From Candidatus Methanomethylicaceae archaeon (GTDB lineage Archaea > Thermoproteota > Methanomethylicia > Methanomethylicales > Methanomethylicaceae): a stretch of DNA of 64,000 nt. Each line of letters opens with the position of its first letter. Positions within the stretch are counted from its first letter, which is position 1. The DNA is taken from NCBI GenBank assembly GCA_026414165.1, contig JAOAJN010000003.1, forward strand, positions 68,172-132,171, read 5' to 3'. This document shows positions 1 through 64,000 of this stretch, one piece after another. The notes under the pieces are model-generated. The model searched no databases. It was not told the origin of the DNA and saw nothing but the letters and a program-made list of their open reading frames with translations. The position numbers were made by a program, and so were the translations under genes.

Positions 1-414
1 AAATATTTTTGCAACAACATCGGCAGTAAGTTTCAATCCACTTCCAACGCCAGGAAGGTTGTAAGAAACTACGACGCCGCCCATAGTTTCAGGTATATGT
101 AATACGGAATAGTTGGCTAGCTGCGCATCAGTAAGCGTGGCATCTGATCCAGCAAAATCGAAAGTCCTAGAGAAGAGGTTGCTTATACCTGCACCACTTC
201 CTACGGATTGATATGAGATTTGTACATGAGGGTATAGCTTGTTATACTCAGAGATCCATTTAGTAATCAGTGGATAAGGAAAAGATGCACCTCCGGCTGT
301 TATAGAAACCGGAACGACCTGCTGCGAATTTATAATGTAATATCCTATGCCCGCAGCGACTATAACGACGGCAATAATAGCCACCAAAGAAATTTGAGAT
401 ATTCCATTTCTCAT
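1..414 (-). CDS. pstS: Phosphate ABC transporter substrate-binding protein PstS, N-terminal 138 codons (3' end lies beyond the window start)
   Basis: The minus frame is open from the window edge to an ATG at 414-412. It translates as MRNGISQISLVAIIAVVIVAAG (membrane anchor), then GGASFPYPLITKWISEYNKLYPHVQISYQSVGSGAGI...FDFAGSDATLTDAQL, a typical PstS signature. It is absent from the ORF track because it runs off the edge. Confidence 0.8.
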   Translation of the reverse strand, partial: MRNGISQISLVAIIAVVIVAAGIGYYIINSQQVVPVSITAGGASFPYPLITKWISEYNKLYPHVQISYQSVGSGAGISNLFSRTFDFAGSDATLTDAQLANYSVLHIPETMGGVVVSYNLPGVGSGLKLTADVVAKIF

Positions 415-543
415 GAATTACACCAAAGCAAAAAAGCATAAAAGATCATATATATTATTTTTAAATAGTATATATTCCAGTATTTAATGTATATAGGGAT
501 AATGAAAATATGCTAGTATTTAACATGTATAGAGTTGAGGAAA

Positions 544-1548
544 ATGGTGGTTAGGCGTTTACAAAGAGTTGGGACATCTACATTTACTGTAGCACTCCCC
601 AAGGAATGGATAGAAGCTAGAGGGCTCGGAGCAAAATCTGAGGTCGACGTTCAAGTACTGGATGACGGAAATCTCCGGATATCAACGATCAATTCGGAAA
701 AAAGAAAGGAAAGGGAGATCCTAATAAAAGAAAAAGAAAAAGATGCAGGATTTCTAATCAGAAAGATAATGGCAGCATATATCGCAGGTTATGATATAAT
801 AAAATTAGACCTTTCTGAACTTGAGCCAGATTTTGAAGTAAGAGAAAAGTTACGGAAAATTATAAAAAATAAAATGGCTGGCGGAGAGATCGTAGACGAG
901 TCCATAAATAGCATAACTATACAAGTAATACTTAGACCTTATGAATATCCGTTGAACAAGATCTTGATAAGAATGACTTCAATGGTCCAAAATATGATTC
1001 TAGATATCTGTAAAGCCATTACATCAAAAAATAAAAATATTTTATTGGATATAATCGAGAGGGACGATGATGTAGATAAATTGTACTTTATGGGAAGCAG
1101 ATGGCTTTCAAGTATCATAGAGGATAAGCTTTCAGCCCTCGACTATGACATCAAATCAAGCAGAGAGGTGTTGGAGTACAGGATAATATTCAGACATGTA
1201 GAAAGGGTTGCGGATCATGTCTGCAAGATCGCGACAATACTATTAGATTTGATTGATAATATTGACAATAGTTCTGCAATTGTTATCAAAGAATTACTCG
1301 AAAAAGCGGGAGCCATTTTTGTTAAGGCGGTGAATTGCATCAAAAGCAATAATCTTTTAGATGCGAATAAAGTGATACATGATGCGAGATTAATAGTTAA
1401 ATCGGGCGAGGAGGCCTTAGATAAGCTTAGCATTAATTTTTCTAAAGAGAACCTTGGAACTGCAGCAGTCATATTGGATAGCATAAAAAGGATTGCTGAG
1501 TATGGCATAGGTATATCTGAAATAGTATTTAATATAGGCATAAATTAG
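544..1548 (+). CDS. phoU: PhoU-family phosphate uptake regulator with an N-terminal AbrB/SpoVT DNA-binding domain
   Basis: The N-terminus VVRRLQRVGTSTFTVALPKEWIEARGL is a SpoVT/AbrB fold motif. It is followed by two PhoU-like helical repeats (ERDDDVDKLY..., FRHVERVADHVCKIA, LDSIKRIAEYGIGISE). The gene is divergent from pstS. The ORF track starts at TTG 535, but ATG 544 preceded by GAGG is more likely. Confidence 0.8.
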   Translation: MVVRRLQRVGTSTFTVALPKEWIEARGLGAKSEVDVQVLDDGNLRISTINSEKRKEREILIKEKEKDAGFLIRKIMAAYIAGYDIIKLDLSELEPDFEVREKLRKIIKNKMAGGEIVDESINSITIQVILRPYEYPLNKILIRMTSMVQNMILDICKAITSKNKNILLDIIERDDDVDKLYFMGSRWLSSIIEDKLSALDYDIKSSREVLEYRIIFRHVERVADHVCKIATILLDLIDNIDNSSAIVIKELLEKAGAIFVKAVNCIKSNNLLDANKVIHDARLIVKSGEEALDKLSINFSKENLGTAAVILDSIKRIAEYGIGISEIVFNIGIN

Positions 1549-1552
1549 ACCT

Positions 1553-1873
1553 ATGAGAGAGGATGGTTTAAAAATAAGGATCAAAAATAATTTGACTGGG
1601 ATTAATATGCATTATGAAGACGATAAAATTCATAAAAATGAAAATAAGGGCTTCTTTATGCCCTTGCCCGCAGGGACTCCGTATTCAATATTAGCAGAGG
1701 CAACACATAGATTTAATGTAGAGCTCGCGGAGAAGCCCATAAAAGCACCTGTCCCTATTGAGGAAGGAGTGCTTCCAATGGCTTGGGTGCTGATCGGCGA
1801 TAGGGAGGAGTTGATGAAGGCAAAGGCATTCATATGTGAAAAATTGAAAGAGACTTTAAAGAAGTTTGAATAA
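1553..1873 (+). CDS. Hypothetical protein (106 aa)
   Basis: An ORF with normal composition, 4 nt after the phoU-like stop. I recognise no family. Confidence 0.4.
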   Translation: MREDGLKIRIKNNLTGINMHYEDDKIHKNENKGFFMPLPAGTPYSILAEATHRFNVELAEKPIKAPVPIEEGVLPMAWVLIGDREELMKAKAFICEKLKETLKKFE

Positions 1874-2047
1874 ATAATAATTTTTAAACGATAAACGCCA
1901 AAGGTTTTGCTAATTATAAGGTAAAGGTAAAAATTGTATGACTATTAAAATAGAAGTAAAGAAGATTCTTATAGACTTGAAACAGGTGGGGGGCGGCAGG
2001 GCAAAAAGCGGATATTTTACACGCTAAATCAGAGTGATTTTATTGTT

Positions 2048-2542
2048 TTAATTTTCATTTATTTTCCGAATTTCACTAAGGGAGGAGAGAAATTTTCTTA
2101 TTTTAGACACCATGATCCTTGCATCCTCTTCTGTGGAGGGATAAGGCACTTTAATGAAGGGTATGTTGCGCTGTTTAATGAGGTATAGGAGAAATTCGTT
2201 AGTCCTTCCACAGCTGGCACACCCAAAGAGTGCCTCTGGTTCCTCAACAATGATAGCAGCATCCGCCTCCTCAACAAGAGGGCCTATAAGTGCTAGCCTT
2301 CCTCTAACGCCTGAAGGGACCTCTATTGCAGCATATTTGAGACCTCTTCTTGGGAAGTCGGGGGTAATATTCATCGGTGGTGAGTCTATCTCAGGCCTGT
2401 TTACATTCTTTGCAACCTCTTCTCCCAGTCCCAAAGGAGTATGACCTTCTCTTTTAACCAAGTCAAAGAGAATTAGGCTGTTAGGTGGAAATATGAATAT
2501 TTTTGCCAATTTGACTTCACCTTTTTTCTCTTTCTCCCTCAA
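2048..2542 (-). CDS. mmp5: Methanogenesis marker protein 5 (Mmp5)
   Basis: KIFIFPPNSLILFDLVKREGH...EIDSPPMNITPDFPRRGLKYAAIEVPSGVRGRLALIGPLVEEADAAII...FGCASCGRTNE matches my memory of the Mmp5 family. A TTG at 2509 (MAKIFIF..., GGTGA 8 nt upstream) is a plausible alternative start that removes the overlap with mcrC. Confidence 0.75.
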   Translation of the reverse strand: MREKEKKGEVKLAKIFIFPPNSLILFDLVKREGHTPLGLGEEVAKNVNRPEIDSPPMNITPDFPRRGLKYAAIEVPSGVRGRLALIGPLVEEADAAIIVEEPEALFGCASCGRTNEFLLYLIKQRNIPFIKVPYPSTEEDARIMVSKIRKFLSSLSEIRKINEN

Positions 2543-3158
2543 ACTTGCTCAGCCAGAATTTTACCTTTATCACTATTTCGTTGAGTTTGTCACGTGGTGC
2601 GCTGACGCCCCTCACTACGCCTGTCACAATGTCAACAATGGTTCCTAGGCATTCAACCTTCTCTGGAGGGGGACGCACCAAGCGAGTGATGATCCCAACT
2701 TTAGCAAAATCCTCATAGTCCACAGGTGCTTCACAGACTATAATAGTGGGTATGTCAACATAGCGCAGGAAGGTTTTCGCTTTATAGACCACATGACCTC
2801 CTATGCCGCCCAGGTGGAAGAGGGCGAGCTTGTATCTCCTTATCTGGAGTACTTCCTTCTCGTTAATTCCAGCCATTGTTCCACCTGGCGCGCCCCCGTA
2901 TGGTGAGTCTGAAGGCACCCCTGATCCAGACTCAAGAACCAAGACGCTCGTCCTAATACCTTGCTCTCTTAGACCATAAGTTATTTCGCAGATGGGCTTT
3001 GTGATGTGTCTTTTGGACGGGGACATTGCAACTGCGACAACATCAAAGCGCTCCGACTCTGAGATCGTTCCACGCTGGGCTAGTCCACCACCCTCTCCTA
3101 TGCCCTGAGCTTCCCGGCAATCCACGATCTGCGAGCTCCTACCAATAGTTTCTTCCAA
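2517..3158 (-). CDS. mcrC: Methyl-coenzyme M reductase operon protein C (McrC)
   Basis: IGRSSQIVDCREAQGIGEGGGLAQRGT...AVAMSPSKRHITKPICEIT...HLGG...VCEAPVDYEDFAKVG...GTIVDIVTGVVRG is collinear with McrC as I remember it. It has a TTG start with GGAGA upstream. Confidence 0.9.
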   Translation of the reverse strand: MEETIGRSSQIVDCREAQGIGEGGGLAQRGTISESERFDVVAVAMSPSKRHITKPICEITYGLREQGIRTSVLVLESGSGVPSDSPYGGAPGGTMAGINEKEVLQIRRYKLALFHLGGIGGHVVYKAKTFLRYVDIPTIIVCEAPVDYEDFAKVGIITRLVRPPPEKVECLGTIVDIVTGVVRGVSAPRDKLNEIVIKVKFWLSKFEGEREKR

Positions 3159-3177
3159 GTAAATCTCCTCTGAACCT

Positions 3178-3495
3178 TTACACCTTTCCCCTTAGGTAGT
3201 CTTTCACAGTAGGTCTTGGTTTAGTGAAGCGCCCTATCCTAACGTCATAGCCATACGGCATAACCTGTTCACATAGAGGTCGGATCTTATCAATAACAGT
3301 TTCTGGCGAGTGTTCAGACAATAAAAGAATGAACCTTCCAACCATATATCCTCCTCCTGAGTAGTTGTGCTTTTGGAAGAGGACGTCTAAGATCATTCCG
3401 GTGTCCTTTAACAGTGTGGCGAAATCCTCAGCTTTTTTGCTTGGCATTAGCCGCCTGGGCAAGATCTCAATTTCAGGCTTGTCTTTGGCTTCCAA
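3178..3495 (-). CDS. mcrD: Short McrD-like protein (105 aa)
   Basis: The N-terminus PEIEILPRRLMPSKKAEDFATLL and the C-terminus VGRFILLL...IDKIRPLCEQVMPYGYDVRIGRFTKPRPTVKDYL resemble the conserved ends of McrD. The protein is about one third shorter than typical McrD. It lies directly upstream of mcrC. Confidence 0.6.
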   Translation of the reverse strand: MEAKDKPEIEILPRRLMPSKKAEDFATLLKDTGMILDVLFQKHNYSGGGYMVGRFILLLSEHSPETVIDKIRPLCEQVMPYGYDVRIGRFTKPRPTVKDYLRGKV

Positions 3496-3722
3496 AGCAG
3501 AACCCCTAGGCTATAATTAAGATCGAATAAATAAATAGTTGCTTGGGTGAAGGAGGGAAAAAAGTCCGTTTAAAAAGCGACATTTAAAATCAAAACATCA
3601 GATTTCAGTGAAAATAAAAGCGAGAAAGTAAAAAGGATGCAAGAGGCGGATACACAAAAATAGTTTAAGGTTCTATAAAGGTTAATTAAGAGAGCCTCCT
3701 TTGGGAAGGATGGGAAGAAGAA
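3496..3722. promoter_or_regulatory. Divergent promoter region between mcrD-mcrC-mmp5 and mmp3-6-17-7
   Basis: A 227-nt AT-rich spacer with TATA-like elements: CTATAATTAAG (3511-3521), close to the minus-strand TTG start, and TTCTATAAAGG (3671-3681), about 45-55 nt before the plus-strand start. Confidence 0.4.
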
Positions 3723-5243
3723 TTGAAGGTGATGGTTGACGGTACCGAAATGGAAGCACGGGAAGATGAAAATCTGGGAGATTTCTTGGATAGAGTTGGT
3801 ATAATCATCAAAGAGGGCTACATAGTTGCAGTCAAGAGAAAAATAGACGTGGAGAGTATACCTACAAACCTTTATGAAGTTCACACAACACGGGGTAAGA
3901 TGATAATAAGATGGGAGTGTGATGATGAGTTAGAAAAGTGGAGGCGAACCTACAAGAGCTTTGAGGGGTGCGGTGTAAGGTGGGCAACCATTGATGCGGT
4001 TGTTTTTGGACCTACAAAAACGGAATTTGTTCCTTCCAAAGAAGAGGTGGAGTTACGAAGGTATGAAATTACGGTTAGTCTCTCAGGTTCCAGTAATGAG
4101 AGTTCGCACCTTGTATTCAGCAAGAGGACGCATAGTGCTCTCTACTTCCCGCCTAAAGGTTGTAGAGTCTTAGGGCGCGTAGTTTATGGTAGGCACCTGC
4201 TCGATGTCTTTAGAATAGGAGACAAGATAGTTAAGATTTCGCCAGTCTTTGAGAAAAAGTTTGATCCTAGATCCCTATTGCGCGTCGAAAAAGATTACAA
4301 GTTAAAAGAAGGCGACATGATATTTACAAAAATGGAGATATTGCTAGACACCCGTTCTCCTGTTTGTGTAGAACACGTATATAACATGCTCAGCGAAGGT
4401 TTTACGGTCACAAGAAAGACGAGTCGGTTTATTGCACATGATAAAGCCAGACTAATCTCCATAAAAAGCGAGGTTGTGGGAGAAAGGGACAGAGGGGTTA
4501 TTTCTGTAAGAAGTTCCGGAAACAATACTGGTTCAGTGTATATCTATCTTCAGAAGGCGGCAATTTCAAAAGATCATACTATCGCGGGGCGGGTTGTCAA
4601 CGGCATAGAGCTTGCCGATGTTGCCAGAGAAGGAGACTTAATACGAACAGTCCTCACCCCAGAGAGGCTGGATCTTCTCGGGAGGAGCCAAGGAGAAGTA
4701 AACAAGGTTTTGGAGAGGATTGGAATCAAGCATGTCAGGGAAGGTTATATCGATGATGATGGGATCGTAGTAGACCACTCACCAGCCACCACGATTGAGA
4801 TCTATAAGCAGGGGATCGTCAGGTGCACAGGTCTCCCCCACGATCAGATCTTGAAGGTTCGGTTATATGAAAATAGTGCGCCCATATCTGTAAAATACTT
4901 CAGGAGAGTTGCTGGCTTAGACCTAAGACGTGTTGGAAGGCTCGACGTATTCTTTTCAACAAAAGATGTGGTTCTATTCAAAGGTGACGAGAGTTTTGGA
5001 AAATCTTTGATGCCAGAGAATATTCCCAATGAAAAAGTCGGCGCAGGAGAAATAGGAGTTACAAATTCTGTCAAGAAATTCGCCGGAATGGTTGGGATAA
5101 GGTTGACGGAAAGTGATAAGTTTGGTCCGACGGCAGAAAGCTTTGACGGGACCAACATTGTTGGCAGAGTTTTGGAAAATATCGCTTTATTGAAAGGTCT
5201 ACGTGAGGGGAGAAGGGTCTACATTATGGAGGGGAGTCAATGA
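3723..5243 (+). CDS. mmp3: Methanogenesis marker protein 3 (Mmp3, UPF0288 family)
   Basis: A ~500-aa protein whose size, position and general sequence character fit Mmp3/UPF0288. It is the first gene of a tightly coupled mmp operon. The start is uncertain (TTG 3723, GTG 3729 or ATG 3732). Confidence 0.75.
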   Translation: MKVMVDGTEMEAREDENLGDFLDRVGIIIKEGYIVAVKRKIDVESIPTNLYEVHTTRGKMIIRWECDDELEKWRRTYKSFEGCGVRWATIDAVVFGPTKTEFVPSKEEVELRRYEITVSLSGSSNESSHLVFSKRTHSALYFPPKGCRVLGRVVYGRHLLDVFRIGDKIVKISPVFEKKFDPRSLLRVEKDYKLKEGDMIFTKMEILLDTRSPVCVEHVYNMLSEGFTVTRKTSRFIAHDKARLISIKSEVVGERDRGVISVRSSGNNTGSVYIYLQKAAISKDHTIAGRVVNGIELADVAREGDLIRTVLTPERLDLLGRSQGEVNKVLERIGIKHVREGYIDDDGIVVDHSPATTIEIYKQGIVRCTGLPHDQILKVRLYENSAPISVKYFRRVAGLDLRRVGRLDVFFSTKDVVLFKGDESFGKSLMPENIPNEKVGAGEIGVTNSVKKFAGMVGIRLTESDKFGPTAESFDGTNIVGRVLENIALLKGLREGRRVYIMEGSQ

Positions 5244-5659
5244 TAAAGACATTTGTGGTGATGCTCTCGCCAGACTCAAATTTGACGCCTTCCATGCTTA
5301 TGGAAAAGGTAGCGTCGATAGGTGGAGTAGATTACAAAGAGACTTGTTATGGGTTGCTAATAGAGGGTGAAGAGGAAAATTTGGAGAGAGCAATGAAGGC
5401 ATTGAGGGAGATGGATCCAAACAGAATATTCTTCAAGGTGAGGGGTTATAGGATTGGAGATGAGAGGATATGCCGGGCTAAGAGGGGAGGAGGACCAAGA
5501 CCAGGATATTTTATGTTGGGGGCGGAGAGGAAGGTCCTAAAGAATGTATCGAAGGCACTTGAGGCAGGGGGCATATTTGAGGTAAAAGAGAGAGAGCCCA
5601 AGAAGAAGTTGGATGTTTCAAGGTTGAAGAAGATAGTGGAGGAGGAAGGAGACAGCTAA
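5240..5659 (+). CDS. mmp6: Methanogenesis marker protein 6 (Mmp6)
   Basis: 139 aa, with an ATGA overlap onto mmp3. The KETCYGLLIEGEEE...DPNRIFF segment and the size fit Mmp6 as I remember it. Confidence 0.65.
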   Translation: MIKTFVVMLSPDSNLTPSMLMEKVASIGGVDYKETCYGLLIEGEEENLERAMKALREMDPNRIFFKVRGYRIGDERICRAKRGGGPRPGYFMLGAERKVLKNVSKALEAGGIFEVKEREPKKKLDVSRLKKIVEEEGDS

Positions 5660-5660
5660 T

Positions 5661-6212
5661 ATGAAGATAGCAGTAGTCTCTTCGGACATTAGAGGAGGGG
5701 AGATGTACAGACATATTATTGAGAGGAATGTGGAGGATATGGCGCTTGGAAGTAGCGTAACAGGGTTTGCAGTCATGATAAAGCCGGAGATCCCGCTCTT
5801 TGTAATCAAGGTCAGGTATAAGGAGCGTGAGAGCAAGAATAAGTTAGGGGAGCTGGCAAGGATTGAACCGAGATCTGGTAGCACAAGGGTCATCTTGGAG
5901 GATGAAATAGACTTGGGGGACGCGCTCAAAACTTTGTGGAGCACTTACGGAAGAGACAAAGTTGAGCAGTCTGGAAGGACGGAGATAGTGGTGAGGGGTG
6001 TAGAGCCAGAGAGTTTGAGGGAGCTCAGAATAAGGAAGGAGAGGGTCAGCGTGTCGGAGAAGATTAACGAGCTCGTGAATAGGGTCATACCTGAGGGGTT
6101 CAGAATTCGGTATGTGATAAGGGAAGGAGACTTGCTGACGGTCATCGCTGCAGAAGACCCAATCAAAGATGAGTGGAAGAAAATGGCGGCCGATTTGGTG
6201 GTGAACGATTAA
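5661..6212 (+). CDS. mmp17: Methanogenesis marker protein 17 (Mmp17), tentative
   Basis: 183 aa, starting 1 nt after the mmp6 stop and sitting between mmp6 and mmp7. The assignment rests on size and conserved cluster position rather than on a remembered motif. Confidence 0.55.
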   Translation: MKIAVVSSDIRGGEMYRHIIERNVEDMALGSSVTGFAVMIKPEIPLFVIKVRYKERESKNKLGELARIEPRSGSTRVILEDEIDLGDALKTLWSTYGRDKVEQSGRTEIVVRGVEPESLRELRIRKERVSVSEKINELVNRVIPEGFRIRYVIREGDLLTVIAAEDPIKDEWKKMAADLVVND

Positions 6213-7120
6213 TGTTAAAGTACGTCATCTTTGAAGGTGGGATGTATAAGCACGAACTTCTACTGGAGTTTGTAGACGATGTTGGAGGTTTTGTGATTCA
6301 AAAAACCGTGATCGGGCTGGACCTGATAATGAATTTGGCAGTCCCAGAGGAGGAGGTTGAGAGGTTACAAGAACTAGTTCAGGAGGTCAAGGGTAAGCTA
6401 AGAGATGCTCCGCTAATAGGGACAGAAGTTGCAGTTGTGGCACCTACGCTGTCAAGGCATCACCTTCCGCACCCAGCTTGCGATATAGCAGAGAACTTGA
6501 GAAGGCATGGTGCAAAGACCAACATAATGGGACTAGCTAGGGGGGTGGGGCAGAAGATAGTACATACATCAATACAGGAAAGGCAGCTTATAGAGGAACA
6601 CGACTTGGCAGTTTTTACGCTTGGTAACTTTGAGCATTGTTTGAGGAGGTTCAAGCCAAAGTTGTTCAAGGACCTATCCATACCAGTTATAGTAACGGGC
6701 GGACCACTTGAGCTAGAAGTGGAGGGGGCGAACGGTTATGTCGGAGGAATAGGAAGGTACCCGGAGAGGGCGAGGACTATGGATATGATAGAGAGATTGA
6801 GGAAAGTCTCAGAGCTCGCAGGCAAACTGATCGAGGAAAGACGAAGGGAGATGGATTTAGATCCATTAATTATAGAGCCCGCACTGGTGAAGAGTGAGGT
6901 TGAGAGACAAGTACCAGAGGTTTTGGACGCGCTCTCGCCAACCCCTGTGACTTTGAAGGTTGACGGTGTTAGGATAAAGTTGCCATATGATGAGTATAAA
7001 GAAAAAGTTGCCTCCGTGGTTGTTGAAGGAAAAAAGCTTAATGAAGTTTCCCGCATAACAAGATCTCAGATGAGGGATTATATACTTGTTAAGATCCTTT
7101 CTGAGTCTTATTTCTCCTGA
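6212..7120 (+). CDS. mmp7: Methanogenesis marker protein 7 (Mmp7)
   Basis: MLKYVIFEGGMYKHELLLEFVDDVGGFVIQK resembles the Mmp7 N-terminus. The ATG at 6212 overlaps the mmp17 TAA (TAATG). The ORF-track start at 6173 is probably an artefactual extension. Confidence 0.7.
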   Translation: MLKYVIFEGGMYKHELLLEFVDDVGGFVIQKTVIGLDLIMNLAVPEEEVERLQELVQEVKGKLRDAPLIGTEVAVVAPTLSRHHLPHPACDIAENLRRHGAKTNIMGLARGVGQKIVHTSIQERQLIEEHDLAVFTLGNFEHCLRRFKPKLFKDLSIPVIVTGGPLELEVEGANGYVGGIGRYPERARTMDMIERLRKVSELAGKLIEERRREMDLDPLIIEPALVKSEVERQVPEVLDALSPTPVTLKVDGVRIKLPYDEYKEKVASVVVEGKKLNEVSRITRSQMRDYILVKILSESYFS

Positions 7121-7194
7121 GTTTTTGCGTTGTGATGAAATAATTTATAGAGCAGAGTTTTGAGATATTGTGATTTCAGTAAAGCTCCATTCTG
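7121..7194 (+). promoter_or_regulatory. Possible internal promoter for the A2-like / RACo-like / orf184 sub-operon
   Basis: This is the only sizeable gap in the plus-strand cluster. It contains TAATTTATAG (7141-7150) about 45-55 nt upstream of the next start. Confidence 0.35.
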
Positions 7195-8877
7195 GTGATA
7201 CTATTGTTGCTTCTGTGTGATCGGATTAGCAAGAGCTTTTCAGGGTTTAAGGTGCTCGACTCTGTCTCTTTCCAAATCAATAGGTGTGAGATCGTGGGAA
7301 TTTTGGGGGAGAGTGGGGCTGGCAAAACAACATTATTGAGAATTCTGAGGGGTGTTGAGGGGTTCGACAGTGGGAGGATAGTCTTCGAGGATCTTGAAGT
7401 CAATGCAGAATCCCCAAAGGAGTCTTTTCTGGAGCTTCAAAGGAGGACGGCGATACAGCTCCAGAGAACCTTTGGTCTGTGGCCAGATTCTGTTGTGGAC
7501 AACGTGGTGAGGGCACTTGTTTACCAAGATCTCGGGGATGAGGTAGTTCCACAGGACGAAGGGGAATATGAAGAGTACAGGGCAAGGGCAATGGAAGTCT
7601 TAAAGGTTGTGGGACTAGATGGTAGGGCAGATCTTTGGTCTGGAGTCCTCAGTGGTGGTGAGAAACAGAGGTTGATTGTGGCAAGGCAAATAGCCAGAAG
7701 ACCGAAACTCCTGCTGCTTGACGAGCCAGGAACCATGACGGATTTCCAGAGTAGAGCAGCATTGATTGATGCTCTGAAGAGGGCGAGGGACGAGTACCAG
7801 ATGAGCGTCCTCTTCGTTTCACATAATCCAGCCATTCATAAATCCTTGGCAGACAGGGTCATACTCCTAGAGAAGGGAAAAGTCTCAATGGAGGGGGGAG
7901 CCAGAAACGTTGTAGAAAGCTTTCTCTCCAGACTCGAAGAGCCCCTACGTAAGACAAAGATCCCTGGAGAGGATGTTCTCAGAACTGAAAAAACAAGCAA
8001 GGTGTACAAACTTGTTCCATATGGCAAGGTCTTCGAGTTAACTGAGACTACACTAAGTTTTAGATCAGGAGAGATTACGGGCATTGTGGGACCCTCTGGT
8101 GCGGGTAAGACAGTTATAATGAGGATGTTGGCAGGTCTAGAGTTGCCGGACTCTGGAGAGGTCAAGATCTTTTACAGGGGGGAATGGGTACCGCTCGGGA
8201 AGTTTGGTAGGAAGAGTCTCAGAGCAAGGCGGAGGATAGGGATACTCCATCAGGAGTTCGATCTCCCCTATTGGTCAAGTGTGCTGGAGCTTTTTGCTGC
8301 GCGTCTCGGAATAAAGGACTATAGATCGCTTGAGGAGGCGGTCCGCAGGGCCGAGAGGAAAGGGATCAGCGATGCAGTTGTTGATGTTTTAGGAAGGCTT
8401 GCTGAATTGCCAGAAGGGGAGATGGAGATAAAACTCAAAGAGGCAGGGCTAGATAAGAGTCTCCTGAAGGAGATCTTCAAAGAAAAAGATCCTGAGATGG
8501 CAAGGGAGCTGGCCGTGAAGATCCTTGGATGGTTTGGTATAAGCGATGACGTCCTCAACAAAAAGACTCACCAACTCTCTGGCGGGGAAAAGATCAGGAT
8601 AGCATTGGCACTTTCCCTAGTATCAAATCCCAAAGTCTTGATATTAGACGAACCCTTTGGAGACCTAGACCCCTTAACCCTCAGGAGAGTTGCAAACCTC
8701 CTAAAGATGATAAAGGTCTGGTTCAAGCCAGCTATAATACTGGTTAGTCATCAGTTGGAATTTGTGGAGGAAGTTGCCGACAGATGCATATTGATCAGGG
8801 AAGGTAAGGTTATAATGGATGGGGAGCCCAAAGATGTTATAAATGGGTTCTTGGGTGAGGGGGAGCATGGAGTTTGA
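7195..8877 (+). CDS. A2-like double ABC ATPase (paralogue of MCR component A2, lacking the zinc-ribbon insert)
   Basis: It has two ABC cassettes: GESGAGKTT...LSGGEKQR...LLLDEP and GPSGAGKTV...LSGGEKIR...LILDEP. It shares the A2-type segment TAIQLQRTFGLWP with atwA at 23131 (compare [13 protein letters not shown]). The start is uncertain (GTG 7195 or TTG 7204/7207). Confidence 0.75.
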   Translation: MILLLLLCDRISKSFSGFKVLDSVSFQINRCEIVGILGESGAGKTTLLRILRGVEGFDSGRIVFEDLEVNAESPKESFLELQRRTAIQLQRTFGLWPDSVVDNVVRALVYQDLGDEVVPQDEGEYEEYRARAMEVLKVVGLDGRADLWSGVLSGGEKQRLIVARQIARRPKLLLLDEPGTMTDFQSRAALIDALKRARDEYQMSVLFVSHNPAIHKSLADRVILLEKGKVSMEGGARNVVESFLSRLEEPLRKTKIPGEDVLRTEKTSKVYKLVPYGKVFELTETTLSFRSGEITGIVGPSGAGKTVIMRMLAGLELPDSGEVKIFYRGEWVPLGKFGRKSLRARRRIGILHQEFDLPYWSSVLELFAARLGIKDYRSLEEAVRRAERKGISDAVVDVLGRLAELPEGEMEIKLKEAGLDKSLLKEIFKEKDPEMARELAVKILGWFGISDDVLNKKTHQLSGGEKIRIALALSLVSNPKVLILDEPFGDLDPLTLRRVANLLKMIKVWFKPAIILVSHQLEFVEEVADRCILIREGKVIMDGEPKDVINGFLGEGEHGV

Positions 8878-10768
8878 AGTGAAGTTTTTGCCTGAAGGGA
8901 AGAGGATTTCAGTTCCGGCAGGATCCACGGTCATGTCTGCAGCACTAAGGGCAGGCGTTGATTTGGCGAATATCTGTGGTGGAAAGGGTTTCTGTGGCAA
9001 ATGTTTGGTTGAAGTCCTGGACGGTAACGTTCCGCCGCCCACCGACCAAGAGAGGAAGAGGGTTGGCGAGGAGAAGATTAAAAAAGGCTACCGTTTGGCT
9101 TGCCAACTAACCGTCCAGGAGGACGTGACAGTACAGGTGCCAGAGCAAAGTAGGGTCGGTAGGCAGAGACTTGTTATAATGGGCAAGGAGCCGCCAGTCG
9201 CCTTAAACCCGAATGTCAAGAAGGTCTATGTAGAGGTTGCACCACCCTCCCTTCACGATCCTGAGGGGGACGATGTCAGGATAGCCAAGGTACTTGCAGC
9301 AATGGGGCTTGATCCAGTTCTGATAGATTATGAGATCATAAAGAAGATGCCAAAGATCCTTAGGGACGGCGGGTGGAAGGTCACCTTTACCATATTGAAT
9401 AACCGCGAGATTGTGAATGTACAGCCAGAGGACAGAACCAAAGAGCTCTACGGGGTCGCGGTGGACATAGGTACAACCAAGCTTGCTGTCTTTATAGTGG
9501 ATTTATTGGATGGGGGGATCATATTCGCGGAGGGTATAATGAACCCTCAGATAAGATACGGAGAAGATGTAATCTCCAGGATAGGTTATGCTTCTCAGTC
9601 TGATGAGAATCTCAAGGAAGTTCAGAAGGCTATAATTGATGGGATTAATTCACTCATCCAAAGGGGGTTAGAGGAAACAGGGATTAAAGAGGAAGACCTC
9701 TATGAACTCGTTGCTGTGGGGAATACGGCGATGCACCACCTCTTCTTGGGACTTGATGTTAAATGGTTAGGGTTTTCACCCTATCCGCCAGTGGTTGGGA
9801 GGGCATACAACGTTAGAGCTAAGGATTTGGGCATCAGAATAAACCTCGCAGGCAACATTCACATGCTGCCAAACGTTGCAGGTTTTGTCGGGGCCGATGC
9901 GATAGCGGATATTTTGGCATCGAGAATACATGAAAAAGATAGGCTAATACTGCTTATGGATGTGGGGACAAATACTGAGGTAGTATTGGGATGCAGGGAA
10001 GGGCTTTGGTCATGCTCAACCGCATCTGGTCCAGCATTCGAGGGGGCGCACATAAAATGCGGAATGAGAGCCGCAAGTGGTGCCATAGAGAAGGTCAAGA
10101 TAGGGGATGATTTCGAGGTGGAATATGGAACCGTAGATGGGGAGAAAGCCAGAGGGATCTGTGGATCCGGGATAATAGACGCTGTTGCCGAGATGTTAAG
10201 GACTGGAGCAATAGATATGTCAGGGAAGATAGTGCTTCAGGGGCATAAGAGGGTCAGGGACGGAATAGACGGCAAGGAGTTCATTTTAGTGTTTAAAGAG
10301 GAGACAGCATCCGGAAGAGAAGACATAGTAATAACCCAAGAGGATATCAGAGAGGTACAGAAGGCCAAGGCTGCAATGTATGCTGGATACATGACGCTCA
10401 TGAGGAAGAGCGGTTTTAGGAGAGAAGAACTTTCGGAGATAATAATAGCAGGCGCTTTCGGAAATTATATAGATCCAGAGAACGCCAGAATAATAGGAAT
10501 GATACCAGAACTGCAAATATCCAAGATCTCATTTTTGGGAAATACGGCTGGATCTGGTGCAAGGATGTGCCTCAAATCTACAGATGTCAGGCGCGAGGCA
10601 GAGTCTATCGCAAAGGCTATTAAGTATGTTGAGCTTGCAGCCGAACCTATCTTCGAGGAGGAGTATGTTAATGCTATGTACATGCCAAACAGTAAACTGG
10701 AAGATTTTCCTGAAGTCACAGCCAGCGTTAAGGCACCGAGGGTGGTGAGAAGATATGTCAGAAGATAA
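8867..10768 (+). CDS. RACo/DUF4445-type reductive activase: N-terminal plant-type [2Fe-2S] ferredoxin domain fused to an ASKHA ATPase
   Basis: The ferredoxin motif is CGGKGFCGKC...LACQ. The ASKHA motifs are VAVDIGTTKLAV, VGNTAMHHLFLGL and LMDVGTNTEVV. The ATG at 8867 (MEFEVKFLPEGK) overlaps the upstream stop by 11 nt. The ORF track starts at 8843. Confidence 0.8.
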   Translation: MEFEVKFLPEGKRISVPAGSTVMSAALRAGVDLANICGGKGFCGKCLVEVLDGNVPPPTDQERKRVGEEKIKKGYRLACQLTVQEDVTVQVPEQSRVGRQRLVIMGKEPPVALNPNVKKVYVEVAPPSLHDPEGDDVRIAKVLAAMGLDPVLIDYEIIKKMPKILRDGGWKVTFTILNNREIVNVQPEDRTKELYGVAVDIGTTKLAVFIVDLLDGGIIFAEGIMNPQIRYGEDVISRIGYASQSDENLKEVQKAIIDGINSLIQRGLEETGIKEEDLYELVAVGNTAMHHLFLGLDVKWLGFSPYPPVVGRAYNVRAKDLGIRINLAGNIHMLPNVAGFVGADAIADILASRIHEKDRLILLMDVGTNTEVVLGCREGLWSCSTASGPAFEGAHIKCGMRAASGAIEKVKIGDDFEVEYGTVDGEKARGICGSGIIDAVAEMLRTGAIDMSGKIVLQGHKRVRDGIDGKEFILVFKEETASGREDIVITQEDIREVQKAKAAMYAGYMTLMRKSGFRREELSEIIIAGAFGNYIDPENARIIGMIPELQISKISFLGNTAGSGARMCLKSTDVRREAESIAKAIKYVELAAEPIFEEEYVNAMYMPNSKLEDFPEVTASVKAPRVVRRYVRR

Positions 10769-11309
10769 TGTTATAGAAAATTTGATGAGGCTGAAGGGGA
10801 TTATAAAGGTCGTACCTTTGACTCAGGAGGATCGGGCTGAGATCGAAAGGCTTGAGAGGGAGGCAGAAGGGAAGGTCTTGATGGGTCTATGTAAAGGCAT
10901 GAATTTAGGGGTCAGGGAGGCCCTTAGAAAGAAGACCGTTTACGCATGCATAACAAACGCAAGCCTCAGATGGCCAAAGACATCGCTTGTAAAGATAGTC
11001 TGTGGCGAGGAGACCATTGGCGAGGACAAATATGACGAGAATGAGTTGGAAAGGCTAAAAAGTGAGGGGAACCTCGTTGTGGGAAACATCGTCTTCTATA
11101 AAGATAAGATACGCCTGATGAGGGAGAATATTGATAAGATAAGCTTACTTATGCTCCCCCTAAAAATACCTGAGTTAGAGGGGCTGGGGATGGTTATAGG
11201 AAGCCCCTCTCCCCCTGCAGATTTGTATTTAAAGAAGAAGTTAGGGGCCTCGGAAGATGATCCAAATATTGGGACGGTAATTGTCGGCGTGGGAGGGGAT
11301 CAAGGGTAA
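10755..11309 (+). CDS. Hypothetical protein (184 aa), translationally coupled to the RACo-like gene
   Basis: A 14-nt overlap with the preceding gene and normal composition. I recognise no family. Confidence 0.5.
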   Translation: MSEDNVIENLMRLKGIIKVVPLTQEDRAEIERLEREAEGKVLMGLCKGMNLGVREALRKKTVYACITNASLRWPKTSLVKIVCGEETIGEDKYDENELERLKSEGNLVVGNIVFYKDKIRLMRENIDKISLLMLPLKIPELEGLGMVIGSPSPPADLYLKKKLGASEDDPNIGTVIVGVGGDQG

Positions 11310-11419
11310 AAACCCGGAGCCGATAGCCTTCACCTTTTTAGAAGAATGAGGGCAGATAAAATTTATTGAGAGTAACCATATATATGCGTTTTTGCATATA
11401 AATGTACAGGGAATTTTGT

Positions 11420-11923
11420 ATGTGGAAAGAGATAGAGAAATTCTTCTCTGGTGCCCCAGCTAAGCTTAAGGTGGCAAGGCTGATGGTTGAGCTCGGGTTT
11501 GGTATAAATGAGAAAGGGAAAGTGGTCTGCGGTAACGTAGAGATAGCAGACACCAGCATAGCAAAGGCAGTTAATGTTGACAGGAGAGTTGTCAGAGAGG
11601 CGGTAAAGGACATTTTGGGCGACATTAGAATGAGGAGAATTTTTTCTGGGCTGAGGCCTGCAGGTAGTTTTTTAAAGGATATAGCACCAGACCTGGGCTA
11701 CAGCGTTGTTGAGATCAGGGCGCGTCCAGACGCAGTCGGGGTGATAGCAAAGGCAACCAGTTATATAGCGGAGGCAGGAGTAAGCATCAGGCAGATTTTG
11801 GCGGAGGATCCAGATCTGAACCCAGATCCGAAATTGCTGATAATAACCGAGAGGCAGATCCCTGGAGAAGTTGTTTCCAAGCTTTTGACAATACCCACAG
11901 TCACTAAGGTGAGTCTGAGCTAA
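11420..11923 (+). CDS. ACT-domain regulator of amino-acid metabolism (COG2150-like)
   Basis: MWKEIEKFFSGAPAKLKVARLMVELG... with a C-terminal ACT-like segment VVEIRARPDAVGVIAKATSYIAEAGVSIRQI. The element GCATATAAATG at ~11390-11400 sits about 25 nt before ATG 11420, suggesting a leaderless transcript. The ORF track starts at 11402. Confidence 0.6.
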   Translation: MWKEIEKFFSGAPAKLKVARLMVELGFGINEKGKVVCGNVEIADTSIAKAVNVDRRVVREAVKDILGDIRMRRIFSGLRPAGSFLKDIAPDLGYSVVEIRARPDAVGVIAKATSYIAEAGVSIRQILAEDPDLNPDPKLLIITERQIPGEVVSKLLTIPTVTKVSLS

Positions 11924-12003
11924 CCTTAAGCAGAGAAATACTCATTAAGTACAATATTAAAGGCAAGATAAATAAGAAATAGTCAGAATCTAATCAGAGT
12001 TGA

Positions 12004-13368
12004 CTAGATTCTTAGTGGCAGGTCTTCGAACGCAAAGCCCTTCGGCTCGCAGTTCTCGGGTAAGGCGCCCGAAATATATTCCCCGTACCCCCCTAAGTCT
12101 AAGAGGCCGTGTCCGCTTAGGTTGAACAGTATGACTTTTTTCTCATTCTTTTCCTTACAAATTCTTGCAATCTCCATAGCCATATAGACCGCATGGGCGC
12201 TCTCAGGGGCGGGCACAATGCCCTCGCACCGCGAGAACGTCTTGCCGGCCTCGAATACGTCTCTCTGTATGGCAGCCGCTGGCTTAATGATGCGGTTTTT
12301 GACGAGAATGCTCATAGATGGTGCCTTGCCATGGTATCTCAGTCCGCCAGCATGTATTGGGGGCGTCACGAAATTGTGCCCCACCGTGTACATTGGAAGT
12401 AAGGGAGTCAATCCAGCGGTGTCACCAAAGTCGTAGGCATAAACACCTTTTGTGAATGACGGGACTGCAGTGGGCTCCACAGATATGAATTCTGCTTCGA
12501 GTTTTCCATTAAGTTTGTCTTGTATGAAGGGGTAAGCCAAACCAGCGTAATTGCTTCCACCTCCCACGCAGCCAATTACATAATCAGGAGTGCGGTCAAT
12601 TACTGCCATCTGCATCTTTGCTTCTTGACCTATGACGGTCTGGTGCATCAGGACGTGGTTCAAGACAGAGCCCAAAGAGTATTTGGATTTCGGATCTTTG
12701 ATTACGGTTTCTATTGCTTCGCTTATTGCTACACCTAGGCTTCCAGGATGGTCTGGTCGCTCCGTAAGAACCTTGCGCCCAAACTCTGTTACGGTGCTCG
12801 GGGAGGGGAACACCTCAGCCCCGTAAAGCTCCATTACTATCCGCCTATATGGTTTCTGGTTGTAAGAGGCTCTAGTCATAAAAACCCTGCACTTAAGATT
12901 GAAGAAGGATGTTGCTAACGCCAGTGCAGTCCCCCACTGACCGGCCCCCGTCTCTGTGACCAGCCGCTCCACGCCCTCCTTCATGTTGTAGTAGGCTTGG
13001 GCCACTGCCGTGTTTCCTTTATGGCTACCAGCAGGCGAAACTCCCTCGTACTTGTAGTATATCTCTGCAGGAGTTTGAAGGTGTTCCTCGAGCCTTTTTG
13101 CCCTTATAAGAGGGGTTGGTCTGCCAAGCCGGGCATAGATTTCCCTCACTTCGTCCGGTATTTGCACAAAGCGCTCTGTTGAGACCTCCTGCATCACTAA
13201 GGATTTGGGAAAGATCGCGAAGAGTGCCTCCGGACTGATGGGCTTTTTTGTTGAGGGATCGAGTGGAGGCGGCATAGGCTCAGGCAGATCTGGAAGAATG
13301 TTGTACCAATACTTAGGGATCTCATCCAATGAGAGGTCTACACGTATTTTGCTCTTATCAGTAGACAT
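12004..13368 (-). CDS. trpB2: TrpB2-type tryptophan synthase beta-like PLP enzyme
   Basis: 454 aa, with the long N-terminal extension [18 protein letters not shown] typical of TrpB2. It carries the PLP lysine context GSHKGNTA and GGGSN. No other trp genes are nearby. Confidence 0.9.
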
Positions 13369-13439
13369 GTTATCACCAGTGAACTGAATAGGTTATAGAT
13401 AACTATATTTAAGCGTTGTTGTACACATATATACAAAAA

Positions 13440-14135
13440 TTATTGGTTTAGGGCGATCGCAAAGTCCTTCAAGATCTTTTCGGGGTCCTTTGCCTTTACA
13501 ACACCTGATGCTACCAAGACCCCCTCGGAGCCTAGCTCTATCGCCCTCAAAACATCCATACCGTCTGTTATGCCAGCCCCACAGAGCACATGTGTCGTGG
13601 AACTTACGGACTTTATCATCTCGACTGAAGATCTTATAACTTCGGGCTTGGCTTTAGATACGGAAATACCGCTTCCTATGAGCTCTGGCGGCTCTATTGC
13701 AACCATGTCAGGATTTAGGATCGATAATGCCTTGCCTATTAGAGAGGTATTGGCGCATACGCATGTTAGAAGCCCTAATTCTCTGCTCCTTTTTATGGAA
13801 TCTTCGATAATATCGGCTCTAAGGCGGCGTTCTGAATGGTTCAACAAAGTGCCACATGCCCCCGCTTCCTTAATTGATTCCGGAGAAATATGCCCAGTGT
13901 GGGATCCTGCGGGTTCTGGGTCTAAATGCTGGGAGAAAACGGGGATTGAAACTTCGCTTGCTATCCTAGGAATATCTACAAATTGTGGTGCCACGACCAT
14001 GCAGACCCCATACTCCTTAGAAATTCTTTCAACGGTCTTCGCGAGGAGAAGACCTCTATTTCCAAGAGACTCTAGATAAGTCTTGTAGTTTATCAGAACG
14101 AGCGGATACGCGACCTTCACTTGTTTCACCGTCAA
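13440..14135 (-). CDS. tpiA: Triosephosphate isomerase (archaeal short type)
   Basis: LINYKTY...GTLLNHSERRL...AIEPPELIGSG...CGAGI, at the archaeal TIM length (~230 aa). Confidence 0.9.
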   Translation of the reverse strand: MTVKQVKVAYPLVLINYKTYLESLGNRGLLLAKTVERISKEYGVCMVVAPQFVDIPRIASEVSIPVFSQHLDPEPAGSHTGHISPESIKEAGACGTLLNHSERRLRADIIEDSIKRSRELGLLTCVCANTSLIGKALSILNPDMVAIEPPELIGSGISVSKAKPEVIRSSVEMIKSVSSTTHVLCGAGITDGMDVLRAIELGSEGVLVASGVVKAKDPEKILKDFAIALNQ

Positions 14136-14217
14136 TCTATTAGAGAGAAGGATAATATTAGCCTGTGGATTTTCGGCATCAATGGCTTAGCATTTACTGG
14201 CAGTTTCAGCTTATTGT

Positions 14218-14496
14218 TCACTTATTTTTTACTGATTCGAAATTTTCGGTGGACTCTTTCTTCTCGGGTTCTTTAAACTCGGGCAACTCGTCGAGTGGCT
14301 TAGGAGGAGGGGTTGTAGCCATGGTGTAGCCAATCCATCCAGCGATGCCAAGCACTGCTAGAACCCCGATAAGTACAGGAATTACTATTGCCCACCAGCT
14401 ATATGGGGAGAAGAAGAGCCAGTAAATATAAACAATTATCAGGACCATTGATACTGTGAGTATCCCAGCACCCATCATCTGGTCTTTTGTGGCCAT
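14218..14496 (-). CDS. Small two-helix membrane protein
   Basis: Two hydrophobic helices followed by a Pro/Glu/Lys-rich tail. Family unknown. Confidence 0.45.
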   Translation of the reverse strand: MATKDQMMGAGILTVSMVLIIVYIYWLFFSPYSWWAIVIPVLIGVLAVLGIAGWIGYTMATTPPPKPLDELPEFKEPEKKESTENFESVKNK

Positions 14497-14626
14497 AAAT
14501 ACATCAGCCTGTTACCATATTGATGGTGCGCGAAATTTAACTCTATCGGCAGGAAGGTCTTCAGCATTCAGGCAATATAGTTTATGCTTTTATACAATGC
14601 AACATAGATCTGGGATGGGGGAAAAT

Positions 14627-15454
14627 ATGAAGGTTGACGCACTTCAAAGATTAGATGTTATAGGAGCAGAGAGGCTCATAATCCAGTTTATAAAAAATTC
14701 GGTAAAAGATAAGGGAGTTGTCTTTGGGCTTAGCGGCGGTTTAGACTCCTCAGCGACTGCAGGAATTTTGGCGAGAGCGTTAGAAAGAGATAAGATACTG
14801 GCCCTAATAATGCCAGAAGCAACCTCGACCCCCAAAGCAGATATTGACGATGCCGTGAAAGTTGCAGAGATCTTTGGTTTAAGGTACAAGATCGTTGAGA
14901 TAACAGAGATTGTAGAGAGCTTTCTAAAACATGTTGGCAGATATGGTGAAAGGGTGGCGGAGGGCAACCTTAAGGCTAGAATAAGGATGGCGGTACTTTA
15001 CTACTTCGCAAATGTTGAAAAGAGGATCGTTGTTGGAACCGGCGACAGGAGCGAACTTGTCATAGGTTATTTTACAAAGTATGGTGATGGCGGCGTTGAT
15101 ATCTTGCCCATTGGAGGGTTGTATAAGACACAGGTTAGGTTTCTGGCAAAGCATCTAGGGGTGTCTGAGGAGATCGCAGATAAACAGAGTAGTCCAAGAC
15201 TCTGGCCCGGACACTCCATAAAGGAGGAGTTGGGCGTGGATTACGACGAAATTGATACAATACTTTACTATCACTTGGACCTTGGATATGGGTTAAGTGA
15301 GATAGTTGAAATCGTTGGTGAGGAAAAAAGGCAAAAGGTTGAAATGGTTTTGAAAAGAGTCGTAGAGAATGCACATAAACTTTCTACCCCGCCGATACCA
15401 ATACTACCTCCCAGCGTACTCTTTGGCAGGGGCGTGGTAAAACGATCTCCTTGA
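14627..15454 (+). CDS. nadE: NH3-dependent NAD+ synthetase
   Basis: The PP-loop motif is GLSGGLDSS, and YFTKYGDGG is also present. The ATG at 14627 (MKVDALQRL) avoids the implausible extension from 14456, which overlaps the neighbouring gene. Confidence 0.85.
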   Translation: MKVDALQRLDVIGAERLIIQFIKNSVKDKGVVFGLSGGLDSSATAGILARALERDKILALIMPEATSTPKADIDDAVKVAEIFGLRYKIVEITEIVESFLKHVGRYGERVAEGNLKARIRMAVLYYFANVEKRIVVGTGDRSELVIGYFTKYGDGGVDILPIGGLYKTQVRFLAKHLGVSEEIADKQSSPRLWPGHSIKEELGVDYDEIDTILYYHLDLGYGLSEIVEIVGEEKRQKVEMVLKRVVENAHKLSTPPIPILPPSVLFGRGVVKRSP

Positions 15455-15966
15455 AAGACTTGGAGTTCAGGCTAATGAGGGGGGAGCCGTTCGAGGGGAT
15501 CCTGAAAAGATCAGGGTGGAAAGATTTCGAGGAGCTCACATCAGCCATAATGAAAGAGGCGGGATTTTTAACTTTTAGAAATTTTAGATTTTCTTCTAGG
15601 AGAAAGAGATACGAGATCGACGTAATAGCCCTGGAGAATCCAAGGATAATATTGGTCGACTGCAAACGGTGGGAACTGAGACGGGGAAAGACCTCAGCCC
15701 TTAAAACTTCTGCGTTGAGACACCTGAACAGGAGCCTAGAATTTTTGGGCAAGGTGCAGGAGTTTAAGGCTCTTAATGTTATCAACTGGAAGACGGTGAT
15801 TGTCATTCCAATTATTGTGACTCTTTATGAAGAAGGCATAGTTGAATATGAAAAAGTACTGATCGTGCCATTATTCAAGATGAAGTCATTCTTAGAGGGC
15901 TTGAGAAGCGGGTTATTCGACCAGTTTTCTGGACAGGTTCTCAACTTGGAGCGGTGGAGAGATTAA
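15451..15966 (+). CDS. PD-(D/E)xK nuclease-fold protein (restriction-endonuclease-like)
   Basis: The motif YEIDVIA...ILVDCKRW fits D...(D/E)xK. Its start overlaps the nadE stop by 4 nt. Function unknown. Confidence 0.4.
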   Translation: MKDLEFRLMRGEPFEGILKRSGWKDFEELTSAIMKEAGFLTFRNFRFSSRRKRYEIDVIALENPRIILVDCKRWELRRGKTSALKTSALRHLNRSLEFLGKVQEFKALNVINWKTVIVIPIIVTLYEEGIVEYEKVLIVPLFKMKSFLEGLRSGLFDQFSGQVLNLERWRD

Positions 15967-17330
15967 AGCGACTTGGACAGTTTCAGGGCACGCATAACTA
16001 CTTCCACTGGATCCTTTCCCAGTATTATCACCATTGGCTCCTTTCCATGATCTCCAGTGTGGTAGATTATCTCTGGTATGCGACCTGCGGATTTGATGGC
16101 CTCTCTGACGCCCCACGGTATTGTGGCACCTTCTTTTTCTTTTATTTCGGGAGGTTCTTTGGTCCTATCATAATAGCCTGCGACCCATCCTAGCCTCTCA
16201 CATGCAGATATTATCTCTTTTGAGTAACGAATATTCATTGCCGATCTCATGGTTGGGTCGTATTGCATCACAGTAAGTACCACATTAGCAACATGCTTTG
16301 ATGCACCAAAAGTAGGACAAGATGTAGCCCTCAACCTTCCGCCTACATTGGTGATCCGCCCTGGCACGCCACAAACCGCCTCAACACCCTTGGCGTATGG
16401 ATGAGGCAGAGCCATCACCAAGTTTATCTGACATTCTGGCACCAATTGTGCTAGCGAGTCTAATGACTCTAGCATACTCAAGGCGTCTTGCATTCTTGCG
16501 AGTACACGGTAACGCTCGGCATCAATTCGCAGGTTGCTCATAGGGTCAACGGGACCGACCCCTTTGCCTATTCTAAGTCCATAAAGAATTGCGTTCAGTA
16601 CAAAGTTCTTTGCCTCTCTGACAGAATCCTCAAGAGAAAGTCCGAGTGCGAGGTAGGCAGCGATTGCAGAAGAGAAAGTGCACCCGGTGCCGTGGGTTGT
16701 CGGAGAATCCACTCTTGGCGAACGGAATTCTTTAACAGTGCCGTCATTCATGCAGAGGACGTCCACGGCATCGCCTTTCAGGTGCCCGCCTTTCACAACC
16801 ACAGCCTTTGGACCCAAACCTATCAGATACTTTCCAGCTTTTACAGAGTCTTCAACAGTTTCTATTTTCATTCCAGTAAGCACTTCGGCTTCATCTAAGT
16901 TAGGGGTGACAACCTCAGCTAGTGGAATGAGCTCCTCCTTAAGTGAAAGGACAGCATCGCTTCGTAGCAAAGGTGCCCCAGATTTTGCTACCATCACGGG
17001 GTCAACCACAACCTTCAAACCGAACTTTTTGATCGACTTCGCAACCTCTCTAATTATTGTTGAGGAAGACAACATGCCGGTCTTTGCGAAGTCAACACCA
17101 ATGTCCTTGACCACTGCCTCTATCTGAAGATGCACCATCTCGGGGGGGAGTTCGTGGACGCCAATGACTCCTGTGGTGTTCTGTGCCGTGACCGCTGTAA
17201 GGGCGACAAGTCCATGGACTCCAATAGATGCAAATGTCTTTAGGTCCGCCTCGATCCCAGCGCCTCCTCCAGAATCTGAGCCTGCTATCGTTAGGACTGT
17301 TGGTATTTTGGGCTTCAAGATTGACACCAC
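15963..17330 (-). CDS. thiDN: Bifunctional ThiD (HMP/HMP-P kinase) / ThiN (thiamine-phosphate synthase) protein
   Basis: The N-terminus [20 protein letters not shown]...TAQNT is ThiD. The C-terminus [14 protein letters not shown]...MNIRYS is the ThiN domain. Confidence 0.9.
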
Positions 17331-17411
17331 AAACTATAATAGATCTTTAATCACTTTTATAAGTATGCAATATAAAGGTTATAATAATTACTTTATAATG
17401 GAGGGCGAGCT
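17331..17411. promoter_or_regulatory. Divergent thiDN / thiR promoter region with a repeated ACTTT(T)ATAA element
   Basis: ACTTTTATAAGT (17353-17364, near-palindromic) and ACTTTATAAT (17390-17399). GGAGGG lies 5 nt before the TTG start at 17412. Confidence 0.4.
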
Positions 17412-18392
17412 TTGAACCCGCCTTGTGAGATTACAGTCAGAGTTCTTCTGCCAGCACTCAGGGTCCTAATAGCAAAAGAGCTTTCAGATACCTATGGATG
17501 GACGCAGACAAGGATAGCAAGAAAACTAGGGGTGACGCAGGCAGCCGTCAGTGGATATTTGGCACAGGATGAAAAAGAGGTGATTTTGCCACCATTCAGC
17601 GTGGAAGAGCTCTCGTCCCTTGCAAAGAGCATTACATCAGAAATAAACATGAAGAGGCTGACATATACAGACCTTATAAACCACATCTGTAAGATCTGCC
17701 TGAGCCTAAGGAGGGGCGGAACGATTTGCCATGCTCACAAGATGAAGATCCATGAGCTTGAAGATGAGAGATGCGCAATCTGCATGCAGCTGCACATGAG
17801 TTTGGCAGACGTATCGGATTTAAGGCGCAGGATCCTAAGCGAGGTTAAGTTAGCCGTAGATGCCCTTGAGACCTGCCAAGATTTTACATTGTTGCTCCCA
17901 GAGGTTTATTCCAACATTGTAATGGCTCTAAAGGAGGCGAAGACCATATCTGATGTAGCTGGAGTGCCAGGAAGGATTGTTCGATTCAGAGGGAAAGCGA
18001 AGGCTTTGATGAATCCCGAGTTCGGAGTGTCTGGGCATCTTGGAAAAGTCCTGCTTGCTGCAATGAGGGTCAACCCCAACATTAGGTCGGCAATGAACAT
18101 AAAGTATGATGTAGACGTTATGACTGTGTTGAATAAATTAAATCTCAAGTATTTCATACTTAAGAGGGACCCTGCATATAAGGAGGGGGAGGACGAGCTC
18201 ATTAGGTTTATAGAGGAGCTGGCGAAGAGGGGAGAGGGATGGTTCGATGCAATTGTGGATGAGGGAGGATTCGGTATAGAACCAAACGTTTACCTATTCG
18301 ATGAGAATGCCACCAAGCTTGCCGATAGGGTTGTGAGGATTGCCAGAATGGTTGGAGTTCTTAAGAAGGGAGGCAATCATAAGAGCAAATAG
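17412..18392 (+). CDS. thiR: ThiR-like regulator: HTH domain, Cys/His-rich linker and ThiN-like sensor domain
   Basis: The HTH is [21 protein letters not shown]. The C-terminus [50 protein letters not shown] is visibly paralogous to the ThiN part of the divergent thiDN gene. Confidence 0.7.
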
Positions 18393-18426
18393 TTAATATT
18401 ATTTTTGAGCTTATTTTTGGATAGTT

Positions 18427-19575
18427 ATGCCAGCTAACCTCCCACCTCAGGCAAAGGCTGCAGAGAGAAGGTATATTGAAGCCAAGACTCTGCCCGAGAA
18501 GATCAAGTATCTACAAGAGTTTATCTCATCCATACCAGAACATAAAGGAAACGAGAAGATGAGAGGGTATCTGCGCAGGAGATTGGCACAGCTTAAGGCA
18601 GAACTGGAGGAACAGAAGAAGAGAAAGGTTGGCGGCGGTGGCGGTGGATTCGCGGTGAAGAAGGAGGGGGCGGCGCAGATAGTGATTCTTGGGATGACGG
18701 GGGCAGGCAAAAGCTCGCTTTTAATGCGTGTAACAAATGCCAAGACAGAGGTATCAGACCATCAATTTACTACTAAGGAGCCCGTTCCCGGCATGATGAA
18801 GTATGAAGACATACAGTTTCAATTGGTAGATACGCCAGCGATCTATGAGGGCATGGAGGAAGGGGCATGGGGGGCACAAGTTTTAAGCTTGGCAAGGAAT
18901 GCCGATGGACTGTTGCTACTATTGGATGGCGGAGACGCCCCAAGCCAGTTTGTGAAGATATTGAAGGCACTGACAGACGCAGGCATTACCATTGATAGGA
19001 AGACAAACAGGGTCGAGATAGAAGTAACCAACGGTGGAGGGATCCAGATCATGAGTATGGGAAGGATGAGTTGTAGTGTTGAAGATGTTAAGAAGATGCT
19101 GAGGGAAAGCGGCGTAAGGAACGCTTCGATCAGGGTGTGGGGGGATGTTACATTAAGGGATTTTGAGGAGGCTTTGGAACAGACAAGAGTTTACAAGCCC
19201 TCGCTGATCGTGATAAATAAAGTGGATCTTTATCCATCTGCGGTTGAAGAGTTCAGGAAAGCTACGGGAAGGGAGGCGATTGGCATCTCCACTCTAACTG
19301 GTGAGGGAATAGCAAATCTTGGAAAGGTACTCTTTAAAACCCTTGGAATAATGAGAATTTATACAAAAGAACCGAGCGGAGAGATAGCTGAGAAGCCAAT
19401 TATCGTACCCACAGGAACGAAGGTGCTTGACATAGCAAAGATCGTGCATTCTCACCTTTACAAGAACTTCAAATACGCAAGGGTTTGGGGAGAATCAGTG
19501 AATTATGACGGGGAACGAGTGGGGGGGGAACATGAACTCGCAGATAAGGACATTGTAGAGATACGCGTCAAATAG
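18427..19575 (+). CDS. DRG/OBG-family GTPase with a C-terminal TGS domain
   Basis: G1 is GMTGAGKSSL and G3 is DTPA. NKVD is also present. The TGS-like C-terminus is RIYTKEP...VWG. Confidence 0.85.
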   Translation: MPANLPPQAKAAERRYIEAKTLPEKIKYLQEFISSIPEHKGNEKMRGYLRRRLAQLKAELEEQKKRKVGGGGGGFAVKKEGAAQIVILGMTGAGKSSLLMRVTNAKTEVSDHQFTTKEPVPGMMKYEDIQFQLVDTPAIYEGMEEGAWGAQVLSLARNADGLLLLLDGGDAPSQFVKILKALTDAGITIDRKTNRVEIEVTNGGGIQIMSMGRMSCSVEDVKKMLRESGVRNASIRVWGDVTLRDFEEALEQTRVYKPSLIVINKVDLYPSAVEEFRKATGREAIGISTLTGEGIANLGKVLFKTLGIMRIYTKEPSGEIAEKPIIVPTGTKVLDIAKIVHSHLYKNFKYARVWGESVNYDGERVGGEHELADKDIVEIRVK

Positions 19576-19805
19576 AAAAAGTTGAATAGTATAGGTGATT
19601 GTTCTAATTGCGTTTTGTAGTTTGAGTCCTTTTGGATTTTTAGAGGTAATAAATTAGATAAAGGTAATTTGTTACTAATTGACATCAAGGATTTGTAAAT
19701 TATAAACAATAATTTTAAAATATTTTGTCTTTATGACCAGAGGTAGCTGTTTTTAACATATAGAAGGCAATAAATAAATGACCGCTTAAACCACATTAAT
19801 CGGGT

Positions 19806-21062
19806 ATGAAGATGGCAAGAAGAGTCAGAATCGCGCAGATCTCCTGTGGAACTGAGTATAGCGGCATACAAAATGAGATTGAAAAAGCTGCAGAAATGGT
19901 TGGAGGTAAGATCTTTATCCCAGAGATCGACCTCGCCGATATAAGATCAATTGAGGATGAGTTGGGATTTCATGTTGCAAGTCCAGGTCTAAAGGTGATG
20001 ATGGCTAGGGCAAAAGCGGTCGTTGAAGGTAGGGTTGAGGCGGACGGAGTATTCATAGCTACGTGCTTCAAATGTGCGGAGGGGGCACTCACCCGTAGTA
20101 TAATCAGAAGATATATCCAGAGCAGGACCAAGATCCCTGTTGTGACTTACTCATTCACGGAGAGGACCAAGGCTGGCGCTCTGCTGTTGAGGATGGAGGC
20201 CCTTGTAAGCATAATCGGAAAGAAGCCGCTCTTCGCCAGAACCAAACAGGAGGGACTGACCGCCGGAATCGACTCAGGTTCCACCACAACAAAGGCAGTG
20301 ATAATGAAGGACGACGAGATAATCGGCTCAGGGTGGATCCCTACAACGAGCGTATTAGAGAGCGGACAGTTAGCGCTAAATATGGCACTTAAAGAGGCAA
20401 AAGTCAGCTTGGAAAGTTTGGAGGCCGTAGGAGTGACGGGCTATGGTAGAATGATCCTAAAGGAGGCATATAAGGCCAAGCTTGCAATGGAAGAGGTCTC
20501 CACATGTTCAAAGGGAGCGTTATACCTTTGCGATAGACAAAAAGGAGATGCAACTGTAATAGACATAGGAGGAATGGACAATAAGGCGGTTACCCTGTAC
20601 GACAGCATACCGGACAGCTTTACTGTGGGAGGGGTCTGTGCAGGTGCATCTGGCAGATTTATAGAGACCAGTGCAAAGAGGCTGGGCGTCTCTCTTGAAG
20701 AGTTTGGGGATCTCGCATTAAAAGGGGATTACAGAAAAGTCCCCATGAATGCCTATTGCATAGTATTCGGACTTCAGGATCTGGTCGCAGGTCTTGCCAG
20801 CGGAGCAAAGGTCGAGGACGTTGCTGCGGCGGCATGTCACAGCGTTGCGGAACAGGTCTTTGAACAACAGCTTCAGGAGATAGACATCAGATATCCGATA
20901 GTGCAGGTCGGATCCACAGCGCTCATAAAGGGGCTCGTCAAAGCCATGTCAGAGATTTTGAGTGTGGATGTGATCGTGCCAGAAAGACCAAACCTCATAG
21001 GCGCAGTCGGTGTAGCAGTTATGGTATCTGGTATGAAGGAACTTGAAGAGGAGGGAAGATGA
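19806..21062 (+). CDS. mmp15: Methanogenesis marker protein 15 (Mmp15; BadF/BcrA/HgdC-type ASKHA ATPase)
   Basis: [14 protein letters not shown]...VTGYGR...[10 protein letters not shown]...[10 protein letters not shown] are BcrAD/BadFG motifs. They follow a ~150-aa N-terminal extension. The ~410-aa size fits Mmp15. Confidence 0.75.
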
Positions 21063-21174
21063 TCTCGCCAGACAGTCGAATAAATTTTTAGGCGAGGGTT
21101 CAGAGGACATTCTGGATATTTATAGATTGGAAAACTTTGCTCAGGGACTAATATACTGATGACGGTGTGATTCC

Positions 21175-22383
21175 ATGAGACTACGCTCCATAAAAAAGCT
21201 ATACAAAGAGGGGACCCATCGAGCCAAGCCTCTCATGGAGACTTTAGAGTTTTTGGAAAAAATCTACGGTAAGGCGGGAATAACTAGGGTGGCTGATATA
21301 ACTGGATTGGACAGGATAGGCATACCAGTTTTTACTGCAATGCGACCCCTTGCATCAGAAGGAGCCATAACCGTATACACGGGCAAGGGTCATGTTCCAG
21401 AGGAAGCAAAAATCTCGGCAATAATGGAAGGAATAGAGAGGTTCTCAGGAGAGCCCAGAGAATTTAGCTCCATAAAGGGCAGCTATGAATCGTTATCAGA
21501 GTCGTATCGCATTCTCGATCCTTTTACACTTAATCTACCGAAGCTCAGGCATTATTCTCATAGAGAAAATCTTGAATGGGTATACGGGCACTCGCTGATT
21601 ATTAGGGAAGAAGTTCTAGTTCCGGCGGAGGCAGTGTTCCATCCTTATAGGAGGGAAAACCAGCTATTCAGAACCAATACCAACGGGCTTGCAGTAGGGA
21701 ATGTGATAGAGGAGGCCATTCTGCACGGGCTCTTGGAGGTTATAGAAAGAGATGCCTGGTCTCTATTTGAATTGGGAGTCACTAAGGGGAGAGATTTGCA
21801 GATCGAGGGTTGTGGCTTGGCAGAGAAGCTTATTAAAAGATTCAGGGAGGCTTCGGTGCAAGTTTACATCAAAGATATAACATCAGACATCGGGATACCC
21901 ACGATATCGGTAGCGATAGATGATGAAATGACCAAAGATCCAGCTCTCCTTTCGCTTGGTGTTGGGACCCACCTCGTGCCAGAGATCGCTCTGGTTAGGG
22001 CGCTGACGGAGGCTGCTCAGAGCAGGCTTACAACAATCCATGGAACTAGGGAGGATACCTACAAGGCGGTTTTTGCGAGGAGGATAGGTTACGAGCGGAT
22101 GAAGAGGTTGAATAAAAAGTGGTTTGAGGAGTCTAGTGAGCGGGCGAATATATCCGAACTCAGAGGCTTTGATAGCGATGATTTGCTAGAGGATATAAAC
22201 TACATCATCAAGAAGCTTAAGGAGACTGGTTTGAACGAGGTCATAGTTGTGGATTTGACGAGAAACGAAGTGAAAATACCAGCGGTACGCGTCATAGTCC
22301 CGGGTTTGGAAGTTTACGCACTGGATAAGGACAGGGCAGGTGCCAGGGCGCTTCAAAAGATCAAAGAACAAAGATCAAAATGA
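21175..22383 (+). CDS. ycaO: YcaO (methanogenesis marker 1), McrA thioglycine-forming ATP-dependent enzyme
   Basis: GITRVADITGLDRIGIPVF...GKGHVPEEAKISAIMEGIERFSGE...TNGLAVGN are YcaO-family motifs. The gene is followed directly by tfuA. Confidence 0.9.
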   Translation: MRLRSIKKLYKEGTHRAKPLMETLEFLEKIYGKAGITRVADITGLDRIGIPVFTAMRPLASEGAITVYTGKGHVPEEAKISAIMEGIERFSGEPREFSSIKGSYESLSESYRILDPFTLNLPKLRHYSHRENLEWVYGHSLIIREEVLVPAEAVFHPYRRENQLFRTNTNGLAVGNVIEEAILHGLLEVIERDAWSLFELGVTKGRDLQIEGCGLAEKLIKRFREASVQVYIKDITSDIGIPTISVAIDDEMTKDPALLSLGVGTHLVPEIALVRALTEAAQSRLTTIHGTREDTYKAVFARRIGYERMKRLNKKWFEESSERANISELRGFDSDDLLEDINYIIKKLKETGLNEVIVVDLTRNEVKIPAVRVIVPGLEVYALDKDRAGARALQKIKEQRSK

Positions 22384-22399
22384 AAAGTTAAAGTTGTAA

Positions 22400-23083
22400 A
22401 TGCAAAAAGTTGTGAAGAAAGTTATGAAAGTTGTTGTCTTTTTAGGACCGAGTCTGCCTTTAGAAGAGGCAAAAAAGATTTTGGACTATGCCGACTACAG
22501 ACCGCCTGCTGGGAGGGGGGATGTGGCAGGAGTTGCCGATGAGGGGTTCGGAATAATAGGCCTTGTGGATGGAGTTTTCTACCAGAAAACAGCAGTTTCA
22601 CATCGTGAGATCCTTTATGCCCTTAAAAAAGGGGTTAAAGTTGTCGGCGGATCTAGCATAGGGGCTCTAAGGGCATGCGAGTTGGATGTCTACGGCATGA
22701 TCGGGGTCGGGAAGATTTATAGATGGTATAGAGAGGGCATAATTAGTGCCGATGACGAGGTCGCAGTTGCATTCCATCCGAATACATACCAACCACTATC
22801 CGAGCCTTTGGTCAATATAAGAGCCACTTTGGAGGTTCTGATCTCAAGAGGCATGATCAGCGAGGATGATAGAAGAATCATAATTGAGAGTGCTAAGGAG
22901 ATTCCGTTTCACCTTAGAAATTACAGCAGGATAATTCAGAAGGCCATAGACAAGCTAGGCAGAGACAGAGCAAGAGGACTCCTAGAATTATTAAGGATGG
23001 AGAGGGTCGATCAAAAACGGATAGATGCAATAGAAGTTTTGAACAAGGTTAAGGAATTGGCAGCAATTGATACAAGTGTATGA
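22400..23083 (+). CDS. tfuA: TfuA-like partner of YcaO
   Basis: VVVFLGPSL...YRPPAGRGDV...GLVDGVF...SHREILYAL..GV.VVGGSSIGALRA is the TfuA signature. An alternative start lies at 22424. Confidence 0.85.
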   Translation: MQKVVKKVMKVVVFLGPSLPLEEAKKILDYADYRPPAGRGDVAGVADEGFGIIGLVDGVFYQKTAVSHREILYALKKGVKVVGGSSIGALRACELDVYGMIGVGKIYRWYREGIISADDEVAVAFHPNTYQPLSEPLVNIRATLEVLISRGMISEDDRRIIIESAKEIPFHLRNYSRIIQKAIDKLGRDRARGLLELLRMERVDQKRIDAIEVLNKVKELAAIDTSV

Positions 23084-23130
23084 CTTAAATATCACATCTC
23101 ATTAATAATCGTGTTCTTTGGTGCACGGCA

Positions 23131-24753
23131 ATGAAGGAGGCATTAATAGTCGTAGACGGTGTTTCCAAAAAGTTCAATGGAAATTACGTTCTCAAGGACG
23201 TATCGCTCGTAATACGCGAGGGGGAGAGAGTAGGAATTCTTGGGAAGAGTGGTTCGGGCAAGAGTGTGCTTCTCTCAATGCTGAAAGGGATGAGTGAATA
23301 TGCCCCAACATCCGGTAAAGTGATATACCGAGTTGCGTCATGTAAGGAATGCGGTTTCGTTGAAGGACCCAGTATGGTGGGGAAGGTTTGCCCAAGATGT
23401 TGTGGAAGGATGGAACTTTTAGAAGTAGATTTCTGGGAGGATAGGGAGTCAGCCAAAGATATTAAGAATAGGATAGCGATAATGTTTCAAAGAACCTTTG
23501 CTCTTTACGGTAGCCTTACGGTTTACGAGAATTTTGTTGAGGCTTTGGAGAAAGTGGAACTTGATGATGTTAATATAGGGCGTAAGGCGCTGGAGCTCGC
23601 CAAGAGAATGGGTCTTGAACACAGGCTTCTCCATGCGGCAAGAGATCTCAGCGGCGGGGAAAAACAGAGGGTCGTACTAGGAAGACAGTTGGCAATAAGA
23701 CCAATACTTTTGTTGGCAGATGAGCCAACAGGGACGCTCGACCCGCTGAGTGCAAGGATGGTCTACAGGATACTGAATGAGGAGATCAAAGGCAAGAACA
23801 TAACCATGCTTGTTACCTCACATCTGCCCGAAGCAGTAGAGGTCTTGAGCGAAAGAGCGATACTTTTAGAGAAAGGGAGTGTTAGGGCGACAGGTAATCC
23901 AAGAGATATAGTCAAAGAGTTCTTATCGGAAGCGGAGCCTACGCCCAAAGAGGCACCAGTGGAGACGGGGGGCATAATACTCAGGGTGGAGGGGCTAAAG
24001 AAGCATTACTTCTCCCTAGACAAAGGTGTTGTCAGAGCCTTAGACGACGTCTCCTTTGAGGTCAGGGAGGGGCAGATATTTGGGATCGTAGGAATGAGTG
24101 GTGCAGGGAAGACGACGCTTTCGAGGATCATTGCAGGTCTTACGGAGCCGACCTCGGGCAGGGTCTGGCTGAGGATAGGCGATGAGTGGGTGGACATGCT
24201 GCAGCCAGGACCCATGGGGCGCGGCAGGGCGACGCCATACATCGGGTTACTTCATCAAGAGTACTCGCTGTATCCACATAGAACGATACAAGAGAATTTG
24301 ACGGATGCCATTGGACTTGAGTTGCCAGACGAGTTTGCCAAATTCAAGGCAGTCATGGTCTTGAGGGCAGCCGGCTTCCAAGAGAGTCTGACGGAAATTA
24401 TTTTGAACAAATATCCTGATGAGTTGAGCGAGGGTGAAAGACACAGGGTCGCGCTAGCGCAGGTCCTAATAAGAGAGCCAGTCCTAGTAATATTGGACGA
24501 GCCGACTGGTACGATGGACCCTATAACACAAAAAGATGTTTCCAAGTCAATAAAGAATGCCAGAAATGAGCTCAGGCAGACTTTTCTAATAGTGTCACAT
24601 GATATGGGATTTGTCCTGAATACTTGTGATGAAGCACTGCTTCTCAGAGACGGGAAGATAGTGATGAAGGGACCCGTCTGCGAAGTGGTGAGATCTTTCT
24701 CGTCGGAGGAGATCGCGGAATTATCTCAATCCAAAGACGGACTCCCTTGTTAG
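23131..24753 (+). CDS. atwA: MCR system component A2 (AtwA), double ABC ATPase with a zinc-ribbon insert
   Basis: Two ABC cassettes ([18 protein letters not shown]). A CKECG...CPRCCG insert (23341-23403) follows the first Walker A, as I remember for canonical A2. Confidence 0.85.
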
Positions 24754-25650
24754 ATCCATGAAAATTTCTTTTTTCTGACCCATGGATACGATTATTCTTT
24801 TATCAGCTGTGAAGCGACCTACAGACTCCACAGAGAAGCCCGAATTTCTCAAGACTTCAAAGATTTTGGGGTTAGGAGAGCCGAAGATAAATCCCATTGC
24901 AGGATATGAAGTCAACCATTCAGAAAGCGAAGAGCCTTCTGGTGTAGGGATCTTCTCAAGAGAGATCTCCGCTCCAACGCTACTAGCTTCACAGAGCATC
25001 GCCAAACTTCCCAATATTCCGGGAGCACTTATGTCCCTAGAACAATACACTTCGCCAGACTCCAAGACAGAGATTATGGCAGAGATCATGTCTTGAACTT
25101 GTTTCGATGTCTTTTTCAGGGTGCTATCAAAACATTTAACCCAACCCTTCAGACCAAAAGAACCTGAAAGATCAATTGCCATTACAATTTCGTCGCCAGG
25201 GCGGGCCTCTATTCCCCTCACGACTTTTTTTGCCAAGCCGACTACCGCGGCGTCTATTGCCGCGTATGAAGAATCAGGGTGAGTATGACCTTTGAGCAGT
25301 TTGACGTTGTACTTTTCCAGTCCAGCTTTTATGCCTTCGGCCATCTTTTTCCTAATTTCCCTTGGTCCCGAGATAACATTCACATATCCAAGTGGTCTCG
25401 CGCCCTTTGCCACCACATCATTGACATTTACAAGAACAGAGTAATAACCAGCAAACCAAGGATCCGACTTGACCAGATCCTCTGCTATACCGTCCGTAGA
25501 GACCACAATATTAAGCCCCTGCACTTCCAATATTCCAGCATCGTCATAGTCGACCTCGCCTAGTATATTTACGATCTCCCCAATCTGGGCCTTTCTGGAT
25601 AGCCCTTTATAGGATCTTGTCTTGTTTACGATCTCTTTAAGGTCTTCCAA
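24721..25650 (-). CDS. mmp2: Methanogenesis marker protein 2 (Mmp2; AIR-synthase/PurM-related)
   Basis: PurM-like features: DDAGIL...VVSTDG...NDVVAKGARPL. The size is ~310 aa. It has a TTG start with GAGGGG upstream. Its 3' end overlaps the atwA 3' end by 33 nt (convergent). Confidence 0.7.
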   Translation of the reverse strand: MEDLKEIVNKTRSYKGLSRKAQIGEIVNILGEVDYDDAGILEVQGLNIVVSTDGIAEDLVKSDPWFAGYYSVLVNVNDVVAKGARPLGYVNVISGPREIRKKMAEGIKAGLEKYNVKLLKGHTHPDSSYAAIDAAVVGLAKKVVRGIEARPGDEIVMAIDLSGSFGLKGWVKCFDSTLKKTSKQVQDMISAIISVLESGEVYCSRDISAPGILGSLAMLCEASSVGAEISLEKIPTPEGSSLSEWLTSYPAMGFIFGSPNPKIFEVLRNSGFSVESVGRFTADKRIIVSMGQKKEIFMDLTRESVFGLR

Positions 25651-25705
25651 GCTGGACCCCTCAGATTAATAGGAAAGAGAATGCATAAGAATTTATTAAA
25701 TATTT

Positions 25706-26044
25706 GTGGGAGTGGACAAAAGTATGCTCAGGGAAGGAGCATCGGTCGTATACAAAAGGACTGGCACTATCGGTAAAGTTATCGAATTGAGAGAGATGGA
25801 TGGCAAGATCTGGGCCAAGTTGGATTCCACAGGACTATTTTACGATGAGGATCTTCTAGAAATGGCTGAAGAGAGTGTTGTTGAAAAGCCTAGGCAAGGG
25901 ATAGAAGAAGTGGAAGCAGAATTAAAAGTAGAAGAAGTAGAAGGAAAAAAGGCAGAAAAGGGAAGGAAAGAAAAATCTGAAACACCCGAAATCAAAGATG
26001 AAGGCAAAATAGACACCAGCGGGAATGTGTGCGGTGCTGGATGA
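25706..26044 (+). CDS. Small protein: N-terminal beta-rich module plus an acidic/lysine-rich tail ending CGAG (possibly DUF2098-like)
   Basis: ASVVYKRTGTIGKVIELREMDGKIWAKLDSTGLFYDEDLLE is followed by an E/K-rich tail. The probable start is ATG 25724. The family recall is uncertain. Confidence 0.45.
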   Translation: MGVDKSMLREGASVVYKRTGTIGKVIELREMDGKIWAKLDSTGLFYDEDLLEMAEESVVEKPRQGIEEVEAELKVEEVEGKKAEKGRKEKSETPEIKDEGKIDTSGNVCGAG

Positions 26045-26057
26045 AGAGGGCTAACAT

Positions 26058-26834
26058 TTGAGGGCGGCAATAGTACTTGACAAGTCAGGCACTATACTGA
26101 GACCTTGTAGAGTAATCTTTGACCTTAAAAAAAGCGAACTTCTTTTCCATGTTAATACTTTGAAATTCGTTATTGAAGTTGGCGGATATCTCGTGAATGT
26201 GAAGGGTTCCCCGAACGCAATAAAGCGAGGGGTTATAAAAATTGGAAAGGTAGTTTGTGCTTCCTCACAGGTTCCGCCTAGAGTCAATACTGAAATCTTA
26301 AGACAAAACCGTGTTTTGGAGGCACTAAACAAGGTAATGGTTGAGGCGGAAAGACATTGTGGCTCAGAGATCGGAATATGTGTAGCCCTAATAGTGGATA
26401 AAGATGGGCATCCAACACATGCCGTGGGTTTAGGAGGAAAGCTTTACGACGATGTGAAGGAGACCGTTGAGATGATCAAGGATTCAGACGATGATGTATT
26501 CATAGCTACGGGAAATTGTCGAGAGGCAACTTTGAAGTGTGCAAAGGTTTTGGGTATAGATAAGAGGTTTGTCCTCACCGATGCTTCTCCCAGAGAAAAG
26601 AGTGATTTTGTGAAGGCGCTCAGAAGGTTTTACGGACTTGTTGTAATGGTGGGAAATGATGTTAATGACATCCTGGCTATGAGAGAAGCAGACCTCTCTG
26701 TACTTGTAAAAAGAGATCCTTCTGATGTTATGGAAAGGCTGATGTCTGATGTAGATTATACTGTCAGTTCCCTTAGAGAGATACCCAAAATAATATCGGA
26801 GATTAAAGGACAAGTTGCCCAGTCTTCGGTTTGA
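26058..26834 (+). CDS. Soluble P-type-ATPase-like HAD phosphatase
   Basis: Motif I is VLDKSGT (the DKTGT-like phosphorylation motif) and the C-terminal motif is MVGNDVNDILAM (GDGxND-like). There are no transmembrane segments. Confidence 0.65.
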   Translation: MRAAIVLDKSGTILRPCRVIFDLKKSELLFHVNTLKFVIEVGGYLVNVKGSPNAIKRGVIKIGKVVCASSQVPPRVNTEILRQNRVLEALNKVMVEAERHCGSEIGICVALIVDKDGHPTHAVGLGGKLYDDVKETVEMIKDSDDDVFIATGNCREATLKCAKVLGIDKRFVLTDASPREKSDFVKALRRFYGLVVMVGNDVNDILAMREADLSVLVKRDPSDVMERLMSDVDYTVSSLREIPKIISEIKGQVAQSSV

Positions 26835-26876
26835 AAATTACTTGTAAATTCGTTCGATTTGTTTGTGACGAGTCCC

Positions 26877-27482
26877 TCACTTGAGGGTTTTAAGGATTAG
26901 TATGTCGTAGTAGTGTTTTTGGTATTCAGGGTGAGCGTGAGGGAGTGCTTGTGCAAGCTCCTCCTCCAGATCTTTTAAAATATGCAACTCGTCAACCTTC
27001 AAGAATCCAATAAGTGCACCCTCAGAAGCTTCTTTGCAAAATACACTGTGGGGCACGAATCCTGCAGTGGTGACAAATGCGACCTCTTCTTTGAGAGTAC
27101 TCAGCTCCTCTAAGTGCCTTGAGTCAAACCCATAGCGAACTTCTTCGAAAAAGGAACGGATGCAGCAAGTAGGATACTTGAGAAGGCGCCCGACTTCCCA
27201 GTCAGAAAAGTTCTTGCTAAATATTCCAAGTTGTGTGGAAGAGTAAGGATCAAGTGCAGGTCTGATGGGCGGATTGTAGCGTTCTACGATCCTCAGTTGA
27301 AGTTCGAGCCTCGATAGTACGTCATGTAAATACTCGCTTGAAAAAAATCTTGCAATATGCTCCGCTAGTGATGGAAACTCATTATATCTCTCTCTGGCAA
27401 GTTCGGACGTTAAATTTGATAGGTCGGCGATTATTTCAATAATCCTCTTAAGTGATGAATAGCCATTCTTTTTTGATGACAT
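26877..27482 (-). CDS. Cys-motif protein (DUF483-like, uncertain) directly downstream of mcrA
   Basis: 201 aa with LLKYPTCCIRSFF and ...HSVFCKE. It starts 21 nt after the mcrA stop on the same strand. Confidence 0.5.
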   Translation of the reverse strand: MSSKKNGYSSLKRIIEIIADLSNLTSELARERYNEFPSLAEHIARFFSSEYLHDVLSRLELQLRIVERYNPPIRPALDPYSSTQLGIFSKNFSDWEVGRLLKYPTCCIRSFFEEVRYGFDSRHLEELSTLKEEVAFVTTAGFVPHSVFCKEASEGALIGFLKVDELHILKDLEEELAQALPHAHPEYQKHYYDILILKTLK

Positions 27483-27503
27483 GGTGGGAAAAAAAGAAGG
27501 GGT
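27483..27503 (-). terminator. Oligo-T tract between mcrA and the downstream gene (possible partial terminator)
   Basis: The minus-strand spacer reads ACCCCTTCTTTTTTTCCCACC. T7 runs are typical archaeal termination signals. There is no room for a separate promoter. Confidence 0.3.
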
Positions 27504-29174
27504 TTAGTGGCTTGGGATAATCAGATCTCGTTCGCCAGCAGGCATGAACTCCCTGAGAGCGCCTTTTCCGAAGCATAGCCTCGGGTGTGTGAAGTCGAAT
27601 TTCAGGTCCTTGTCTGCGAAGGCCACCTTTATCAATGGGTTTGTTGTCCACGCGTCGCCTCTTCCGCCGTGGGCCGCAGAGATTATACCACAATATGCTG
27701 ATTGGTGTCCAACATTGAGTGCGTAGTTGGGGTAGTTTACGCCCCTCAGGTTGAAGGGCAGACCCTCGTCGCTTCTCCATGAGAAACTGTTCGCCGAGCC
27801 GCATTGGTCTTGGCAGTCGTATCCATAGAAGCCAAGTCGTCCCATCTCTTCCTTGTGGAGCAGTTGGCTCAAGTACCAACCATTGATGCCTGCTGTGGAA
27901 TGACCAGTAACCAGTGACACTGAGACACCAGCACCAGCAGCTACCACGGCAGCCCTCTGGGATCCTCCGAAGTGGGTCTCCATTAAGGCAGGATACCGTT
28001 CATACTGCTCAAGACCGTATAAGGTTACCTCCGTGGCAACATCGTTTATCACATCCCAGCTTGGCTTGACTTTTGCGAAGCCGCCGTACTTCTTCCTAAC
28101 GTACTCAGCACCGTAGTAGCAGAAGTCGTCAAGGATGTTGTCAGTGTAAGTGCAGGTCGCATACTGAGTGAAGCCAACACCACCAGACATGTAGCTTCCG
28201 AACCAGAACTGGTCGTAGAGCACAGCCGCCATGGAAATAGCTTCGAGAGCGACCCAGACGGGGTCCTCTGGCTTGACCCTTGAGGCTTGGCAGATATCGG
28301 CCATGTAGCCTAGCGGAATTCCTCCGGGCTCGTTGGGACCCCTTGCTCGCCTCCAAGGCATCAGAGTACCCATCTCTATAACCTCTGCGTGCTTTGCCGC
28401 AAAGGCGAACTCTCCCACCGCAGCCTCTCCAGCCATGAGTTTGTATGCGTTTATCATAGACATTGAGATCTGCATGGCCGCCCATCTTGACATTGTGCCT
28501 CCGTCGCATGTCATCGCTACGAGTGTTGGCATGCGGCATACCTGGTAAATGCGTTTTCCAATAGCAGCCTTCAGCTGTGCCGCCTGCTCAGCAGGGAACT
28601 CCTTGTTTATGTCGATGAGAAATCTGTCGTCGATCTCGTCTGCAAGCTCGTCGTCACCCGTGAATACCTTAACGTAGCTGTCCGAGACTAGCCCAGGGTG
28701 GGTCTCGACCATGTGCTCTTGAACTACAGCAGCACCTGGCAGTGCGTGGTTGAGTACTTCCAGATAGTGGTTCACGGTTTCAGGGGTGACTTCCTTCCCG
28801 AGTCGCTTCTGCAGGACCGTGTGTGCAGCATCTAGTCCAACAATCACAGTCCGCCTTATGTCATGCCACATCTGCTGCATCGCGGCGTTGTTTATGAAGT
28901 GAAGGTCGTCGCCCTCGCAGTATATGTCTGTTCCCGATAGGCGGTAAGGCATTAAGACTCTTTGTCCTAGCGGGATGCCGCCGAGGTGGAGGTCGGGGTT
29001 GTAAAATGGAACTTTCCTCTCCTTGGCTACCTTTTGAGCAGCCTCTACGAACTCCCTCTTCCTCTTGGACTGCTTCCATCCGTCATAGATGTAGAATTTT
29101 GTTTGTTTCTCTTCAGGAGACTCCTTGAACTTTCTCCTGAGCGCTTCTAAGAACATCTTCTTCTCTTCGCTCAT
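27504..29174 (-). CDS. mcrA: Methyl-coenzyme M reductase alpha subunit
   Basis: 556 aa. Hallmark segments are [51 protein letters not shown] and NYPNYA. GGAGGA lies 5 nt before the ATG. Confidence 0.97.
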
Positions 29175-29185
29175 TACAAATCCTC

Positions 29186-29962
29186 CTAAATCTCTTTCAC
29201 CCTGTTAGGATCAAAACCTGCCTCTGTTCTGAGCATGTGAATTCTCTGGACAAACTGGATAAGTTCCTTGTCATTTCTGAAGGCTTCTCCGTCAACTCTG
29301 AACTGGCTGGTTATTTTTCTCAACTCCTCTTCGGGGGCGGGTTTTCCTACATATATTGGCCTGTCGAGTGGAACTCCAACCTGATCCTTCACATAAACGA
29401 CCTCGCCCTTGTTCTTGTCATATTGGAACCTGCGCAGAGCATCGAACATTAGACCGTTCTCGTCGAGTCTCAGTGCATGACCATGAACTGTGGCACCTCT
29501 GATACCGACCCTCGCCGGATCGAATATTTCGGTCTCCACAAGTTCTTTAGCTACCTTTTCAAGGTCGCGCTCTCGGGCCTCAAGTGGGACGCGGCCTGAT
29601 AGGACGCCAATGTCCACTCCGCGGTATCGCATGTGACCCATCCAAGCCCTCATGTATGGAGTCAGCGGAGCAAAGTACACAGAGTCCGTGAATTGTATGT
29701 AGCGAATCCTGTCACCAGCCTTGGCTCCGGGCGTGGGTTCCACAAGTTCCCTTATGGGGCATGCGGGCTCACCAAGCTCCTCTAAGGGAGGATGGACGCT
29801 CTTGTAAGCCTCCCCTGGAACCCTGTGCCCCATTAATCTAACCAAGTCATCGTCGCTTATTGTCCTTAGCTTTCTAAGTTTGTAATTAGGATCAATGTAT
29901 TTTCGCCGGTTGGCGGATACATTTGACCCTCCAGGGTAATATTGGGGTTTATATTCAACCAT
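29186..29962 (-). CDS. mcrG: Methyl-coenzyme M reductase gamma subunit
   Basis: [15 protein letters not shown]...[16 protein letters not shown]...[18 protein letters not shown]...[12 protein letters not shown]. The ATG starts 1 nt after the mcrB TAA. Confidence 0.95.
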
Positions 29963-29963
29963 T

Positions 29964-31298
29964 TTATACTCCTCCTTTTATTGAGACCGCGGCCTCATTA
30001 ACGTACCGCAAAGATTCCCTAAGCTCAGGCACTTCGCTCAGTACCTCGCCGACTACGCCGCTGATTCTTTCTGGTGTGTAGATGGTAGTTCCAGCATCAA
30101 GTGCCACGGCAGCAGCCACACATGGGATTGTGAAGCCTTTGCTGTGTCGGGTCACTATGTGGTTTCCGTGAAAGACTGCGGGGTTTCCTCCGCCATAGAT
30201 CGAGTGACTGAAGAAGGACATCTCCACACCTGTACCTGTTACTCTGCCAAAGTCCACTCCTGGGAGACCAGTCTCCCTCTCCAGGAGGTCATTGAAGTAT
30301 ATGAAGACTGATGGGGCGTGTTGCATAGATCTCGCAGAACCACAGGTTATCATTGTCCCTGCCAAGAGTCCTGCAGCAGCATAGGCATTCCACTTGTTGA
30401 GATCGCTTGTCGTGTAGAGCGTATATCCAGCAGGGGTCTTCTTTAACGGCTTGATCACACCGTCTGAGAGTGCTCTCTTTACAGTCGATATGACTACGTC
30501 TCCCAGTGTTCCAGTTTTTGCATTCTCTTTCACAAGGTCATAGACTATGTTGTCGGCATTCAAGCCCTGATAGGCTAGACCCAAGAGGTGTAACCTCTCA
30601 AAGCTACCAATGGCGTCGCCCATCTCAAACATAGCAGTCTGTTCCAAGATCGCTGAAAGGGCAGCAGCATTCATAGCATTCTTCTTTGCGATCAGAGCTA
30701 TGTGTGCGCACGGTATGTTTCTGAGGGCGTAGCCCATGCCTTCATTCTGCTGCGGTACTGCCAAGAGTGAGGATACATTTCCACCCAGCATCTCCATAGT
30801 TTGGGGATATCTCCCCCAGACGGCGGCATGTATGAGATCTGCATCCCATATGTTGACGTTAAAGTTCTCGATTATTGTGCAGCAGAGGGCAGCAGCTACA
30901 GCTGTTGCTCCGGTAGTGTACTCAACTCCAGCGTTGAGTCTTTTTGCTGGGACTTTCACAAGGAGGTGCTTTCCGCCCTTTAGAACCTTAACCTCGGTGT
31001 CGTCATCTGGATCTACTTGCAAACACTTCTTCAAAGAGTCTGCCACACTGCCTGCGTTCTTTACAAGATCGAGTTTCAGAGATCTGCCCCTGATGATACA
31101 CCATTTTCCGCCGACTTCACCAGTATCAAGCGCCTTCTCGACACCTTCCAAGTTAACAGCAACGCATTGTTTCACATAGGAGATGATTTTTTGTATGGCA
31201 GTGTTTTTAAGTGGACTCAGAGCCTCAACCGGAACGTTTGTGTCAAAGAGCTTCCCGCGGTCGTCGTACAAGTTCACTTTGTCCGGATATTTTGGCAT
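29964..31298 (-). CDS. mcrB: Methyl-coenzyme M reductase beta subunit
   Basis: [16 protein letters not shown]...[37 protein letters not shown]. The ATG at 31298 is preceded by GAGAGGAG. The ORF-track start at 31364 is 5'-UTR read-through. Confidence 0.95.
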
Positions 31299-31452
31299 AA
31301 AACTCCTCTCTGTAGATTTCTTAGGTGAGAATAGATAACTGGAGGTTAAAAATCTTGCCCTCAATCCTGAAATTAAAATAAATTGTATTAAAGTGATTTT
31401 AAGAGTTTATATTTTTATTTTTTATTAATTATTAATAGAAAACATTTATAGA
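31299..31452 (-). promoter_or_regulatory. mcrBGA promoter and 5'-UTR region
   Basis: A 154-nt, very AT-rich spacer. The minus-strand reading begins TCTATAAATG, followed by ATTAAT-A-ATTAAT (31424-31436) and AAAATAAAAATATAAAC. It ends with a strong GAGGAG ribosome-binding site. Confidence 0.5.
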
Positions 31453-31995
31453 CTAACCAGTAGATGTTATTTTTTCCACGAGGAGGTATACAGAGTCCAA
31501 AAGATTTGATTCTTCAACCTTTATTGTAGCGATTGGGATTCGCACAAACTTCTCTATTATACTGGCGACTATGGAGGCGCAGACCAGACCGTTTACATGC
31601 TCCCGCTCAGCCTTTATAGCGCTTATAATTGCATCCTCTATTGTCAATGCAGGGTATTCTTTTATTATCACGCGCTTACCTTTCGCTAATAGCTGGTGTT
31701 TTGAGAGAGCGTCAAGAGAAGGTCTTGCAGCAATTATCCCAATAATGATGTCTGCAGGTGGAGCTTCAAGAGAGTGGAGGTACTTAAGAATGTCTCTGAG
31801 TGTGGATAAGCGGAGATCTCTACACTCGGAAAGTATCTTATTTATGGTGCTGAGGGGGACGCCAGAACCATCGCTAAGATCCTTTGCAGATATGCCCATA
31901 CGTCGCATTATAGATTTGAGAGTTGATGAAAATGTCTCGTTTGACGTTAGGGCAGCATTTAAAAGTTCATCACGGATTGTTAGCTCTCTTTCCAT
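31453..31995 (-). CDS. XRE-family HTH regulator with an uncharacterised C-terminal alpha/beta domain
   Basis: The HTH is LKSIMRRMGISAKDLSDGSGVPLSTINKILS. It is the last gene of the ABC-transporter operon: ATG 31995 lies 1 nt after the ATPase stop. It sits immediately upstream of the mcr promoter. Confidence 0.65.
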   Translation of the reverse strand: MERELTIRDELLNAALTSNETFSSTLKSIMRRMGISAKDLSDGSGVPLSTINKILSECRDLRLSTLRDILKYLHSLEAPPADIIIGIIAARPSLDALSKHQLLAKGKRVIIKEYPALTIEDAIISAIKAEREHVNGLVCASIVASIIEKFVRIPIATIKVEESNLLDSVYLLVEKITSTG

Positions 31996-31996
31996 T

Positions 31997-32767
31997 TCAG
32001 ATACCCTCCAATTCCTCATGGAAGGCGGTCAAGATGCGCTCACGGTAGGAGATGAAGGGAGGACTCAGCCTAGCCCTTGGATATGGAAGATCTATGTTGA
32101 TTATCTGCTTAACTCTTGAAGGACGCTTGGTAAGAACAAAGACTCTCTGTGCAAGAAAGACCGCCTCCTCTACATTATGAGTTATAAACAGGACGGTCTT
32201 ATTGAGTTTTGACCATATGTTCAGAAGCTCCCTCTGCATGAGTGATCTTGTCTGGGCGTCGAGATCCGCAAAGGGCTCATCCATCAATATGAGATCAGGA
32301 TTTATGGCCAAAGCCCTAGCTATGGCAACCCTCTTCTTCATGCCGCCCGAAATTTGGTGCGGGTAATAGTTTTCAAACCCTTGTAAACCTACGAGCTCGA
32401 TATAGGTTCTGGCGATTTTTTCATGCTCGCTCTCTTTATAGCCTTGAAGCTCTAGTCCAAATTTGACGTTTCCGATAACTGTCCTCCATGGTAGCAAAGA
32501 GTCCTCTTGAAAGATCACACCAAACCTCTGCTTTCGGGGGTCTGGAGGGTCGCCAAAAATAAGAATTCTGCCAGAAGTGGGTGGCTCAAGCCCCGAGACG
32601 AGTCTGAGAAGTGTGGTTTTACCACATCCTGATGGTCCGACTATGCATACAAATTCGTTTTCGTTTACATCAAACGTGAGGCTTTTTATAACCTCTAAGG
32701 AGCTTGAGCCGACCTCGTATTTTTTGGATACCGATTCTAGCAAGATCGCTTTTTTCAATTTGCACAC
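31997..32767 (-). CDS. ABC transporter ATPase, NitT/TauT (sulfonate/nitrate/taurine) family
   Basis: GPSGCGKTT, FQEDSLLPWRTV, ISGGMKKRVAIARAL and LMDEPF. The single-cassette length of ~256 aa is typical of SsuB/TauB. Confidence 0.85.
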   Translation of the reverse strand: MCKLKKAILLESVSKKYEVGSSSLEVIKSLTFDVNENEFVCIVGPSGCGKTTLLRLVSGLEPPTSGRILIFGDPPDPRKQRFGVIFQEDSLLPWRTVIGNVKFGLELQGYKESEHEKIARTYIELVGLQGFENYYPHQISGGMKKRVAIARALAINPDLILMDEPFADLDAQTRSLMQRELLNIWSKLNKTVLFITHNVEEAVFLAQRVFVLTKRPSRVKQIINIDLPYPRARLSPPFISYRERILTAFHEELEGI

Positions 32768-33568
32768 CTACGCCCTTATCTCAACCCTCCACTTAAACAG
32801 CCTCTTCTCTAGAAGTAGAATGAAGTAATTCAGCGTAAGACCTATCAGACCAATAGTTATCATGCCTACTATTACCACATCAATTTGGAGCAGATTTGCA
32901 TATTTTAGTATCAGCCTTCCGAGACCTACGGGCTCACCACCAATCATCTCAGCCGCAACTATACACATCCAACCAACTCCAAGTCCCACCCTAAGCCCGT
33001 TCATAATCTCGGGGAGCGAGCTTGGGAATATGACCCTTGCGATTATCTTTTTGTTGTCCGCGCCGAATGTCTTCGCCATCTGTATCAGCGTTATTGAGGT
33101 TCTTTTAACGCCAGCTATAGTATCCAGCAGCACTGGGAAAAAAACCCCTATCCATATCAAAAAAATATACCTCCAGAGACCTATGAGTAGAACGATCGAA
33201 AGAGGGATCCAAGCTATTGGCGGAATAAATCGAAGTGGCTCGATAATGGGTGTGACGGCGCCTTTTAGTGTGGGTTTTATTCCTAGCAACATTCCAATCG
33301 GAACGCCTGTTGCAGCGCCAACAATAAATCCGAGTAAGACGCGCTCAAGACTCACCAGTGCATGCCAGGTCAAAGTGTAACCATCGATGTCTCCGACGGT
33401 TAACATAGTGATAAAAGCCTTAAGGACCGAGTAGGGATCTGGAACATATGGAGACGGGGAATAGAGAGCGATTAGTTCCCAAAAAATAAAGAACATTATT
33501 ACTGATGATAAAGCAAAGAGTAGAGACCGCAGGCGGCGATATTGTTTTTTTATTGGGATCATTTTCAA
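32768..33568 (-). CDS. ABC transporter permease, NitT/TauT family
   Basis: About six hydrophobic helices, abutting the ATPase gene. It resembles SsuC/TauC in size and layout. Confidence 0.8.
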   Translation of the reverse strand: MKMIPIKKQYRRLRSLLFALSSVIMFFIFWELIALYSPSPYVPDPYSVLKAFITMLTVGDIDGYTLTWHALVSLERVLLGFIVGAATGVPIGMLLGIKPTLKGAVTPIIEPLRFIPPIAWIPLSIVLLIGLWRYIFLIWIGVFFPVLLDTIAGVKRTSITLIQMAKTFGADNKKIIARVIFPSSLPEIMNGLRVGLGVGWMCIVAAEMIGGEPVGLGRLILKYANLLQIDVVIVGMITIGLIGLTLNYFILLLEKRLFKWRVEIRA

Positions 33569-34548
33569 CCAGCAACATATTTGGTATTTATAAATCCGTT
33601 TATGAAACTATCTACTTGATTTATATCTACATTTTTGATTATGCCAAGCCTAATCATGTTGACAAGGAATTCTCTAATGCTGTCAACGTTTACTGATTTT
33701 GAGAAGTACATGTGTGAAAACGCAAGCTCTATCACTTGTGCTGGTAATTTGGTGACGTTCATCGCGATCTCTTTAGCCTGGGCGGGGTTTGTGTTAATAA
33801 AGTCTATGGCGGTCCTATGTATTTGAATCACCTTATCTACTATTTCGGGATGTGCTGCAAGGAACTTGTCCGAGACCACAAGGACGCAGCATTGATGATT
33901 TGGCATTATGTCGTGGGAGGTGAGCAGTATCGAGGCATTGCTTTGATAGACGGCAATCGACGGGTAGGGCTCCCAACCTATAAATCCGTCGATCTCACCC
34001 CTTCCATACTGCAATGGTAGATCAGATACACGCCCCGGATATTTTGTGATCGTTAGATTGTTGTTCTTTGCGTATGTTGAGATAAGAACATCCTGAATTG
34101 TTCCAGTACCAGGTGTCCCTATCTTTTTGTTGTTCAGATCTATTATGCTCCTTATAATGTTGGGGTTTACTACCAAGGCGGATCCTTCTAAATTCCCAGA
34201 TCCTATTACTATGGGCAGATATGTCGCATTAGAGGCTAACCCGCTGGCTCTGGCCGTCAGTGCTGGAGGAGTGCCAACGTACGCAAAGTCGAGCTCCCCG
34301 ACTACAAAATGCTGCATGAGAGTTGGCCCGTTTATGTATTCATAAAGCTCATATTCAATACCGTATTGTGCAAAATAATTTTTCGTAATTGCGATGTGAA
34401 GCGCCAGATGGTGCAGATCTCCTGTAAGATAGCCTATCCGAACCTTTACCTTTGGAGCAGGTGATAGGAGCCCAGCACTATACATCCCTGCTACCGCACC
34501 CAAAGCTACAATAAGGATAATTGATATCACTATAATACTTTTTTTCAT
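33565..34548 (-). CDS. NMT1/SsuA-like substrate-binding protein (membrane-anchored)
   Basis: An N-terminal anchor helix, then IGYLTGDLHHLALHIA...GELDFAYVGTPPA...GFIGWEPY, typical of SsuA/TauA/ThiY-type binding proteins. It overlaps the permease gene by 4 nt. Confidence 0.75.
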   Translation of the reverse strand: MKKSIIVISIILIVALGAVAGMYSAGLLSPAPKVKVRIGYLTGDLHHLALHIAITKNYFAQYGIEYELYEYINGPTLMQHFVVGELDFAYVGTPPALTARASGLASNATYLPIVIGSGNLEGSALVVNPNIIRSIIDLNNKKIGTPGTGTIQDVLISTYAKNNNLTITKYPGRVSDLPLQYGRGEIDGFIGWEPYPSIAVYQSNASILLTSHDIMPNHQCCVLVVSDKFLAAHPEIVDKVIQIHRTAIDFINTNPAQAKEIAMNVTKLPAQVIELAFSHMYFSKSVNVDSIREFLVNMIRLGIIKNVDINQVDSFINGFINTKYVAG

Positions 34549-34625
34549 GTTAATAATTCCCTCAAAACTGTCTTAATGTATCATAAATTTATAATTTTCG
34601 CCAAAAATTGTAGAAGTGAAAGAGA

Positions 34626-35270
34626 TCAAGATTCAAGGATGCAGAAGAGAGCTGCTGCCAGTGTTCCAAGTTCTGCAGCATTTCTATCTTCTGCGAACCC
34701 AATAAATATGAAATCGCCATTCTCAAGGGAGAAGGAGTTTTTAATCATTGATACAAGTTTTGGATAATCTTTTGAGACGTCGTCCACTATCATCGGAAGT
34801 GAAATCTTTGAGTCTTTGACATTAAAAACCAGCATGCCTTCTGCCCCGTTTCTGACTGCAACATCTCTGAGTTTTGTAATAGGGATCGTAAATGCAGACG
34901 AACCCCTAACTTGAATTGCAAAGGATGGAAGCTGAATGCCAAACTCTTCTAAAGTAAACTCTTTTGAAGATAAAATTGTCTGGCGAAGTTCATTTACTAT
35001 ACTCTTGCCCCACTCCGTCAAATTGCAGCCTCCAACGGGGTCTACGTAGACCAGAGCATGTTCTGTAAGCTTCTTAACAAGGGTTCGGGCCGAACCTTCT
35101 CCTAGACCTAGCATTTTTGACATTGATTGGCGACCCATGCTACCTTGCTCCAATAATAGGAGAGCCTTTACAATATGGACAGGCTTAAAAGCGGGAGAAG
35201 GACCCTTTGGGATCTCGCTTCGTGAGAGTTCGGTTAGAAGTGCTTTCAGTTTCGTCAACCCATTCCCCAT
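34626..35270 (-). CDS. Winged-helix DNA-binding protein with a DUF4443-like C-terminal domain (tentative)
   Basis: The wHTH-like segment is GRQSMSKMLGLGEGSARTLVKKLTEHALV. The C-terminal domain is uncharacterised. Confidence 0.45.
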   Translation of the reverse strand: MGNGLTKLKALLTELSRSEIPKGPSPAFKPVHIVKALLLLEQGSMGRQSMSKMLGLGEGSARTLVKKLTEHALVYVDPVGGCNLTEWGKSIVNELRQTILSSKEFTLEEFGIQLPSFAIQVRGSSAFTIPITKLRDVAVRNGAEGMLVFNVKDSKISLPMIVDDVSKDYPKLVSMIKNSFSLENGDFIFIGFAEDRNAAELGTLAAALFCILES

Positions 35271-35360
35271 TCTCTTCTATATCGCTCGGGAGGATATTCT
35301 CTTTTTCGGTCGGCAAAGATTAAGTGTCAGACTGCAGAGTTATTGATGTGAGGGAGTATT

Positions 35361-35681
35361 ATGCCGTACTGCCAAAATTGTGGGAGCCAAGTAGCTCAGG
35401 ATGCCAAATACTGTCCATACTGCGGAACTAAACTTGAGAAAAGATTTACCGAAGAATTCTCAATAGCGGCTAACGAGCTGATAAAGAAAGTAGAAGAGCT
35501 GATCCATGAGGGGAATGTAACAAGGATAATTGTTAAGGATGAGGCAGGCAAGACACTTCTCGAGATACCTGTCACGGTAGGTATCGTGGGAGCCATACTC
35601 GCACCTTGGCTGGCAGCACTAGGAGTTATCGCAGCATTGGCAACACGTTGTAAAATAGTTGTCGAAAGAAAAATTGAATAG
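35361..35681 (+). CDS. Zinc-ribbon protein with a DUF4342-like domain and a C-terminal hydrophobic helix
   Basis: MPYCQNCGSQVAQDAKYCPYCG is the zinc ribbon. It is followed by NVTRIIVKDEAGKTLLEIPVTVGIVGAILAPW. Confidence 0.6.
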   Translation: MPYCQNCGSQVAQDAKYCPYCGTKLEKRFTEEFSIAANELIKKVEELIHEGNVTRIIVKDEAGKTLLEIPVTVGIVGAILAPWLAALGVIAALATRCKIVVERKIE

Positions 35682-35880
35682 ACGTATTAAAATTATATTC
35701 TTGATGGTCCACCATTGAAGGTTACAGGCTTTCGTATTTTTGGTAAAAGTCAACAATTTTTGGAGAGTGCAGAACTTTAGAAATGGATATTAAGCGACCT
35801 AAAACTCTTAAAGGGAGGGGAAAGTTGTAGAGAGTATTAGGAAAAAGGGCTTGGGTCTTAGTAGATGCTTTAGGAGTGCT

Positions 35881-36309
35881 GTGGTAAAATCCAATAGAAG
35901 TGGAAGGCTACTGTTTGTGGGGACCCCATACACCTTCTTACCTTTTGCTGAATTTTTGACCTATAGCATAAGGGACTTACCCATAAGGACTTACTTCTCT
36001 CCGAATGGTTAGATTGATAAGATCGTGGAGATAGTTGACATGAAAGGCTATGGTCACTCGTTAGGGAAGTGTTTCGTTGGAAAAGATTTTCAAATTGTTG
36101 TATTGTTGGGTGGGCTAGCTATGCCAAAATCACAAGTCGATCCAATCGCTTTAAAACAAAAATTGAGTTCTATGAGTGCACTTGACTGTGTGGTAGGGGT
36201 CTGCTTCCAAGGCGTGATGGATAAGCCTGGATGGAAAGACATATTCAAGTTCAAATATTTTATAAACGCAGATTTATCCAAAGTAAGTTTATTTGAGTTG
36301 GGTGAGTGA
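35881..36309 (+). pseudogene. Conserved-looking ORF interrupted by a single in-frame TAG at 36010-36012 (pseudogene, readthrough or recoding)
   Basis: GTG 35881 is preceded by AGGAG. The upstream part reads MVKSNRSGRLLFVGTPYTFLPFAEFLTYSIRDLPIRTYFSPNG, then TAG. The same frame continues IDKIVEIVDMKGYGHSLGKCFVGKDFQIVVLLGGLAMPKS... to TGA at 36307-36309. I checked the frame by hand. Confidence 0.45.
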
Positions 36310-36310
36310 A

Positions 36311-36832
36311 GTGATCCAAAAACTAAAGGGCAAAGAGCCTTTAATACACGCAAGTGCTTTTGTTCATGAAATGGCGACCGTTATAGGGGATGTTTTGATC
36401 GGGGAAGAGTCGAACATATGGCCCTTCGCAGTCCTGAGAGGAGATATTGAAAGAATAACAATAGGAAGAAGAGTCAGCATACAGGATGGTGCAATAATTC
36501 ACACTGATCCGGGGTTTCCAACTTTTGTCGATGATGGTTGCACGGTGGGGCATAGATGTATACTGCATGGTTGCCAAGTAGAAAGGAATACCCTTGTTGG
36601 TATGGGGGCAATCATACTGACAGGAGCAAAGATCGGAGAGGGTTGTATAATAGGTGCTGGCGCACTGGTCCCAGAAGGTAAAGAGATACCTAAGGGGAGT
36701 GTAGCAATTGGTGTGCCCGCGAAAGTCGTTAGAATAGTTGAGGAAAGAGACATGGAAAGAATAAAGAGAACCTCAGAAGCATATATTAGTTTAATGAGGG
36801 ATTATAATAAGAATTACAAGAAAACATTATAA
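36311..36832 (+). CDS. Gamma-class carbonic anhydrase-like / hexapeptide-repeat protein
   Basis: IHASAFVHEMATVIGDVLIGEESNIWPFAVLRGD...IQDGAIIH...VGHRCILHGC are left-handed beta-helix motifs. GTG 36311 lies 1 nt after the upstream TGA, with GGTGA upstream. The ORF track starts at 36293. Confidence 0.8.
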   Translation: MIQKLKGKEPLIHASAFVHEMATVIGDVLIGEESNIWPFAVLRGDIERITIGRRVSIQDGAIIHTDPGFPTFVDDGCTVGHRCILHGCQVERNTLVGMGAIILTGAKIGEGCIIGAGALVPEGKEIPKGSVAIGVPAKVVRIVEERDMERIKRTSEAYISLMRDYNKNYKKTL

Positions 36833-36914
36833 AAAATAATAAGTTTTGAGAGCGGTTTATCTAGCAGCCCAAAATTGTTAGTCAATTGGATCTTCAAGCC
36901 ACTCATTGGCTATC

Positions 36915-37106
36915 TCATGTGGCTTCACCAGTATCCATTTTCTTGGAAATCAGTGAGATAATAATGCCCAATAGGAATGGTGCAATGCTTAAGAGAAGCA
37001 GGTATCTGGTCGAACTTATTGTGCTCCTCATAAGGTAATAAACGAATGTGGGGGAGAATAGCAGGATCAGTGAAATACTGAAGAGGATCGCTGAAATTTT
37101 TTTCAT
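36915..37106 (-). CDS. Small membrane protein (63 aa)
   Basis: Two hydrophobic helices. It lies 6 nt downstream of the 154-aa ORF on the same strand. Confidence 0.35.
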   Translation of the reverse strand: MKKISAILFSISLILLFSPTFVYYLMRSTISSTRYLLLLSIAPFLLGIIISLISKKMDTGEAT

Positions 37107-37112
37107 TTATTT

Positions 37113-37577
37113 TTACCTCTTTGGTGTCAGAAGCTTCAAATTTGGATAATTTGAAAGACAATCCTTTATTAAGGATAGCGGACGCTCCGCAAGATTATTG
37201 AAGCCAACAATCACGCACTTGTCCGGATACATATGTACGTAGTGGTCAAGGTCAAAACGAATGGTAGCCTCTTTTGACCCAATAGTCACTTTGAAGGGAA
37301 CTTTATTGTTGAGGAGGGTCCTTGATGCATTCAGAATTATGGACTTTTGATCTTCCAGTATTTTTTTCTTTCCGCCTTTTTTGATTGGTAGACCTCGCAT
37401 CTCGCCTTTCGAGATTTCAAGTTTTGAGATACCCTTTACATCACGGAGTACTGGATTATCGCCCTCGAATCCCAGCTCAAAGCCCTTACCATCGTCGAGG
37501 TATTGCTTTATTGTGGCGAGTATATCTTGCAATGCCATAACCTCAAAATGGCTATGTAGAACCAGAATATTTATCAT
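37113..37577 (-). CDS. Hypothetical protein (154 aa)
   Basis: An ORF with normal composition. I recognise no family. Confidence 0.4.
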   Translation of the reverse strand: MINILVLHSHFEVMALQDILATIKQYLDDGKGFELGFEGDNPVLRDVKGISKLEISKGEMRGLPIKKGGKKKILEDQKSIILNASRTLLNNKVPFKVTIGSKEATIRFDLDHYVHMYPDKCVIVGFNNLAERPLSLIKDCLSNYPNLKLLTPKR

Positions 37578-37654
37578 TAACGCAGCCTATAGTCAAAAGG
37601 TACATTTTTAAAGGATGTGGCTTAAAATAATTGGTACAATCCGGGTGCAAGAAG

Positions 37655-38218
37655 ATGCTGGAGATAAGGTGGCATGGTAGAGGGGGACAAGGCTCAGTAA
37701 CTGCCGCAGAGATTCTGGCCACGGCGGCAATTAATGAAGGGAAGTACTCCCAGGCTTTTGCCGCATTTGGTCCTGAGAGAAGAGGAGCACCAGTACTGGC
37801 CTTTACTCGTATAGATGATAACGAGATACTGCTCAGAACCCAAATTTATGAGCCAGATATTGTAGTAGTATTGGACCATCACTTATCAGAGGGAGACGAT
37901 GTAGGCGAAGGACTAAAGAATGGAGGCATTATAGTGCTTAATTCAACATATCCGCCTGAAAAATATGCTAAGAAATTCCCCAATGCTCGGAGAGTCGCAA
38001 CGGTAGACGCTACTGGAATTGCCATCAAAGAGCTAGGCACGCCAGTCACGAATACTGCAATTTTGGGGGCTTTGGTCAAAGCAACAGGCATCGTCAAACT
38101 GGAGAGCGTTGAGGAAGTAATTAGGGAGAGAATCAAGACGCATTCCGAGAAGAATGTTGCGGCAGTGAGATCTGCATTTGCGGAGACCAAAATATTTGAT
38201 AGGGAGGGCCATGAGTGA
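37655..38218 (+). CDS. porC: Pyruvate (2-oxoacid):ferredoxin oxidoreductase gamma subunit
   Basis: MLEIRWHGRGGQGSVTAAEILA is the canonical gamma-subunit N-terminus. The ORF track starts at 37631. Confidence 0.85.
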   Translation: MLEIRWHGRGGQGSVTAAEILATAAINEGKYSQAFAAFGPERRGAPVLAFTRIDDNEILLRTQIYEPDIVVVLDHHLSEGDDVGEGLKNGGIIVLNSTYPPEKYAKKFPNARRVATVDATGIAIKELGTPVTNTAILGALVKATGIVKLESVEEVIRERIKTHSEKNVAAVRSAFAETKIFDREGHE

Positions 38219-38496
38219 GAAAGTTAAAGGGATGGAAAGAGATACCGATAGGTGCCATGATTGTAGAGCCAGGAAGTTCGGTAGAATTTGAAGTAAGCTC
38301 CTGGAGAACCTTCAAACCAGTTTTTGACAAGAAGAAGTGCACAAAGTGTGGGATGTGCTGGATCTTTTGTCCAGAGGGGGCAATAAACTTAAATAAAGAT
38401 GGAACTTATGACGTTAACCTTTCCTTCTGTAAGGGTTGTGGTATCTGCCAAAGAGCTTGTGCAGTCAAGGCAATAACAATGGTTAAGGAGGGATGA
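38215..38496 (+). CDS. porD: Pyruvate:ferredoxin oxidoreductase delta subunit (2x[4Fe-4S])
   Basis: CTKCGMCWIFCP and CKGCGICQRAC are ferredoxin motifs. It overlaps both neighbours by 4 nt. Confidence 0.85.
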   Translation: MRKLKGWKEIPIGAMIVEPGSSVEFEVSSWRTFKPVFDKKKCTKCGMCWIFCPEGAINLNKDGTYDVNLSFCKGCGICQRACAVKAITMVKEG

Positions 38497-39665
38497 GCTT
38501 GAAGAGAGTTGGACTGTCCGGAAATTATGCGGTGGCTTATGCGGCTAAGATGGCAGACGTAGATTTGATAGCAGCATATCCTATAACGCCTCAAACTCCA
38601 ATTGTAGAAAAGCTCTCTGAATTTGTGGCTAACGGAGAGCTAGAGGCAGAGTACATCAATGTTGAGTCGGAGCACTCCGCCCTAAGTGCATGTGTCGGAG
38701 CTTCGCTAACAGGTGCCAGAGTTTTTACTGCTACATCTTCACAGGGCTTGGCATACATGCACGAGGTTCTATTCATGGCATCTGGACTTAGGACGCCCAT
38801 CGTTATGGCTAATGTTAACAGGGCACTCTCCACACCGCTCAACATATGGAATGATCACTCAGACGCAATGGCAGAGAGAGATTCCGGATGGATACAGCTC
38901 TGGGTTACGTCCGCACAGGAGGCCTTCGATGCGACTTTAGAGGCATTCAAGATTGCAGAAGAGGTTTTATTGCCAGTCATGGTTAATCTAGATGGGTTTA
39001 TACTGAGCCATACATATGAACCAGTTGTGCTTCCGGATGAGAGTTTGGTAAGGGAGTTTGTGCCACCAAAGCCCATGCTCAATAGAGTTTCACCTAAATT
39101 TGCTTATAGCATAGGTGTTGTTGGTCCACCGGAGATATATTATGAAATGAAATATCAGGTAGTGGATGCTATTGAAAATAGTAGACATAAGATAAAGGAA
39201 ATCGACAAAGAGTTTGGTAACAAATTTGGAAGAGAGTATAAGTTCGTCAATGAATACATGATGGAGGATGCCGATTATGCATTGGTCACAATGGGGGCAC
39301 TAACAGGAACTGCTAAAGTTGTGGTGAATGCTCTACGAAAGGAAGGGGAGAAGGTTGGCGTTGTCTCGATTAGATGCTTTAGACCATTCCCAAAGGAAGA
39401 TTTAGTTGCACTCCTTGAAGGTGTGAAAGGAGTAGGAGTCATGGACAGAGCCGTGATGCCAGGAGGACCATCAAATCCACTCTTCGCAGACATTGCAACA
39501 GCATTGTATGGAAGCAGTAGGAGACCGCTTCTGCAAAACTTTGTAGCAGGTTTAGGAGGGAGAGATGTATCAGTGGAAGAATTTAAGGCGATGTTTGGTT
39601 TGGTAAAGGATGTCGTAAGAGAGGGTAGACCAAGATCTTGTATTTATGTGGGGCTGAGAGAGTGA
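38493..39665 (+). CDS. porA: Pyruvate:ferredoxin oxidoreductase alpha subunit
   Basis: GNYAVAYAAKMADVDLIAAYPITPQT...ESEHSA are alpha-subunit motifs. The gamma-delta-alpha-beta order fits the POR/VOR type. Confidence 0.9.
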   Translation: MSLKRVGLSGNYAVAYAAKMADVDLIAAYPITPQTPIVEKLSEFVANGELEAEYINVESEHSALSACVGASLTGARVFTATSSQGLAYMHEVLFMASGLRTPIVMANVNRALSTPLNIWNDHSDAMAERDSGWIQLWVTSAQEAFDATLEAFKIAEEVLLPVMVNLDGFILSHTYEPVVLPDESLVREFVPPKPMLNRVSPKFAYSIGVVGPPEIYYEMKYQVVDAIENSRHKIKEIDKEFGNKFGREYKFVNEYMMEDADYALVTMGALTGTAKVVVNALRKEGEKVGVVSIRCFRPFPKEDLVALLEGVKGVGVMDRAVMPGGPSNPLFADIATALYGSSRRPLLQNFVAGLGGRDVSVEEFKAMFGLVKDVVREGRPRSCIYVGLRE

Positions 39666-39687
39666 AGTTTAAAAAAGAGGTGCTTGT

Positions 39688-40608
39688 ATGAGTATTATGT
39701 TCAGAACCATAAAGGACGTTCCAAAAGAGGAGCTTTTGGCACCGGGCCATAGACTGTGTGCAGGTTGCACGGCAGCAACGGCGATAAGGCAAGTATTGAA
39801 AGCTGCTGGAAGAAACATAATTATAGTCACTCCAACTAGCTGTGTTGAGGTTGCGACTTCGTATTTTCCACAGACAGCATGGAGAGTGCCATGGGTTCAT
39901 TTAGGCTTTGAAAATGCAGCGGCATTGGCATCAGGAATAGAGAGCGCAATGAAGGTCTTAAGAAGAAAGAAAAAATCAGATGAGAACCCACACGTCATAG
40001 CGATTGGGGGAGACGGGGGCACTTTCGATATCGGGCTTCAGGCATTAAGCGGAGCTCTGGAAAGAGGACACGACTTTCTCTACGTTTGCTACGACAACGA
40101 GGCATACATGAATACAGGAATTCAGAGGAGTTCAGCAACCCCTTACTGTGCGGCGACGACGACCTCCCCGCCAGGTAGGAAGTCTATGGGCCAGAGAACT
40201 CATAAGAAAGATCTTGTCAGTATAGCGGTTGCTCATGAGATTCCTTATGCGGCCACCGCCTGTCCATCTTATCCGATCGATCTGATGAACAAAGTCAGAA
40301 AAGGGCTTGATGTCGAAGGACCGGCACTAATTCACATTCTTGCACCTTGTCCTACTGGCTGGAGATTCGACATTAGTATGGGGATAGAGCTTGGAAAGAT
40401 GGCTGTGTTGACGGGACTTTGGCCACTCTACGAAGTCGAGAATGGTGTTACAAGGCTGACTGTCCAAGTCCCCAAGAGGGAGCCCGTGAAAAAATACTTG
40501 GAGATGCAGGGCAGGTTCAAACATATCAGCGAAGAAGAAATAAAGAGAATACAAGAAAGGGCAGACAAGCTTGCATTAAAGTTTGGATTAGGACCAGTTA
40601 GGCAGTAG
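39688..40608 (+). CDS. porB: Pyruvate:ferredoxin oxidoreductase beta subunit (TPP-binding)
   Basis: GHRLCAGC...GGDGGTFDIGLQALSGA...DNEAYMNTG is the TPP-binding motif. Confidence 0.9.
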   Translation: MSIMFRTIKDVPKEELLAPGHRLCAGCTAATAIRQVLKAAGRNIIIVTPTSCVEVATSYFPQTAWRVPWVHLGFENAAALASGIESAMKVLRRKKKSDENPHVIAIGGDGGTFDIGLQALSGALERGHDFLYVCYDNEAYMNTGIQRSSATPYCAATTTSPPGRKSMGQRTHKKDLVSIAVAHEIPYAATACPSYPIDLMNKVRKGLDVEGPALIHILAPCPTGWRFDISMGIELGKMAVLTGLWPLYEVENGVTRLTVQVPKREPVKKYLEMQGRFKHISEEEIKRIQERADKLALKFGLGPVRQ

Positions 40609-40609
40609 A

Positions 40610-41221
40610 TTGGAGATGTCTAAAGACAACAAGTTCTTTCTCAAGGCAATTTTTGTTTTTTTAATTTTAATTTTTGGATTTAGTGGAGTTGCGAGGGCGG
40701 TTTCAGGGACAAATATGCCGTTTGCCGCTGTAATGTCTGGCAGTATGGAGCCCACTATACCAACTGGTTCGCTCATGTTCATACAGAAGGTTACAGGCAG
40801 GGAGATAATTGCGGGGGATAGACCCATTGGAGATGTGATAGTTTTTTACTTTCCGGATACAAAGATAACTGATTATTTTTTATTTGCGGTATATGATCCG
40901 GTTCCGTGGTCCCATAGGGCTATAGACAAGGAGGAGATAAACGGAAAGTACTACATACTCACCAAGGGGGATGCGAACGCCTATCCTGATGAAAACCCCT
41001 ACAATCCAAGAAGCTGGGTACCCGAAGATAGGGTGATAGGAAAAGTTGTGTGGTACGTTCCATACCTTGGATATCCATTCATATGGATAAAGAACCCATT
41101 AGTGGTTTTAGGGATATTGCTCGTCTTGGTGATATTGATAATACTGCCCTCCAGATTCTATCTTTTTGGTTCGTTAGATCAGAAACAAAAAAGCTTTATA
41201 AATGACGCCAAAGTTTTTTAA
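40610..41221 (+). CDS. Signal peptidase I (archaeal/ER type, S26B)
   Basis: An N-terminal transmembrane helix, then VMSGSMEPTIPTGSL (catalytic Ser), TKGDAN, and a C-terminal transmembrane helix. Confidence 0.8.
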   Translation: MEMSKDNKFFLKAIFVFLILIFGFSGVARAVSGTNMPFAAVMSGSMEPTIPTGSLMFIQKVTGREIIAGDRPIGDVIVFYFPDTKITDYFLFAVYDPVPWSHRAIDKEEINGKYYILTKGDANAYPDENPYNPRSWVPEDRVIGKVVWYVPYLGYPFIWIKNPLVVLGILLVLVILIILPSRFYLFGSLDQKQKSFINDAKVF

Positions 41222-41245
41222 AGTATAAATTAATTTTCGGAGCGA

Positions 41246-41806
41246 ATGATTGTGTTAAAACCTTCTGTTCGAATAGAAAATGTCGTGGCATCCGTAACAA
41301 TGAACCAGAATATTGACTTGGATGCTATCTCTGGGAACGTGCCCGGTGTAGAGTATAACCCTGAGCAATTCCCAGGGCTTGTTTATAGACTCTCAAAGCC
41401 AAGGACTGCCACGCTGATATTCTCCTCGGGAAAGATGGTATGCACCGGGGCAAAGTCAGAGAAGGAGGTTCACAATGCGGTCAAGAAGATCATTAAGAAC
41501 CTGAAGGATAGGAATATTGTGATCATAGGGACGCCCGAGATCCAGATTCAGAATATCGTGGCTTCTGCCAACCTGAACGCAGAAGTAAACTTGGAGAAGG
41601 CGGCATTCTTATTGGAAAATGTGATGTATGAGCCCGAGCAGTTTCCAGGTCTCATCTACCGCATGAATGAGCCGAAGGTAGTGCTTTTGATATTCTCCTC
41701 GGGAAAGATGGTTTGTACCGGAGCAAAGCATGAGGATGAGGTAAAAATAGCGGTAGAAAAAATCCACCAGAAATTAAAGGATATAGGAGTGCTCTATGAG
41801 GAGTAA
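41246..41806 (+). CDS. tbp: TATA-box binding protein
   Basis: Two direct repeats: NVVAS...[11 protein letters not shown]....[14 protein letters not shown] and NIVAS...[11 protein letters not shown]....[14 protein letters not shown]. Confidence 0.95.
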
Positions 41807-41930
41807 AGACTAAACCCTCAAGATCTTAAAATTAGCCATAAATCAATTAGATTGAATCCTAGATCAATGATATTTTAATCCTCAAAGATTTGAGGGGAAT
41901 GGTTCTAAAGTTTTAAAGGTATTTTGGGAG

Positions 41931-42359
41931 TCAACAACCCTCAGCCAGTTTCTTATCTTTGAGGAGTTGGAGGGCGTCTTTGCAGGCGGACAGTGCTGGA
42001 GCGCCGCCAGCAACAGCTATGCATCTTATGGTATCCAAAATCTCAGCCTCGGTTGCGCCTTTTTTATATGCACCACGCATAGCAGAAACCACACATTCCT
42101 TGCAGTGGCGTTGAGCGCCCATTGCCATTATAATCAACATCTTTATCTTAGATGGTAAGGCACTGTCATCCTGTATTGTCGAGTCGCAGAAGTCATAAAA
42201 TGTAATGAGTTTCGGATCTAACTCCGTAGCAATTTCCATTATTGTTGGTGTGAAGCCCATCTTCTTCTTAAATTTCTCGGACAATTCCTTCTTCATCATA
42301 TCACCAATACCATTAAGGTAATTCGATCTAAAATCCTTATCTACCAAGTAATGTTGCAA
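41931..42359 (-). CDS. Carboxymuconolactone decarboxylase / AhpD-like family protein
   Basis: The CMD-type motif is GAQRHCKECVVSAM. The start is uncertain, with internal MMKKEL as an alternative. Confidence 0.65.
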   Translation of the reverse strand: MQHYLVDKDFRSNYLNGIGDMMKKELSEKFKKKMGFTPTIMEIATELDPKLITFYDFCDSTIQDDSALPSKIKMLIIMAMGAQRHCKECVVSAMRGAYKKGATEAEILDTIRCIAVAGGAPALSACKDALQLLKDKKLAEGC

Positions 42360-42417
42360 ATTTGCACTGATCTTTATAAGTGGGGGGCTAGTTATCTTAT
42401 GATCTCGGTGTGAGTTT

Positions 42418-43959
42418 ATGGAAGGAGTCTTTGTAAGCGATCTTATTAGACCAATAAGGGAGAGAGCGAGCTTTCCGGAAAGAGTTTATGTATTTGATAC
42501 TACCCTTCGGGACGGGGAGCAAACCCCTGGAGTTTGCTTTACTCCAGATGAAAAAGTGGAGATTGCCAAGAAACTTGATGAACTTGGTGTTGATGTGATA
42601 GAGGGAGGTTTTCCAGTCAATTCAGAGGAGGAGACCGAGACAGTAAAAAGGATAAAAGATAGCGGTCTGAGAGCAAAAGTCTGCGGGCTTGCAAGGTGTG
42701 TTAAGGCGGATATTGATGCGTGTATCAAGGCTAATGTCGACAGGGTGCACATATTCATAGCCACATCAGATACGCATTTGAAATACAAATTAAGGATGGA
42801 CGAGAATAAGGCATTGGAACAGGCCATAGCAGCAACGGAATATGTCAAGAGTCACGGTTTGGAGTGTGAGTTTTCCTGCGAGGATGCGACAAGAACTCCC
42901 GTGGAGAGGTTGATTAAGTTCTACAAGAGTGTGGAGGAGCACGGGGCAGATATTCATAACGTGCCTGATACCGTGGGCGTCATGGAGCCCGAGGCCATGT
43001 TTTATTTGATATCCACCTTAAAGAGGGAACTAAAGCAACCCATATCGGTTCACTGCCATAATGACTTTGGTATGGCTGTGGCAAATACTTTGGCAGGAGT
43101 AAAGGCAGGGGCTGCACAGGTCCACACCACAGTCAATGGATTGGGAGAGAGAGGCGGTAATGCAAGTGTGGAGCAAACGGTGGCTGCGCTGACCGCCATG
43201 TACCACGTTAAGACGGGCATAAGGCTGAATCTTTTGAAGGAGACGTCCAAGCTCGTTGAGAAGTACAGTATGATAAAACTGATGCCAAATTTCCCAATAG
43301 TAGGGGATAATGCCTTTGCCCACGAGGCAGGGATCCACGTTCACGGAGTCTTGGCGAAGGCGGAGAGTTATGAGCCCCTCACCCCAGAGATGGTAGGGCA
43401 GCGAAGGAGGATAGTGATGGGAAAGCATACAGGAAAGCATGCCGTCTCGTCATTTGTCAAAGAGAAGTTCAATCTGACTGACGATCAGATAAAAGAAGTG
43501 GTCGAGAGGGTGAGAAGCTTGGCGGTGCATAAAAAGAAGATAATCGAGGACGATGTTGTGGCAGTAGTCGAGGGCGTCCTCGGAAGCATGCCAGAGTCTG
43601 AGAGGGTGGCGAAGCTGGAGGAGGCGCTGATAATTACGGGCAACAAAATAACTCCAACTGCCTCGGTTCAGATCACTGTAGATAATGTGAAGAAGATTGC
43701 CGCTGGAGTAGGAACAGGACCCGTGGATGCTGTCGCAAAGGCAATACAAAGTGCGCTTGGAGAGGAGATAAGGCTTTTAAACTACAAGCTGGAGGCCATC
43801 TCCGGAGGTACAGACTCCTTGTGTTCAGTGGAGGTCACAGTGGAGGATAGAGAGGGCAGGACTGCAATGGGAATAGGGGTCGGAGGAGACATTGTTATGG
43901 CTTCGGTAAATGCTCTTATGGAGAGTTTGAACAGGATCTACAGAAAAAGAAGGGCATGA
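42418..43959 (+). CDS. 2-isopropylmalate synthase / (R)-citramalate synthase family
   Basis: VFDTTLRDGEQTPGV, HCHNDFGMAVANTLAG and a C-terminal LeuA regulatory-type domain. The sequence alone cannot separate LeuA from CimA. Confidence 0.85.
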   Translation: MEGVFVSDLIRPIRERASFPERVYVFDTTLRDGEQTPGVCFTPDEKVEIAKKLDELGVDVIEGGFPVNSEEETETVKRIKDSGLRAKVCGLARCVKADIDACIKANVDRVHIFIATSDTHLKYKLRMDENKALEQAIAATEYVKSHGLECEFSCEDATRTPVERLIKFYKSVEEHGADIHNVPDTVGVMEPEAMFYLISTLKRELKQPISVHCHNDFGMAVANTLAGVKAGAAQVHTTVNGLGERGGNASVEQTVAALTAMYHVKTGIRLNLLKETSKLVEKYSMIKLMPNFPIVGDNAFAHEAGIHVHGVLAKAESYEPLTPEMVGQRRRIVMGKHTGKHAVSSFVKEKFNLTDDQIKEVVERVRSLAVHKKKIIEDDVVAVVEGVLGSMPESERVAKLEEALIITGNKITPTASVQITVDNVKKIAAGVGTGPVDAVAKAIQSALGEEIRLLNYKLEAISGGTDSLCSVEVTVEDREGRTAMGIGVGGDIVMASVNALMESLNRIYRKRRA

Positions 43960-44026
43960 CATAAGACATAAGACATAAATAAAAATGAAAAAATAAATAA
44001 AAATGAAAAAATAAAATGAGAAAAAG
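43960..44026. repeat. Short tandem repeats in a convergent intergenic spacer
   Basis: (CATAAGA)x2 plus CATAAAT at 43960-43980. TAAATAAAAATGAAAAAA x2 plus a partial copy at 43976-44026. These are followed by a GAAAA-AGCC-TTTTC hairpin and T-runs on both strands. Confidence 0.5.
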
Positions 44027-44059
44027 CCTTTTCATATTTACTTTTATTTTTATTTTGAT

Positions 44060-46228
44060 TTAGCTGAACATCTTACTTAAGGTCTTCATGTCCTCATATC
44101 TTTTCAGATCACCATTTGAGAGTGTCTTCGGGATTGTTTTGATGGCGGCTTCGAAGTGGCGCATCTCGACTTTCTTGGGTTTCATCTCCTCCCTGAGAGC
44201 GTTTAGGGCTGCCTCCCTGCATATGGCTTCTATGTCGGCGCCAGTATAGCCCTCGGTCTTCTCTGCAAGCATCGAGATATTGACATCTTCAGCCAGAGGC
44301 ATCTTTTTGGTGTGTACCTTGAAGATCTCCTCCCTAGCTTTTTTATCGGGCAATGGTATGTAGACGGTCCTGTCGAATCTACCTGGTCGCAGTAGAGCGG
44401 GATCCAGTATATCAGGTCTGTTGGTGGCGGCGATCACTACTACTCCCTTCAGAGACATAAGTCCATCCATCTCGGAGAGCAGCTGGTTTACGATGCGCTC
44501 GGTTACGCCGGAGTCATATCGGGCTCCTCTAACAGGTGCGATCGAGTCTATCTCGTCAAAGAATACGATGCAGGGCGATGCCTGTCTAGCCTTCTTGAAG
44601 ATCTCCCTTATTGCCTTCTCGGATTCGCCGACCCATTTGCTGAGAACCTCAGGACCCTTCACACTTATGAAGTTCGCAGAGCTCTCAGTGGCTACGGCCT
44701 TTGCTAGCAGTGTCTTGCCTGTGCCAGGCGGACCGTAAAGGAGTATTCCCTTCGGCGGTGTTATTCCCATCTGTTCAAATAGCTCGGGATGCTTTATTGG
44801 AAGCTCTACCATCTCCTTGAGTTGTCGCTTAACATCCTCAAGTCCACCCACATCATCCCAGTGGACTTCGGGGACCTCGATGTAAACCTCGCGCAGCGCT
44901 GATGGCGTTATCTCCTTTAGCGCCTCATAGAAGTCAGACCTGCTGACCTTCAAAGTTTTGAGTATGTTTGCTGGAATAGTCTTTTTCTCAAGGTCTATCT
45001 TTGGCAGGAAGCGTCTGAGGGCACGCATAGCAGCCTCTCTGGCTAGGGCTGCGAGATCCGCACCGCTAAATCCATGCGTCAGCTCTGCGATCTCTTCAAT
45101 TTTAACATCCTCCTCAAGAGGCATCCCCCTTATGTGGACCTGTAGAATCTCGCGCCGCGCCTTTTTGTCTGGCATTGATATCGATATCTCCCTGTCAAAC
45201 CTCCCAGGTCTACGGAGGGCTGGGTCGACCGCGTCAGGCCTGTTTGTCGCCGCAATAACCACAACTTGACCCCTTGATTTCAAGCCATCCATGAGTGTGA
45301 GGAGCTGAGCAACAACACGCCGTTCAACTTCCCCTGTAACTTCCTCTCTCTTGGGGGCGATCGAGTCAATCTCGTCTATGAAGATGATGCTTGGGGCAGA
45401 CTTCTCTGCCTCTTCAAAGATCTCCCTTAGCCTGCTCTCAGATTCGCCGTAGAACTTGCTCATAATCTCAGGCCCATTGATTGATAGGAAATTCGCCCCG
45501 GATTCATTGGCAACGGCCTTTGCAAGGAGAGTCTTTCCGCATCCTGGAGGACCATACAACATTACGCCCTTCGGCGGCTCGATGCCTAAATGCTTGAAAA
45601 GCTCCGGATGTTTCATTGGAAGCTCTATCATTTCTCTAATCTTTGTCTTAGCGTCCTCAAGATCTCCGATGTCCTCGTATGTGACTTGCGGAACCGTTAT
45701 CTCAGTCTCCTTTATTGGTTCTTCCTTTATTATAACCTCGGTCTCCTGTGTCACATATGCTGAAGGAGAAGGTTGTACTGAAGAGACTATGAGCTTCAAA
45801 GCCTCCCCCAGCACAGGTATCGGCACAGTATCGCCTTTGCTAACCGGCTTGTCCTCAAGCATGTGCTTCACATATTCGTTAAAGTCAGAACTGAACTGTA
45901 TGCGATCTACTGGTGCCAAAATCACCTTTGTTGCGGGCTTTATCTCAGCCTCTGCCACCTTCACTGTGTCACCTGTGGAGGCACCTGCGTTGCGGCGGAT
46001 TATACCATCAATCCTAATAATGTCCTGTCCTTCATCCTCTTCATATGCGGGCCATATACGTGCAACCGTGGTGCGCTGTCCAGTGATTGAAATAAAGTCG
46101 CCAGGTCTGAGACCCAACCGCGACATTACATCACGGCTTATCCTTGCCAAGCCCCTTCCAACATCCCTTTGGGACTTTGCCTCTGCAACCCTCAATATAA
46201 TCGGTTCTTTGACCATGATTGACACCAT
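44060..46228 (-). CDS. cdc48: CDC48/VCP-type AAA+ ATPase (N domain plus D1 and D2)
   Basis: Two AAA modules, [15 protein letters not shown]...IIFIDEIDS and [15 protein letters not shown]...IVFFDEIDS. The N-terminus is LRVAEA...GRGLARI. Confidence 0.95.
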
Positions 46229-46330
46229 ACCTCCTATTCATTATTCTTAAATATATATTTTACTCCGATATATTTGGAGTGTTGCAGTATTTTTATTAAG
46301 CAAAGGGCAAGATATAGACTGGGATGTTGC

Positions 46331-46627
46331 ATGGAGGCTTTGAAGATAGTCTCTAGGGAGCGGACTGAGAGGCTTGCCTGGCTCTCAAAGATAGAATTGA
46401 AAGATAAAGAGAAGGAAGAGATCACACTTCAGTTGAACAGGATATTAGAGGCATTCAAGACGCTCGATGAGCTGGATTTGAGTGGGGTGGAACCCACCTT
46501 TCACGTGGTAGAGATGGTTAATGTTTTCAGGGAGGATCAGGTGAGAGAGTCCCTTTCGCAGAAAGACGCACTATCCAATGCCTCTAAGGCTAAAGACGGC
46601 TTCTTTGTGGCCCCGAAGATAGTCTAG
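46331..46627 (+). CDS. gatC: Asp/Glu-tRNA amidotransferase subunit C
   Basis: RLAWLSKIELKDKEKEEITLQLNRILEAFKTLDELDLSGVEPTFH is the GatC signature. ATG 46331 is the likely start, against 46274 in the ORF track. Confidence 0.85.
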   Translation: MEALKIVSRERTERLAWLSKIELKDKEKEEITLQLNRILEAFKTLDELDLSGVEPTFHVVEMVNVFREDQVRESLSQKDALSNASKAKDGFFVAPKIV

Positions 46628-46660
46628 GGAGGGATATTTACGAGGGTAACAGACCTAACA

Positions 46661-48055
46661 TTGTTTGAGCTGAGCGAGTCGCTGAGATCAGGAGAATTTG
46701 AATGGGAGGACGTAGTGGAGGCTTACAGTGAGCAGATTAAAAGGTATGACGACGAACTGAACGCGTATATCACAATAAATGGAATTGAACAAAAACCTGC
46801 GGAAGGAACGCTCTCTGGTGCCCCAATAGCCATCAAGGACAACATATGCACAAGGGGATTGAGGACGACATGTGGTTCCAAGCTGCTCAAAAACTACATC
46901 CCCCCTTATGATGCCACCGTGGTCCGAAGGTTAAAGGAATCAGGTGCCACAATCCTTGGCAAGACCAACATGGACGAGTTTGCCATGGGCTCATCCACGG
47001 AGAATAGTGCTTTCTTTCCATCAAAAAACCCTTGGGACAAGTCCAGGGTCCCAGGAGGGTCCTCTGGTGGGAGTGCTGTAGCTGTTGCGGCAAGGGAGGC
47101 GGCGGCAGCCCTCGGCTCAGACACTGGCGGGTCGGTAAGATGTCCCGCGAGTTTTTGTGGCATAGTTGGACTGAAGCCAACATACGGTCTGGTGAGCAGG
47201 TTCGGCCTAGTAGCATTTGCAAACAGTCTGGAGCAGATAGGTCCAATGACGCGCGATGTGAGAGACTGTGCCTTGATGATGAACATTATTGCAGGTCATG
47301 ATGAGATGGACGGGACTTCTGTCAAAAGACCACATGAGGATTACCTATCATATCTTGACAAAGACGTGAGAGGGATCAGGATTGGAGTGCCAAAGGAGTT
47401 TTTCGGAGAGGGAACAGAGGAGGGGGTAGCGAAAGAGGTCTGGAGGAGCATACACCTTCTTGAGAGTTTTGGGGGAAAGTATAGCGAGACAACGCTACCG
47501 ACCCTGAGATACGCGCTTCCCACCTATTATTTGATTGCGATGTCAGAGGCAAGTTCGAATTTGGCCAGATATGACGGGATCAGGTATGGGGTTAGGGAAG
47601 AGGACGAAGGAATGGACTGGTCAGCATCATACTCGAGGACTAGAAGCCTCTTTGGGATGGAGGTGAAGAGGAGGATAATTCTCGGAACCTTCGCTCTCTC
47701 CGCAGGATATTATGAGGGATACTATCTCAAGGCGCTCAAAGTGAGGAGTTTGATAAGGAGAGACTTTGAGAGGCTTTTTAAGGAGTTTGATGTTATTGTC
47801 GGACCGACGGTGCCAACAACTGCATTTAAGCTTGGGGAGAAGGTCGAAGATCCGCTTGCCATGTACATGACGGACATAGATACCGTTACGATTAACTTGG
47901 CAGGGATACCTGCAATATCGGTGCCATGTGGTTTTTCTAGCGGCCTACCTGTTGGTTTACAGATCATGGCTCCGCCTTTTATGGAAGGGATGCTCCTGGC
48001 CGTTGCAAAGAGAGTTGAGGAGGGACTGAAATTAAATCTGAAACCTCCTTTGTGA
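46661..48055 (+). CDS. gatA: Asp/Glu-tRNA amidotransferase subunit A (amidase)
   Basis: The amidase signature is [13 protein letters not shown]...[16 protein letters not shown]. It has a TTG start. Confidence 0.92.
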
Positions 48056-48058
48056 GGG

Positions 48059-49522
48059 ATGATCATGAGTCCTGAAGAGAATGTTCTGATCGGGCTGGAG
48101 GTTCACTGCCAACTCACAAACCTCAAGACCAAGCTCTTCTGTGGTTGTAGCTCTGATTACAGGGGGAAAGAGCCGAACTCCAATGTTTGCGTTATATGTC
48201 TTGGACACCCTGGATCGCTTCCGAAGCCGAATAAAGGCGCCATTGAGTACGCGATAATGACGGGGCTGGCGCTGAACAGCACTATTAACTCCAGAACGTC
48301 CTTCTATAGGAAGAATTACTTTTATGTGGATATGAGTAAGAATTTCCAGATCTCGATGTATGAGACCAACGGATCCGCCGCGATATGTACTGGAGGTCAC
48401 TTAGACATAAACGTGGGTGCGAAGAAGAAAAGAGTAAGAATAACAAGGATACAGCTCGAGGAAGACCCTGCAAAGTTGGTCCACATCGGACCTATAGATC
48501 TTTCGCCGTACACGCTAGTCGATTATAACAGAGCAGGAATGGCTCTGTTAGAGGTTGTTACTGAGCCGGACCTCTCTTCTCCTAGAGAGGCAAGAGTATT
48601 CCTCCAGAAGCTCAGGTCAATACTGGAGCATATAGGGGCGTTTGACGGAGGGTTGGAGGGCGCTATGCGGTGCGATGCAAACGTGTCGGTGGAAGGGGGC
48701 GAGAGGGTTGAGATCAAGAACATATCGTCGTTTAAGGAGGTCGAGAGGGCTCTGAGCTACGAGATATCGAGACAGTCGGCACTGATCAAGAAGGGAGAGA
48801 GGGTAGTAAGGGAGACGCGCCATTGGGACGAGATAAGGAAGGTTACAATATCCCTCAGGGAGAAGGAAGAGGAGTACGATTACAGGTATTTCCCAGAGCC
48901 CGACATAGTCCCACTGCAGATCACCACTGAGTATGTTGAGCAGATAAGGGCCAAGATGCCAGAGCTGCCCGACGCTAGGTCAGATAGATTCGTTAGAGAA
49001 TACGGAATACCAGCATATGATGCACAGGTACTTACTTCAGAGAAGGCGCTGGCAGACTTCTTTGAGGAATGTGTGAGGATCTACAGGGATCCAAAAAACA
49101 TCAGCAACTGGATAATGAGCGACCTGTTAGGGGTGCTCCATGAAAAAGGGATGGAGATTCAGGAATCAAAGATCACTCCTCAGGCACTGGCGGAGATGCT
49201 TCAATTAATAAAGGAAGGGGTCATAAGCGGGAAGATCGGGAAGATAATCTTGCCAGAAATCGTGGAGACAGGCAAGATGCCATCCCAAGTTGTTAAGGAG
49301 AGAGGGATGGAGAGGATAGCGGATAGGGAGATTATTGAGAGGGTAGTTGAGGAGGTTTTTGATGAGAACGACAAGGCAGTGGACGATGCCCTAACAGACA
49401 GCAATGCCGTGAATTACCTGATAGGGCAAGTAATGAAAAAGACCAAGGCAAAGGGCGACCCAAAACTGGTGAACGAGATCGTGAGGGAAAGACTGGAGAG
49501 GATGAAGGAAAGAAGACGCTAA
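48059..49522 (+). CDS. gatB: Asp/Glu-tRNA amidotransferase subunit B
   Basis: IGLEVHCQL...KLFCGC...VDYNRAGMALLEVVTEPD...CDANVS, with a YqeY-like C-terminal tail. Confidence 0.92.
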   Translation: MIMSPEENVLIGLEVHCQLTNLKTKLFCGCSSDYRGKEPNSNVCVICLGHPGSLPKPNKGAIEYAIMTGLALNSTINSRTSFYRKNYFYVDMSKNFQISMYETNGSAAICTGGHLDINVGAKKKRVRITRIQLEEDPAKLVHIGPIDLSPYTLVDYNRAGMALLEVVTEPDLSSPREARVFLQKLRSILEHIGAFDGGLEGAMRCDANVSVEGGERVEIKNISSFKEVERALSYEISRQSALIKKGERVVRETRHWDEIRKVTISLREKEEEYDYRYFPEPDIVPLQITTEYVEQIRAKMPELPDARSDRFVREYGIPAYDAQVLTSEKALADFFEECVRIYRDPKNISNWIMSDLLGVLHEKGMEIQESKITPQALAEMLQLIKEGVISGKIGKIILPEIVETGKMPSQVVKERGMERIADREIIERVVEEVFDENDKAVDDALTDSNAVNYLIGQVMKKTKAKGDPKLVNEIVRERLERMKERRR

Positions 49523-49715
49523 TAGAAAAATTATTTATTGGCAGGCCCTTCAGATTTCCGAGTCATAAATTCTAAATCCCGAATCTTTAAAATCCATTTT
49601 TGTTTATGACTTCCCGTCAACTTTTATAATAGGTCTTCCATTAAATGATATTTAAGATCAGGACTGCCCAAAACCTTTCATAAGGTTAATAACTGATCGA
49701 GCGTTACAACAAATT

Positions 49716-50411
49716 GTGGTCCTAATGTTGGAAGAGCTCATTAAGAGAGGGCTAGAAAGAGGATGGTTGCTGGAGCCCGAGGCGAAGGACCTCTGCCGCA
49801 ATTACGGACTATCTGTGGGAGAATGGATTGTTGTCAGAGATCTGGACGATTTAAAGAGTGCTGTTGAGGAGCTCGGGTTTCCTCTTGTTATGAAGATAGT
49901 CTCACCTGATGTGCTCCACAAGTCGGATGTGGGCGGGGTAATACTTAACATAGACAGTGAAGAGAAGGCAATAAGCTCCTTTGAGAAGATAAAGGAGATA
50001 GCAAAGAAGGGAGGTTACAGACTTGATGGTGTTTTGGTGGAGCGTATGGCGCCCCAAGGTGTGGAGACTATAATTGGGGCCAAAATGGATCCCCAGTTTG
50101 GACCAGTTTTAATGTTTGGGCTGGGAGGCATATTTGTTGAGGTTTTTAAGGACGTCTCTTTCCGAGTGGCGCCTATAATAAAGGAGGAGGCGATGGAGAT
50201 GATTACTGAGCTTAAGGCTTACCCTATACTGAAGGGCATCAGAGGAAGAAAGCCCTCAGACATTAATAGTCTGGCGGAAGCCCTAGTGAAGATTTCGAAC
50301 ATTATGATTGAACTGCCACAGATTAGCGAAATAGACCTGAACCCAACAATTGCCTACGATGTGGGATACAAAATAGTGGATGCAAGGATCTTATTAAAGA
50401 AAGGTCAATAG
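49716..50411 (+). CDS. acdB: ADP-forming acetyl-CoA synthetase beta subunit-like (ATP-grasp) protein
   Basis: EPEAKDLCRNYGLSV...PLVMKIVSPDVLHKSDVGGVILNI...EIDLNP. No alpha subunit is adjacent. Confidence 0.7.
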   Translation: MVLMLEELIKRGLERGWLLEPEAKDLCRNYGLSVGEWIVVRDLDDLKSAVEELGFPLVMKIVSPDVLHKSDVGGVILNIDSEEKAISSFEKIKEIAKKGGYRLDGVLVERMAPQGVETIIGAKMDPQFGPVLMFGLGGIFVEVFKDVSFRVAPIIKEEAMEMITELKAYPILKGIRGRKPSDINSLAEALVKISNIMIELPQISEIDLNPTIAYDVGYKIVDARILLKKGQ

Positions 50412-50421
50412 GTGTAACTTT

Positions 50422-51312
50422 TTGTTAGACGTATTATCGGCGGGGAACATAAACATCGATCTATCTTTCTTAATCAATAAATTGCCAGACTTGGATGGAG
50501 AAGAGACCGCAGATCTGGAGATCTTTCACGGAGGGTCTGCTGCCAATTTCGCCGTCGGAGTCTCCAGATTAGGACTCAAAGCAGGAATACTTGGGTGTGT
50601 CGGGGACGATGAATTTGGAAGAGAGGCGATCTGTGAGCTGAAGAAGGCGGGCGTTGTGACGGACTTCGTGAGAGTATCGAAAGGAAAAAGAACCGGCACT
50701 GTCTGCGTTCTTGTGGACAAGAGCGGGGGTAGGAGGATGCTAGCCTATAGAGGGGCTAATGTGGAGCTTGAGTCACTTGTGGAAGATCTGCCAGAAGCGA
50801 AGTTCATCCAGCTCTGCAACGTTAGCAGGAATGTGTTAATGAAGATCAAGAAAAGCCGGGGGCGAGCACGTATATCTTTAGACCCTGGGGGGAGTGTTGT
50901 GGAGTTGACTCCTGAGGACTTGGATGGTGTCGATCTCCTATTGCTGAACGAACTGGAGTGTAGGCTCTTGACGAGGTCGGAATATAGGGAAGGAACAAGA
51001 AAACTCTCAGAGTATGTAAGACAAGTGGTCGTGAAGTTAGGAGAGAGAGGCGCATATGCGTTTGACGGAAGGGAAGAGAAGATTCAGAGAGCTTTGAGGG
51101 TAAAGGTTGTTGACACCACAGGGGCAGGGGATGCTTTTGATGCAGGCTTCATTACAGCTTTCATAAAAGGGATGGGTATTGAGGAGTGCCTGCGCTGGGG
51201 CATAGCCACAGCCTCGCTGAAGATACAGAGAAGGGGGGCGAGGGAGGGCTTGCCCACACTTGTAGAGCTTGAAGAGTTTTTGTCATGCGACCCATGGATC
51301 ACTAACATTTGA
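50422..51312 (+). CDS. PfkB-family carbohydrate/nucleoside kinase
   Basis: GGSAANFAVG...VVDTTGAGDAFDAGF are the PfkB signatures. It has a TTG start. Confidence 0.8.
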   Translation: MLDVLSAGNINIDLSFLINKLPDLDGEETADLEIFHGGSAANFAVGVSRLGLKAGILGCVGDDEFGREAICELKKAGVVTDFVRVSKGKRTGTVCVLVDKSGGRRMLAYRGANVELESLVEDLPEAKFIQLCNVSRNVLMKIKKSRGRARISLDPGGSVVELTPEDLDGVDLLLLNELECRLLTRSEYREGTRKLSEYVRQVVVKLGERGAYAFDGREEKIQRALRVKVVDTTGAGDAFDAGFITAFIKGMGIEECLRWGIATASLKIQRRGAREGLPTLVELEEFLSCDPWITNI

Positions 51313-52318
51313 TTATTAAGACGCCGCTACCTCGGTATTGACCACGCTTCAACATAAGTAAAGCCTCATTAGCCTCCTCCAGCCTGAATTTTTTAACTTC
51401 GGGTCTTATAGGAATCTTTGCTGCCACCTCTAAGAACTCTTGCACATCTGTCCTAGTGATGTTTGCAACACTCTTGACCTCTCTCTCGCCCCATAGGTGG
51501 GAAGCGTAATCAAGGTCGGTTATCGGCGTCTCCTTCCTGATTAAGTTCATTACAAGGCGCCCTCCCTTCTCGAGGTTTCTTAGGGCCTCCTTGACCGGCG
51601 ACCCGATGGGCGTTGTGTCTATGGCACAGTCTAGTTTTTCTGGGGGGGTTTCTCCGGTCTCGCCAACCCAGTCCGCGCCCATCTTCATTGCAAGTTCGCT
51701 GGGCGCATCGCCCTTCCTCCTCGTGAACACAAAGATCCTTGAGGTCGGGAAGAGGTATTTTATGAGTTGGAATTGAATGTGAGCGGAGGATCCGAACCCG
51801 AACAGCCCAATGGTCTCACCATCTCTCATTCCTGTTAGCTTTAGGGCCCGATAGCCTATCGCTCCAGCGCATAGAAGGGGAGCAGCCTCATGATCTTCAA
51901 ATGTATCGGGTATTGGATAGGCAAAGTCTTCATGTACCAAGATGTACTCGGCGTACCCTCCATCGGCGTCGCATCCCGTGCCCATAAATCTATCACAAAG
52001 GTTCTCAAGACCCCTATTGCAGAAGCAGCACAGTCCGCACGCACGGTAGATCCATGCTACGCCAAGCCTTTGACCAATACGGTATCTGGAGGCGTCAGGT
52101 CCAAGATCTTTGATCCTTCCCACTATTTGATGCCCAGGTATGACTGGTAGTTTTGTTGGCAACCTACCTTCTATTTCGTCCAGTTCGGTGCGACACACCC
52201 CACATGCCGAAATTTCTAATAGGATCTCCCTGCCAGCTGGCTGGGTCACCGGCACATCCTCGAGTACCAGCGGATTTGTTTCTATGGGTGATGCTTTTTT
52301 GAGAACCATTGCCCTCAT
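51302..52318 (-). CDS. Zinc-dependent alcohol dehydrogenase family protein
   Basis: ACGVCRTELDEIEG, the structural-zinc Cys cluster CGLCCFCNRGLENLC, and the nucleotide-binding motif GLFGFGSSA. Confidence 0.8.
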   Translation of the reverse strand: MRAMVLKKASPIETNPLVLEDVPVTQPAGREILLEISACGVCRTELDEIEGRLPTKLPVIPGHQIVGRIKDLGPDASRYRIGQRLGVAWIYRACGLCCFCNRGLENLCDRFMGTGCDADGGYAEYILVHEDFAYPIPDTFEDHEAAPLLCAGAIGYRALKLTGMRDGETIGLFGFGSSAHIQFQLIKYLFPTSRIFVFTRRKGDAPSELAMKMGADWVGETGETPPEKLDCAIDTTPIGSPVKEALRNLEKGGRLVMNLIRKETPITDLDYASHLWGEREVKSVANITRTDVQEFLEVAAKIPIRPEVKKFRLEEANEALLMLKRGQYRGSGVLIIKC

Positions 52319-52466
52319 TCAATCATCCAATAAAACTTTCATCATTTCAGTATTTGAATTTTTTAATTTTGAAGTGGTAGTGACGTGAATTTTGGCTACT
52401 CTCTTTTTTAGTGAAAATGAAAGACTTACGTGAGGAGATCATCAGCCAGCAAAGGTATATCGAGTG

Positions 52467-53015
52467 TTAGGAACTCCACAGACGTCGCAGTTCATGATCT
52501 GATGTGAAGGGCGGTTTTAACTTAGGTGCAGCAATTTTTATGGTGAGGGAAGTAGATCTTACTTGATGCATTCGCAGTCCCAACTTTAACTCGACAAATT
52601 CAGGGATTACTGAGTTAATAAATCTGAAGGAGGGAGATCCATAAATTAGACCCCTACAGTAGTTGTTAACATATACGTAAAAGGTTTCATTTTTAAAATT
52701 AAAAGATGCTTCGTTACTGTGCTCATAGTGAGGGGATTCAAATACTGCAAAGGGCCACATCTTGCAGGCAACTGGTTTAAGGGGTTGTATACCACACACC
52801 ATCTTTCCGTTTCTCTTAACCTGGAATACACACCTTCCGTCGAGTCTTCTCTTCAAATAAGTTGCACTAACTCCGAATTCTATACATGAGAAACCAAAAG
52901 TGTTTGCCAAGAGGACCATCTCATATGTCCTTAATGGAACCTTGAATTCTTTACAGCACTTGCCACAAGCTGTGCAGAACCAATCGCTAATCTTGCTCCA
53001 AGGAACATATTTCAT
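52467..53015 (-). CDS. YkgJ/UPF0153-type cysteine-cluster (CxxCxxCC) protein
   Basis: CTACGKCCKEF near the N-terminus, and a second Cys group (CVF...CGI...C). Confidence 0.6.
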   Translation of the reverse strand: MKYVPWSKISDWFCTACGKCCKEFKVPLRTYEMVLLANTFGFSCIEFGVSATYLKRRLDGRCVFQVKRNGKMVCGIQPLKPVACKMWPFAVFESPHYEHSNEASFNFKNETFYVYVNNYCRGLIYGSPSFRFINSVIPEFVELKLGLRMHQVRSTSLTIKIAAPKLKPPFTSDHELRRLWSS

Positions 53016-53268
53016 TAGGTCTCAATTGTTTTTTATATGGTGTCGTTTATTTTTATCGGATCTTTATTGATTCTTATTTTTGCCATTGTATTATATTGGA
53101 GCGATAATCTCAAGCACCTCGTATAGCATTAATCGTTAATTTAGGTGCCTCCTAGGAGCTTTTATTTATTGCAGCTGATAGATAGAGTAGTAGGCACCCT
53201 GCGCCCTTTGCCTTTCTAGGATTTCGATAACTTTTTGGCAATCCTTGGCAATAATAGTATAGCCTTTA

Positions 53269-53580
53269 TTGATATTATTCTACTCCACGTTATTAATAAA
53301 CTATATTTTCAGAATGGATACGGGGATCAATAAACACACTGAAGTTCAGATGAAATATTTAAAAATGAGTCAGGGCTTCTTTTATAGAGATATTAGAGCT
53401 TCAGGTATTGCTTTGGATTTGAAGTTAAAGTTTGAGAAAAGCTTTACTGCATTCGGCTTCATAATTTTGGCAACAATATTATGTTTGCCTGGAGTGATAG
53501 CTACGCTATTACGGTATATGAAGGTCACAAATAGTGCGCGCAAAGCGTTAAGGGACTTATTTAATTTTTCTGAAGATTAA
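53269..53580 (+). CDS. Hypothetical small membrane protein in the AT-rich patch
   Basis: A TTG-start ORF with one clear hydrophobic helix (FGFIILATILCLPGVIATLL). Support is weak. Confidence 0.3.
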   Translation: MILFYSTLLINYIFRMDTGINKHTEVQMKYLKMSQGFFYRDIRASGIALDLKLKFEKSFTAFGFIILATILCLPGVIATLLRYMKVTNSARKALRDLFNFSED

Positions 53581-53697
53581 TTGTTCAAAGGGGGAAGGTA
53601 TAGAGGTCGGATCATTAACAATTGATGCGATCATGGAAGGCATAAGTAAGATCAAAGATGATAATTTTTATATATTAAAATAAAAATTATCAAAAAT

Positions 53698-54453
53698 ATG
53701 ACTAATGAGATGGGAATTTCTCATGTAATTGCCACAGTTCTTCTTATAGCAATATTAGTTTCAGGATCAACTGTAACATACTATTTTATAATAGAATACG
53801 CTAACACTAGGACTTCAAAGATGGAAAGGGGTCTATTGAGCTATGATAATTTTAATTTAAGAGCCATAGATGGAATAATTGAGATAAACATATACTTAAG
53901 GAATATTGGTAGAAGAGATTTAATATTGGATCATATATATGTTGATGAAAAGAGATGCAAGCATATTGAGGGACTTGATGGCATTAGCGAAGAGCTTTAT
54001 GAAATAAGCCAAAATCTCACGGAGATATCATATGAAATTGGAGGCGATGTTGGTGAGAGACTTAGGGAAATAAGTTCAGAAGTTGAGAAAATAGGAAGCA
54101 TACTTCAAGGTATTAATCTCTTCACATTTAATTTATATGAGCTAGCAGGACAGCTTTATGATATAAGCATAAATCTAAAAAATACAGCATATGAATATAA
54201 TAAGCCCGAGGTTAGTGAGAGGATAATCTATAGAGCAAATCAGGCTAAGGATATAGCAGATTCCCTCCACTTTATGGCTATTACAGGATGGACATTCTGT
54301 GAGATTAATGGAAATGTTATTGAAAGCAGGAGCTTGAAATCTGGAGAGACTCGCCTGCTTCTAATATATTCAAATAAGTCTTCAACGAAATCTCAGCTAA
54401 TAAAGATAATTTGTGATGACGGAACTATGCTATCTATATCGGTGAGAAAATAG
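53698..54453 (+). CDS. Archaeal type IV pilin-like protein (class III signal peptide, DUF1628-like) with an internal helical-repeat insert
   Basis: The N-terminus MTNEMG/ISHVIATVLLIAILVSG resembles the prepilin cleavage site and hydrophobic helix. The beta-rich ends (IEINIYLRNIGRRDLILDHIYVD and SGETRLLLIYSNKS...IKIICDDGTMLSISV) flank a ~110-aa E/I/S-rich repeat region. Confidence 0.55.
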   Translation: MTNEMGISHVIATVLLIAILVSGSTVTYYFIIEYANTRTSKMERGLLSYDNFNLRAIDGIIEINIYLRNIGRRDLILDHIYVDEKRCKHIEGLDGISEELYEISQNLTEISYEIGGDVGERLREISSEVEKIGSILQGINLFTFNLYELAGQLYDISINLKNTAYEYNKPEVSERIIYRANQAKDIADSLHFMAITGWTFCEINGNVIESRSLKSGETRLLLIYSNKSSTKSQLIKIICDDGTMLSISVRK

Positions 54454-54579
54454 CGACTATTAAAATAGCAAGTTTTTAAACAATAAACATCCATATATAA
54501 ATTCAGAAACCAATTTCAATAATTAATTAATTTTTATAATATAAAATAAATAATGAAAAACTATTACGAGTGTCTCAAA

Positions 54580-55530
54580 TCACTGATTAGTGATCCTTCT
54601 ACGAAGTCTCGCCAAAACTATAATTCCAATAATTGCTATTATTGGAATTATGATTAGTAATAGAACTGGAGCAGCAAATGATGTAGCTCTAATTGGAGTG
54701 GTTAAATCAGATTGCTCAATTAATGCTAATGTTGGATCTCGGCTTTAGACTCAGCTTAACCAAGTCCAGTACCTATTTTGAAATCGATCTCTCGACATGA
54801 GAATTATTGGTTGCTATGTATTTTGATCTTTGATGGATTGGTGACATTAATATCCTTCATAGCTTATCTCAACATCAAAATATCAAACCTCAGCGTTTAT
54901 TAGATCTATATCAATGAACTTCTGGTTCTAGCATCCACTGTAGAGGTGCTTTGAGCAATATATTTTCATCAAAAATGGCAACCTTGGCGGTAAATTTACC
55001 TTCAGATTTTATAGTAACTCCTGCTTTTTCTACTTGAGCCTCCCCCACATAGAAATATCCAACTTCCCTCTTCGTTGTGGTTAATTCTATGGTTCCATAA
55101 ATCTTTCTATAAAAGATATACCAATGAGATTATCATCAAATCCCACCTCGCTACATCTAATGAGTTCCATTGAGCCAAGCCGAGTATCTTGCACTTGGAG
55201 CACCAGCTATACTTATTAATATAATGGATGCATTTCCTAATCTCAATGCTAGAGTCAACTATTATCAAGGCTCCATAACTAAAGACCTCCATATTGCCAC
55301 TCTTGGTACTATTATATGCCTTCTTAATCAGGGGACGCCATTATTTGAAGTGCCATTACATCCATACCATCGACATTCACAGTTATATAGACTATAGCAT
55401 AATTGCTCTTGGCTTGTTTAACCCTAAGCTCAATATGTATTTCAGCAATAACTCTTGGCACTTATTAAGAAGGATCGCGAAGATTTTATTTTGGTTCATG
55501 AAGATCAATTATGATGGAACTTGAAAATAG
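54580..55530 (-). pseudogene. Apparent debris of a surface/membrane protein gene (protein-like fragments in different frames, no intact ORF)
   Basis: Minus-strand fragments without start codons. At 55129->54914: SHWYIFYRKIYGTIELTTTKREVGYFYVGEAQVEKAGVTIKSEGKFTAKVAIFDENILLKAPLQWMLEPEVH*. At 54744->54583: ...TTPIRATSFAAPVLLLIIIPIIAIIGIIVLARLRRRITNQ*, a C-terminal transmembrane anchor with a basic tail. Further short frames lie up to ~55530. Confidence 0.3.
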
Positions 55531-55570
55531 ATTTATCTTTGGTAGCGGATTAGAGAAAATTTTCAGGTAA

Positions 55571-56146
55571 TCATAGTTTCTTTAGAAACTCAATTATTCC
55601 TACGCCGCGAACTACGTCACTCCTGATACTCCTGAACCCTAGGGCATTCATCATGCCCTCCAAATATTTGCCTGTTAGTTCGAGGAGGGTCTGATCGGCG
55701 TTTGGTGCGATCATGCTGATTGTTGTTCTTCCGTCAGACTTTCCCTCCATCTTGATTTCGGAGAGGTGCCAGAGCGAAGTTGAAAGTAAAGAGGGCAGTA
55801 TATTGAGAGGATCCTCAAATTTTGCCATTAAATATTTGCCGTACCACTCCCCGGCGGAGAACCATTCTTTTTCTAGCTCCTCTTTATTTTCCCATTTCTG
55901 GACCAGTTTGAGAAACAGATCCATGGGCAAGATAAGGGCACCTGAATCCTTCTGAACTTTAATTAGTTTGTAAAAGTTCGTGAGATCTCCCACTGTCACT
56001 TTCATCTCGCTAACTTTAAGAGCGTCTTGGAGGATCTCGTTGACTAGCGCAAATAGGGTCTTGTTCTCCCTCCTTGCAATTTCGGAGATCTTTTCCAAGA
56101 CATCTGCCCTGACCACGACAAGCTTCTTTTCCACTTTTTCGGGCAT
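55571..56146 (-). CDS. Uncharacterised 191-aa protein, tandem paralogue B
   Basis: It aligns by eye with the upstream 191-aa ORF. Shared segments are EKI.EIA....T.F..VNE.L, SG..LIP, EW...G...G.YL and LEG.MN..GFR.....V..G..I..F. Confidence 0.55.
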   Translation of the reverse strand: MPEKVEKKLVVVRADVLEKISEIARRENKTLFALVNEILQDALKVSEMKVTVGDLTNFYKLIKVQKDSGALILPMDLFLKLVQKWENKEELEKEWFSAGEWYGKYLMAKFEDPLNILPSLLSTSLWHLSEIKMEGKSDGRTTISMIAPNADQTLLELTGKYLEGMMNALGFRSIRSDVVRGVGIIEFLKKL

Positions 56147-56721
56147 CAGAGTTCGCGCTCCTGTTTAAACTTGAGAATTATTATTCCTTTTGATACCTCC
56201 CTTGATGCAACCCTAAAACCCATACCATTCATGACGCCCTCCAGAAATATCGCAACGGTTTCAGATCTCTTCTCCCCGAGCCTTGGCGAGATACATACAA
56301 GCCGCTCATTGGAAATCGAGATGTCGGGGTTTATACCAACCACCTCTTTAAGAATCCTTTCAACTTTTTTGAGATCTTTGATGTTGTTGAGATCCAAATA
56401 CCTTCCAAAAACTATACCAGAAGATCTCCAATATTCCTTCATTTTTGAGTCAAAGGGAGTAGATTCCATGAGGTATTCATGGAGAGGTTCCGGTATCAAG
56501 ACCATGCCAGAGTTCTTCGCGATCTCCAAGATCTTGGCATCCTCCATTAATGTGGTCAAGTCCCTACCCCACTCGTTTGCACTTATGAAGGCGCTCAAGG
56601 TCTCGTTGACTATGCTAAACACGGTCCTGCCACGCTCTTTTGCTATCTCGTTTATCTTCTCTGCTAAGTTTTCTTTGGCGGCAAGGAATTTTCGTCCCAA
56701 TTTGATCTCCTTTGTTGTCAA
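56146..56721 (-). CDS. Uncharacterised 191-aa protein, tandem paralogue A
   Basis: Same length and architecture as the downstream copy. The stop and start overlap by 1 nt at 56146. Confidence 0.55.
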   Translation of the reverse strand: MTTKEIKLGRKFLAAKENLAEKINEIAKERGRTVFSIVNETLSAFISANEWGRDLTTLMEDAKILEIAKNSGMVLIPEPLHEYLMESTPFDSKMKEYWRSSGIVFGRYLDLNNIKDLKKVERILKEVVGINPDISISNERLVCISPRLGEKRSETVAIFLEGVMNGMGFRVASREVSKGIIILKFKQEREL

Positions 56722-57018
56722 ATATCAACATAATAAATAGGACTTTCCCTCTATAAATCTGCATCTGAAAAGCCCATCAAGGATTATCAAATTTGTAGGT
56801 AACAGCAAGTAGATTTATTTTGATTTTCTGTCGCTGATGGTTGTATAAAGTGTTGCTTTTAAAGACGCAAAAAAGCCTTTGCATACCATTGCTAAACCAG
56901 ATTAGGAAATATTTGAGGTACAGGAAGGAGCCAAAACAGTTAGTTATAACATTATCCTTAAATTTAGCTCCATCTTAGGAGCGGAATTCGTCCGCCCATG
57001 AGTGCATTCTCTAGGATT

Positions 57019-57804
57019 TCATGAAAAACTTTCCATCGACGGGATAATAAATGAGCCGTCAGTGTGTTTGACTATTCTTACACTGATCTCGTAAATAGTT
57101 TCTATTTTTTCCCTCGTGACAACCGAATGTGGTGGACCGACTGCAAAGATAGAGCCATTTTTCATAAGTGCTACGGCGTCGGAAAACATTATGGCTTGGT
57201 TTGGGTCATGTAGACTCATTATCACGCCAATGCCATTCTCCCTTGAAATGCGTCTCACCATATCAAGAACCAAAAATTGGTTCTTGAAGTCGAGATGGGC
57301 GGTGGGCTCGTCCAAGAGCAGAAGCTTTGGTTCCTGGGCAATCGCCCTTGCTATTAGTGCAAGCTGCCTCTCGCCCCCGCTCAGCTGGTCATATGGGCGA
57401 TGACCAAGGTGAGATAGACCCACCATGCGCAGTGCCTGCTCTGCGATCTGCTGATCCAGATTTGAGGGTTGCTGGAAGAATTCGAGGTGAGCTGTTCTCC
57501 CCATCAATACAAGATCCAGTGTAGAATATGGAAAGGGGGGCACGTGAGCTTGGGGCACATATCCTACAAGACGTGCGATCTCCCACCTCTTCAATTCGTG
57601 GGCGTTTTTTCCGTCGATTAGCACTTTGCCTTTTTCGGGTTTGAGAAGAGCGTTTATACACTTCAGTAGAGTTGTCTTTCCGCATCCATTTGGACCCAAG
57701 AGGGCAAGGACTGTCCCCGCTTCGACATTTAAAGTTATGGAGCTCAGCTTGAAACTGCCTCCATAAGAAAAAGAAAGGTCTTTTACCGAAACTATTGTCT
57801 CCAA
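57019..57804 (-). CDS. ABC transporter ATPase, iron-siderophore/cobalamin (FepC/BtuD) type
   Basis: GPNGCGKTT, LSGGERQ, LLLDEP and LHDPNQA (the H-loop typical of the FecE/BtuD group). Confidence 0.85.
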   Translation of the reverse strand: METIVSVKDLSFSYGGSFKLSSITLNVEAGTVLALLGPNGCGKTTLLKCINALLKPEKGKVLIDGKNAHELKRWEIARLVGYVPQAHVPPFPYSTLDLVLMGRTAHLEFFQQPSNLDQQIAEQALRMVGLSHLGHRPYDQLSGGERQLALIARAIAQEPKLLLLDEPTAHLDFKNQFLVLDMVRRISRENGIGVIMSLHDPNQAIMFSDAVALMKNGSIFAVGPPHSVVTREKIETIYEISVRIVKHTDGSFIIPSMESFS

Positions 57805-58829
57805 GAGCCTCCACCCCTTTTCTTCAGAAGATAAAGGAAGAAAGGTGCTCCGATTATTGTTGTTATTACGCCTACTGGAAGTTCATATGATGTAAGGGAC
57901 CTCGCAACATCATCTGCCAAAAGGAGAAAAACCCCGCCTAAGCTGGCAGAAATTGGTATTACAATTCGATTGTCAGGAGTTCTTACCAGCATCCTTACCA
58001 AGTGAGGGATCACCAAACCCACCCAACCTATAATTCCAGCTACAGAGACGAATGATGAGACCATGAGGGTCGTGGTTAGCAAGACTACGAGCCGATCCCT
58101 CTCGACATTTATGCCAAGGGACTTCGCCTCTTCGTCGCCCATAGAAAGGACATTAAGGCGCCAACGCATGAGAGTGATTATGAGGAAGGAGAGCAATATG
58201 AGTGGCACCGAGTACAGTACCTCTTTCCAGCCAGAGACGGCCATGCTCCCCATGAGCCAGTAGACGACACTTGATAGCTTCTCTGGAACGGTAAAGAATT
58301 TGATCATGGAGAGAGCGGCAGAGAAGAGCGCCGTCACGATCACACCAGCTAAAACCAACGAAACCGTTGATGCTTGTCCCCGGTCTCGCGCCACAAAATA
58401 GGTCAACATGAATGCCATGAATGAGAACAGGAAGGCAAAGAGTTGGGTCAGACCGATAATGTTTGGAAGAAATGCAATAGCAAGCGCTGCTCCCAGCCCA
58501 GCCCCAGCTGACAAGCCCAGTATGTACGAATCGACTAAAGGGTTTTTGAAAACAGATTGTAAAGAAGCGCCAGAGACAGAGAGAGCGATCCCACCAAAAA
58601 GAGCCAGAAGAATCCTAGGTAGTCTAATCATAAAGATGACATCTCGGTATATTTGAGTTTGAGAGGAGTCGGAGTTAAGGAATGGAGCGATGCCCTGAAA
58701 CAGAATCGCTAGTAATTCATCAAACGGAATTTGGTAGGAGCCGATGGTTAATGACAGAAAAAAGACCGGCAAAGGCAGTAAGAGAAGCAGAAGGAAGACG
58801 CTCTTTCTGAGGCGGGGCAATTGTGCCAC
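57792..58829 (-). CDS. ABC transporter permease, FecCD/BtuC family
   Basis: About 345 aa and polytopic. It has FecCD-like segments (RLPRILLALFGGIALSVSGASLQSVFKNPLVDSYILG). Confidence 0.85.
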   Translation of the reverse strand: MAQLPRLRKSVFLLLLLLPLPVFFLSLTIGSYQIPFDELLAILFQGIAPFLNSDSSQTQIYRDVIFMIRLPRILLALFGGIALSVSGASLQSVFKNPLVDSYILGLSAGAGLGAALAIAFLPNIIGLTQLFAFLFSFMAFMLTYFVARDRGQASTVSLVLAGVIVTALFSAALSMIKFFTVPEKLSSVVYWLMGSMAVSGWKEVLYSVPLILLSFLIITLMRWRLNVLSMGDEEAKSLGINVERDRLVVLLTTTLMVSSFVSVAGIIGWVGLVIPHLVRMLVRTPDNRIVIPISASLGGVFLLLADDVARSLTSYELPVGVITTIIGAPFFLYLLKKRGGGSWRQ

Positions 58830-59879
58830 CTATTTACTATAGTAGGTTGAGATAAGAAGATCCGATACGAGATCAACATTTAGGTCACTGAAATATTTTG
58901 GCTGGATCATCTTCGCCAACTTCATCTCTCCAATCAACATCCTTGGTCCCCAGTCCAGATACGCACCCTCTGTTCTAGATCCGATCAGGACCGTGTAGAC
59001 GCGTGAGTCTTTAACTGCCTTCAGGTTGCCCCAGACGCTACTTTTCATGATCAAGTCGAGTTGAGATTTGAGGGCCGCGTCATCATAGCCGACAATAATT
59101 ATTATATCAGGGTTCCAGACCAAAAGTGTCTCTAGATTTATTTTTGGCCACGACTGGCTAGGGAAGCTTCTGAGTGCTATGTTTATTCCGCCTACGTCCT
59201 CCACAATCTTTCCCCATGTGCTGTTTCCATAAGCCGTCAGAAGGCCATCTTTCTCAACTCTGCAGAGAAGGACTGTGGGTCGCTCATTGGCAGGTATTCT
59301 GGATGTCGTGGAGATTAACACAGAGTGTCTAATCTCCAAGAAGTTTATGAGGGATTCTGCTCTTGCCTCAGTGCCAAATATTTTGCCTAAAAGTCTTATT
59401 GCGTTGATCTGATCATTAAAGTTGTTTGAGTACATGCAGATAACAGGAATGCCGAGGGACTCTAATGACTTTATGATATCGCCACTCTTACCGTATCCGA
59501 AGTCCATGATAACGACATCTGGCTTTAAGGATAGAATGGTCTCAAGGTTCACTCCTCCGAATAGGTCGCCAACCACTGGGCGCTCCCTAACAGCTTTAGG
59601 AATGTATATGGATGATATGGTGTATTTGTCTATGCCCACAATCTTGTCGGAGACCCCTAATGTCGAAGCGATCTCATTCCAATAAGAGTTCAAAATCACG
59701 GCTCTGTTTACGGGTACTGAGAGAGCAACACTCCGACCGGACATATCCTGAATTGTGATTGAAGAGGGCAGAGTATTTATTGGAAAGTTTGCAATTGTTA
59801 GGAAGAAGCCTGCTGAGACGATTAGTGTTGTCAGGGCGAGTATAACAATAACAGGTCTGATGCGCAAATCTTTCACCAC
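58830..59879 (-). CDS. Periplasmic-binding-protein type 2 (BtuF/FepB-like) substrate-binding protein
   Basis: An N-terminal anchor, then the pattern IVGIDKYT...LKPDVVI...WNPDIIII. It has a GTG start. Confidence 0.8.
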   Translation of the reverse strand: MVKDLRIRPVIVILALTTLIVSAGFFLTIANFPINTLPSSITIQDMSGRSVALSVPVNRAVILNSYWNEIASTLGVSDKIVGIDKYTISSIYIPKAVRERPVVGDLFGGVNLETILSLKPDVVIMDFGYGKSGDIIKSLESLGIPVICMYSNNFNDQINAIRLLGKIFGTEARAESLINFLEIRHSVLISTTSRIPANERPTVLLCRVEKDGLLTAYGNSTWGKIVEDVGGINIALRSFPSQSWPKINLETLLVWNPDIIIIVGYDDAALKSQLDLIMKSSVWGNLKAVKDSRVYTVLIGSRTEGAYLDWGPRMLIGEMKLAKMIQPKYFSDLNVDLVSDLLISTYYSK

Positions 59880-59914
59880 GGGATGGAAAAGCTGCTTTTT
59901 TTATTAAATTTTGT

Positions 59915-59928
59915 GTTTCATATGAAAC
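59915..59928. promoter_or_regulatory. Perfect 14-bp palindrome GTTTCATATGAAAC upstream of the btuF/fepB-like operon
   Basis: Read directly. It lies 36-49 nt upstream of the GTG start at 59879, next to an A/T-rich TATA-like stretch (59901-59912). Confidence 0.3.
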
Positions 59929-60062
59929 AGTTTTGAGGTAGGAAGCGATATCACTACATGAGTGCTCATCCTACCAAGGTAGCCGTATTGCCAAGATTAA
60001 AATTCTATGCTAAATCAATATTAAAAATATAAAACTTGATGTGGATGATTTAAATTTCAGTT

Positions 60063-61499
60063 TTAACCGATTCTTTTAGGAGATGCGGAGAGCGATTTCA
60101 TTAGAAGCGCTTTTCCAAAATCAATCAGTAGCTGCACATCATACCTATTTTTAGCCTCAGCGTAGATCCTCACAACATTCTCAGTCCCAGACTTTCTGAG
60201 TAAGATCCATGATCCTTCTTCCAATAGGATCTTCAAGCCATCAATTCTGTTTGTGCCAATAACCCTCTTGCCCAGAATTGCTTCTGGAATTTCGACGTCT
60301 TCTAATCGAATTTCATGGGCAGGATCAATCACAAGATCTAACCTACGGGACTCTAAGTATCCATATTCCCTGTACATCTCATTTATGAGAGTTTGGAGAG
60401 GCACACCACTTGACTCCGCCGATTCCAATAAGAGGAGTGCAGAAGCGATTCCATCCTTTTCAGGAATATGTGAGGCGAAACTTATGCCGCCACTCTCTTC
60501 CCCTCCAATAACCACCGAGCCGTCCCTTAGGAGTGAGCTAATATACTTGAAGCCCACAGGTGTCTCTATCACTCGCCTACCAAACCTTTTAGCGACGGAG
60601 TCTATCAGGTGCGATGTTGCAACAGTTCGAGCAGCATCACCAATCATGGAGCGCCTCTCGCATATGTGGGCATAAAGTAGTGGCAGGATCTGGTTTGCCA
60701 TCAGAAAAGTGCCTTGGTCGGTAACTGCCGCTAGTCTGTCTCCGTCCCCGTCAAAGGCAAATCCTATTTGGCATTTTTCTGAAAGAACCTTGGCCAGAAG
60801 TGGTTCTAAATTCTGAGGGACAGGATCTGGAGAGATCCCTCCAAAATTAGGGTCGATGTTGCCTCTAACAATTACAGTCTCAACGCCAAGTTCCTTGAAG
60901 GCTCTATCTGCAATGCCAGAAGTACTGCCGTGCATGGGGTCCAAAGCCACCTTCAAGTTTGAGGTTTTGATACTTAAGATAGATTTCAGATGTAGGAGAT
61001 ATTCAGGCATCGGGTCTAATGTGGAGATCAGACCCTCGCGTTCCAAGTGTTCATACTCCCTACATTTGGGCGGACTCTCGGTAAGTAATGACTCGATCTT
61101 TGAGGTTATGTCGGTCGAAGCGGGTCCGCCGTATTCGGGTATGAACTTTATACCGTTATAAACAGGAGGGTTATGTGAGGCAGTTATCATGACCGCACCA
61201 TCGAGTGAGAAGTGAATCGTTGCGAATGCTGCGAGGGGCGTGGTCACAGGGCGGGGTGGAAGAAAGGAGGGTATGTCGTAAGAAGATAGCACTTCGGCAC
61301 AAGCCATTGCGAAGGACCTTGAGCCCTCACGCCCGTCGTATCCTATGAATATCCCTTTATTCCTTCCCGAAAGAAGCAGGTACTGGGCGATTGCCCCGGA
61401 GACTATTCGCACATTGATATCGTTAAAATCAACATCAGTTCTTGATCGCCACCCGTCTGTGCCGAATGATATTTTTTTCCGAGGCAATCCGCCCACCAA
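60063..61499 (-). CDS. Phosphoglucomutase/phosphomannomutase family protein
   Basis: GTDGWR and the active-site motif TASHNPPVYNGIKF, plus FDGDGDR and GGEESGG. Confidence 0.85.
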   Translation of the reverse strand: MVGGLPRKKISFGTDGWRSRTDVDFNDINVRIVSGAIAQYLLLSGRNKGIFIGYDGREGSRSFAMACAEVLSSYDIPSFLPPRPVTTPLAAFATIHFSLDGAVMITASHNPPVYNGIKFIPEYGGPASTDITSKIESLLTESPPKCREYEHLEREGLISTLDPMPEYLLHLKSILSIKTSNLKVALDPMHGSTSGIADRAFKELGVETVIVRGNIDPNFGGISPDPVPQNLEPLLAKVLSEKCQIGFAFDGDGDRLAAVTDQGTFLMANQILPLLYAHICERRSMIGDAARTVATSHLIDSVAKRFGRRVIETPVGFKYISSLLRDGSVVIGGEESGGISFASHIPEKDGIASALLLLESAESSGVPLQTLINEMYREYGYLESRRLDLVIDPAHEIRLEDVEIPEAILGKRVIGTNRIDGLKILLEEGSWILLRKSGTENVVRIYAEAKNRYDVQLLIDFGKALLMKSLSASPKRIG

Positions 61500-61931
61500 T
61501 CATCGGACAATAATTATTGTGCATGGCAGGCTGATGGCGAGGGATATTGTGACGCTTCCCATAAGTATGCCACGTTCGCCGGAATATCCCCGAGATCCCA
61601 GTATTGCCAAGTCATAGCGCCCTCTAACAACCTCATCGTAGATCTCTGATGCGACAGAACTCTGGTTCCATTCTGCAATTTTCAGTATCTTCTTCGCGAT
61701 CAGACCGAAACACTTGCACTTAGATTCTGCTGCCTCGAGTATGGACTCGCCAGACTTCTTTAGTTCCTCTATCGCCTGATGAGAGGTCAGGTTTGGAGGG
61801 GGGATTATTACGTGCATTAGAGTGATTTTGGCTCCGTCACGCATCCCAAACTCTAAGGCAAGGTCAAGCGCCCTCATAGAGGCAGGAGACCCGTCGATCG
61901 GAACGAGTATGTTCTTAAAGATCGTCTTCAC
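61500..61931 (-). CDS. Universal stress protein (UspA family)
   Basis: ILVPIDGS...DLAILGSRGYSG...GSVT are the Usp motifs. Confidence 0.8.
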   Translation of the reverse strand: MKTIFKNILVPIDGSPASMRALDLALEFGMRDGAKITLMHVIIPPPNLTSHQAIEELKKSGESILEAAESKCKCFGLIAKKILKIAEWNQSSVASEIYDEVVRGRYDLAILGSRGYSGERGILMGSVTISLAISLPCTIIIVR

Positions 61932-62947
61932 CTCCCTATTCCTAAAGATTCGTTTGTGAGGCGCATTGACTCCTCCGGATCCTCAGTCAGCCTTGTCATA
62001 GCTCTAATGGCATCTATATTTTCAGGGACCACGATGGCCTCTTGGTGCACAGCCTGTGTGAGGTAGATCTCTTTTCCAAAGGACTTCACAGACTCTTTCC
62101 AAACCACTAGCTCAGGCAGATCATAACGGGCTCTGCCCATATCCCTGGCATATTCGATTATTGTTGAGGTAGAGTCCACACCGTCTTGTGCAGAAATTAT
62201 CTTTATTCGCGGGTACCGAGAGAGCACATCTAATACGTCTCCCTCGGTCGCGGGGTTATTTAGTTCAAGGTTCAGAACATGTACGTGCATCAGAGTCTCT
62301 GGCACGGCGAAAGCCATTGTGGTTATATCTATATGCGGCAGCACTTTCTGAACGTCTGGACCATGATGGGACGGGATTGTCACCGGGTCAGGAACTATGC
62401 TGTTAATGGGACCCTTCGAGTCCTCTGCAGGGTCGGCGCCACGCCTAATTAAGACTACCCTCGCCTTCTTTATGCCAAATATCCTATCTATGGCGTATAG
62501 GGAGCGGCAGAGACCTGTAGTGTTGCAGGAAACCACCCTCACGAAATCTCTTCCAATGGCATCCTTGTAATTGCAGACAGCATTGAAGGAAAAGCCGGCA
62601 ACATCGTGCTTTTCTCCGCCCTGGAATATCGCCTTTATCTTGTACTTCTCGTAGAGGGGCTTATATGATGCCCCAACCTTTCCTGGTGTGCAATCAACCA
62701 CGAGATCGGCTTCTTTGAGAAGGTCCTCAAGTGTGCCCTGGACTTTGAGGGCAGCATCTTCGAAAGCCTTTAGGCGGTCCTGTGATGTTGTGAAGAGTCT
62801 TATCCCCTTGTTAACTGCTAACCTCCCTTCGAAGTTAGGCTTTGTCTTCGTCACGCCCACAAGCTCCATATCTTTTTGCTTCAGGATCGCGTCGGCGACC
62901 CTCTTTCCAATCGTTCCGTAACCATTTACCGCGACCTTGATAGGCAT
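61928..62947 (-). CDS. gap: Archaeal type II glyceraldehyde-3-phosphate dehydrogenase
   Basis: KVAVNGYGTIGKRVADA...VSCNTTGL. The archaeal GAPDH length is ~340 aa. Confidence 0.9.
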   Translation of the reverse strand: MPIKVAVNGYGTIGKRVADAILKQKDMELVGVTKTKPNFEGRLAVNKGIRLFTTSQDRLKAFEDAALKVQGTLEDLLKEADLVVDCTPGKVGASYKPLYEKYKIKAIFQGGEKHDVAGFSFNAVCNYKDAIGRDFVRVVSCNTTGLCRSLYAIDRIFGIKKARVVLIRRGADPAEDSKGPINSIVPDPVTIPSHHGPDVQKVLPHIDITTMAFAVPETLMHVHVLNLELNNPATEGDVLDVLSRYPRIKIISAQDGVDSTSTIIEYARDMGRARYDLPELVVWKESVKSFGKEIYLTQAVHQEAIVVPENIDAIRAMTRLTEDPEESMRLTNESLGIGR

Positions 62948-62968
62948 ATCTCTACACCTGCTATTATA

Positions 62969-64000
62969 TTATAACCTGTCTGCTTTAAACTTCTGCGCGG
63001 AAACCGCTAGAACCTCAATGGCAGGCAGCCGCTCACCTGATAGGAATGCAATGAAGGCCCCTCCCCCGGTGCTGAAGTAATCAATTTTTTCGGATATACC
63101 AAGTCTCTCAGAGATAGCCCTCAAATGTCCGCCGCCCAGCAGGGTTTTAGCTCCGCTCTTGACTACTGCCTTTAGAAGCTCCTCGGAGCCCTTAGAGAAC
63201 CTCTGATCCTCGATGTAGCCAGCTGGACCGCGCATTATGACCACTTTGGCGCCATTTATTATGCTTGAATAGAGTTCAACTGTTTTGCTACCAATATCGT
63301 ATATTGGAGAGTGATCCTGCGCATCCCTGAGAGGCAGCTCAACCCGCTCATCTGACCTCAAAATGGCAATGTCCACAGGAGTCACGATTTTGTCGGGGTA
63401 GTTTCTTAAGAGATTCTGGGCCCTGGGCAACAGAGAATAAAGACCCTTCCCCTCTATGATCTTCACAGTGGCCTTACCGAGGCGCTCCCCCTTTGCTATA
63501 AGGAATAGATGAGAGACCAAACCTGTGAGTAGAACTTTATCGGCGACCCCCTTCGGCAGGAGTGCTTCCATCAGCTGGACTGAGTCGGCGACCTTGCCGC
63601 CGCCTAAAACAAATATGCAGGGCTTTGAGGCTGTGCTCATGACTTCGCTGAGGAAGCATACCTCCTTTTGAAGAAGTCTCCCGCCGCAGGATGGTAAGAC
63701 CATGGGAAAACCTGTGAGGGAGGGATGGGACCTGTGAGAGGTCGCAAATGCATCATTTACGTAGAGAGAGAACAGGGGGGCAAGATAGCGAACTAGGTAA
63801 GTTTTTGCCTGAGCTTCAGGGACTTTTTCGATGCTCTCCTCGGCATAAAAACGAACGTTCTCAAGCAAGATCACGTTACCTGGCTTTGACGATGAGATTG
63901 CAGAGCGGGCTGCAGGTCCAAAAACATCCTCCACGTAGTTAACGTCTGTGTTCAGGCATTTTGAGAGGATTGCCGCATGGTTTTCTAGCGTCGTAAAATC
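62969..64000 (-). CDS. pgk: Phosphoglycerate kinase, C-terminal 344 codons (5' end beyond the window)
   Basis: LLENVRFYAEE...VNDAFATSHR...GGGKVADS...STGGGAF. The frame stays open through 64000 (...TTLENHAAILSKCLNTDVNYVEDVFGP), so the M at 63934 is an internal GTG (Val). Confidence 0.9.
   Translation of the reverse strand, partial: DFTTLENHAAILSKCLNTDVNYVEDVFGPAARSAISSSKPGNVILLENVRFYAEESIEKVPEAQAKTYLVRYLAPLFSLYVNDAFATSHRSHPSLTGFPMVLPSCGGRLLQKEVCFLSEVMSTASKPCIFVLGGGKVADSVQLMEALLPKGVADKVLLTGLVSHLFLIAKGERLGKATVKIIEGKGLYSLLPRAQNLLRNYPDKIVTPVDIAILRSDERVELPLRDAQDHSPIYDIGSKTVELYSSIINGAKVVIMRGPAGYIEDQRFSKGSEELLKAVVKSGAKTLLGGGHLRAISERLGISEKIDYFSTGGGAFIAFLSGERLPAIEVLAVSAQKFKADRL

Follow-up and report, generated by a model that had tools for sequence, protein, structure and literature searches.

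The 64,000-nucleotide stretch of archaeal DNA analysed here (the window) carries the three MCR structural genes in the midst of a dense set of genes for building and activating the enzyme. This raises the questions of which enzyme is encoded, which host encodes it and whether the cluster is an island or a settled part of the chromosome. Our reading is that the region is very probably the Methanomethylicia chromosomal neighbourhood for MCR and most of its building and activation machinery, in a methanogen of the methyl-reducing type.

All of the genes named in an earlier note on this DNA are present where it had placed them, as judged by NCBIfam, Pfam and GenBank matches, and the junctions it described were verified in the sequence. 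Its claim of an MCR-encoding host stands, with three MCR subunits and 11 accessory genes confirmed. The marker assignments held for 13 of 15 genes, which score above the NCBIfam curated cut-offs. Two, the short mcrD and mmp2, score under theirs, but alignment with solved McrD structures and the conservation of gene order back these assignments. The note had missed DUF2098, a component-A2 homologue devoid of the zinc motif, an activase of corrinoid proteins of the RACo type and a DUF483 gene invariably placed after mcrA.

The MCR structural genes encode a canonical MCR

The structural genes and their flanks, all on the minus strand, are as follows.
26877..27482, minus, DUF483 protein (Pfam DUF483, 112 bits)
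27504..29174, minus, mcrA (TIGR03256, 1005 bits against a cut-off of 768; exact match to GenBank MCX8181990)
29186..29962, minus, mcrG (TIGR03259, 386.5 bits against 172; exact match to MCX8181991)
29964..31298, minus, mcrB (TIGR03257, 650 bits against 516; exact match to MCX8181992)
31453..34548, minus, HTH regulator, then a sulfonate/taurine-family ABC transporter (ATPase, permease, binding protein), directly upstream of mcrB

The mcrB start read in the sequence is the ATG at 31298, with GAGAGGAG upstream, and the 444-residue GenBank McrB begins at the same ATG. A single nucleotide separates mcrB from mcrG, with the GGAGG falling within the 3' end of mcrB, and the 11-nt gap between mcrG and mcrA has TAGGAGGA. 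Spacers this tight leave no room for mcrC or mcrD inside mcrBGA and make translational coupling of the three genes likely. The layout is thus not the textbook mcrBDCGA, as had been noted earlier, mcrC and mcrD lying about 24 kb off on a divergent unit.

McrA is 99% identical to the proteins of three MAGs (JZ-2_bin_200, MAG-3 and co25_125), 90.5% to those of Methanosuratincola LWZ-6 and LCB70, 88.8% to that of Methanomethylicus and 68.5% to M. marburgensis MCR I. In a neighbour-joining tree built without alkyl-CoM reductase or ANME outgroups it lies inside Methanomethylicia. Residues H262, R276, Q406, G451, D456, C458, Q152 and Y338 match those that are modified or catalytic in the M. marburgensis protein. 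Judged by its sequence, the enzyme is therefore assigned as a canonical MCR and not as an alkyl-CoM reductase. The earlier note had left the latter option open, under which the host would oxidise ethane or longer alkanes and make no methane. The separation of BGA from C and D has been called typical of non-Mcr family members, and a deep 'Xcr' clade has been reported only in Methanomethylicaceae (PMC9982363). However, all three subunits score far above the canonical-MCR equivalog cut-offs, McrA is 68-70% identical to the biochemically characterised Methanothermobacter MCR, the canonical active-site and modification residues are all kept and the nearest cultured relatives are methanogens. An alkyl-coenzyme M reductase is effectively refuted, and the alkane-metabolising option can be dropped.

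The genes flanking mcrBGA are conserved as well. The DUF483 gene is co-oriented with mcrA and begins 21 nt past its stop codon, a T-run that could be a terminator sits between the two, and DUF483 is next after mcrA in 27 of the 27 Methanomethylicia-type loci examined. Its family is rare (15 clusters among 1.84 billion representatives), with C106, C107, C149, H182 and H184 invariant; the AF2 model has a pLDDT of 90.3 and gave no fold match against the PDB. Upstream of mcrB, the regulator matches Pfam HTH_26 and HTH_3, and the transporter proteins give SaoA/TauB-like, SaoP/TauC-like and SsuA-family matches, all under the equivalog cut-offs. The position of regulator and transporter is kept throughout the class and also in Bathyarchaeota L024.

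The host is a known lineage

The proteins tested (McrA, McrB, McrG, McrC, McrD, Mmp6, Mmp7, Mmp17, YcaO, A2, DUF483 and the Mmp2-like protein) have exact GenBank matches in MCX8181964-MCX8181992, the proteins of a contig of 145 kb whose label reads "Candidatus Methanomethyliaceae archaeon". These matches and the placement of McrA in Methanomethylicia, rather than inside a class I/II euryarchaeal order, bear out the earlier suggestion of a TACK/Thermoproteota-type methanogen; on sequence grounds the host is placed within Methanomethylicia (Verstraetearchaeota, phylum Thermoproteota). The novelty that the note implied did not survive. This lineage has been known from its genomes for years (Vanwonterghem et al. 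2016, cited in PMC12244365), and Methanosuratincola petrocarbonis LWZ-6 now represents it in culture, an isolate that uses H2 with methanol or monomethylamine to form methane (PMC12244365). The contig is already a public record whose annotation gives the same gene names, and its layout is the norm of the class: the finding is real but not new. Throughout the class mcrBGA lacks C and D, which runs counter to published generalisations on methanogen mcr operons.

Two divergent units of activation genes

The genes at the left of the cluster are arranged about an AT-rich intergenic region.
1553..1873, plus, small conserved MJ0093-like protein of 106 residues, adjoining mmp5-mcrC-mcrD
2048..2542, minus, mmp5, methanogenesis marker 5 (TIGR03271, 209 bits against 140)
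2517..3158, minus, mcrC, core iron-sulfur subunit of the MCR activation complex (TIGR03264, 287 bits against 213.5; exact match to MCX8181964)
3178..3495, minus, short mcrD, 105 residues (Pfam MCR_D, 41 against 25; NCBIfam, 44 against 100; exact match to MCX8181965, named McrD)
3496..3731, no strand, AT-rich divergent intergenic region between mcrD and mmp3, read in the sequence
3723..5243, plus, mmp3 (TIGR03268, 494 bits against 234)
5240..5659, plus, mmp6 (TIGR03272, 136 against 126; exact match to MCX8181967)
5661..6212, plus, mmp17 (TIGR03291, 116.5 against 67; exact match to MCX8181968)
6212..7120, plus, mmp7 (TIGR03274, 399 against 349; 302-residue product, exact match to MCX8181969)
7195..8877, plus, component-A2 homologue with two nucleotide-binding domains, start uncertain (TIGR03269, 333 against 517)
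8843..10768, plus, RACo/AcsV-type reductive activase of corrinoid proteins (Pfam Fer2, RACo_linker, Raco_middle, RACo_C_ter)
10755..11309, plus, 184-residue protein without a named family, overlapping the RACo gene by 14 nt

McrC matches M. maripaludis McrC (PDB 8S7V/9H1L) with E = 4e-73, and its cluster ligands C14, H51, C57 and H122 correspond to C12, H49, C55 and H118. McrD aligns to the solved structures 8W33 and 8GF5 through its N-terminal PEIEILPRRL segment and its C-terminal region, with about 45-48 residues of the middle, including the wedge loop, missing between them; loss of the McrD insertion is known in many lineages (PMC10288656). The mmp5 start is ambiguous, TTG 2542 or TTG 2509, with GGTGA 8 nt 5' of the latter. 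The MJ0093-like protein has no Pfam or NCBIfam match, and orthologues bearing the PF27275:MJ0093 label are found at its position in both Methanosuratincola and BinS31 (46-61% tblastn identity); a homologue also adjoins mcrD in Nezhaarchaeota L023 and L033. The promoters of both divergent units are presumably in 3496..3731.

In the rightward unit, GenBank starts mmp3 at ATG 3732, giving 503 residues. The genes are closely packed: mmp3 and mmp6 meet in an ATGA overlap, mmp17 follows mmp6 after 1 nt and the TAATG overlap of mmp17 with mmp7 sets the mmp7 start at 6212. Mmp17 matches PDB 8S7V chain G (E = 3.6e-15) and Mmp7 chain H (E = 2e-81); the Mmp7 ligands H84, C90 and C143 occupy the same positions in both proteins. 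The A2 homologue, which also follows mmp7 in relatives, is about 30% identical to the atwA product over its full length and contains a pair each of Walker A and Walker B motifs; a 28-residue deletion falls exactly at the site of the atwA CxxCx12CxxC zinc motif. With these features it would fit the 'A2 homolog lacking ZBM' class as described (bioRxiv 10.64898/2026.03.18.712670). The RACo gene, which overlaps it by 35 nt, scores 537 bits with NF040756, under that model's cut-off. The 184-residue protein gave no Pfam or NCBIfam family match; orthologues about 50% identical lie at the same position in Methanosuratincola and are absent from BinS31.

In this unit, genes for the activation of MCR (nickel) neighbour one for the reductive activation of corrinoid (cobalt) proteins. 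A methanogen living on methyl compounds plus H2 would require both reactivations. The window holds no mtaB-like or other methyltransferase gene, and the substrate is thus taken from the relatives. A host that oxidises methane anaerobically, with its MCR working backwards, would fit the report of mcrBGA without C or D in ANME-1 (PMC9081873), and the direction of catalysis cannot be read from a sequence. We consider this very unlikely, as McrA groups with Methanomethylicia, whose isolate produces methane, and is not ANME-like, mcrC and mcrD are present at another locus and the corrinoid activase fits methyl-group reduction.

Maturation genes and component A2

Between the divergent units and mcrBGA lie the following genes.
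19806..21062, plus, mmp15, BcrAD/BadFG-type ATPase family (TIGR03286, 650 against 456)
21175..22383, plus, ycaO, McrA glycine thioamidation (TIGR03266, 465 against 365; exact match to MCX8181983)
22400..23083, plus, tfuA (NF033432, 272 against 235), starting 16 nt past ycaO
23131..24753, plus, atwA, genuine component A2 (TIGR03269, 762 against 517; exact match to MCX8181985)
24721..25650, minus, mmp2-like AIR-synthase-family protein (best match TIGR03267, 250 against 365, full-length alignment)
25706..26044, plus, DUF2098 protein, homologue of the sixth activation-complex subunit (Pfam DUF2098, 66 against 25)
26058..26834, plus, HAD-superfamily hydrolase (Pfam Hydrolase, 41.7), a conserved neighbour

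The adjoining ycaO and tfuA are accompanied by conservation of their target glycine, G451 of McrA. The atwA product, which matches PDB 8S7V chain K (E = 7e-176), keeps both Walker A and B motifs along with the zinc motif (C71-x2-C74-x12-C87-x2-C90). Convergent with atwA, in a 33-nt overlap, is the mmp2-like gene, named 'AIR synthase related protein' in GenBank; Methanomethylicia, like Methylarchaceae L026 and L027, keep it beside DUF2098 and mcrA. The DUF2098 protein matches chain L of PDB 8S7X/8S7V ('DUF2098 domain-containing protein') with E = 2.4e-4, and this protein has a role in the MCR activation complex (PMC12176620). The hydrolase is kept between DUF483 and DUF2098 within the class.

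A conserved chromosomal neighbourhood

The layout from mmp5-mcrC-mcrD and the divergent mmp3-6-17-7, through mmp15-ycaO-tfuA-atwA with mmp2, to mcrBGA is collinear class-wide at similar spacing. Collinearity extends over 17.4-39.7 kb with at least 17 loci and over 1.5-14 kb with Methanosuratincola and BinS31; the Mmp3-McrA distance is 24 kb in the window, about 25 kb on JAULTC010000002 and about 17-18 kb on JAJHRG010000001. As the same order recurs in at least 17 relatives' loci whose proteins have diverged to 45-90% identity, the clustering is not due to chance. Horizontal gain of the 30-kb cluster as a mobile 'methanogenesis island' has precedent in the movement of MCR and accessory genes between archaeal lineages (PMC9635834; A2 phylogeny), and the cluster is unusually dense. 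However, its GC content (0.44-0.51 over 2-32 kb) is that of most of the window, two low-GC stretches lying outside it, no tRNA, Rfam match or integrase was found, and housekeeping genes (TIM, NadE, ThiD, TrpB-like and a GTPase) are interleaved with the MCR genes, an interleaving kept across genera. A mobile origin is hence highly improbable; the region is a conserved chromosomal neighbourhood.

Proposed working of the locus

Each of the six proteins in the solved ATP-dependent activation complex (McrC, Mmp7, Mmp17, Mmp3, component A2 and DUF2098) has a homologue encoded within these 24 kb, and the seven iron-sulfur cluster ligands listed in PMC12176620 are all conserved, as is the A2 zinc motif. 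By homology, McrD would aid F430 loading into apo-MCR and YcaO/TfuA would convert G451 to thioglycine. McrC, Mmp7 and Mmp17 would bear three [8Fe-9S-C]-type clusters passing low-potential electrons to F430, and A2 would hydrolyse ATP, opening McrA to give active Ni(I)-MCR. Mmp5, Mmp6, Mmp15 and the Mmp2-like protein probably belong to the same system. From gene order and spacing only, we infer at least four transcription units: mcrD-mcrC-mmp5; the divergent mmp3-mmp6-mmp17-mmp7-A2 homologue-RACo-orf; mmp15-ycaO-tfuA-atwA; and mcrBGA, perhaps with read-through into DUF483.

Comparison with known systems

The MCR neighbourhoods of Methanosuratincola (M. petrocarbonis LWZ-6, CP130488; M. verstraetei LCB70, CP186953) and Ca. 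Methanomethylicus match the window in order, from the MJ0093-like gene through mmp5-mcrC-mcrD and the divergent mmp3-6-17-7-A2 homologue-RACo, then from a ThiN regulator through mmp15-ycaO-tfuA-atwA, mmp2-like, DUF2098, HAD and DUF483-mcrAGB to the HTH gene and ABC transporter, with Mmp3 and McrA about 25 kb apart in both. The window differs in belonging to another species or genus-level lineage: McrA is 90.5% but Mmp3 only about 50% identical, and mcrBGA DNA about 77%. Its closest relatives are the uncultured MAGs JZ-2_bin_200 and MAG-3 (85% DNA identity).

All six non-MCR subunits of the M. maripaludis activation complex (PDB 8S7V/8S7X/9H1L; PMC12176620) have homologues encoded in the window, but here the genes are split over three loci and DUF2098 is only weakly similar (E = 2.4e-4). 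In Methanosarcina acetivorans, mmp5, mmp6, mmp17, mmp7, mmp3, mmp15 and A2 are co-transcribed as an 'MCR activation operon' (bioRxiv 10.64898/2026.03.18.712670). The window has all seven families but groups mmp5 with mcrC and mcrD, mmp3-6-17-7 with the zinc-motif-less A2 homologue and RACo, and mmp15 and A2 with ycaO-tfuA, 12.7 kb downstream of mmp7. With the textbook euryarchaeal mcrBDCGA it shares the five families and the relative order B-G-A, whereas mcrD-mcrC lies about 24 kb off and is followed by mmp5, and McrD is about 45 residues shorter. The loci of Nezhaarchaeota (Methanonezhaarchaeia) L023 and L033 are more compact, at about 16 kb, have mmp3-6-17 directly upstream of mcrB and lack interleaved housekeeping genes, but they share with the window mcrBGA without C or D, mcrC divergent from mmp3-mmp6-mmp17, and a short mcrD, A2 homologue, DUF483, MJ0093-like gene, mmp5, mmp15, mmp7 and atwA nearby.

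Gene content and junctions of the MCR region

After listing the ORFs we scored every gene named in the earlier note against the curated equivalog cut-offs of NCBIfam. Thirteen (mmp5, mcrC, mmp3, mmp6, mmp17, mmp7, mmp15, ycaO, tfuA, atwA, mcrA, mcrG, and mcrB) scored above their cut-offs, the values for the structural subunits of methyl-coenzyme M reductase (MCR) being 1005 versus 768 bits for McrA, 650 versus 516 for McrB, and 386.5 versus 172 for McrG. The two genes that fell below were the mcrD-like gene of 105 aa (44 bits versus a cut-off of 100), which passed the Pfam MCR_D threshold (41 versus 25), and mmp2 (250 versus 365), for which the model was the top match and aligned over the full length. 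The family assignments made from the sequence alone were therefore sound, as were all of the gene junctions listed with them, which we found on reading the sequence. The start codon of mcrB is the ATG at 31298, which is preceded by GAGAGGAG. Spacers of 1 nt between mcrB and mcrG and of 11 nt between mcrG and mcrA, with a GGAGG at each, leave no room for mcrC or mcrD; the claim that mcrBGA lacks these genes, unlike mcrBDCGA, thus held, and mcrD-mcrC lie outside mcrBGA at 3495-2517. The mmp3/mmp6 junction is an ATGA overlap, mmp6 and mmp17 are separated by 1 nt, and a TAATG overlap of mmp17 with mmp7 places the mmp7 start at 6212. The convergent atwA and mmp2 genes overlap by 33 nt. Two in-frame TTG codons, at 2542 and 2509, are candidate starts for mmp5; a start within a GTGA overlap was rejected as out of frame. 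Gene order would be consistent with four transcription units.

The MCR gene set as first drawn up was correct in the genes it listed but incomplete, in that it lacked a DUF2098 protein, a homolog of component A2 (A2, encoded by atwA), a RACo-type activase, and a DUF483 protein. These genes and two further ORFs are:

1553-1873, + strand: MJ0093-like protein of 106 aa; no family match for the window copy
7195-8877, + strand: A2 homolog, a full-length A2 paralog scoring 333 bits, below the cut-off
8843-10768, + strand: RACo/AcsV-type corrinoid reductive activase, overlapped by the A2 homolog
10755-11309, + strand: ORF of 184 aa that overlaps the RACo gene
25706-26044: DUF2098 protein (Pfam, 66 bits), matching the 'DUF2098 domain-containing protein' chain of PDB 8S7V/8S7X
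26877-27482, - strand: DUF483 protein, starting 21 nt past the mcrA stop codon with the T-run CCCCTTCTTTTTTTCCCACC between

MCR type and host

The McrA residues that bind F430 or carry post-translational modifications are conserved in the window McrA. Q147, Y333, H257, and R271 of Methanothermobacter marburgensis McrA correspond to Q152, Y338, H262, and R276, and Q400, G445, D450, and C452 correspond to Q406, G451, D456, and C458. With F335, F449, and N487 also retained, the F430 axial glutamine, the active site tyrosine and phenylalanine residues, and the modified residues are all in place. The protein is 68-70% identical to characterized MCRs and grouped with canonical MCR in a neighbor-joining McrA tree that was built without alkyl-CoM reductase (ACR, ECR) or ANME outgroups (ANME-1 among them). 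Given the conserved residues, the equivalog scores, and the ca. 70% identity to characterized enzymes, the sequence indicates a canonical methane-type MCR, and the same three lines of evidence argue against an alkyl-CoM reductase.

A McrA scan over one genome per GTDB species returned 37 loci. The closest McrA proteins (98-99% identity) were from MAGs labeled Methanomethylicales, Methanomethylicaceae, or Thermoproteota. McrA from the complete Candidatus Methanosuratincola verstraetei LCB70 and M. petrocarbonis LWZ-6 genomes was 90-91% identical, and the values were 89% for Ca. Methanomethylicus, 83% for Nezhaarchaeota, 74% for Korarchaeia, and 68.5% for Methanothermobacter MCR I. In the neighbor-joining tree the window McrA fell inside Methanomethylicia as sister to JZ-2_bin_200, MAG-3, and co25_125, with SKYB85, WYZ-LMO11, and BinS31 next outward, followed by Methanomethylicus and Methanosuratincola. 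No rRNA or ribosomal-protein block lies within the window, and membership in the class Methanomethylicia (Verstraetearchaeota; proposed Methanosuratincolia) comes from McrA together with the neighboring housekeeping genes, which group with class members. The suspicion that the host was a Thermoproteota-type methanogen was thereby borne out. As the DNA of the nearest species representative (JZ-2_bin_200, locus L028) is collinear across 21 kb and 85% identical, the window represents a separate species inside this known group.

The region itself is already known. McrA, McrG, McrB, McrC, McrD, Mmp6, Mmp17, Mmp7, YcaO, A2, DUF483, and the Mmp2-like protein have exact GenBank matches within MCX8181964-MCX8181992, filed under 'MAG: Candidatus Methanomethyliaceae archaeon' with gene names attached and located on a contig of 145,488 bp. 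The contig is deposited and annotated, the class is described and has an isolated representative, the methane-producing M. petrocarbonis LWZ-6 (PMC12244365), and the layout is common to its members.

Activation and maturation genes

In Methanococcus maripaludis a loop of McrC holds the DUF2098 protein, which co-purifies with McrC, Mmp7, Mmp17, Mmp3, and A2 (PMC12176620). As the window DUF2098 protein matches the corresponding chain of 8S7V/8S7X, the window contains a gene for each of the six subunits of the solved ATP-driven activation complex: McrC, Mmp7, Mmp17, Mmp3, A2, and DUF2098. The ligands of three [8Fe-9S-C]-type clusters are conserved across McrC and Mmp7; the published McrC ligands C12, H49, C55, and H118 are C14, H51, C57, and H122 in the window protein, and the Mmp7 ligands H84, C90, and C143 occupy identical positions. 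AtwA has two nucleotide-binding domains (Walker A at 38 and 321, Walker B at 193 and 452) and a CxxCx12CxxC zinc motif at C71, C74, C87, and C90. By homology, the clusters of McrC, Mmp7, and Mmp17 together with ATP hydrolysis by A2 would reduce F430 to Ni(I). YcaO and TfuA (465 versus 365 and 272 versus 235 bits), encoded with a 16-nt gap between their genes, would by the same argument thioamidate the conserved McrA target G451, and McrD would assist F430 loading.

The 105-aa McrD aligns with the solved McrD structures 8W33 and 8GF5 at the N-terminus (PEIEILPRRL) and in the C-terminal part, and ca. 45-48 residues are absent from the middle. GenBank names the protein McrD, and relatives have orthologs of 108-120 aa in the same position. 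Many lineages are noted to have lost this insertion (PMC10288656), and the shortening is therefore a known kind of variation. A Nitrososphaeria MAG (locus L034) has a longer McrD homolog directly before mcrG.

The A2 homolog carries a 28-residue deletion exactly where the zinc motif stands in A2, and so agrees with what has been described as the 'A2 homolog lacking ZBM' (zinc-binding motif) of many archaea. Together with the RACo-type activase and the 184-aa ORF, it follows mmp7 on the plus strand (7195-11309), the gene ends overlapping. The A2 homolog and RACo genes are kept in Methanosuratincola and BinS31, and the 184-aa ORF in Methanosuratincola only. The 7195-11309 genes may form one unit for reactivation of MCR and of corrinoid proteins; judged by gene order, such co-location would suit methyl-reducing methanogenesis as in M. 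petrocarbonis. Orthologs of the MJ0093-like protein are labeled PF27275 (MJ0093) and lie beside mmp5-mcrC-mcrD in every case, and in Nezhaarchaeota (loci L023 and L033) the homolog adjoins mcrD.

In each of the 27 Methanomethylicia-type loci that extend far enough to show it, DUF483 comes after mcrA and shares its strand; in Nezhaarchaeota it is immediately upstream of mmp5-mmp15. With 15 clusters among 1.84 billion representatives the family is very small, and its named members are from Methanomethylicia, Nezhaarchaeota and, distantly, Methanopyri. C106, C107, C149, H182, and H184 are invariant. An AlphaFold (AF2) model was confident (pLDDT 90.3); Foldseek of this model against the PDB gave no fold match (best E-value 1.6), phmmer against PDB sequences gave nothing meaningful, and we found no literature linking DUF483 with MCR. 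Identity with McmA, the S-methylcysteine methyltransferase, was considered. The full-length McmA homologs of one study exceed 300 aa and are SAM-dependent (PMC7058361); DUF483 is smaller and has no methyltransferase match, and we rejected this assignment. The strict linkage to MCR genes of DUF483, the A2 homolog lacking the ZBM, and the MJ0093-like protein may be of specialist interest.

Conservation of the neighborhood

Gene order in the fetched loci was compared by tblastn with the window proteins as queries. From a ThiN-type regulator to pyruvate-oxidoreductase genes, the block at 17.4-39.7 kb had the same order in at least 17 loci, including both complete Methanosuratincola genomes and Methanomethylicus: a GTPase gene, mmp15-ycaO-tfuA-atwA, the convergent mmp2-like gene, DUF2098, a HAD hydrolase, DUF483-mcrA-mcrG-mcrB, an HTH regulator, and a sulfonate-family ABC transporter. 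The other half was fetched from relatives through Mmp3 homologs, and its order (the MJ0093-like gene, mmp5-mcrC-mcrD, then divergent mmp3-mmp6-mmp17-mmp7-A2 homolog-RACo) was identical in Methanosuratincola and MAG BinS31. Two large MAG contigs span both halves and gave the distance between them. In JAULTC010000002 (Methanosuratincola sp.), Mmp3 is at ca. 11.9 kb and McrA at ca. 37-38.6 kb, ca. 25 kb apart like their counterparts in the window; for JAJHRG010000001, where the loci fetched for the two halves overlap, the value is ca. 17-18 kb.

Such shared order rejects chance clustering. A mobile genomic island would be expected to show an integrase or tRNA borders, a deviant composition, or patchy presence among relatives. 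The base composition of the cluster is that of its surroundings, tRNA and Rfam scans of the entire window gave no matches, no integrase was found, and housekeeping genes (TIM, NAD synthase, ThiD, and a TrpB-like enzyme) are interspersed in a conserved manner. "Island", the word used in the earlier note, is therefore a misnomer: the region is a stable chromosomal neighborhood and its layout is the class norm.

Other features of the window

Directly upstream of mcrB, at 31453-34548 on the minus strand, are the HTH regulator and the taurine/aliphatic-sulfonate-family ABC transporter (binding protein, permease, and ATPase), an arrangement shared throughout the class and by a Bathyarchaeota MAG (locus L024). 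As coenzyme M is a sulfonate, one could speculate that the transporter takes up coenzyme M.

A possibly variable or foreign segment of low GC (0.36-0.38 versus ca. 0.46 elsewhere) spans 52400-56800 and contains ORFs without NCBIfam matches. Among its genes are one for a CxxCxxCC-domain protein (52467-53015) and two adjoining 191-aa ORFs (55571-56146 and 56146-56721), whose N-terminal sequences suggest tandem paralogs. A second low-GC stretch (0.364) occupies 1-2000, with a 36-bp repeat of 2.1 copies (472-545) and a gene for a MazE-like/PhoU-domain protein (535-1548). On the plus strand at 36025-36309 a short ORF that adjoins a gamma-carbonic-anhydrase-like gene corresponds to archaeal DUF2124 in the C-terminal half alone (positions 63-140 of the 141 in the profile); its start may be mis-set or the gene truncated.

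Comparison with known gene layouts

As a discovery the region carries little weight, since GenBank already has the contig with gene names and the genome-based description of the class dates back years. It is a clean example of a 30-kb Thermoproteota neighborhood with a canonical MCR, the six activation-complex subunits, the thioglycine enzymes, and a minimal McrD, and this grouping makes it well suited as a template for expressing MCR in a heterologous host.

Two published generalizations bear on the layout. Methanogens have been said always to have an operon with both mcrC and mcrD (PMC9081873). A second paper states that canonical Mcr conserves an ancestral BDCGA order and that BGA and CD as separate units are typical of the non-Mcr clades (PMC9982363). 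Judged from their genome sequences, cultured Methanomethylicia, with mcrBGA free of C or D, contradict both, a small corrective point drawn straight from public genomes. With mcrBGA and a discrete mcrD-mcrC found class-wide, the inference of an ancestral BDCGA operon for canonical MCR may be in need of revision. Both Methanomethylicia and Nezhaarchaeia keep DUF483, the A2 homolog, the MJ0093-like protein, and the RACo-linked ORF with their MCR genes. At least one of these four proteins could be an unrecognized Thermoproteota-specific factor of MCR assembly or activation; we consider this reading, to which the separate point on BDCGA ancestry belongs, rather unlikely.

Among related layouts, Nezhaarchaeota (L023 and L033) have a denser MCR cluster of ca. 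16 kb in which mcrC is divergent from mmp3-mmp6-mmp17, which leads straight into mcrBGA; the A2 homolog, a short mcrD, DUF483, mmp5, mmp15, mmp7, and atwA then follow with no housekeeping genes between. In Methylarchaceae and a relative (loci L026 and L027; McrA 68% identical) DUF2098 and an mmp2-like gene lie directly past mcrA, an order that suggests an old DUF2098-Mmp2-mcrA linkage.

In Methanosarcina acetivorans a single co-transcribed 'MCR activation operon' comprises mmp5, mmp6, mmp17, mmp7, mmp3, mmp15, and A2, and the structural operon is mcrBDCGA (bioRxiv 10.64898/2026.03.18.712670). In the window, in contrast, the same families are not contiguous but occupy three loci, with genes on each strand, and mcrD-mcrC lie outside the structural operon, so that the places that these two genes hold between mcrB and mcrG in the textbook mcrBDCGA order are empty.

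Follow-up and report, generated by a model that had tools for sequence, protein, structure and literature searches.

The genes at positions 7204-11309 of the window, as the whole 64-kb stretch of DNA analysed is called here, probably make up the 3' end of an operon specific to the Methanomethylicia, mmp3-mmp6-mmp17-mmp7-A2h-RACo-orf184. This arrangement is best read as a class-specific operon fusion that would co-express MCR activation and corrinoid Co(I) reactivation, not as the locus of one new machine, and we give this reading a probability of about 0.6. The operon would thereby pair, in adjacent positions, two ATP-dependent "reductive repair" systems: the mmp genes and A2h, serving activation of MCR (Ni-F430), and RACo and orf184, serving as the corrinoid reactivation system of the cell. 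In the latter, a low-potential donor would pass an electron to the [2Fe-2S] domain of RACo, whose ASKHA domain would bind a Co(II) corrinoid protein of the methyl-reducing pathway (MtaC, MtmC or similar), and ATP would enable the uphill reduction of Co(II) to Co(I) by RACo; orf184 may be an accessory partner of the activase, either an adaptor or an electron-delivery protein. Co-transcription and stop/start overlaps would result in joint expression of both systems, which would maintain the two super-reduced metal centres of the pathway, Co(I) and Ni(I). The Methanomethylicia are reported from genome analysis to have no Wood-Ljungdahl pathway and to encode mtaA, mtmB, mtbC and mttC (bioRxiv 10.1101/2022.08.18.504445), so that a corrinoid activase is needed. 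The relevant features of the window are as follows.

2048-2542, minus strand: mmp5, divergent from the mmp3 cluster
2517-3158, minus strand: mcrC, divergent from the mmp3 cluster
3178-3495, minus strand: mcrD-like gene, divergent; mcrD match of 44 bits, under the cutoff of 100
3723-5243, plus strand: mmp3 (TIGR03268, 494 bits, over the NCBIfam cutoff)
5240-5659, plus strand: mmp6 (TIGR03272, 136 bits, over the NCBIfam cutoff)
5661-6212, plus strand: mmp17 (TIGR03291, 117 bits, over the NCBIfam cutoff)
6173-7120, plus strand: open reading frame of mmp7, with a probable ATG at 6212 (TIGR03274, 399 bits, over the NCBIfam cutoff)
7121-7203, plus strand: mmp7/A2h intergenic gap with a TATA-like element and a GGTGAT Shine-Dalgarno-like site; candidate internal archaeal promoter
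7204-8877, plus strand: A2h, soluble tandem-NBD ABC ATPase, a paralogue of MCR component A2 without the zinc-binding motif
8867-10768, plus strand: RACo-type reductive activase with four Pfam domains, aligning end to end with 3ZYY/4C1N
10755-11309, plus strand: orf184, of an unannotated archaeal family of ~190 aa
11310-11401, plus strand: intergenic region closing the operon, with a T5 run at ~11335-11339 and an A+T-rich TATA-like stretch before the TrpY-family gene
11402-11923: TrpY-family gene (NF053754, 195 bits against a cutoff of 180)
23131-24753, plus strand: bona fide A2 (AtwA) with a zinc ribbon (TIGR03269, 762 bits against a cutoff of 517)

The minus-strand block at 2048-3495 (mmp5, mcrC and the mcrD-like gene) gave NCBIfam matches to TIGR03264 (287 bits) and TIGR03271 (209 bits). 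Coordinates bore out the three-gene chain of the original prediction. The ATG of RACo (8867) lies 11 nt inside A2h, whose TGA ends at 8877, and is shortly preceded by the Shine-Dalgarno-like run GGTGAGGGGGAG; orf184, whose ATG (10755) has GGGTGGTGAG upstream, overlaps the end of RACo (TAA up to 10768) by 14 nt. At the remaining plus-strand junctions of the mmp cluster the genes overlap or are 1 nt apart, which leaves the gap after mmp7 as the sole sizeable one, as predicted. Its end had been put at 7194 and shifts to 7203, since A2h most likely starts at TTG 7204 rather than GTG 7195: the TTG column is occupied by ATG in close relatives, GGTGAT at 7194-7199 would provide the Shine-Dalgarno site, and the NCBI-called product is 557 aa long. 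The gap contains a TATA-like element, GAAATAATTTATAG (~7137-7150), kept as GAAAT[A/G]AT[T/A]TATAG in five close relatives, its conservation being confined to the host genus; the gap may act as an archaeal promoter within the operon. In other Methanomethylicia genera, leaving aside the deepest lineage and a single locus with a frameshift, mmp7 and A2h are 0-17 nt apart. A separate "sub-operon", as originally proposed, is no class-wide feature. Downstream of orf184, the T5 run and the TATA-like sequence in 11310-11401 may act as terminator and promoter, respectively.

The predicted physical and translational coupling proved to be real and conserved over the Methanomethylicia. The order A2h-RACo-orf184 was found in 28 of 28 loci having both A2h and RACo, with orf184 missing in two, and the overlaps recur in most of these loci, the 11-nt A2h/RACo overlap in 20 of the 28. 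This overlap could reflect more than co-expression, which counts against the two-module interpretation. The whole ~20-kb neighbourhood is syntenic across the class, so that conserved gene order is by itself weak evidence. No Methanomethylicia locus examined has a methyltransferase or corrinoid-protein gene less than 10 kb from the cluster, and the 64-kb window holds none either; the link to corrinoids is therefore indirect. In agreement with the original prediction, no paper describing this linkage was found in the literature searched.

The gene identities first assigned (an A2 paralogue, a RACo-type [2Fe-2S]-ASKHA activase and a third gene without annotation) were upheld. A bona fide A2 is encoded at 23131-24753, downstream of mmp15, ycaO and tfuA, and matches the A2 chain of 8S7V/9H1L with 589 bits. 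Its presence shows that A2h, encoded from 7204 on, is an additional ATPase paralogous to A2. The sequence of A2h identifies it as the already known A2 paralogue type devoid of the zinc motif. It scored 333 bits against TIGR03269, under the cutoff of 517 (NCBIfam), is 33% identical to the bona fide A2 of the window, and shows a 28-residue alignment gap at the site of the CxxC..CxxC motif of the latter. Both nucleotide sites are canonical, and among solved structures its best match was the A2 chain of 8S7V/9H1L (240 bits; next, 139). Component A2 (AtwA; Nature 2025, PMC12176620) and A2h are both soluble tandem-NBD ABC ATPases encoded alongside mmp genes; A2 has a CxxC-x12-CxxC zinc-binding motif, whereas A2h has none and carries a conserved insertion of ~60 residues in NBD2. 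With two NBDs and no zinc motif, A2h fits by description the "Component A2 homolog lacking the ZBM" of the Methanosarcina acetivorans MA_3967 type (bioRxiv 10.64898/2026.03.18.712670). The MCR activation operon of M. acetivorans likewise joins mmp genes (mmp5/6/17/7/3/15) to an A2-family ATPase. There, however, the bona fide A2 is inside the operon and the homologue elsewhere, the reverse of the window, where A2 lies 12 kb away with mmp15-ycaO-tfuA; and neither RACo nor orf184, both present here, is reported from that operon (same preprint).

The gene at 8867-10768 is, as judged from motifs and domains, a full-length RACo. All motifs previously noted in the middle protein were present (CGGKGFCGKC...LACQ, DIGTTK, GNTAMHHL, DVGTNTE), and Pfam agreed with the Fer2 plus ASKHA architecture, detecting Fer2 (6.5e-14), RACo_linker (9.5e-22), Raco_middle (9e-56) and RACo_C_ter (2.8e-95) in the order N-terminal [2Fe-2S] ferredoxin, linker, middle and C-terminal ASKHA ATPase domain. 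The protein could be aligned over its entire length, free of large insertions or deletions, with RACo of Carboxydothermus hydrogenoformans, the CoFeSP activator known from both biochemistry and structure (3ZYY; complex 4C1N; E 5.8e-128). The two have an identical four-domain architecture, share the C-x5-C-x2-C...C [2Fe-2S] motif and the ASKHA phosphate motifs, and presumably perform the same ATP-dependent conversion of Co(II) to Co(I). Unlike its C. hydrogenoformans counterpart, the RACo of the window belongs to an mmp/A2h operon, overlaps an ABC ATPase gene and is followed by orf184; the usual CoFeSP cannot be its substrate, given that the Methanomethylicia are reported to be without Wood-Ljungdahl. 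Scores remained below cutoff for the models of AcsV (537 bits, cutoff 800) and of RamA, the methylamine methyltransferase corrinoid protein activase (TIGR04270, 153 bits, cutoff 500). RamA has middle and ASKHA domains homologous to those of RACo, and in methylotrophic or methyl-reducing methanogens both would be expected to play the same physiological role, but RamA bears C-terminal 2x[4Fe-4S] domains in place of the N-terminal [2Fe-2S] domain. All family members known to be characterised (RACo, RamA, O-demethylase activating enzymes) act on Co(II) corrinoids, and no RACo-type enzyme is known to act on a radical-SAM B12 enzyme.

Outside the Methanomethylicia the two proposed modules occur separately. 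A2h orthologues, 40-51% identical, are found across MCR/ACR-encoding archaea. In other TACK methanogens A2h lies in or close to mmp/mcr clusters that have no RACo, after mmp7 in two loci (L027 and L036) and close to mcrD in Nezhaarchaeota and MCR-Bathyarchaeota; it is solitary in Methanobacteriaceae, Methanocaldococcus, Archaeoglobi and most ANME loci. In 64 A2h loci from outside the Methanomethylicia, genes for RACo/RamA or for methyltransferase systems were absent within 10 kb of A2h, the sole exception being a URO-D gene at 7 kb in L027. The orf184 protein had no match in Pfam, NCBIfam or PDB sequences; a profile search gathered a family of 168 cluster representatives, and its AF2 model (pLDDT 90.5) yielded in Foldseek weak nitroreductase-fold matches alone (E 0.02, TM 0.38). 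Of 11 separate contexts other than the mmp-linked Methanomethylicia, seven place an orf184 relative within 2 kb of RACo or bona fide RamA and a further two beside corrinoid/methyltransferase genes only (9/11 together), with MtaB/MtaC/MtmB/URO-D among the neighbours. In one locus (L094) a bona fide RamA (TIGR04270, 724 bits) is directly followed by an orf184-family gene. A contig labelled Verstraetearchaeota (L112) keeps the order RACo-orf203-TrpY, orf203 being an orf184 relative, with neither mmp nor A2h in the upstream 6 kb. The proposal that the trio forms one new electron-injection module was not supported, A2h being found without RACo elsewhere and the orf184 family tracking RACo/RamA and methyltransferase genes; of the two targets put forward, corrinoid methyltransferases are better supported than MCR itself. 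RACo and orf184 do sit beside methyltransferase genes outside the class, but not within 10 kb of them inside it.

An unlikely alternative is that the trio, or RACo with orf184, was recruited to MCR activation, driving a low-potential electron with ATP into the McrC/Mmp7/Mmp3/Mmp17 complex or Ni-F430, perhaps docked on A2h. Operon membership and the A2h stop/start overlap extend over the entire class, where RACo never adjoins methyltransferase genes, but region-wide synteny weakens the argument from order. The unchanged RACo domains relative to 3ZYY, the corrinoid substrates known for characterised relatives, the lack of RACo near A2h/mmp in any other sampled MCR lineage and the company of methyltransferase genes and RamA kept by RACo-orf184 pairs elsewhere all argue against recruitment. 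It is kept alive by an otherwise unaccounted-for operon of an unrelated methyl-reducer, Methanonatronarchaeum sp. AMET-Sl, in which an orf184 homologue comes first, separated by 15 nt from the Mmp3-Mmp6-Mmp5-Mmp15 genes that follow, and which has no RACo within 10 kb; the two-module reading does not predict this case, which counts against it. The authors of the activation-complex structure also considered that more A3a proteins may be required for lowering the redox barrier (PMC12176620), which counts for recruitment.

It is highly improbable that all three proteins form one corrinoid machine, with A2h a remodelling ATPase aiding RACo and orf184 and no MCR factor. The conserved 11-nt overlap would suit it, and A2h is without assigned function, homologues lacking the zinc motif serving solely as outgroup in the 2026 A2 preprint (bioRxiv 10.64898/2026.03.18.712670). 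However, the nearest characterised relative of A2h is the MCR-binding A2, A2h is embedded in mmp genes in TACK lineages, its orthologues in Methanobacteriaceae, Methanocaldococcus, ANME-1 and Archaeoglobi have no RACo or methyltransferase genes nearby, and RACo/RamA-orf184 pairs elsewhere adjoin no ABC ATPase gene.

Least probable of all is that RACo and orf184 serve a corrinoid enzyme of MCR maturation, for example a cobalamin-dependent radical-SAM McrA methylase of the Mmp10 type, instead of catabolic methyltransferases: RACo-orf184 pairs elsewhere accompany catabolic-type MtaB/MtmB/MtaC genes, no mmp10-like gene was noticed by eye in the 64-kb window, and no RACo-type enzyme is known to act in this way. 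Besides the cobalamin requirement of Mmp10, reported in PMC11659888, the one point in its favour is the location amid MCR-related genes.

The region was mapped with NCBIfam and Pfam models:

2048-2542, minus strand, mmp5
2517-3158, minus strand, mcrC
3178-3495, minus strand, mcrD-like gene
3723-5243, plus strand, mmp3
5240-5659, plus strand, mmp6
5661-6212, plus strand, mmp17
up to 7120, plus strand, mmp7
7204-8877, plus strand, ABC ATPase gene (A2h, a paralogue of MCR component A2)
8867-10768, plus strand, reductive activase gene (RACo)
10755-11309, plus strand, orf184
11402-11923, plus strand, TrpY-family regulator
23131-24753, downstream of the A2h-RACo-orf184 trio, true A2 (AtwA)
27504-31364, minus strand, downstream of the trio, mcrBGA

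Downstream of the TrpY gene lie mmp15, ycaO, tfuA and the true A2, followed by mcrBGA. The overlaps claimed in the original prediction were borne out by the junction sequences: A2h and RACo share 11 nt at 8867-8877 (ATG at 8867, TGA ending at 8877), and RACo and orf184 share 14 nt at 10755-10768 (ATG at 10755, TAA ending at 10768), with a purine-rich Shine-Dalgarno-like run ahead of both overlapping starts. The sole sizeable gap of the plus-strand cluster is, as had been stated, the one after mmp7. An alignment of the window with five close relatives showed conservation of both the element GAAAT[A/G]AT[T/A]TATAG and a GGTGAT; in the same alignment, the start column of A2h holds ATG in the relatives and TTG (7204) in the window. 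Since the relatives' ATG falls at this TTG, the start of A2h, formerly given as 7195, is placed at 7204, and the NCBI call for the product is 557 aa. An Rfam scan of 6900-11600 matched no family.

The description of A2h as an A2-like ABC ATPase holds in that the protein is an A2 paralogue with two canonical nucleotide-binding domains (NBDs), but it is not A2 itself. It scored 333 bits against the A2 model TIGR03269, below the curated cutoff of 517, whereas the product of 23131-24753 scored 762 bits; the presence of this full-scoring zinc-ribbon A2 ruled out the upstream gene, initially called from 7195, as the real one. Two ABC_tran stretches were detected by Pfam in A2h, corresponding to both NBDs, with the Walker A, signature and Walker B motifs GESGAGKT, LSGGEKQR and LLLLDEP in the first and GPSGAGKT, LSGGEKIR and VLILDEP in the second. 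In a pairwise alignment with the true A2 of the window (33% identity), the CxxC-x12-CxxC zinc-binding motif was absent from A2h, which has a 28-residue gap opposite CKECGF...CPRCCG; its NBD2 carries an insertion relative to the true A2, conserved among orthologues. The closest solved relative is the A2 chain of the MCR activation complex structures 8S7V/9H1L, with 240 bits against 139 for the next match. Orthologues with 40-51% identity were found in Nezhaarchaeota, MCR-Bathyarchaeota, Archaeoglobi, Korarchaeum-labelled MAGs, Methanobacteriaceae, Methanocaldococcus, ANME-1 and GoM-Arc1. Judged by these sequences, A2h is a member of a separate orthologous group of MCR/ACR-encoding archaea that has both NBDs and lacks the zinc motif. 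By description, it fits the MA_3967 type, the M. acetivorans A2 homologue without zinc motif; the A2h family is already known, without assigned function.

The identification of the middle gene as a RACo-type [2Fe-2S]-ASKHA activase was upheld, and all the motifs attributed to its product were found in the sequence. A plant-type [2Fe-2S] Fer2 domain with four Cys ligands (Pfam, 6.5e-14) is followed by RACo_linker (9.5e-22), Raco_middle (9.1e-56) and RACo_C_ter (2.8e-95) domains. Residues 2-617 align with chain residues 3-630 of 3ZYY, the RACo of C. hydrogenoformans (E 5.8e-128), and the cysteines of C-GGKGF-C-GK-C ... LACQ align with the same cysteines of that structure. The match to the RamA model TIGR04270 (153 bits, cutoff 500) covers the middle and ASKHA part only, and no Fer4 domain of the RamA-type C-terminal 2x[4Fe-4S] kind was found by Pfam. 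A role as AcsV, acting on the CoFeSP of the Wood-Ljungdahl pathway, was rejected because the score against NF040756 (537 bits) is below the curated cutoff of 800 and the pathway is reported absent from the class. The window protein thus has the full set of domains of the RACo/COG3894 family, from the N-terminal [2Fe-2S] to ASKHA, but lacks the corrinoid-protein and methyltransferase genes that are usual, though not obligatory, neighbours in that family: no MtaB, MtaC, MtmB, MttB or URO-D homologue was found in the window or, across the Methanomethylicia loci, up to 10 kb from the gene. The nearest homologues outside Methanomethylicia, in Bathyarchaeia (50% identity), stand alone among housekeeping genes.

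Gene-neighbourhood conservation was then assessed. Within Methanomethylicia the A2h-RACo linkage is conserved, RACo following A2h directly in the 28 loci from genomes and metagenomes that contain both genes. The two genes overlap by 11 nt in 20 loci and by 8 nt in three, and are spaced by 1 nt in three and by 50 nt in the deepest branch, where RACo is 57% identical. The 14-nt overlap between RACo and orf184 recurs in most of the 28. The spacing between mmp7 and A2h is 72-75 nt in six loci of the window's genus, 48 nt in the deepest branch and 0-17 nt in the other genera; L024 alone carries a frameshift. Hence the overlaps proposed to define a coupled sub-operon recur across the class, but the gap that would set it apart is small in other genera, and, given these junction spacings, the seven genes of most members of the class look like a single operon without a distinct sub-operon. 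We infer co-transcription and promoter use, as well as all activities at the operon. In the WYZ-LMO11 lineage (L013/L014, ~13500-14400), orf184, the TrpY gene and a trpB-like gene are missing after RACo, which is kept without its usual neighbour and directly followed by a convergent TIM gene. Synteny across the class spans the surrounding ~20 kb, from HMG-CoA reductase to ThiN, so conserved order alone is weak evidence of a functional tie, and the argument that it proves functional coupling is weakened accordingly. No prior description of the A2h-RACo linkage was found in the literature covered, which lies outside the Methanosuratincola culture papers and Borrel et al. 2019, where it may be mentioned.

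A2h was surveyed in 80 genome loci, one per GTDB species, of which 64 were from outside Methanomethylicia. Within 10 kb of A2h, these 64 held neither RACo nor RamA-type nor methyltransferase-system genes, the one exception being L027 with a URO-D gene at 7 kb. This locus and L036, from two TACK lineages, share the order mmp6-mmp7-A2h-mmp17(rev)-mmp3-A2, in which mmp17 was confirmed, and mcrD adjoins A2h in Nezhaarchaeota and MCR-Bathyarchaeota. A2h lies apart from mmp genes in Methanobacteriaceae, Methanocaldococcus, Archaeoglobi and most ANME loci; in the GoM-Arc1 loci L042 and L052, mmp genes are found a few kb from it. A small ORF just upstream of mmp6-mmp7-A2h (L027:8093-8515, L036:287-718) has, by eye only, the look of a pyridoxamine-phosphate-oxidase-type FMN-binding protein. 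In L029 and ~40 other Methanobacteriaceae loci, extra ORFs occur 0.1-1.2 kb downstream of A2h, of 183 aa in 24 loci and 133 aa in 40, resembling, again by eye only, a flavin reductase and a universal stress protein, respectively.

The orf184 product matched nothing in Pfam, NCBIfam or PDB profile searches, and a profile search of its own retrieved 168 cluster representatives of ~190 aa. The named members sampled were all archaeal (Methanomethylicia, Bathyarchaeia, Wukongarchaeota, Nitrososphaerales-labelled MAGs and Methanonatronarchaeum), and no cysteine is conserved family-wide. The AF2 model (pLDDT 90.5) gave only sub-threshold Foldseek matches in the PDB, to the nitroreductase-fold proteins IYD, FbiB (C-terminal domain) and BluB (best E 0.02, TM 0.38), so that a nitroreductase-type fold is a weak lead and not a result. 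Collections were scanned with a narrow alignment, broad ones having no conserved stretch. Outside the mmp-linked Methanomethylicia, 11 distinct contexts were obtained. RACo or RamA was present within 2 kb in seven (L092/093/113, L094, L095, L096, L112, L115 and L118), with MtaB, MtmB, MtaC or URO-D genes near most of them. Two contexts had corrinoid or methyltransferase genes only, namely L090/091 from Wukongarchaeota (MtaB, MtaC, URO-D) and L116/117 (a B12-binding protein 25 nt downstream); L098 had neither, and L097, from Methanonatronarchaeum, was an exception. In L094 the activase is a bona fide RamA, scoring 724 bits against a cutoff of 500, and its gene stops 12 nt before the orf184-family gene begins. 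On a 'Verstraetearchaeota'-labelled contig (L112) the order is RACo-orf203-TrpY, and the 6 kb upstream of RACo hold Tpt1, MoaC, a MoCF-biosynthesis-domain gene, PAPS-reductase and a Lon-like gene, with no mmp gene or A2h. By its gene contexts, orf184 behaves as a hitherto unnoticed companion of RACo and RamA. In the Wukongarchaeota loci (L090/L091:1040-3079), where no RACo is nearby, a 679-aa hydantoinase-type ASKHA ATPase is encoded beside MtaB.

The order of the trio therefore holds inside Methanomethylicia, but outside the class it splits into A2h and RACo/orf184 modules. Of the ATP-driven electron-injection module originally proposed, the gene identities and the linkage stand, but the trio as a single module is not supported. 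The MCR activation operon of M. acetivorans comprises mmp5, 6, 17, 7, 3 and 15 plus A2. The putative operon of the window likewise has mmp genes co-oriented with an A2-family ATPase gene, mmp3, mmp6, mmp17, mmp7 and then A2h following one another on the same strand, overlapping or only slightly spaced; it differs in that mmp5, mcrC and mcrD are divergent, and mmp15 and the true A2 are 12 kb downstream. We regard the arrangement as a variant of the MCR activation operon specific to this class, into which a corrinoid activase module has been taken. On the most likely reading, RACo and orf184 form a corrinoid-reactivation pair and A2h is part of the MCR/mmp gene set, Methanomethylicia having put both modules into one operon. 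The RACo product is 100% identical to a protein of a 'Candidatus Methanomethyliaceae archaeon' MAG, which assigns the window to Methanomethylicia (Verstraetearchaeota), a class of methyl-reducing methanogens. Members of the class are reported to have no Wood-Ljungdahl pathway and to live by corrinoid methyltransferases (bioRxiv 10.1101/2022.08.18.504445), and therefore need a Co(I) reactivase, for which the operon RACo, through a predicted ATP-dependent reduction of the Co(II) corrinoid, is the obvious candidate. Co-expression with MCR activation genes would make physiological sense because both systems spend ATP to restore a super-reduced metal centre, and a physical complex would not be required.

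A bolder alternative, that RACo and orf184 have a direct role in MCR activation, is unlikely. Under it, the RACo/orf184 pair of methyl-reducers would either supply the McrC/Mmp activation complex with low-potential electrons or bind to it, which we consider improbable; equally doubtful is that orf184, with RACo and perhaps A2h, is a shared ATP-driven reductive-activation component for corrinoid Co(I) and MCR Ni(I). Methanonatronarchaeum is a euryarchaeal methyl-reducer, and in the complete genome of Methanonatronarchaeum sp. AMET-Sl (CP122958.1, L097:10001-14299) the gene for a 190-aa homologue of orf184, 41% identical across 172 aa, stands between an HdrD-like Fer4/CCG protein gene on its upstream side and Mmp3-Mmp6-Mmp5-Mmp15, which begins 15 nt after it; there is no RACo within 10 kb. 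This locus is a second, independent fusion of the orf184 family to mmp genes, and a shared Co(I)/Ni(I) role would explain such fusions in two unrelated lineages, Methanomethylicia and Methanonatronarchaeum. Also in its favour are the count of zero Methanomethylicia loci with methyltransferase genes near RACo and the statement in the structural work that attaining the F430 potential may take additional A3a proteins (PMC12176620).

The in vivo upkeep of the Ni(I) state of MCR is understood only in part: McrC, Mmp7, Mmp17, Mmp3 and A2 are defined by the 2025 structure, which leaves open the physiological electron supply and extra A3a factors (PMC12176620). The occurrence of A2h in mmp operons of several TACK methanogens makes it a candidate for a further MCR-activation factor. 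By travelling with RACo and RamA, the orf184 family becomes a candidate missing partner of the corrinoid reductive activases, which have so far been investigated as enzymes acting on their own. Repair of the two super-reduced cofactors may be co-regulated in methyl-reducing methanogens. If the reading of RACo and orf184 as a corrinoid-reactivation pair is true, it identifies the RamA-equivalent of Methanomethylicia and adds a new accessory family. Methanosuratincola strains with the window's gene order are reportedly now in culture, so these hypotheses are testable.

Several further features of the window were noted. A second cluster at 19806-25650 holds mmp15, ycaO (McrA thioglycine), tfuA and the true A2; an mmp2-like gene in convergent orientation, also in this cluster, scored 250 bits against a cutoff of 365. 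The mcrBGA operon lacks mcrC and mcrD, which adjoin mmp5 24 kb away. Directly downstream of mcrA, a 201-aa ORF without NCBIfam match (26877-27482, minus strand) has homologues of 39-42% identity in two Nezhaarchaeota loci, where they adjoin mmp5, and in one MCR-Bathyarchaeota locus, close to ycaO/A2 (L026, L069 and L028), and may be an unrecognised MCR-associated marker. A 106-aa ORF (1553-1873, plus strand), whose relatives carry the weak Pfam label MJ0093 (PF27275), is conserved beside mmp5/mcrC/mcrD in Methanomethylicia and recurs in the vicinity of mcrD in loci of Nezhaarchaeota and Bathyarchaeota. A 258-aa ORF (26058-26834, plus strand), located between the mmp2-like gene and the mcr operon, encodes a stand-alone soluble fragment whose sole match, at 61 bits and well short of the cutoff, is to the phosphorylation/HAD part of heavy-metal P-type ATPases. 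Finally, an ABC importer trio of ATPase, permease and substrate-binding protein (57019-59879, minus strand), of BtuCDF/iron-siderophore look by eye only, could be relevant to corrinoid supply.

Follow-up and report, generated by a model that had tools for sequence, protein, structure and literature searches.

In the genome of a Methanomethylicia (Verstraetearchaeota) MAG, the genes of an ABC transporter and of a small DNA-binding protein are located immediately upstream of mcrBGA, which raises the question of what this transporter imports and which promoter its neighbouring regulator serves. The Methanomethylicia, non-euryarchaeal methanogens with a wide distribution, have been brought into culture only recently. 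The window is the whole stretch of DNA that was analysed, 64,000 nucleotides in length, in which the features of the locus are arranged as follows.

34626-35270, minus strand: DUF4443/PH0730-like wHTH protein, 214 aa (PF14544 70.5 bits, PF22167 36 bits), upstream neighbour
34549-34625, minus strand: promoter region of the transporter operon, a sequence reading
33565-34548, minus strand: ssuA-like substrate-binding protein (SBP), 327 aa, NMT1/SsuA fold with an N-terminal membrane anchor
32768-33568, minus strand: ssuC-like permease, 266 aa, TTG start
31997-32767, minus strand: ssuB-like ABC ATPase, 256 aa, GTG start
31453-31995, minus strand: XRE-HTH one-component regulator, 180 aa (188 aa from the alternative start at 32019)
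31299-31452, minus strand: regulator-mcrB spacer of 154 nt, likewise a sequence reading
29964-31298, minus strand: mcrB, downstream neighbour, outside the transporter
29186-29962, minus strand: mcrG, downstream neighbour, outside the transporter
27504-29174, minus strand: mcrA, downstream neighbour (TIGR03256, 1005 bits)

An earlier note on this DNA had described the SBP, permease, ATPase and XRE-HTH genes as a chain on the mcr strand, and the four minus-strand open reading frames were found as described. The SBP and permease genes overlap by 4 nt, the permease and ATPase genes abut, and a 1-nt gap separates the ATPase stop codon (TGA, 31999-31997) from the regulator ATG (31995-31993). The chain stops 154 nt before mcrB, with the TAG of the regulator ending at 31453 and the ATG of mcrB at 31298. 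An upstream ATG at 32019 would give the regulator gene a 23-nt overlap with the ATPase gene; the start at 31995 appears to be the better one, because GGAGG is located 9 nt upstream of it (32009-32005) and most homologues are 180-184 aa in length. The exact overlaps of the permease and ATPase genes are less certain because both starts are non-ATG; an ATG is present 2 codons inside the permease frame, and its use would replace the 4-nt overlap with the SBP gene by a short gap. Further neighbours in the window are mcr, DUF4443 and DUF483, and no Rfam match to a structured RNA was obtained within 31000-35500. The DUF4443 gene lies upstream of the SBP gene in every co-directional locus with enough flank, is confined to the Methanomethylicaceae, and is missing from the divergent loci of other lineages in the neighbourhood comparison; whether its product belongs to the transporter module is uncertain.

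The three transport subunits define the class of the module. The SBP matches NMT1_2 (PF13379, 85.2 bits, cut-off 24.7) and NMT1 (PF09084, 53.9 bits), the permease matches BPD_transp_1 (PF00528, 61.4 bits) and the ATPase matches ABC_tran (PF00005, 111.8 bits). With its NMT1/SsuA-fold SBP and co-encoded permease and ATPase, the module is a NitT/TauT-type ABC importer. The best NCBIfam model for the SBP is TIGR01728 (SsuA_fam), at 132.4 bits under a cut-off of 163.5, a score that falls short of placement in the SsuA family. The structural model of the SBP (pLDDT 94.9) matches the folds of SsuA, TauA and NrtA at E below 1e-16; its best PDB folds are 3UN6, SsuA and TauA, and by sequence the closest solved relatives are the SsuA proteins of Xanthomonas and E. 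coli. The nearest known SBPs, SsuA and TauA, are binders of sulfonates. It can be observed from the alignment that the SBP subfamily carries the signature H46-H47, Q152, S211 and H218-x-C220-C221. The adjacent residues C220 and C221 are the only cysteines of the protein and are invariant; hardly any variation is seen at H218 and H46, and most members, the window protein included, have His at position 47. In the permease, Cys202 is located within the motif GWMC-IVAAEM. A search with this motif matched 24 loci, among which 23 keep the Cys, and did not match the Methanothermobacter and Solidesulfovibrio permeases; NrtB and CmpB carry Ala at this position. A second NMT1-type SBP, 30% identical to the first, is encoded on another contig of the same genome.

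The position of the module beside mcr is strongly conserved. An SBP orthologue (E below 1e-100) was found in 27 genomes of the family, and in the 23 in which SBP and mcrA share one contig, both genes are always on the same strand (23/23), with the SBP gene upstream at a distance of 4.30-4.64 kb. The order ATPase-regulator-mcrB was retained in all 20 metagenomic or isolate loci with enough sequence, including that of Methanosuratincola verstraetei. The mcr-adjacent position, which the earlier note had proposed to look for in relatives, is therefore kept across at least 10 genera; one family genome (G029) is without both the SBP orthologue and mcrA.

The genes for coenzyme M (CoM) synthesis were also looked for elsewhere in the genome, as had been suggested, and none of ComA, ComD and ComF was found in the host. 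ComA (PF02679) gave no match in the host genome, which is 86% complete, and the same-genus and closed relatives agree. ComD (TIGR03845) was over the cut-off in none of the 61 genomes of the class, two closed genomes included, while both positive controls, M. jannaschii and M. acetivorans, were over it. MMP16/ComF exceeded the cut-off in 9 of the 61 class genomes and in none of the five genomes of the host genus; in the host genome, the matches listed for this model (best E 3e-8) span only the ferredoxin insert. Judged on ComA, ComD and ComF, the host thus appears to be without a known CoM route. Regarding cultivation, cultured relatives were grown in medium with 10 mg/l CoM, and the description of M. 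petrocarbonis, in which yeast extract is the sole essential named, makes no mention of a need for CoM. A literature search, whose results did not include the key studies of the class (Vanwonterghem 2016, Kohtz 2024, Wu 2024), gave no paper in which the synthesis or uptake of CoM is linked to the Methanomethylicia.

The module is probably (about 0.65) an SsuABC-type importer of CoM (2-mercaptoethanesulfonate) with a dedicated one-component regulator, operating in a CoM-auxotrophic methanogen. Import of CoM is likely because no known genes for its synthesis (ComA, ComD, ComF) were found in the host, and the related Ssu transporter of Methanosarcina is reported to import this cofactor. Here, we infer the ligand, the sensed signal and the operator. 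In the proposed process, CoM would be captured outside the cell by the membrane-anchored SBP, in which the anion-binding loops of the NMT1/SsuA fold may hold the sulfonate; the thiol end would then point towards the His/Cys-Cys cluster in the cleft, which is specific to the subfamily. Subsequently, the permease dimer and the ATPase would carry CoM inward, where the XRE-HTH protein may use its small alpha/beta domain to sense internal CoM or one of its derivatives and control transcription at the operon promoter in front of ssuA. The position before mcrBGA would reflect a function shared by transporter and mcr, because MCR consumes methyl-CoM, rather than control of mcr by the regulator, and some read-through from the transporter operon into mcr may occur. 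The suggestion of the earlier note that CoM or a precursor is scavenged is thus upheld in part: the missing ComA, ComD and ComF, the conserved mcr position and the homology to ssu genes speak for it, whereas the accompanying ATTAAT operator and the action of the regulator on mcr were not supported.

Among other ligands, a different small sulfonate (taurine, isethionate or sulfoacetate), imported as a CoM precursor for unrecognised enzymes or as a sulfur source, should be considered, and is rather unlikely. Many sulfonates are carried by the NitT/TauT family, and the taurine models score nearly as high as the top (Sao) models for both the permease (TauC, 154 vs 163 bits) and the ATPase (219.6 vs 220.7 bits). 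A 30%-identical transporter in a different family of the class adjoins ComF/MMP16, which is an independent link to CoM and as such also speaks for CoM import; the same cluster holds a gene for an alanine-aminotransferase-like enzyme, an arrangement that fits a path from taurine through sulfoacetaldehyde to CoM; two genera of the host family also retain ComF without ComD. Furthermore, the His-x-Cys-Cys SBP subfamily is present in Solidesulfovibrio and Archaeoglobales, and the regulator in Archaeoglobales, organisms that are not known to use CoM, so that family membership does not fix the ligand. The neighbourhoods of the Methanothermobacter and Solidesulfovibrio SBP homologues contain neither a regulator of this family nor a recognisable CoM gene. 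Against a different sulfonate, the host genus is without ComF or any other listed full-length match to its model, which leaves no known route from sulfoacetaldehyde to CoM, and no gene for a desulfonating enzyme was found in the module by the ORF list and domain search. Moreover, the SBP orthologue is fixed to mcr in ComF-bearing and ComF-less genera alike, and the characterised Methanosarcina homologue responds to CoM itself (PMC12068725).

The His/Cys-Cys cluster of the SBP could instead hold something that MCR needs, be it a thiophilic metal or a cofactor containing a metal or a thiol (nickel, an F430-related compound and coenzyme B are examples). For this improbable reading, the invariant C220/C221 pair, the nearly invariant H218 and H46, and the conserved permease Cys at the position of Ala in NrtB can be cited. 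The CC motif in the cleft of SaoX was taken as a metal site by its describers, who proposed a metal-containing ligand; in addition, the crystal structure 3UN6, which is the best fold match, was obtained with zinc, and the transporter genes adjoin those of a nickel enzyme. However, the same H-x-C-C motif occurs in the SsuA of Methanosarcina, a system tied to CoM by expression (PMC12068725), and all three Sao models are far under their cut-offs. Among the solved matches of the SBP fold there is no dedicated metal-ion binder, and neither a metallochaperone nor an F430 gene was found in the module.

A ThiY-like importer of thiamine pyrimidine precursors, named by the earlier note as the main alternative, or an importer of nitrate or bicarbonate, is very improbable and was rejected on the family and structure ranking of the SBP: although the fold is common to THI5, ThiY, NrtA and CmpA, and the permease matches NrtB at E 2e-33, SsuA_fam is the best NCBIfam model and those for SBPs of ThiY, nitrate or bicarbonate type gave no match, THI5 (E 1.7e-5) ranks below the SsuA proteins by sequence and ThiY (3IX1) below SsuA by fold, at rank 28, the subfamily signature is missing from those families, and the neighbours that are conserved beside the transporter, mcr, ComF and a CoM-linked regulator, do not include thiamine or nitrogen genes.

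Returning to the CoM importer, the second part of the question concerns the regulator. Its Pfam matches, HTH_26 (28.0 bits, cut-off 22) and HTH_3 (24.8 bits, cut-off 23), place it in the XRE family, and its N-terminal 60 residues match the folds of C.BclI, C.Esp1396I and HipB with an rmsd of 1.1-3 A. The alpha/beta C-terminal domain noticed earlier is recovered in the structural model (pLDDT 79), where about 100 aa adopt an alpha/beta arrangement. For this domain, the match to PrpR_N is sub-threshold (18.7 bits against a cut-off of 29.1), the fold likeness to a LacI/PurR lobe is weak (TM about 0.3), and no solved relative was obtained by sequence search; Cys139, which is located within it, is invariant in the homologue alignment. 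It should be noted that in Methanosarcina, Methanoliparum, Archaeoglobales and Thermoplasmata, genes of the same regulator family stand divergently next to those of the transporter, and mcr is not in the vicinity. These loci indicate that the conserved partner of the regulator is the transporter and not mcr, and the proposal that it might also act on the mcr promoter is not supported.

The distribution of candidate operators was analysed on both sides of the module. The region 34549-34625 contains a TATA-like element, AAATTATAAAT, with a TACAATT box (34606-34612) about 10 nt upstream of it. AATTGTA/TACAATT is the most widely shared 7-mer of the ssuA-upstream regions, being present in 11 of 18 lineages, divergent regulator-transporter loci included, compared with a mean of 6 and a maximum of 9 lineages in 200 shuffles. 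In the regulator-mcrB spacer, the likely core promoter of mcr is AAGATTTTTAACC, with the TATA-like element at about 31346-31353, approximately 50 nt before the mcrB ATG; this assignment rests on its resemblance, in both sequence and spacing, to GCTTTAATATTCC and AAGCTTTTTAATGCC of 18 related spacers. The 18 other regulator-mcrB spacers range from 60 to 225 nt. The repeat ATTAAT-N-ATTAAT at 31424-31436, earlier put forward as a candidate operator, is real and is the sole copy in the window, where 0.01 would be expected from whole-window shuffles, but it is present in none of the 18 other spacers and was set aside as not conserved. A second TACAATT is located in the spacer at 31381-31387, so that the boxes upstream of ssuA and mcrB represent 2 of the 8 copies in the window. 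As a shared box at the mcr promoter it was likewise rejected, occurring in 1 of 19 spacers against a shuffle mean of 1.3, and the mcr-side copy is probably due to chance.

A broader proposal, advanced tentatively, is that the 180-aa XRE/alpha-beta family acts as the CoM sensor of CoM-using archaea. The C-terminal domain with its invariant Cys might read free CoM or CoM disulfide, with an AATTGTA-type box at the ssuA promoter as the site through which uptake is controlled, while the thiol-lined path of the transporter (the Cys-Cys of the SBP and the Cys of the permease) might handle CoM by thiol chemistry and not by simple binding; the Methanomethylicaceae might then be obligate CoM scavengers depending on other methanogens. 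If CoM auxotrophy and the importer are true, methane production by the Methanomethylicia depends on CoM from other organisms, CoM supply is a requirement for their cultivation, and these archaea should be sensitive, via the importer, to CoM analogues such as BES.

Three known systems can be compared with the module. The bacterial SsuABC and TauABC transporters (E. coli SsuA 2X26, Xanthomonas SsuA 3E4R/3KSX, TauA 6SSY) share its three-component architecture and SBP fold, and SsuA and TauA are the best sequence and fold matches to the SBP among solved structures. However, the E. coli and Xanthomonas SsuA proteins, the two that were aligned, are without the H-x-C-C motif, and the bacterial systems scavenge sulfur by means of SsuDE or TauD oxygenases under LysR-type control, none of which is encoded at this locus. 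The SAO transporter (SaoX/SaoP/SaoA) is the top or second NCBIfam match for all three subunits, with equivalog scores far under the cut-offs (79.7 vs 300, 162.8 vs 295 and 220.7 vs 360 bits) that do not support membership, and no other SAO gene is present at the locus. By description, the cleft of SaoX likewise contains a CC motif, and SaoP has Cys or Sec in what may be the corresponding part of the permease.

The third system is the ssu locus of Methanosarcina, described as a "CoM-specific ABC transporter", whose ssuA and ssuC were raised in a CoM-starved mutant and returned to normal with 1 uM CoM (PMC12068725). The locus was found via the published ssuC guide sequence and encodes ssuA, ssuC, ssuB and a divergent 173-aa regulator. 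Compared with the window proteins, SsuA is 30% identical (E 2e-34), SsuC 35% (E 2e-36), SsuB 54% (E 1e-96) and the regulator 35% over its full length (E 2e-35); the sequence divergence is large, and the likeness is one of homology by pairwise comparison. The regulator is divergent in Methanosarcina whereas in the window it is co-directional and last of the operon, and the window module, unlike the ssu locus, is joined to the 5' side of mcrBGA. Because Methanosarcina is itself a CoM producer, its ssu transporter is non-essential, while no biosynthetic route was found in the window host. SsuABC of Methanosarcina acetivorans carries the same H-x-C-C and His motifs in the SBP and the same GWMC motif in the permease, the regulator gene adjoins the transporter in both systems, and both hosts use CoM. 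The regulator family shared by the two loci offers a specific candidate for what drives the response of Methanosarcina to CoM starvation.

According to the ORF listing, region 31453-34548 of the window holds four closely packed genes, and every domain match of the four encoded proteins exceeds the Pfam cut-offs. In the order in which they approach mcr, they are:

Minus strand: NMT1/SsuA-fold substrate-binding protein (SBP), 327 aa, with an N-terminal membrane anchor
Minus strand: BPD_transp_1 permease, 266 aa
Minus strand: ABC ATPase, 256 aa
Minus strand, start 31995 or 32019: XRE-type HTH protein, the regulator

The sequence read bears out the junctions described in the earlier note: the SBP and permease genes overlap by 4 nt, the permease and ATPase genes abut directly, and 1 nt separates the ATPase gene from the ATG at 31995. 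The putative regulator start at 31995 is preferred over that at 32019, since a GGAGG precedes it by 9 nt and most homologues have 180-184 aa. The regulator's stop codon lies 154 nt before the mcrB ATG (31298), and mcrB, mcrG and mcrA follow downstream, with McrA reaching 1005 bits against TIGR03256. The gene upstream of the module encodes a DUF4443 / PH0730-like wHTH protein (34626-35270, minus strand). No Rfam family matched across the module region. The longest mcrB ORF (29964-31364, minus strand) begins with TTG at 31364. A shorter protein of 444 aa, starting from the ATG at 31298, is favoured by alignment with homologues and by an AGGAG motif that precedes this ATG. Public gene calls for mcrB of Methanosuratincola verstraetei likewise disagree (468 versus 444 aa).

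The nearest homologues of the SBP and the regulator, at up to 92% identity, are annotated as Candidatus Methanomethylicaceae, Methanomethylicia, Methanosuratincola or Verstraetearchaeota. An SBP orthologue is present in 27 genomes of the family (53-86% identity, E below 1e-100). It shares a contig with mcrA in 23 of these, always on the same strand (23/23) and 4.30-4.64 kb away; in the remaining four, the genes are split across short contigs or a canonical mcrA call is missing. One family genome, G029, carries neither SBP nor mcrA. The order ATPase, regulator, mcrB was also found in 20 of 20 further isolate or metagenome loci of sufficient extent, including M. verstraetei, and loci with longer flanks read DUF4443, SBP, permease, ATPase, regulator, mcrBGA, DUF483. 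Because synteny is fixed in these genomes and loci, the position beside mcr, whose loss in relatives would have spoken against the earlier proposal, is conserved. All Methanomethylicaceae loci of sufficient flank have the DUF4443 / PH0730-like gene ahead of the transporter, but it is missing where other lineages pair the regulator with the transporter. Its product may regulate the module as well, or may simply be a conserved neighbour with no connection to it. Several class genomes have, on another contig, a further McrA-like gene that is divergent and scores about 520 bits, under the cut-off.

Deletion of ssuC in Methanosarcina confers resistance to bromoethanesulfonate. The Methanosarcina ssu locus was retrieved with a guide-RNA sequence for ssuC given in PMC10750270, and consists of ssuA, ssuC, ssuB and a divergent gene for a 173-aa protein. 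Homologues of all four window proteins are encoded there:

SBP: 30% identity, E 2e-34
Permease: 35% identity, E 2e-36
ATPase: 54% identity, E 1e-96
Regulator, full length: 35% identity, E 2e-35

In M. acetivorans, ssuA and ssuC are termed 'the CoM-specific ABC transporter'; both are raised in a CoM-starved mutant without MMP16 and restored by 1 uM coenzyme M (CoM) (PMC12068725).

With regard to biosynthesis, the assembly (1.19 Mb, 42 contigs) is about 86% complete, and within it ComA (PF02679) gave no match. In both archaeal CoM routes, sulfopyruvate decarboxylase (ComDE) is an intermediate step and ComF/MMP16 the last one (see also PMC12068725). Of 61 genomes sampled from the class Methanomethylicia, two closed 1.5-Mb genomes among them, none had ComD (TIGR03845) above its cut-off, which both control genomes (M. 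jannaschii and M. acetivorans) passed. MMP16 (TIGR03287) exceeded its cut-off in 9 of the 61 class genomes and in none of five from the window's genus. Among the matches listed for the window's genome, the MMP16 model was covered only in its ferredoxin insert (best E 3e-8), and none spanned the part common to L-ASST, a possible back-up enzyme. ComF/MMP16 is kept in two genera of the window's family, though ComD occurs in no class genome of the 61 sampled. In another family of the class, in which mcrA is present and ComD absent, two loci (L004, G019:C7:180838-185025; L003, G022:C1:155991-160169) carry an SBP-permease-ATPase set 28-33% identical to that of the window; ComF/MMP16 (500 bits) and a gene resembling alanine aminotransferase (404 bits, sub-threshold) belong to the same cluster. 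Salvage from imported taurine via sulfoacetaldehyde to CoM would fit this cluster.

CoM import would be the most economical function of the module, with a probability of roughly 0.65, because the module is homologous, regulator included, to the CoM-linked locus of Methanosarcina, because ComA, ComD and ComF are absent, because the module is strictly conserved next to mcr, and because another family of the class has a related transporter beside ComF. The CoM-scavenging role suggested in the earlier note is thus favoured by the missing enzymes and the conserved position, while ligand specificity does not follow from the SBP signature. A physiological caveat comes from the description of M. petrocarbonis, in which CoM is in the medium, yeast extract is the sole component named as essential, and a CoM requirement is unstated. 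The main rival, import of another sulfonate, is unlikely; it is weakened here in that no enzyme known to turn sulfoacetaldehyde into CoM was found. The SBP itself is nearest to sulfonate binders, as judged from its sub-threshold SsuA_fam score (132 bits), its closest sequence matches (Xanthomonas and E. coli SsuA) and the fold ranking, in which 3UN6, SsuA and TauA stand above NrtA, THI5 and ThiY.

Across 63 sequences of the SBP subfamily, no variation is seen at Q152, S211, C220 or C221, and almost none at H46 and H218; residue 47 is His in the window protein and most members. The SBP has no cysteines besides C220 and C221, and E. coli and Xanthomonas SsuA are without the H-x-C-C motif. Cys202 of the permease is conserved, where NrtB and CmpB have Ala. 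We infer a fit between the thiols in the cleft and that of CoM. Methanosarcina SsuA, Methanoliparum and Methanothermobacter fall within the subfamily, and since Solidesulfovibrio and Archaeoglobales also belong to it, the signature is compatible with CoM but no specific proof. In the one Solidesulfovibrio locus inspected, the SBP homologue is not accompanied by recognisable CoM genes. It is this Cys/His motif that would suggest uptake of a metal or other thiophilic ligand. A CC motif of the same kind is described in the cleft of SaoX, the SBP of the SAO system, and in NCBIfam the transporter subunits match Sao models first or second best, far under their cut-offs. Such a ligand is improbable. 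A ThiY-like role, once put forward as the main alternative, or a nitrate role is disfavoured by the fold ranking and very improbable. A second NMT1-type SBP, 30% identical to that of the window, is encoded outside it (G000:C37:108394-109182, in the window's own genome) and in most family genomes.

Where the regulator is 32-45% identical to that of the window, every locus of sufficient flank has it next to, and divergent from, an operon of SBP, permease and ATPase genes, and mcr is not in the vicinity:

Methanosarcina (L005)
Candidatus Methanoliparum (L008 and L009)
Archaeoglobales (L035 and L036)
Thermoplasmata (L033 and L034)
Archaeal loci L011 and L012

Since these loci keep the regulator beside the transporter, its conserved partner is the transporter rather than mcr. 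In the two Thermoplasmata loci, the SBPs next to the regulator (L033:2204-3367 and L034:3753-4868) appear from alignment to be circularly permuted, with the H-x-C-C lobe first and the N-terminal lobe (LGYL..DLHQ..GAPPA..NSEGSG) at the C-terminus. The regulator model (pLDDT 79) displays an XRE domain of five helices and, after it, a beta-alpha-beta domain about 100 residues long, for which no convincing solved relative was found (best, a LacI/PurR lobe at TM about 0.3; PrpR_N sub-threshold). Cys139 and 16 other residues are invariant in the family alignment.

The ATTAAT-N-ATTAAT repeat, earlier regarded as a candidate operator, is single-copy in the window and occurs in none of 18 other regulator-mcrB spacers (60 to 225 nt), and so was not borne out. 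The 18 spacers do have GCTTTAATATT or AAGCTTTTTAAT in common, a promoter-like element some 50 nt ahead of the ATG, matched in the window by AAGATTTTTAACC. Upstream of ssuA, AATTGTA/TACAATT lies a short way before the TATA box, often as a palindrome (TTGTATACAA or ATACAATTGTAT). Divergent loci are among the 11 of 18 lineages that have it, a number above that of any of 200 shuffles (maximum 9). TACAATT occurs in the window at 34606-34612 (ssuA promoter) and 31381-31387 (mcr spacer); among mcr spacers the window's is the only one of 19 to carry it, against a shuffle mean of 1.3. With divergent loci devoid of mcr, action of the regulator on the mcr promoter is unsupported. In our reading the ssuA-proximal box is the better candidate operator, and a role for the box at mcr is unsupported; in Methanomethylicaceae the box could also be a site of the DUF4443 protein. 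The regulator-mcrB spacers of one genus-level group (L014-L019 and L030) have a conserved element in common, GTAAAAATAACACTGTTTTAT, which precedes the mcr TATA-like box by about 60 nt; neither the window nor Methanosuratincola has it.

In the searched literature, which may miss key papers on the class, several points appear undescribed: that ComD is lacking throughout Methanomethylicia, that the importer is invariably fused to the mcr operon, and that it has a regulator family of its own. The Ssu-type CoM transporter of methanogens is itself a known kind of system.
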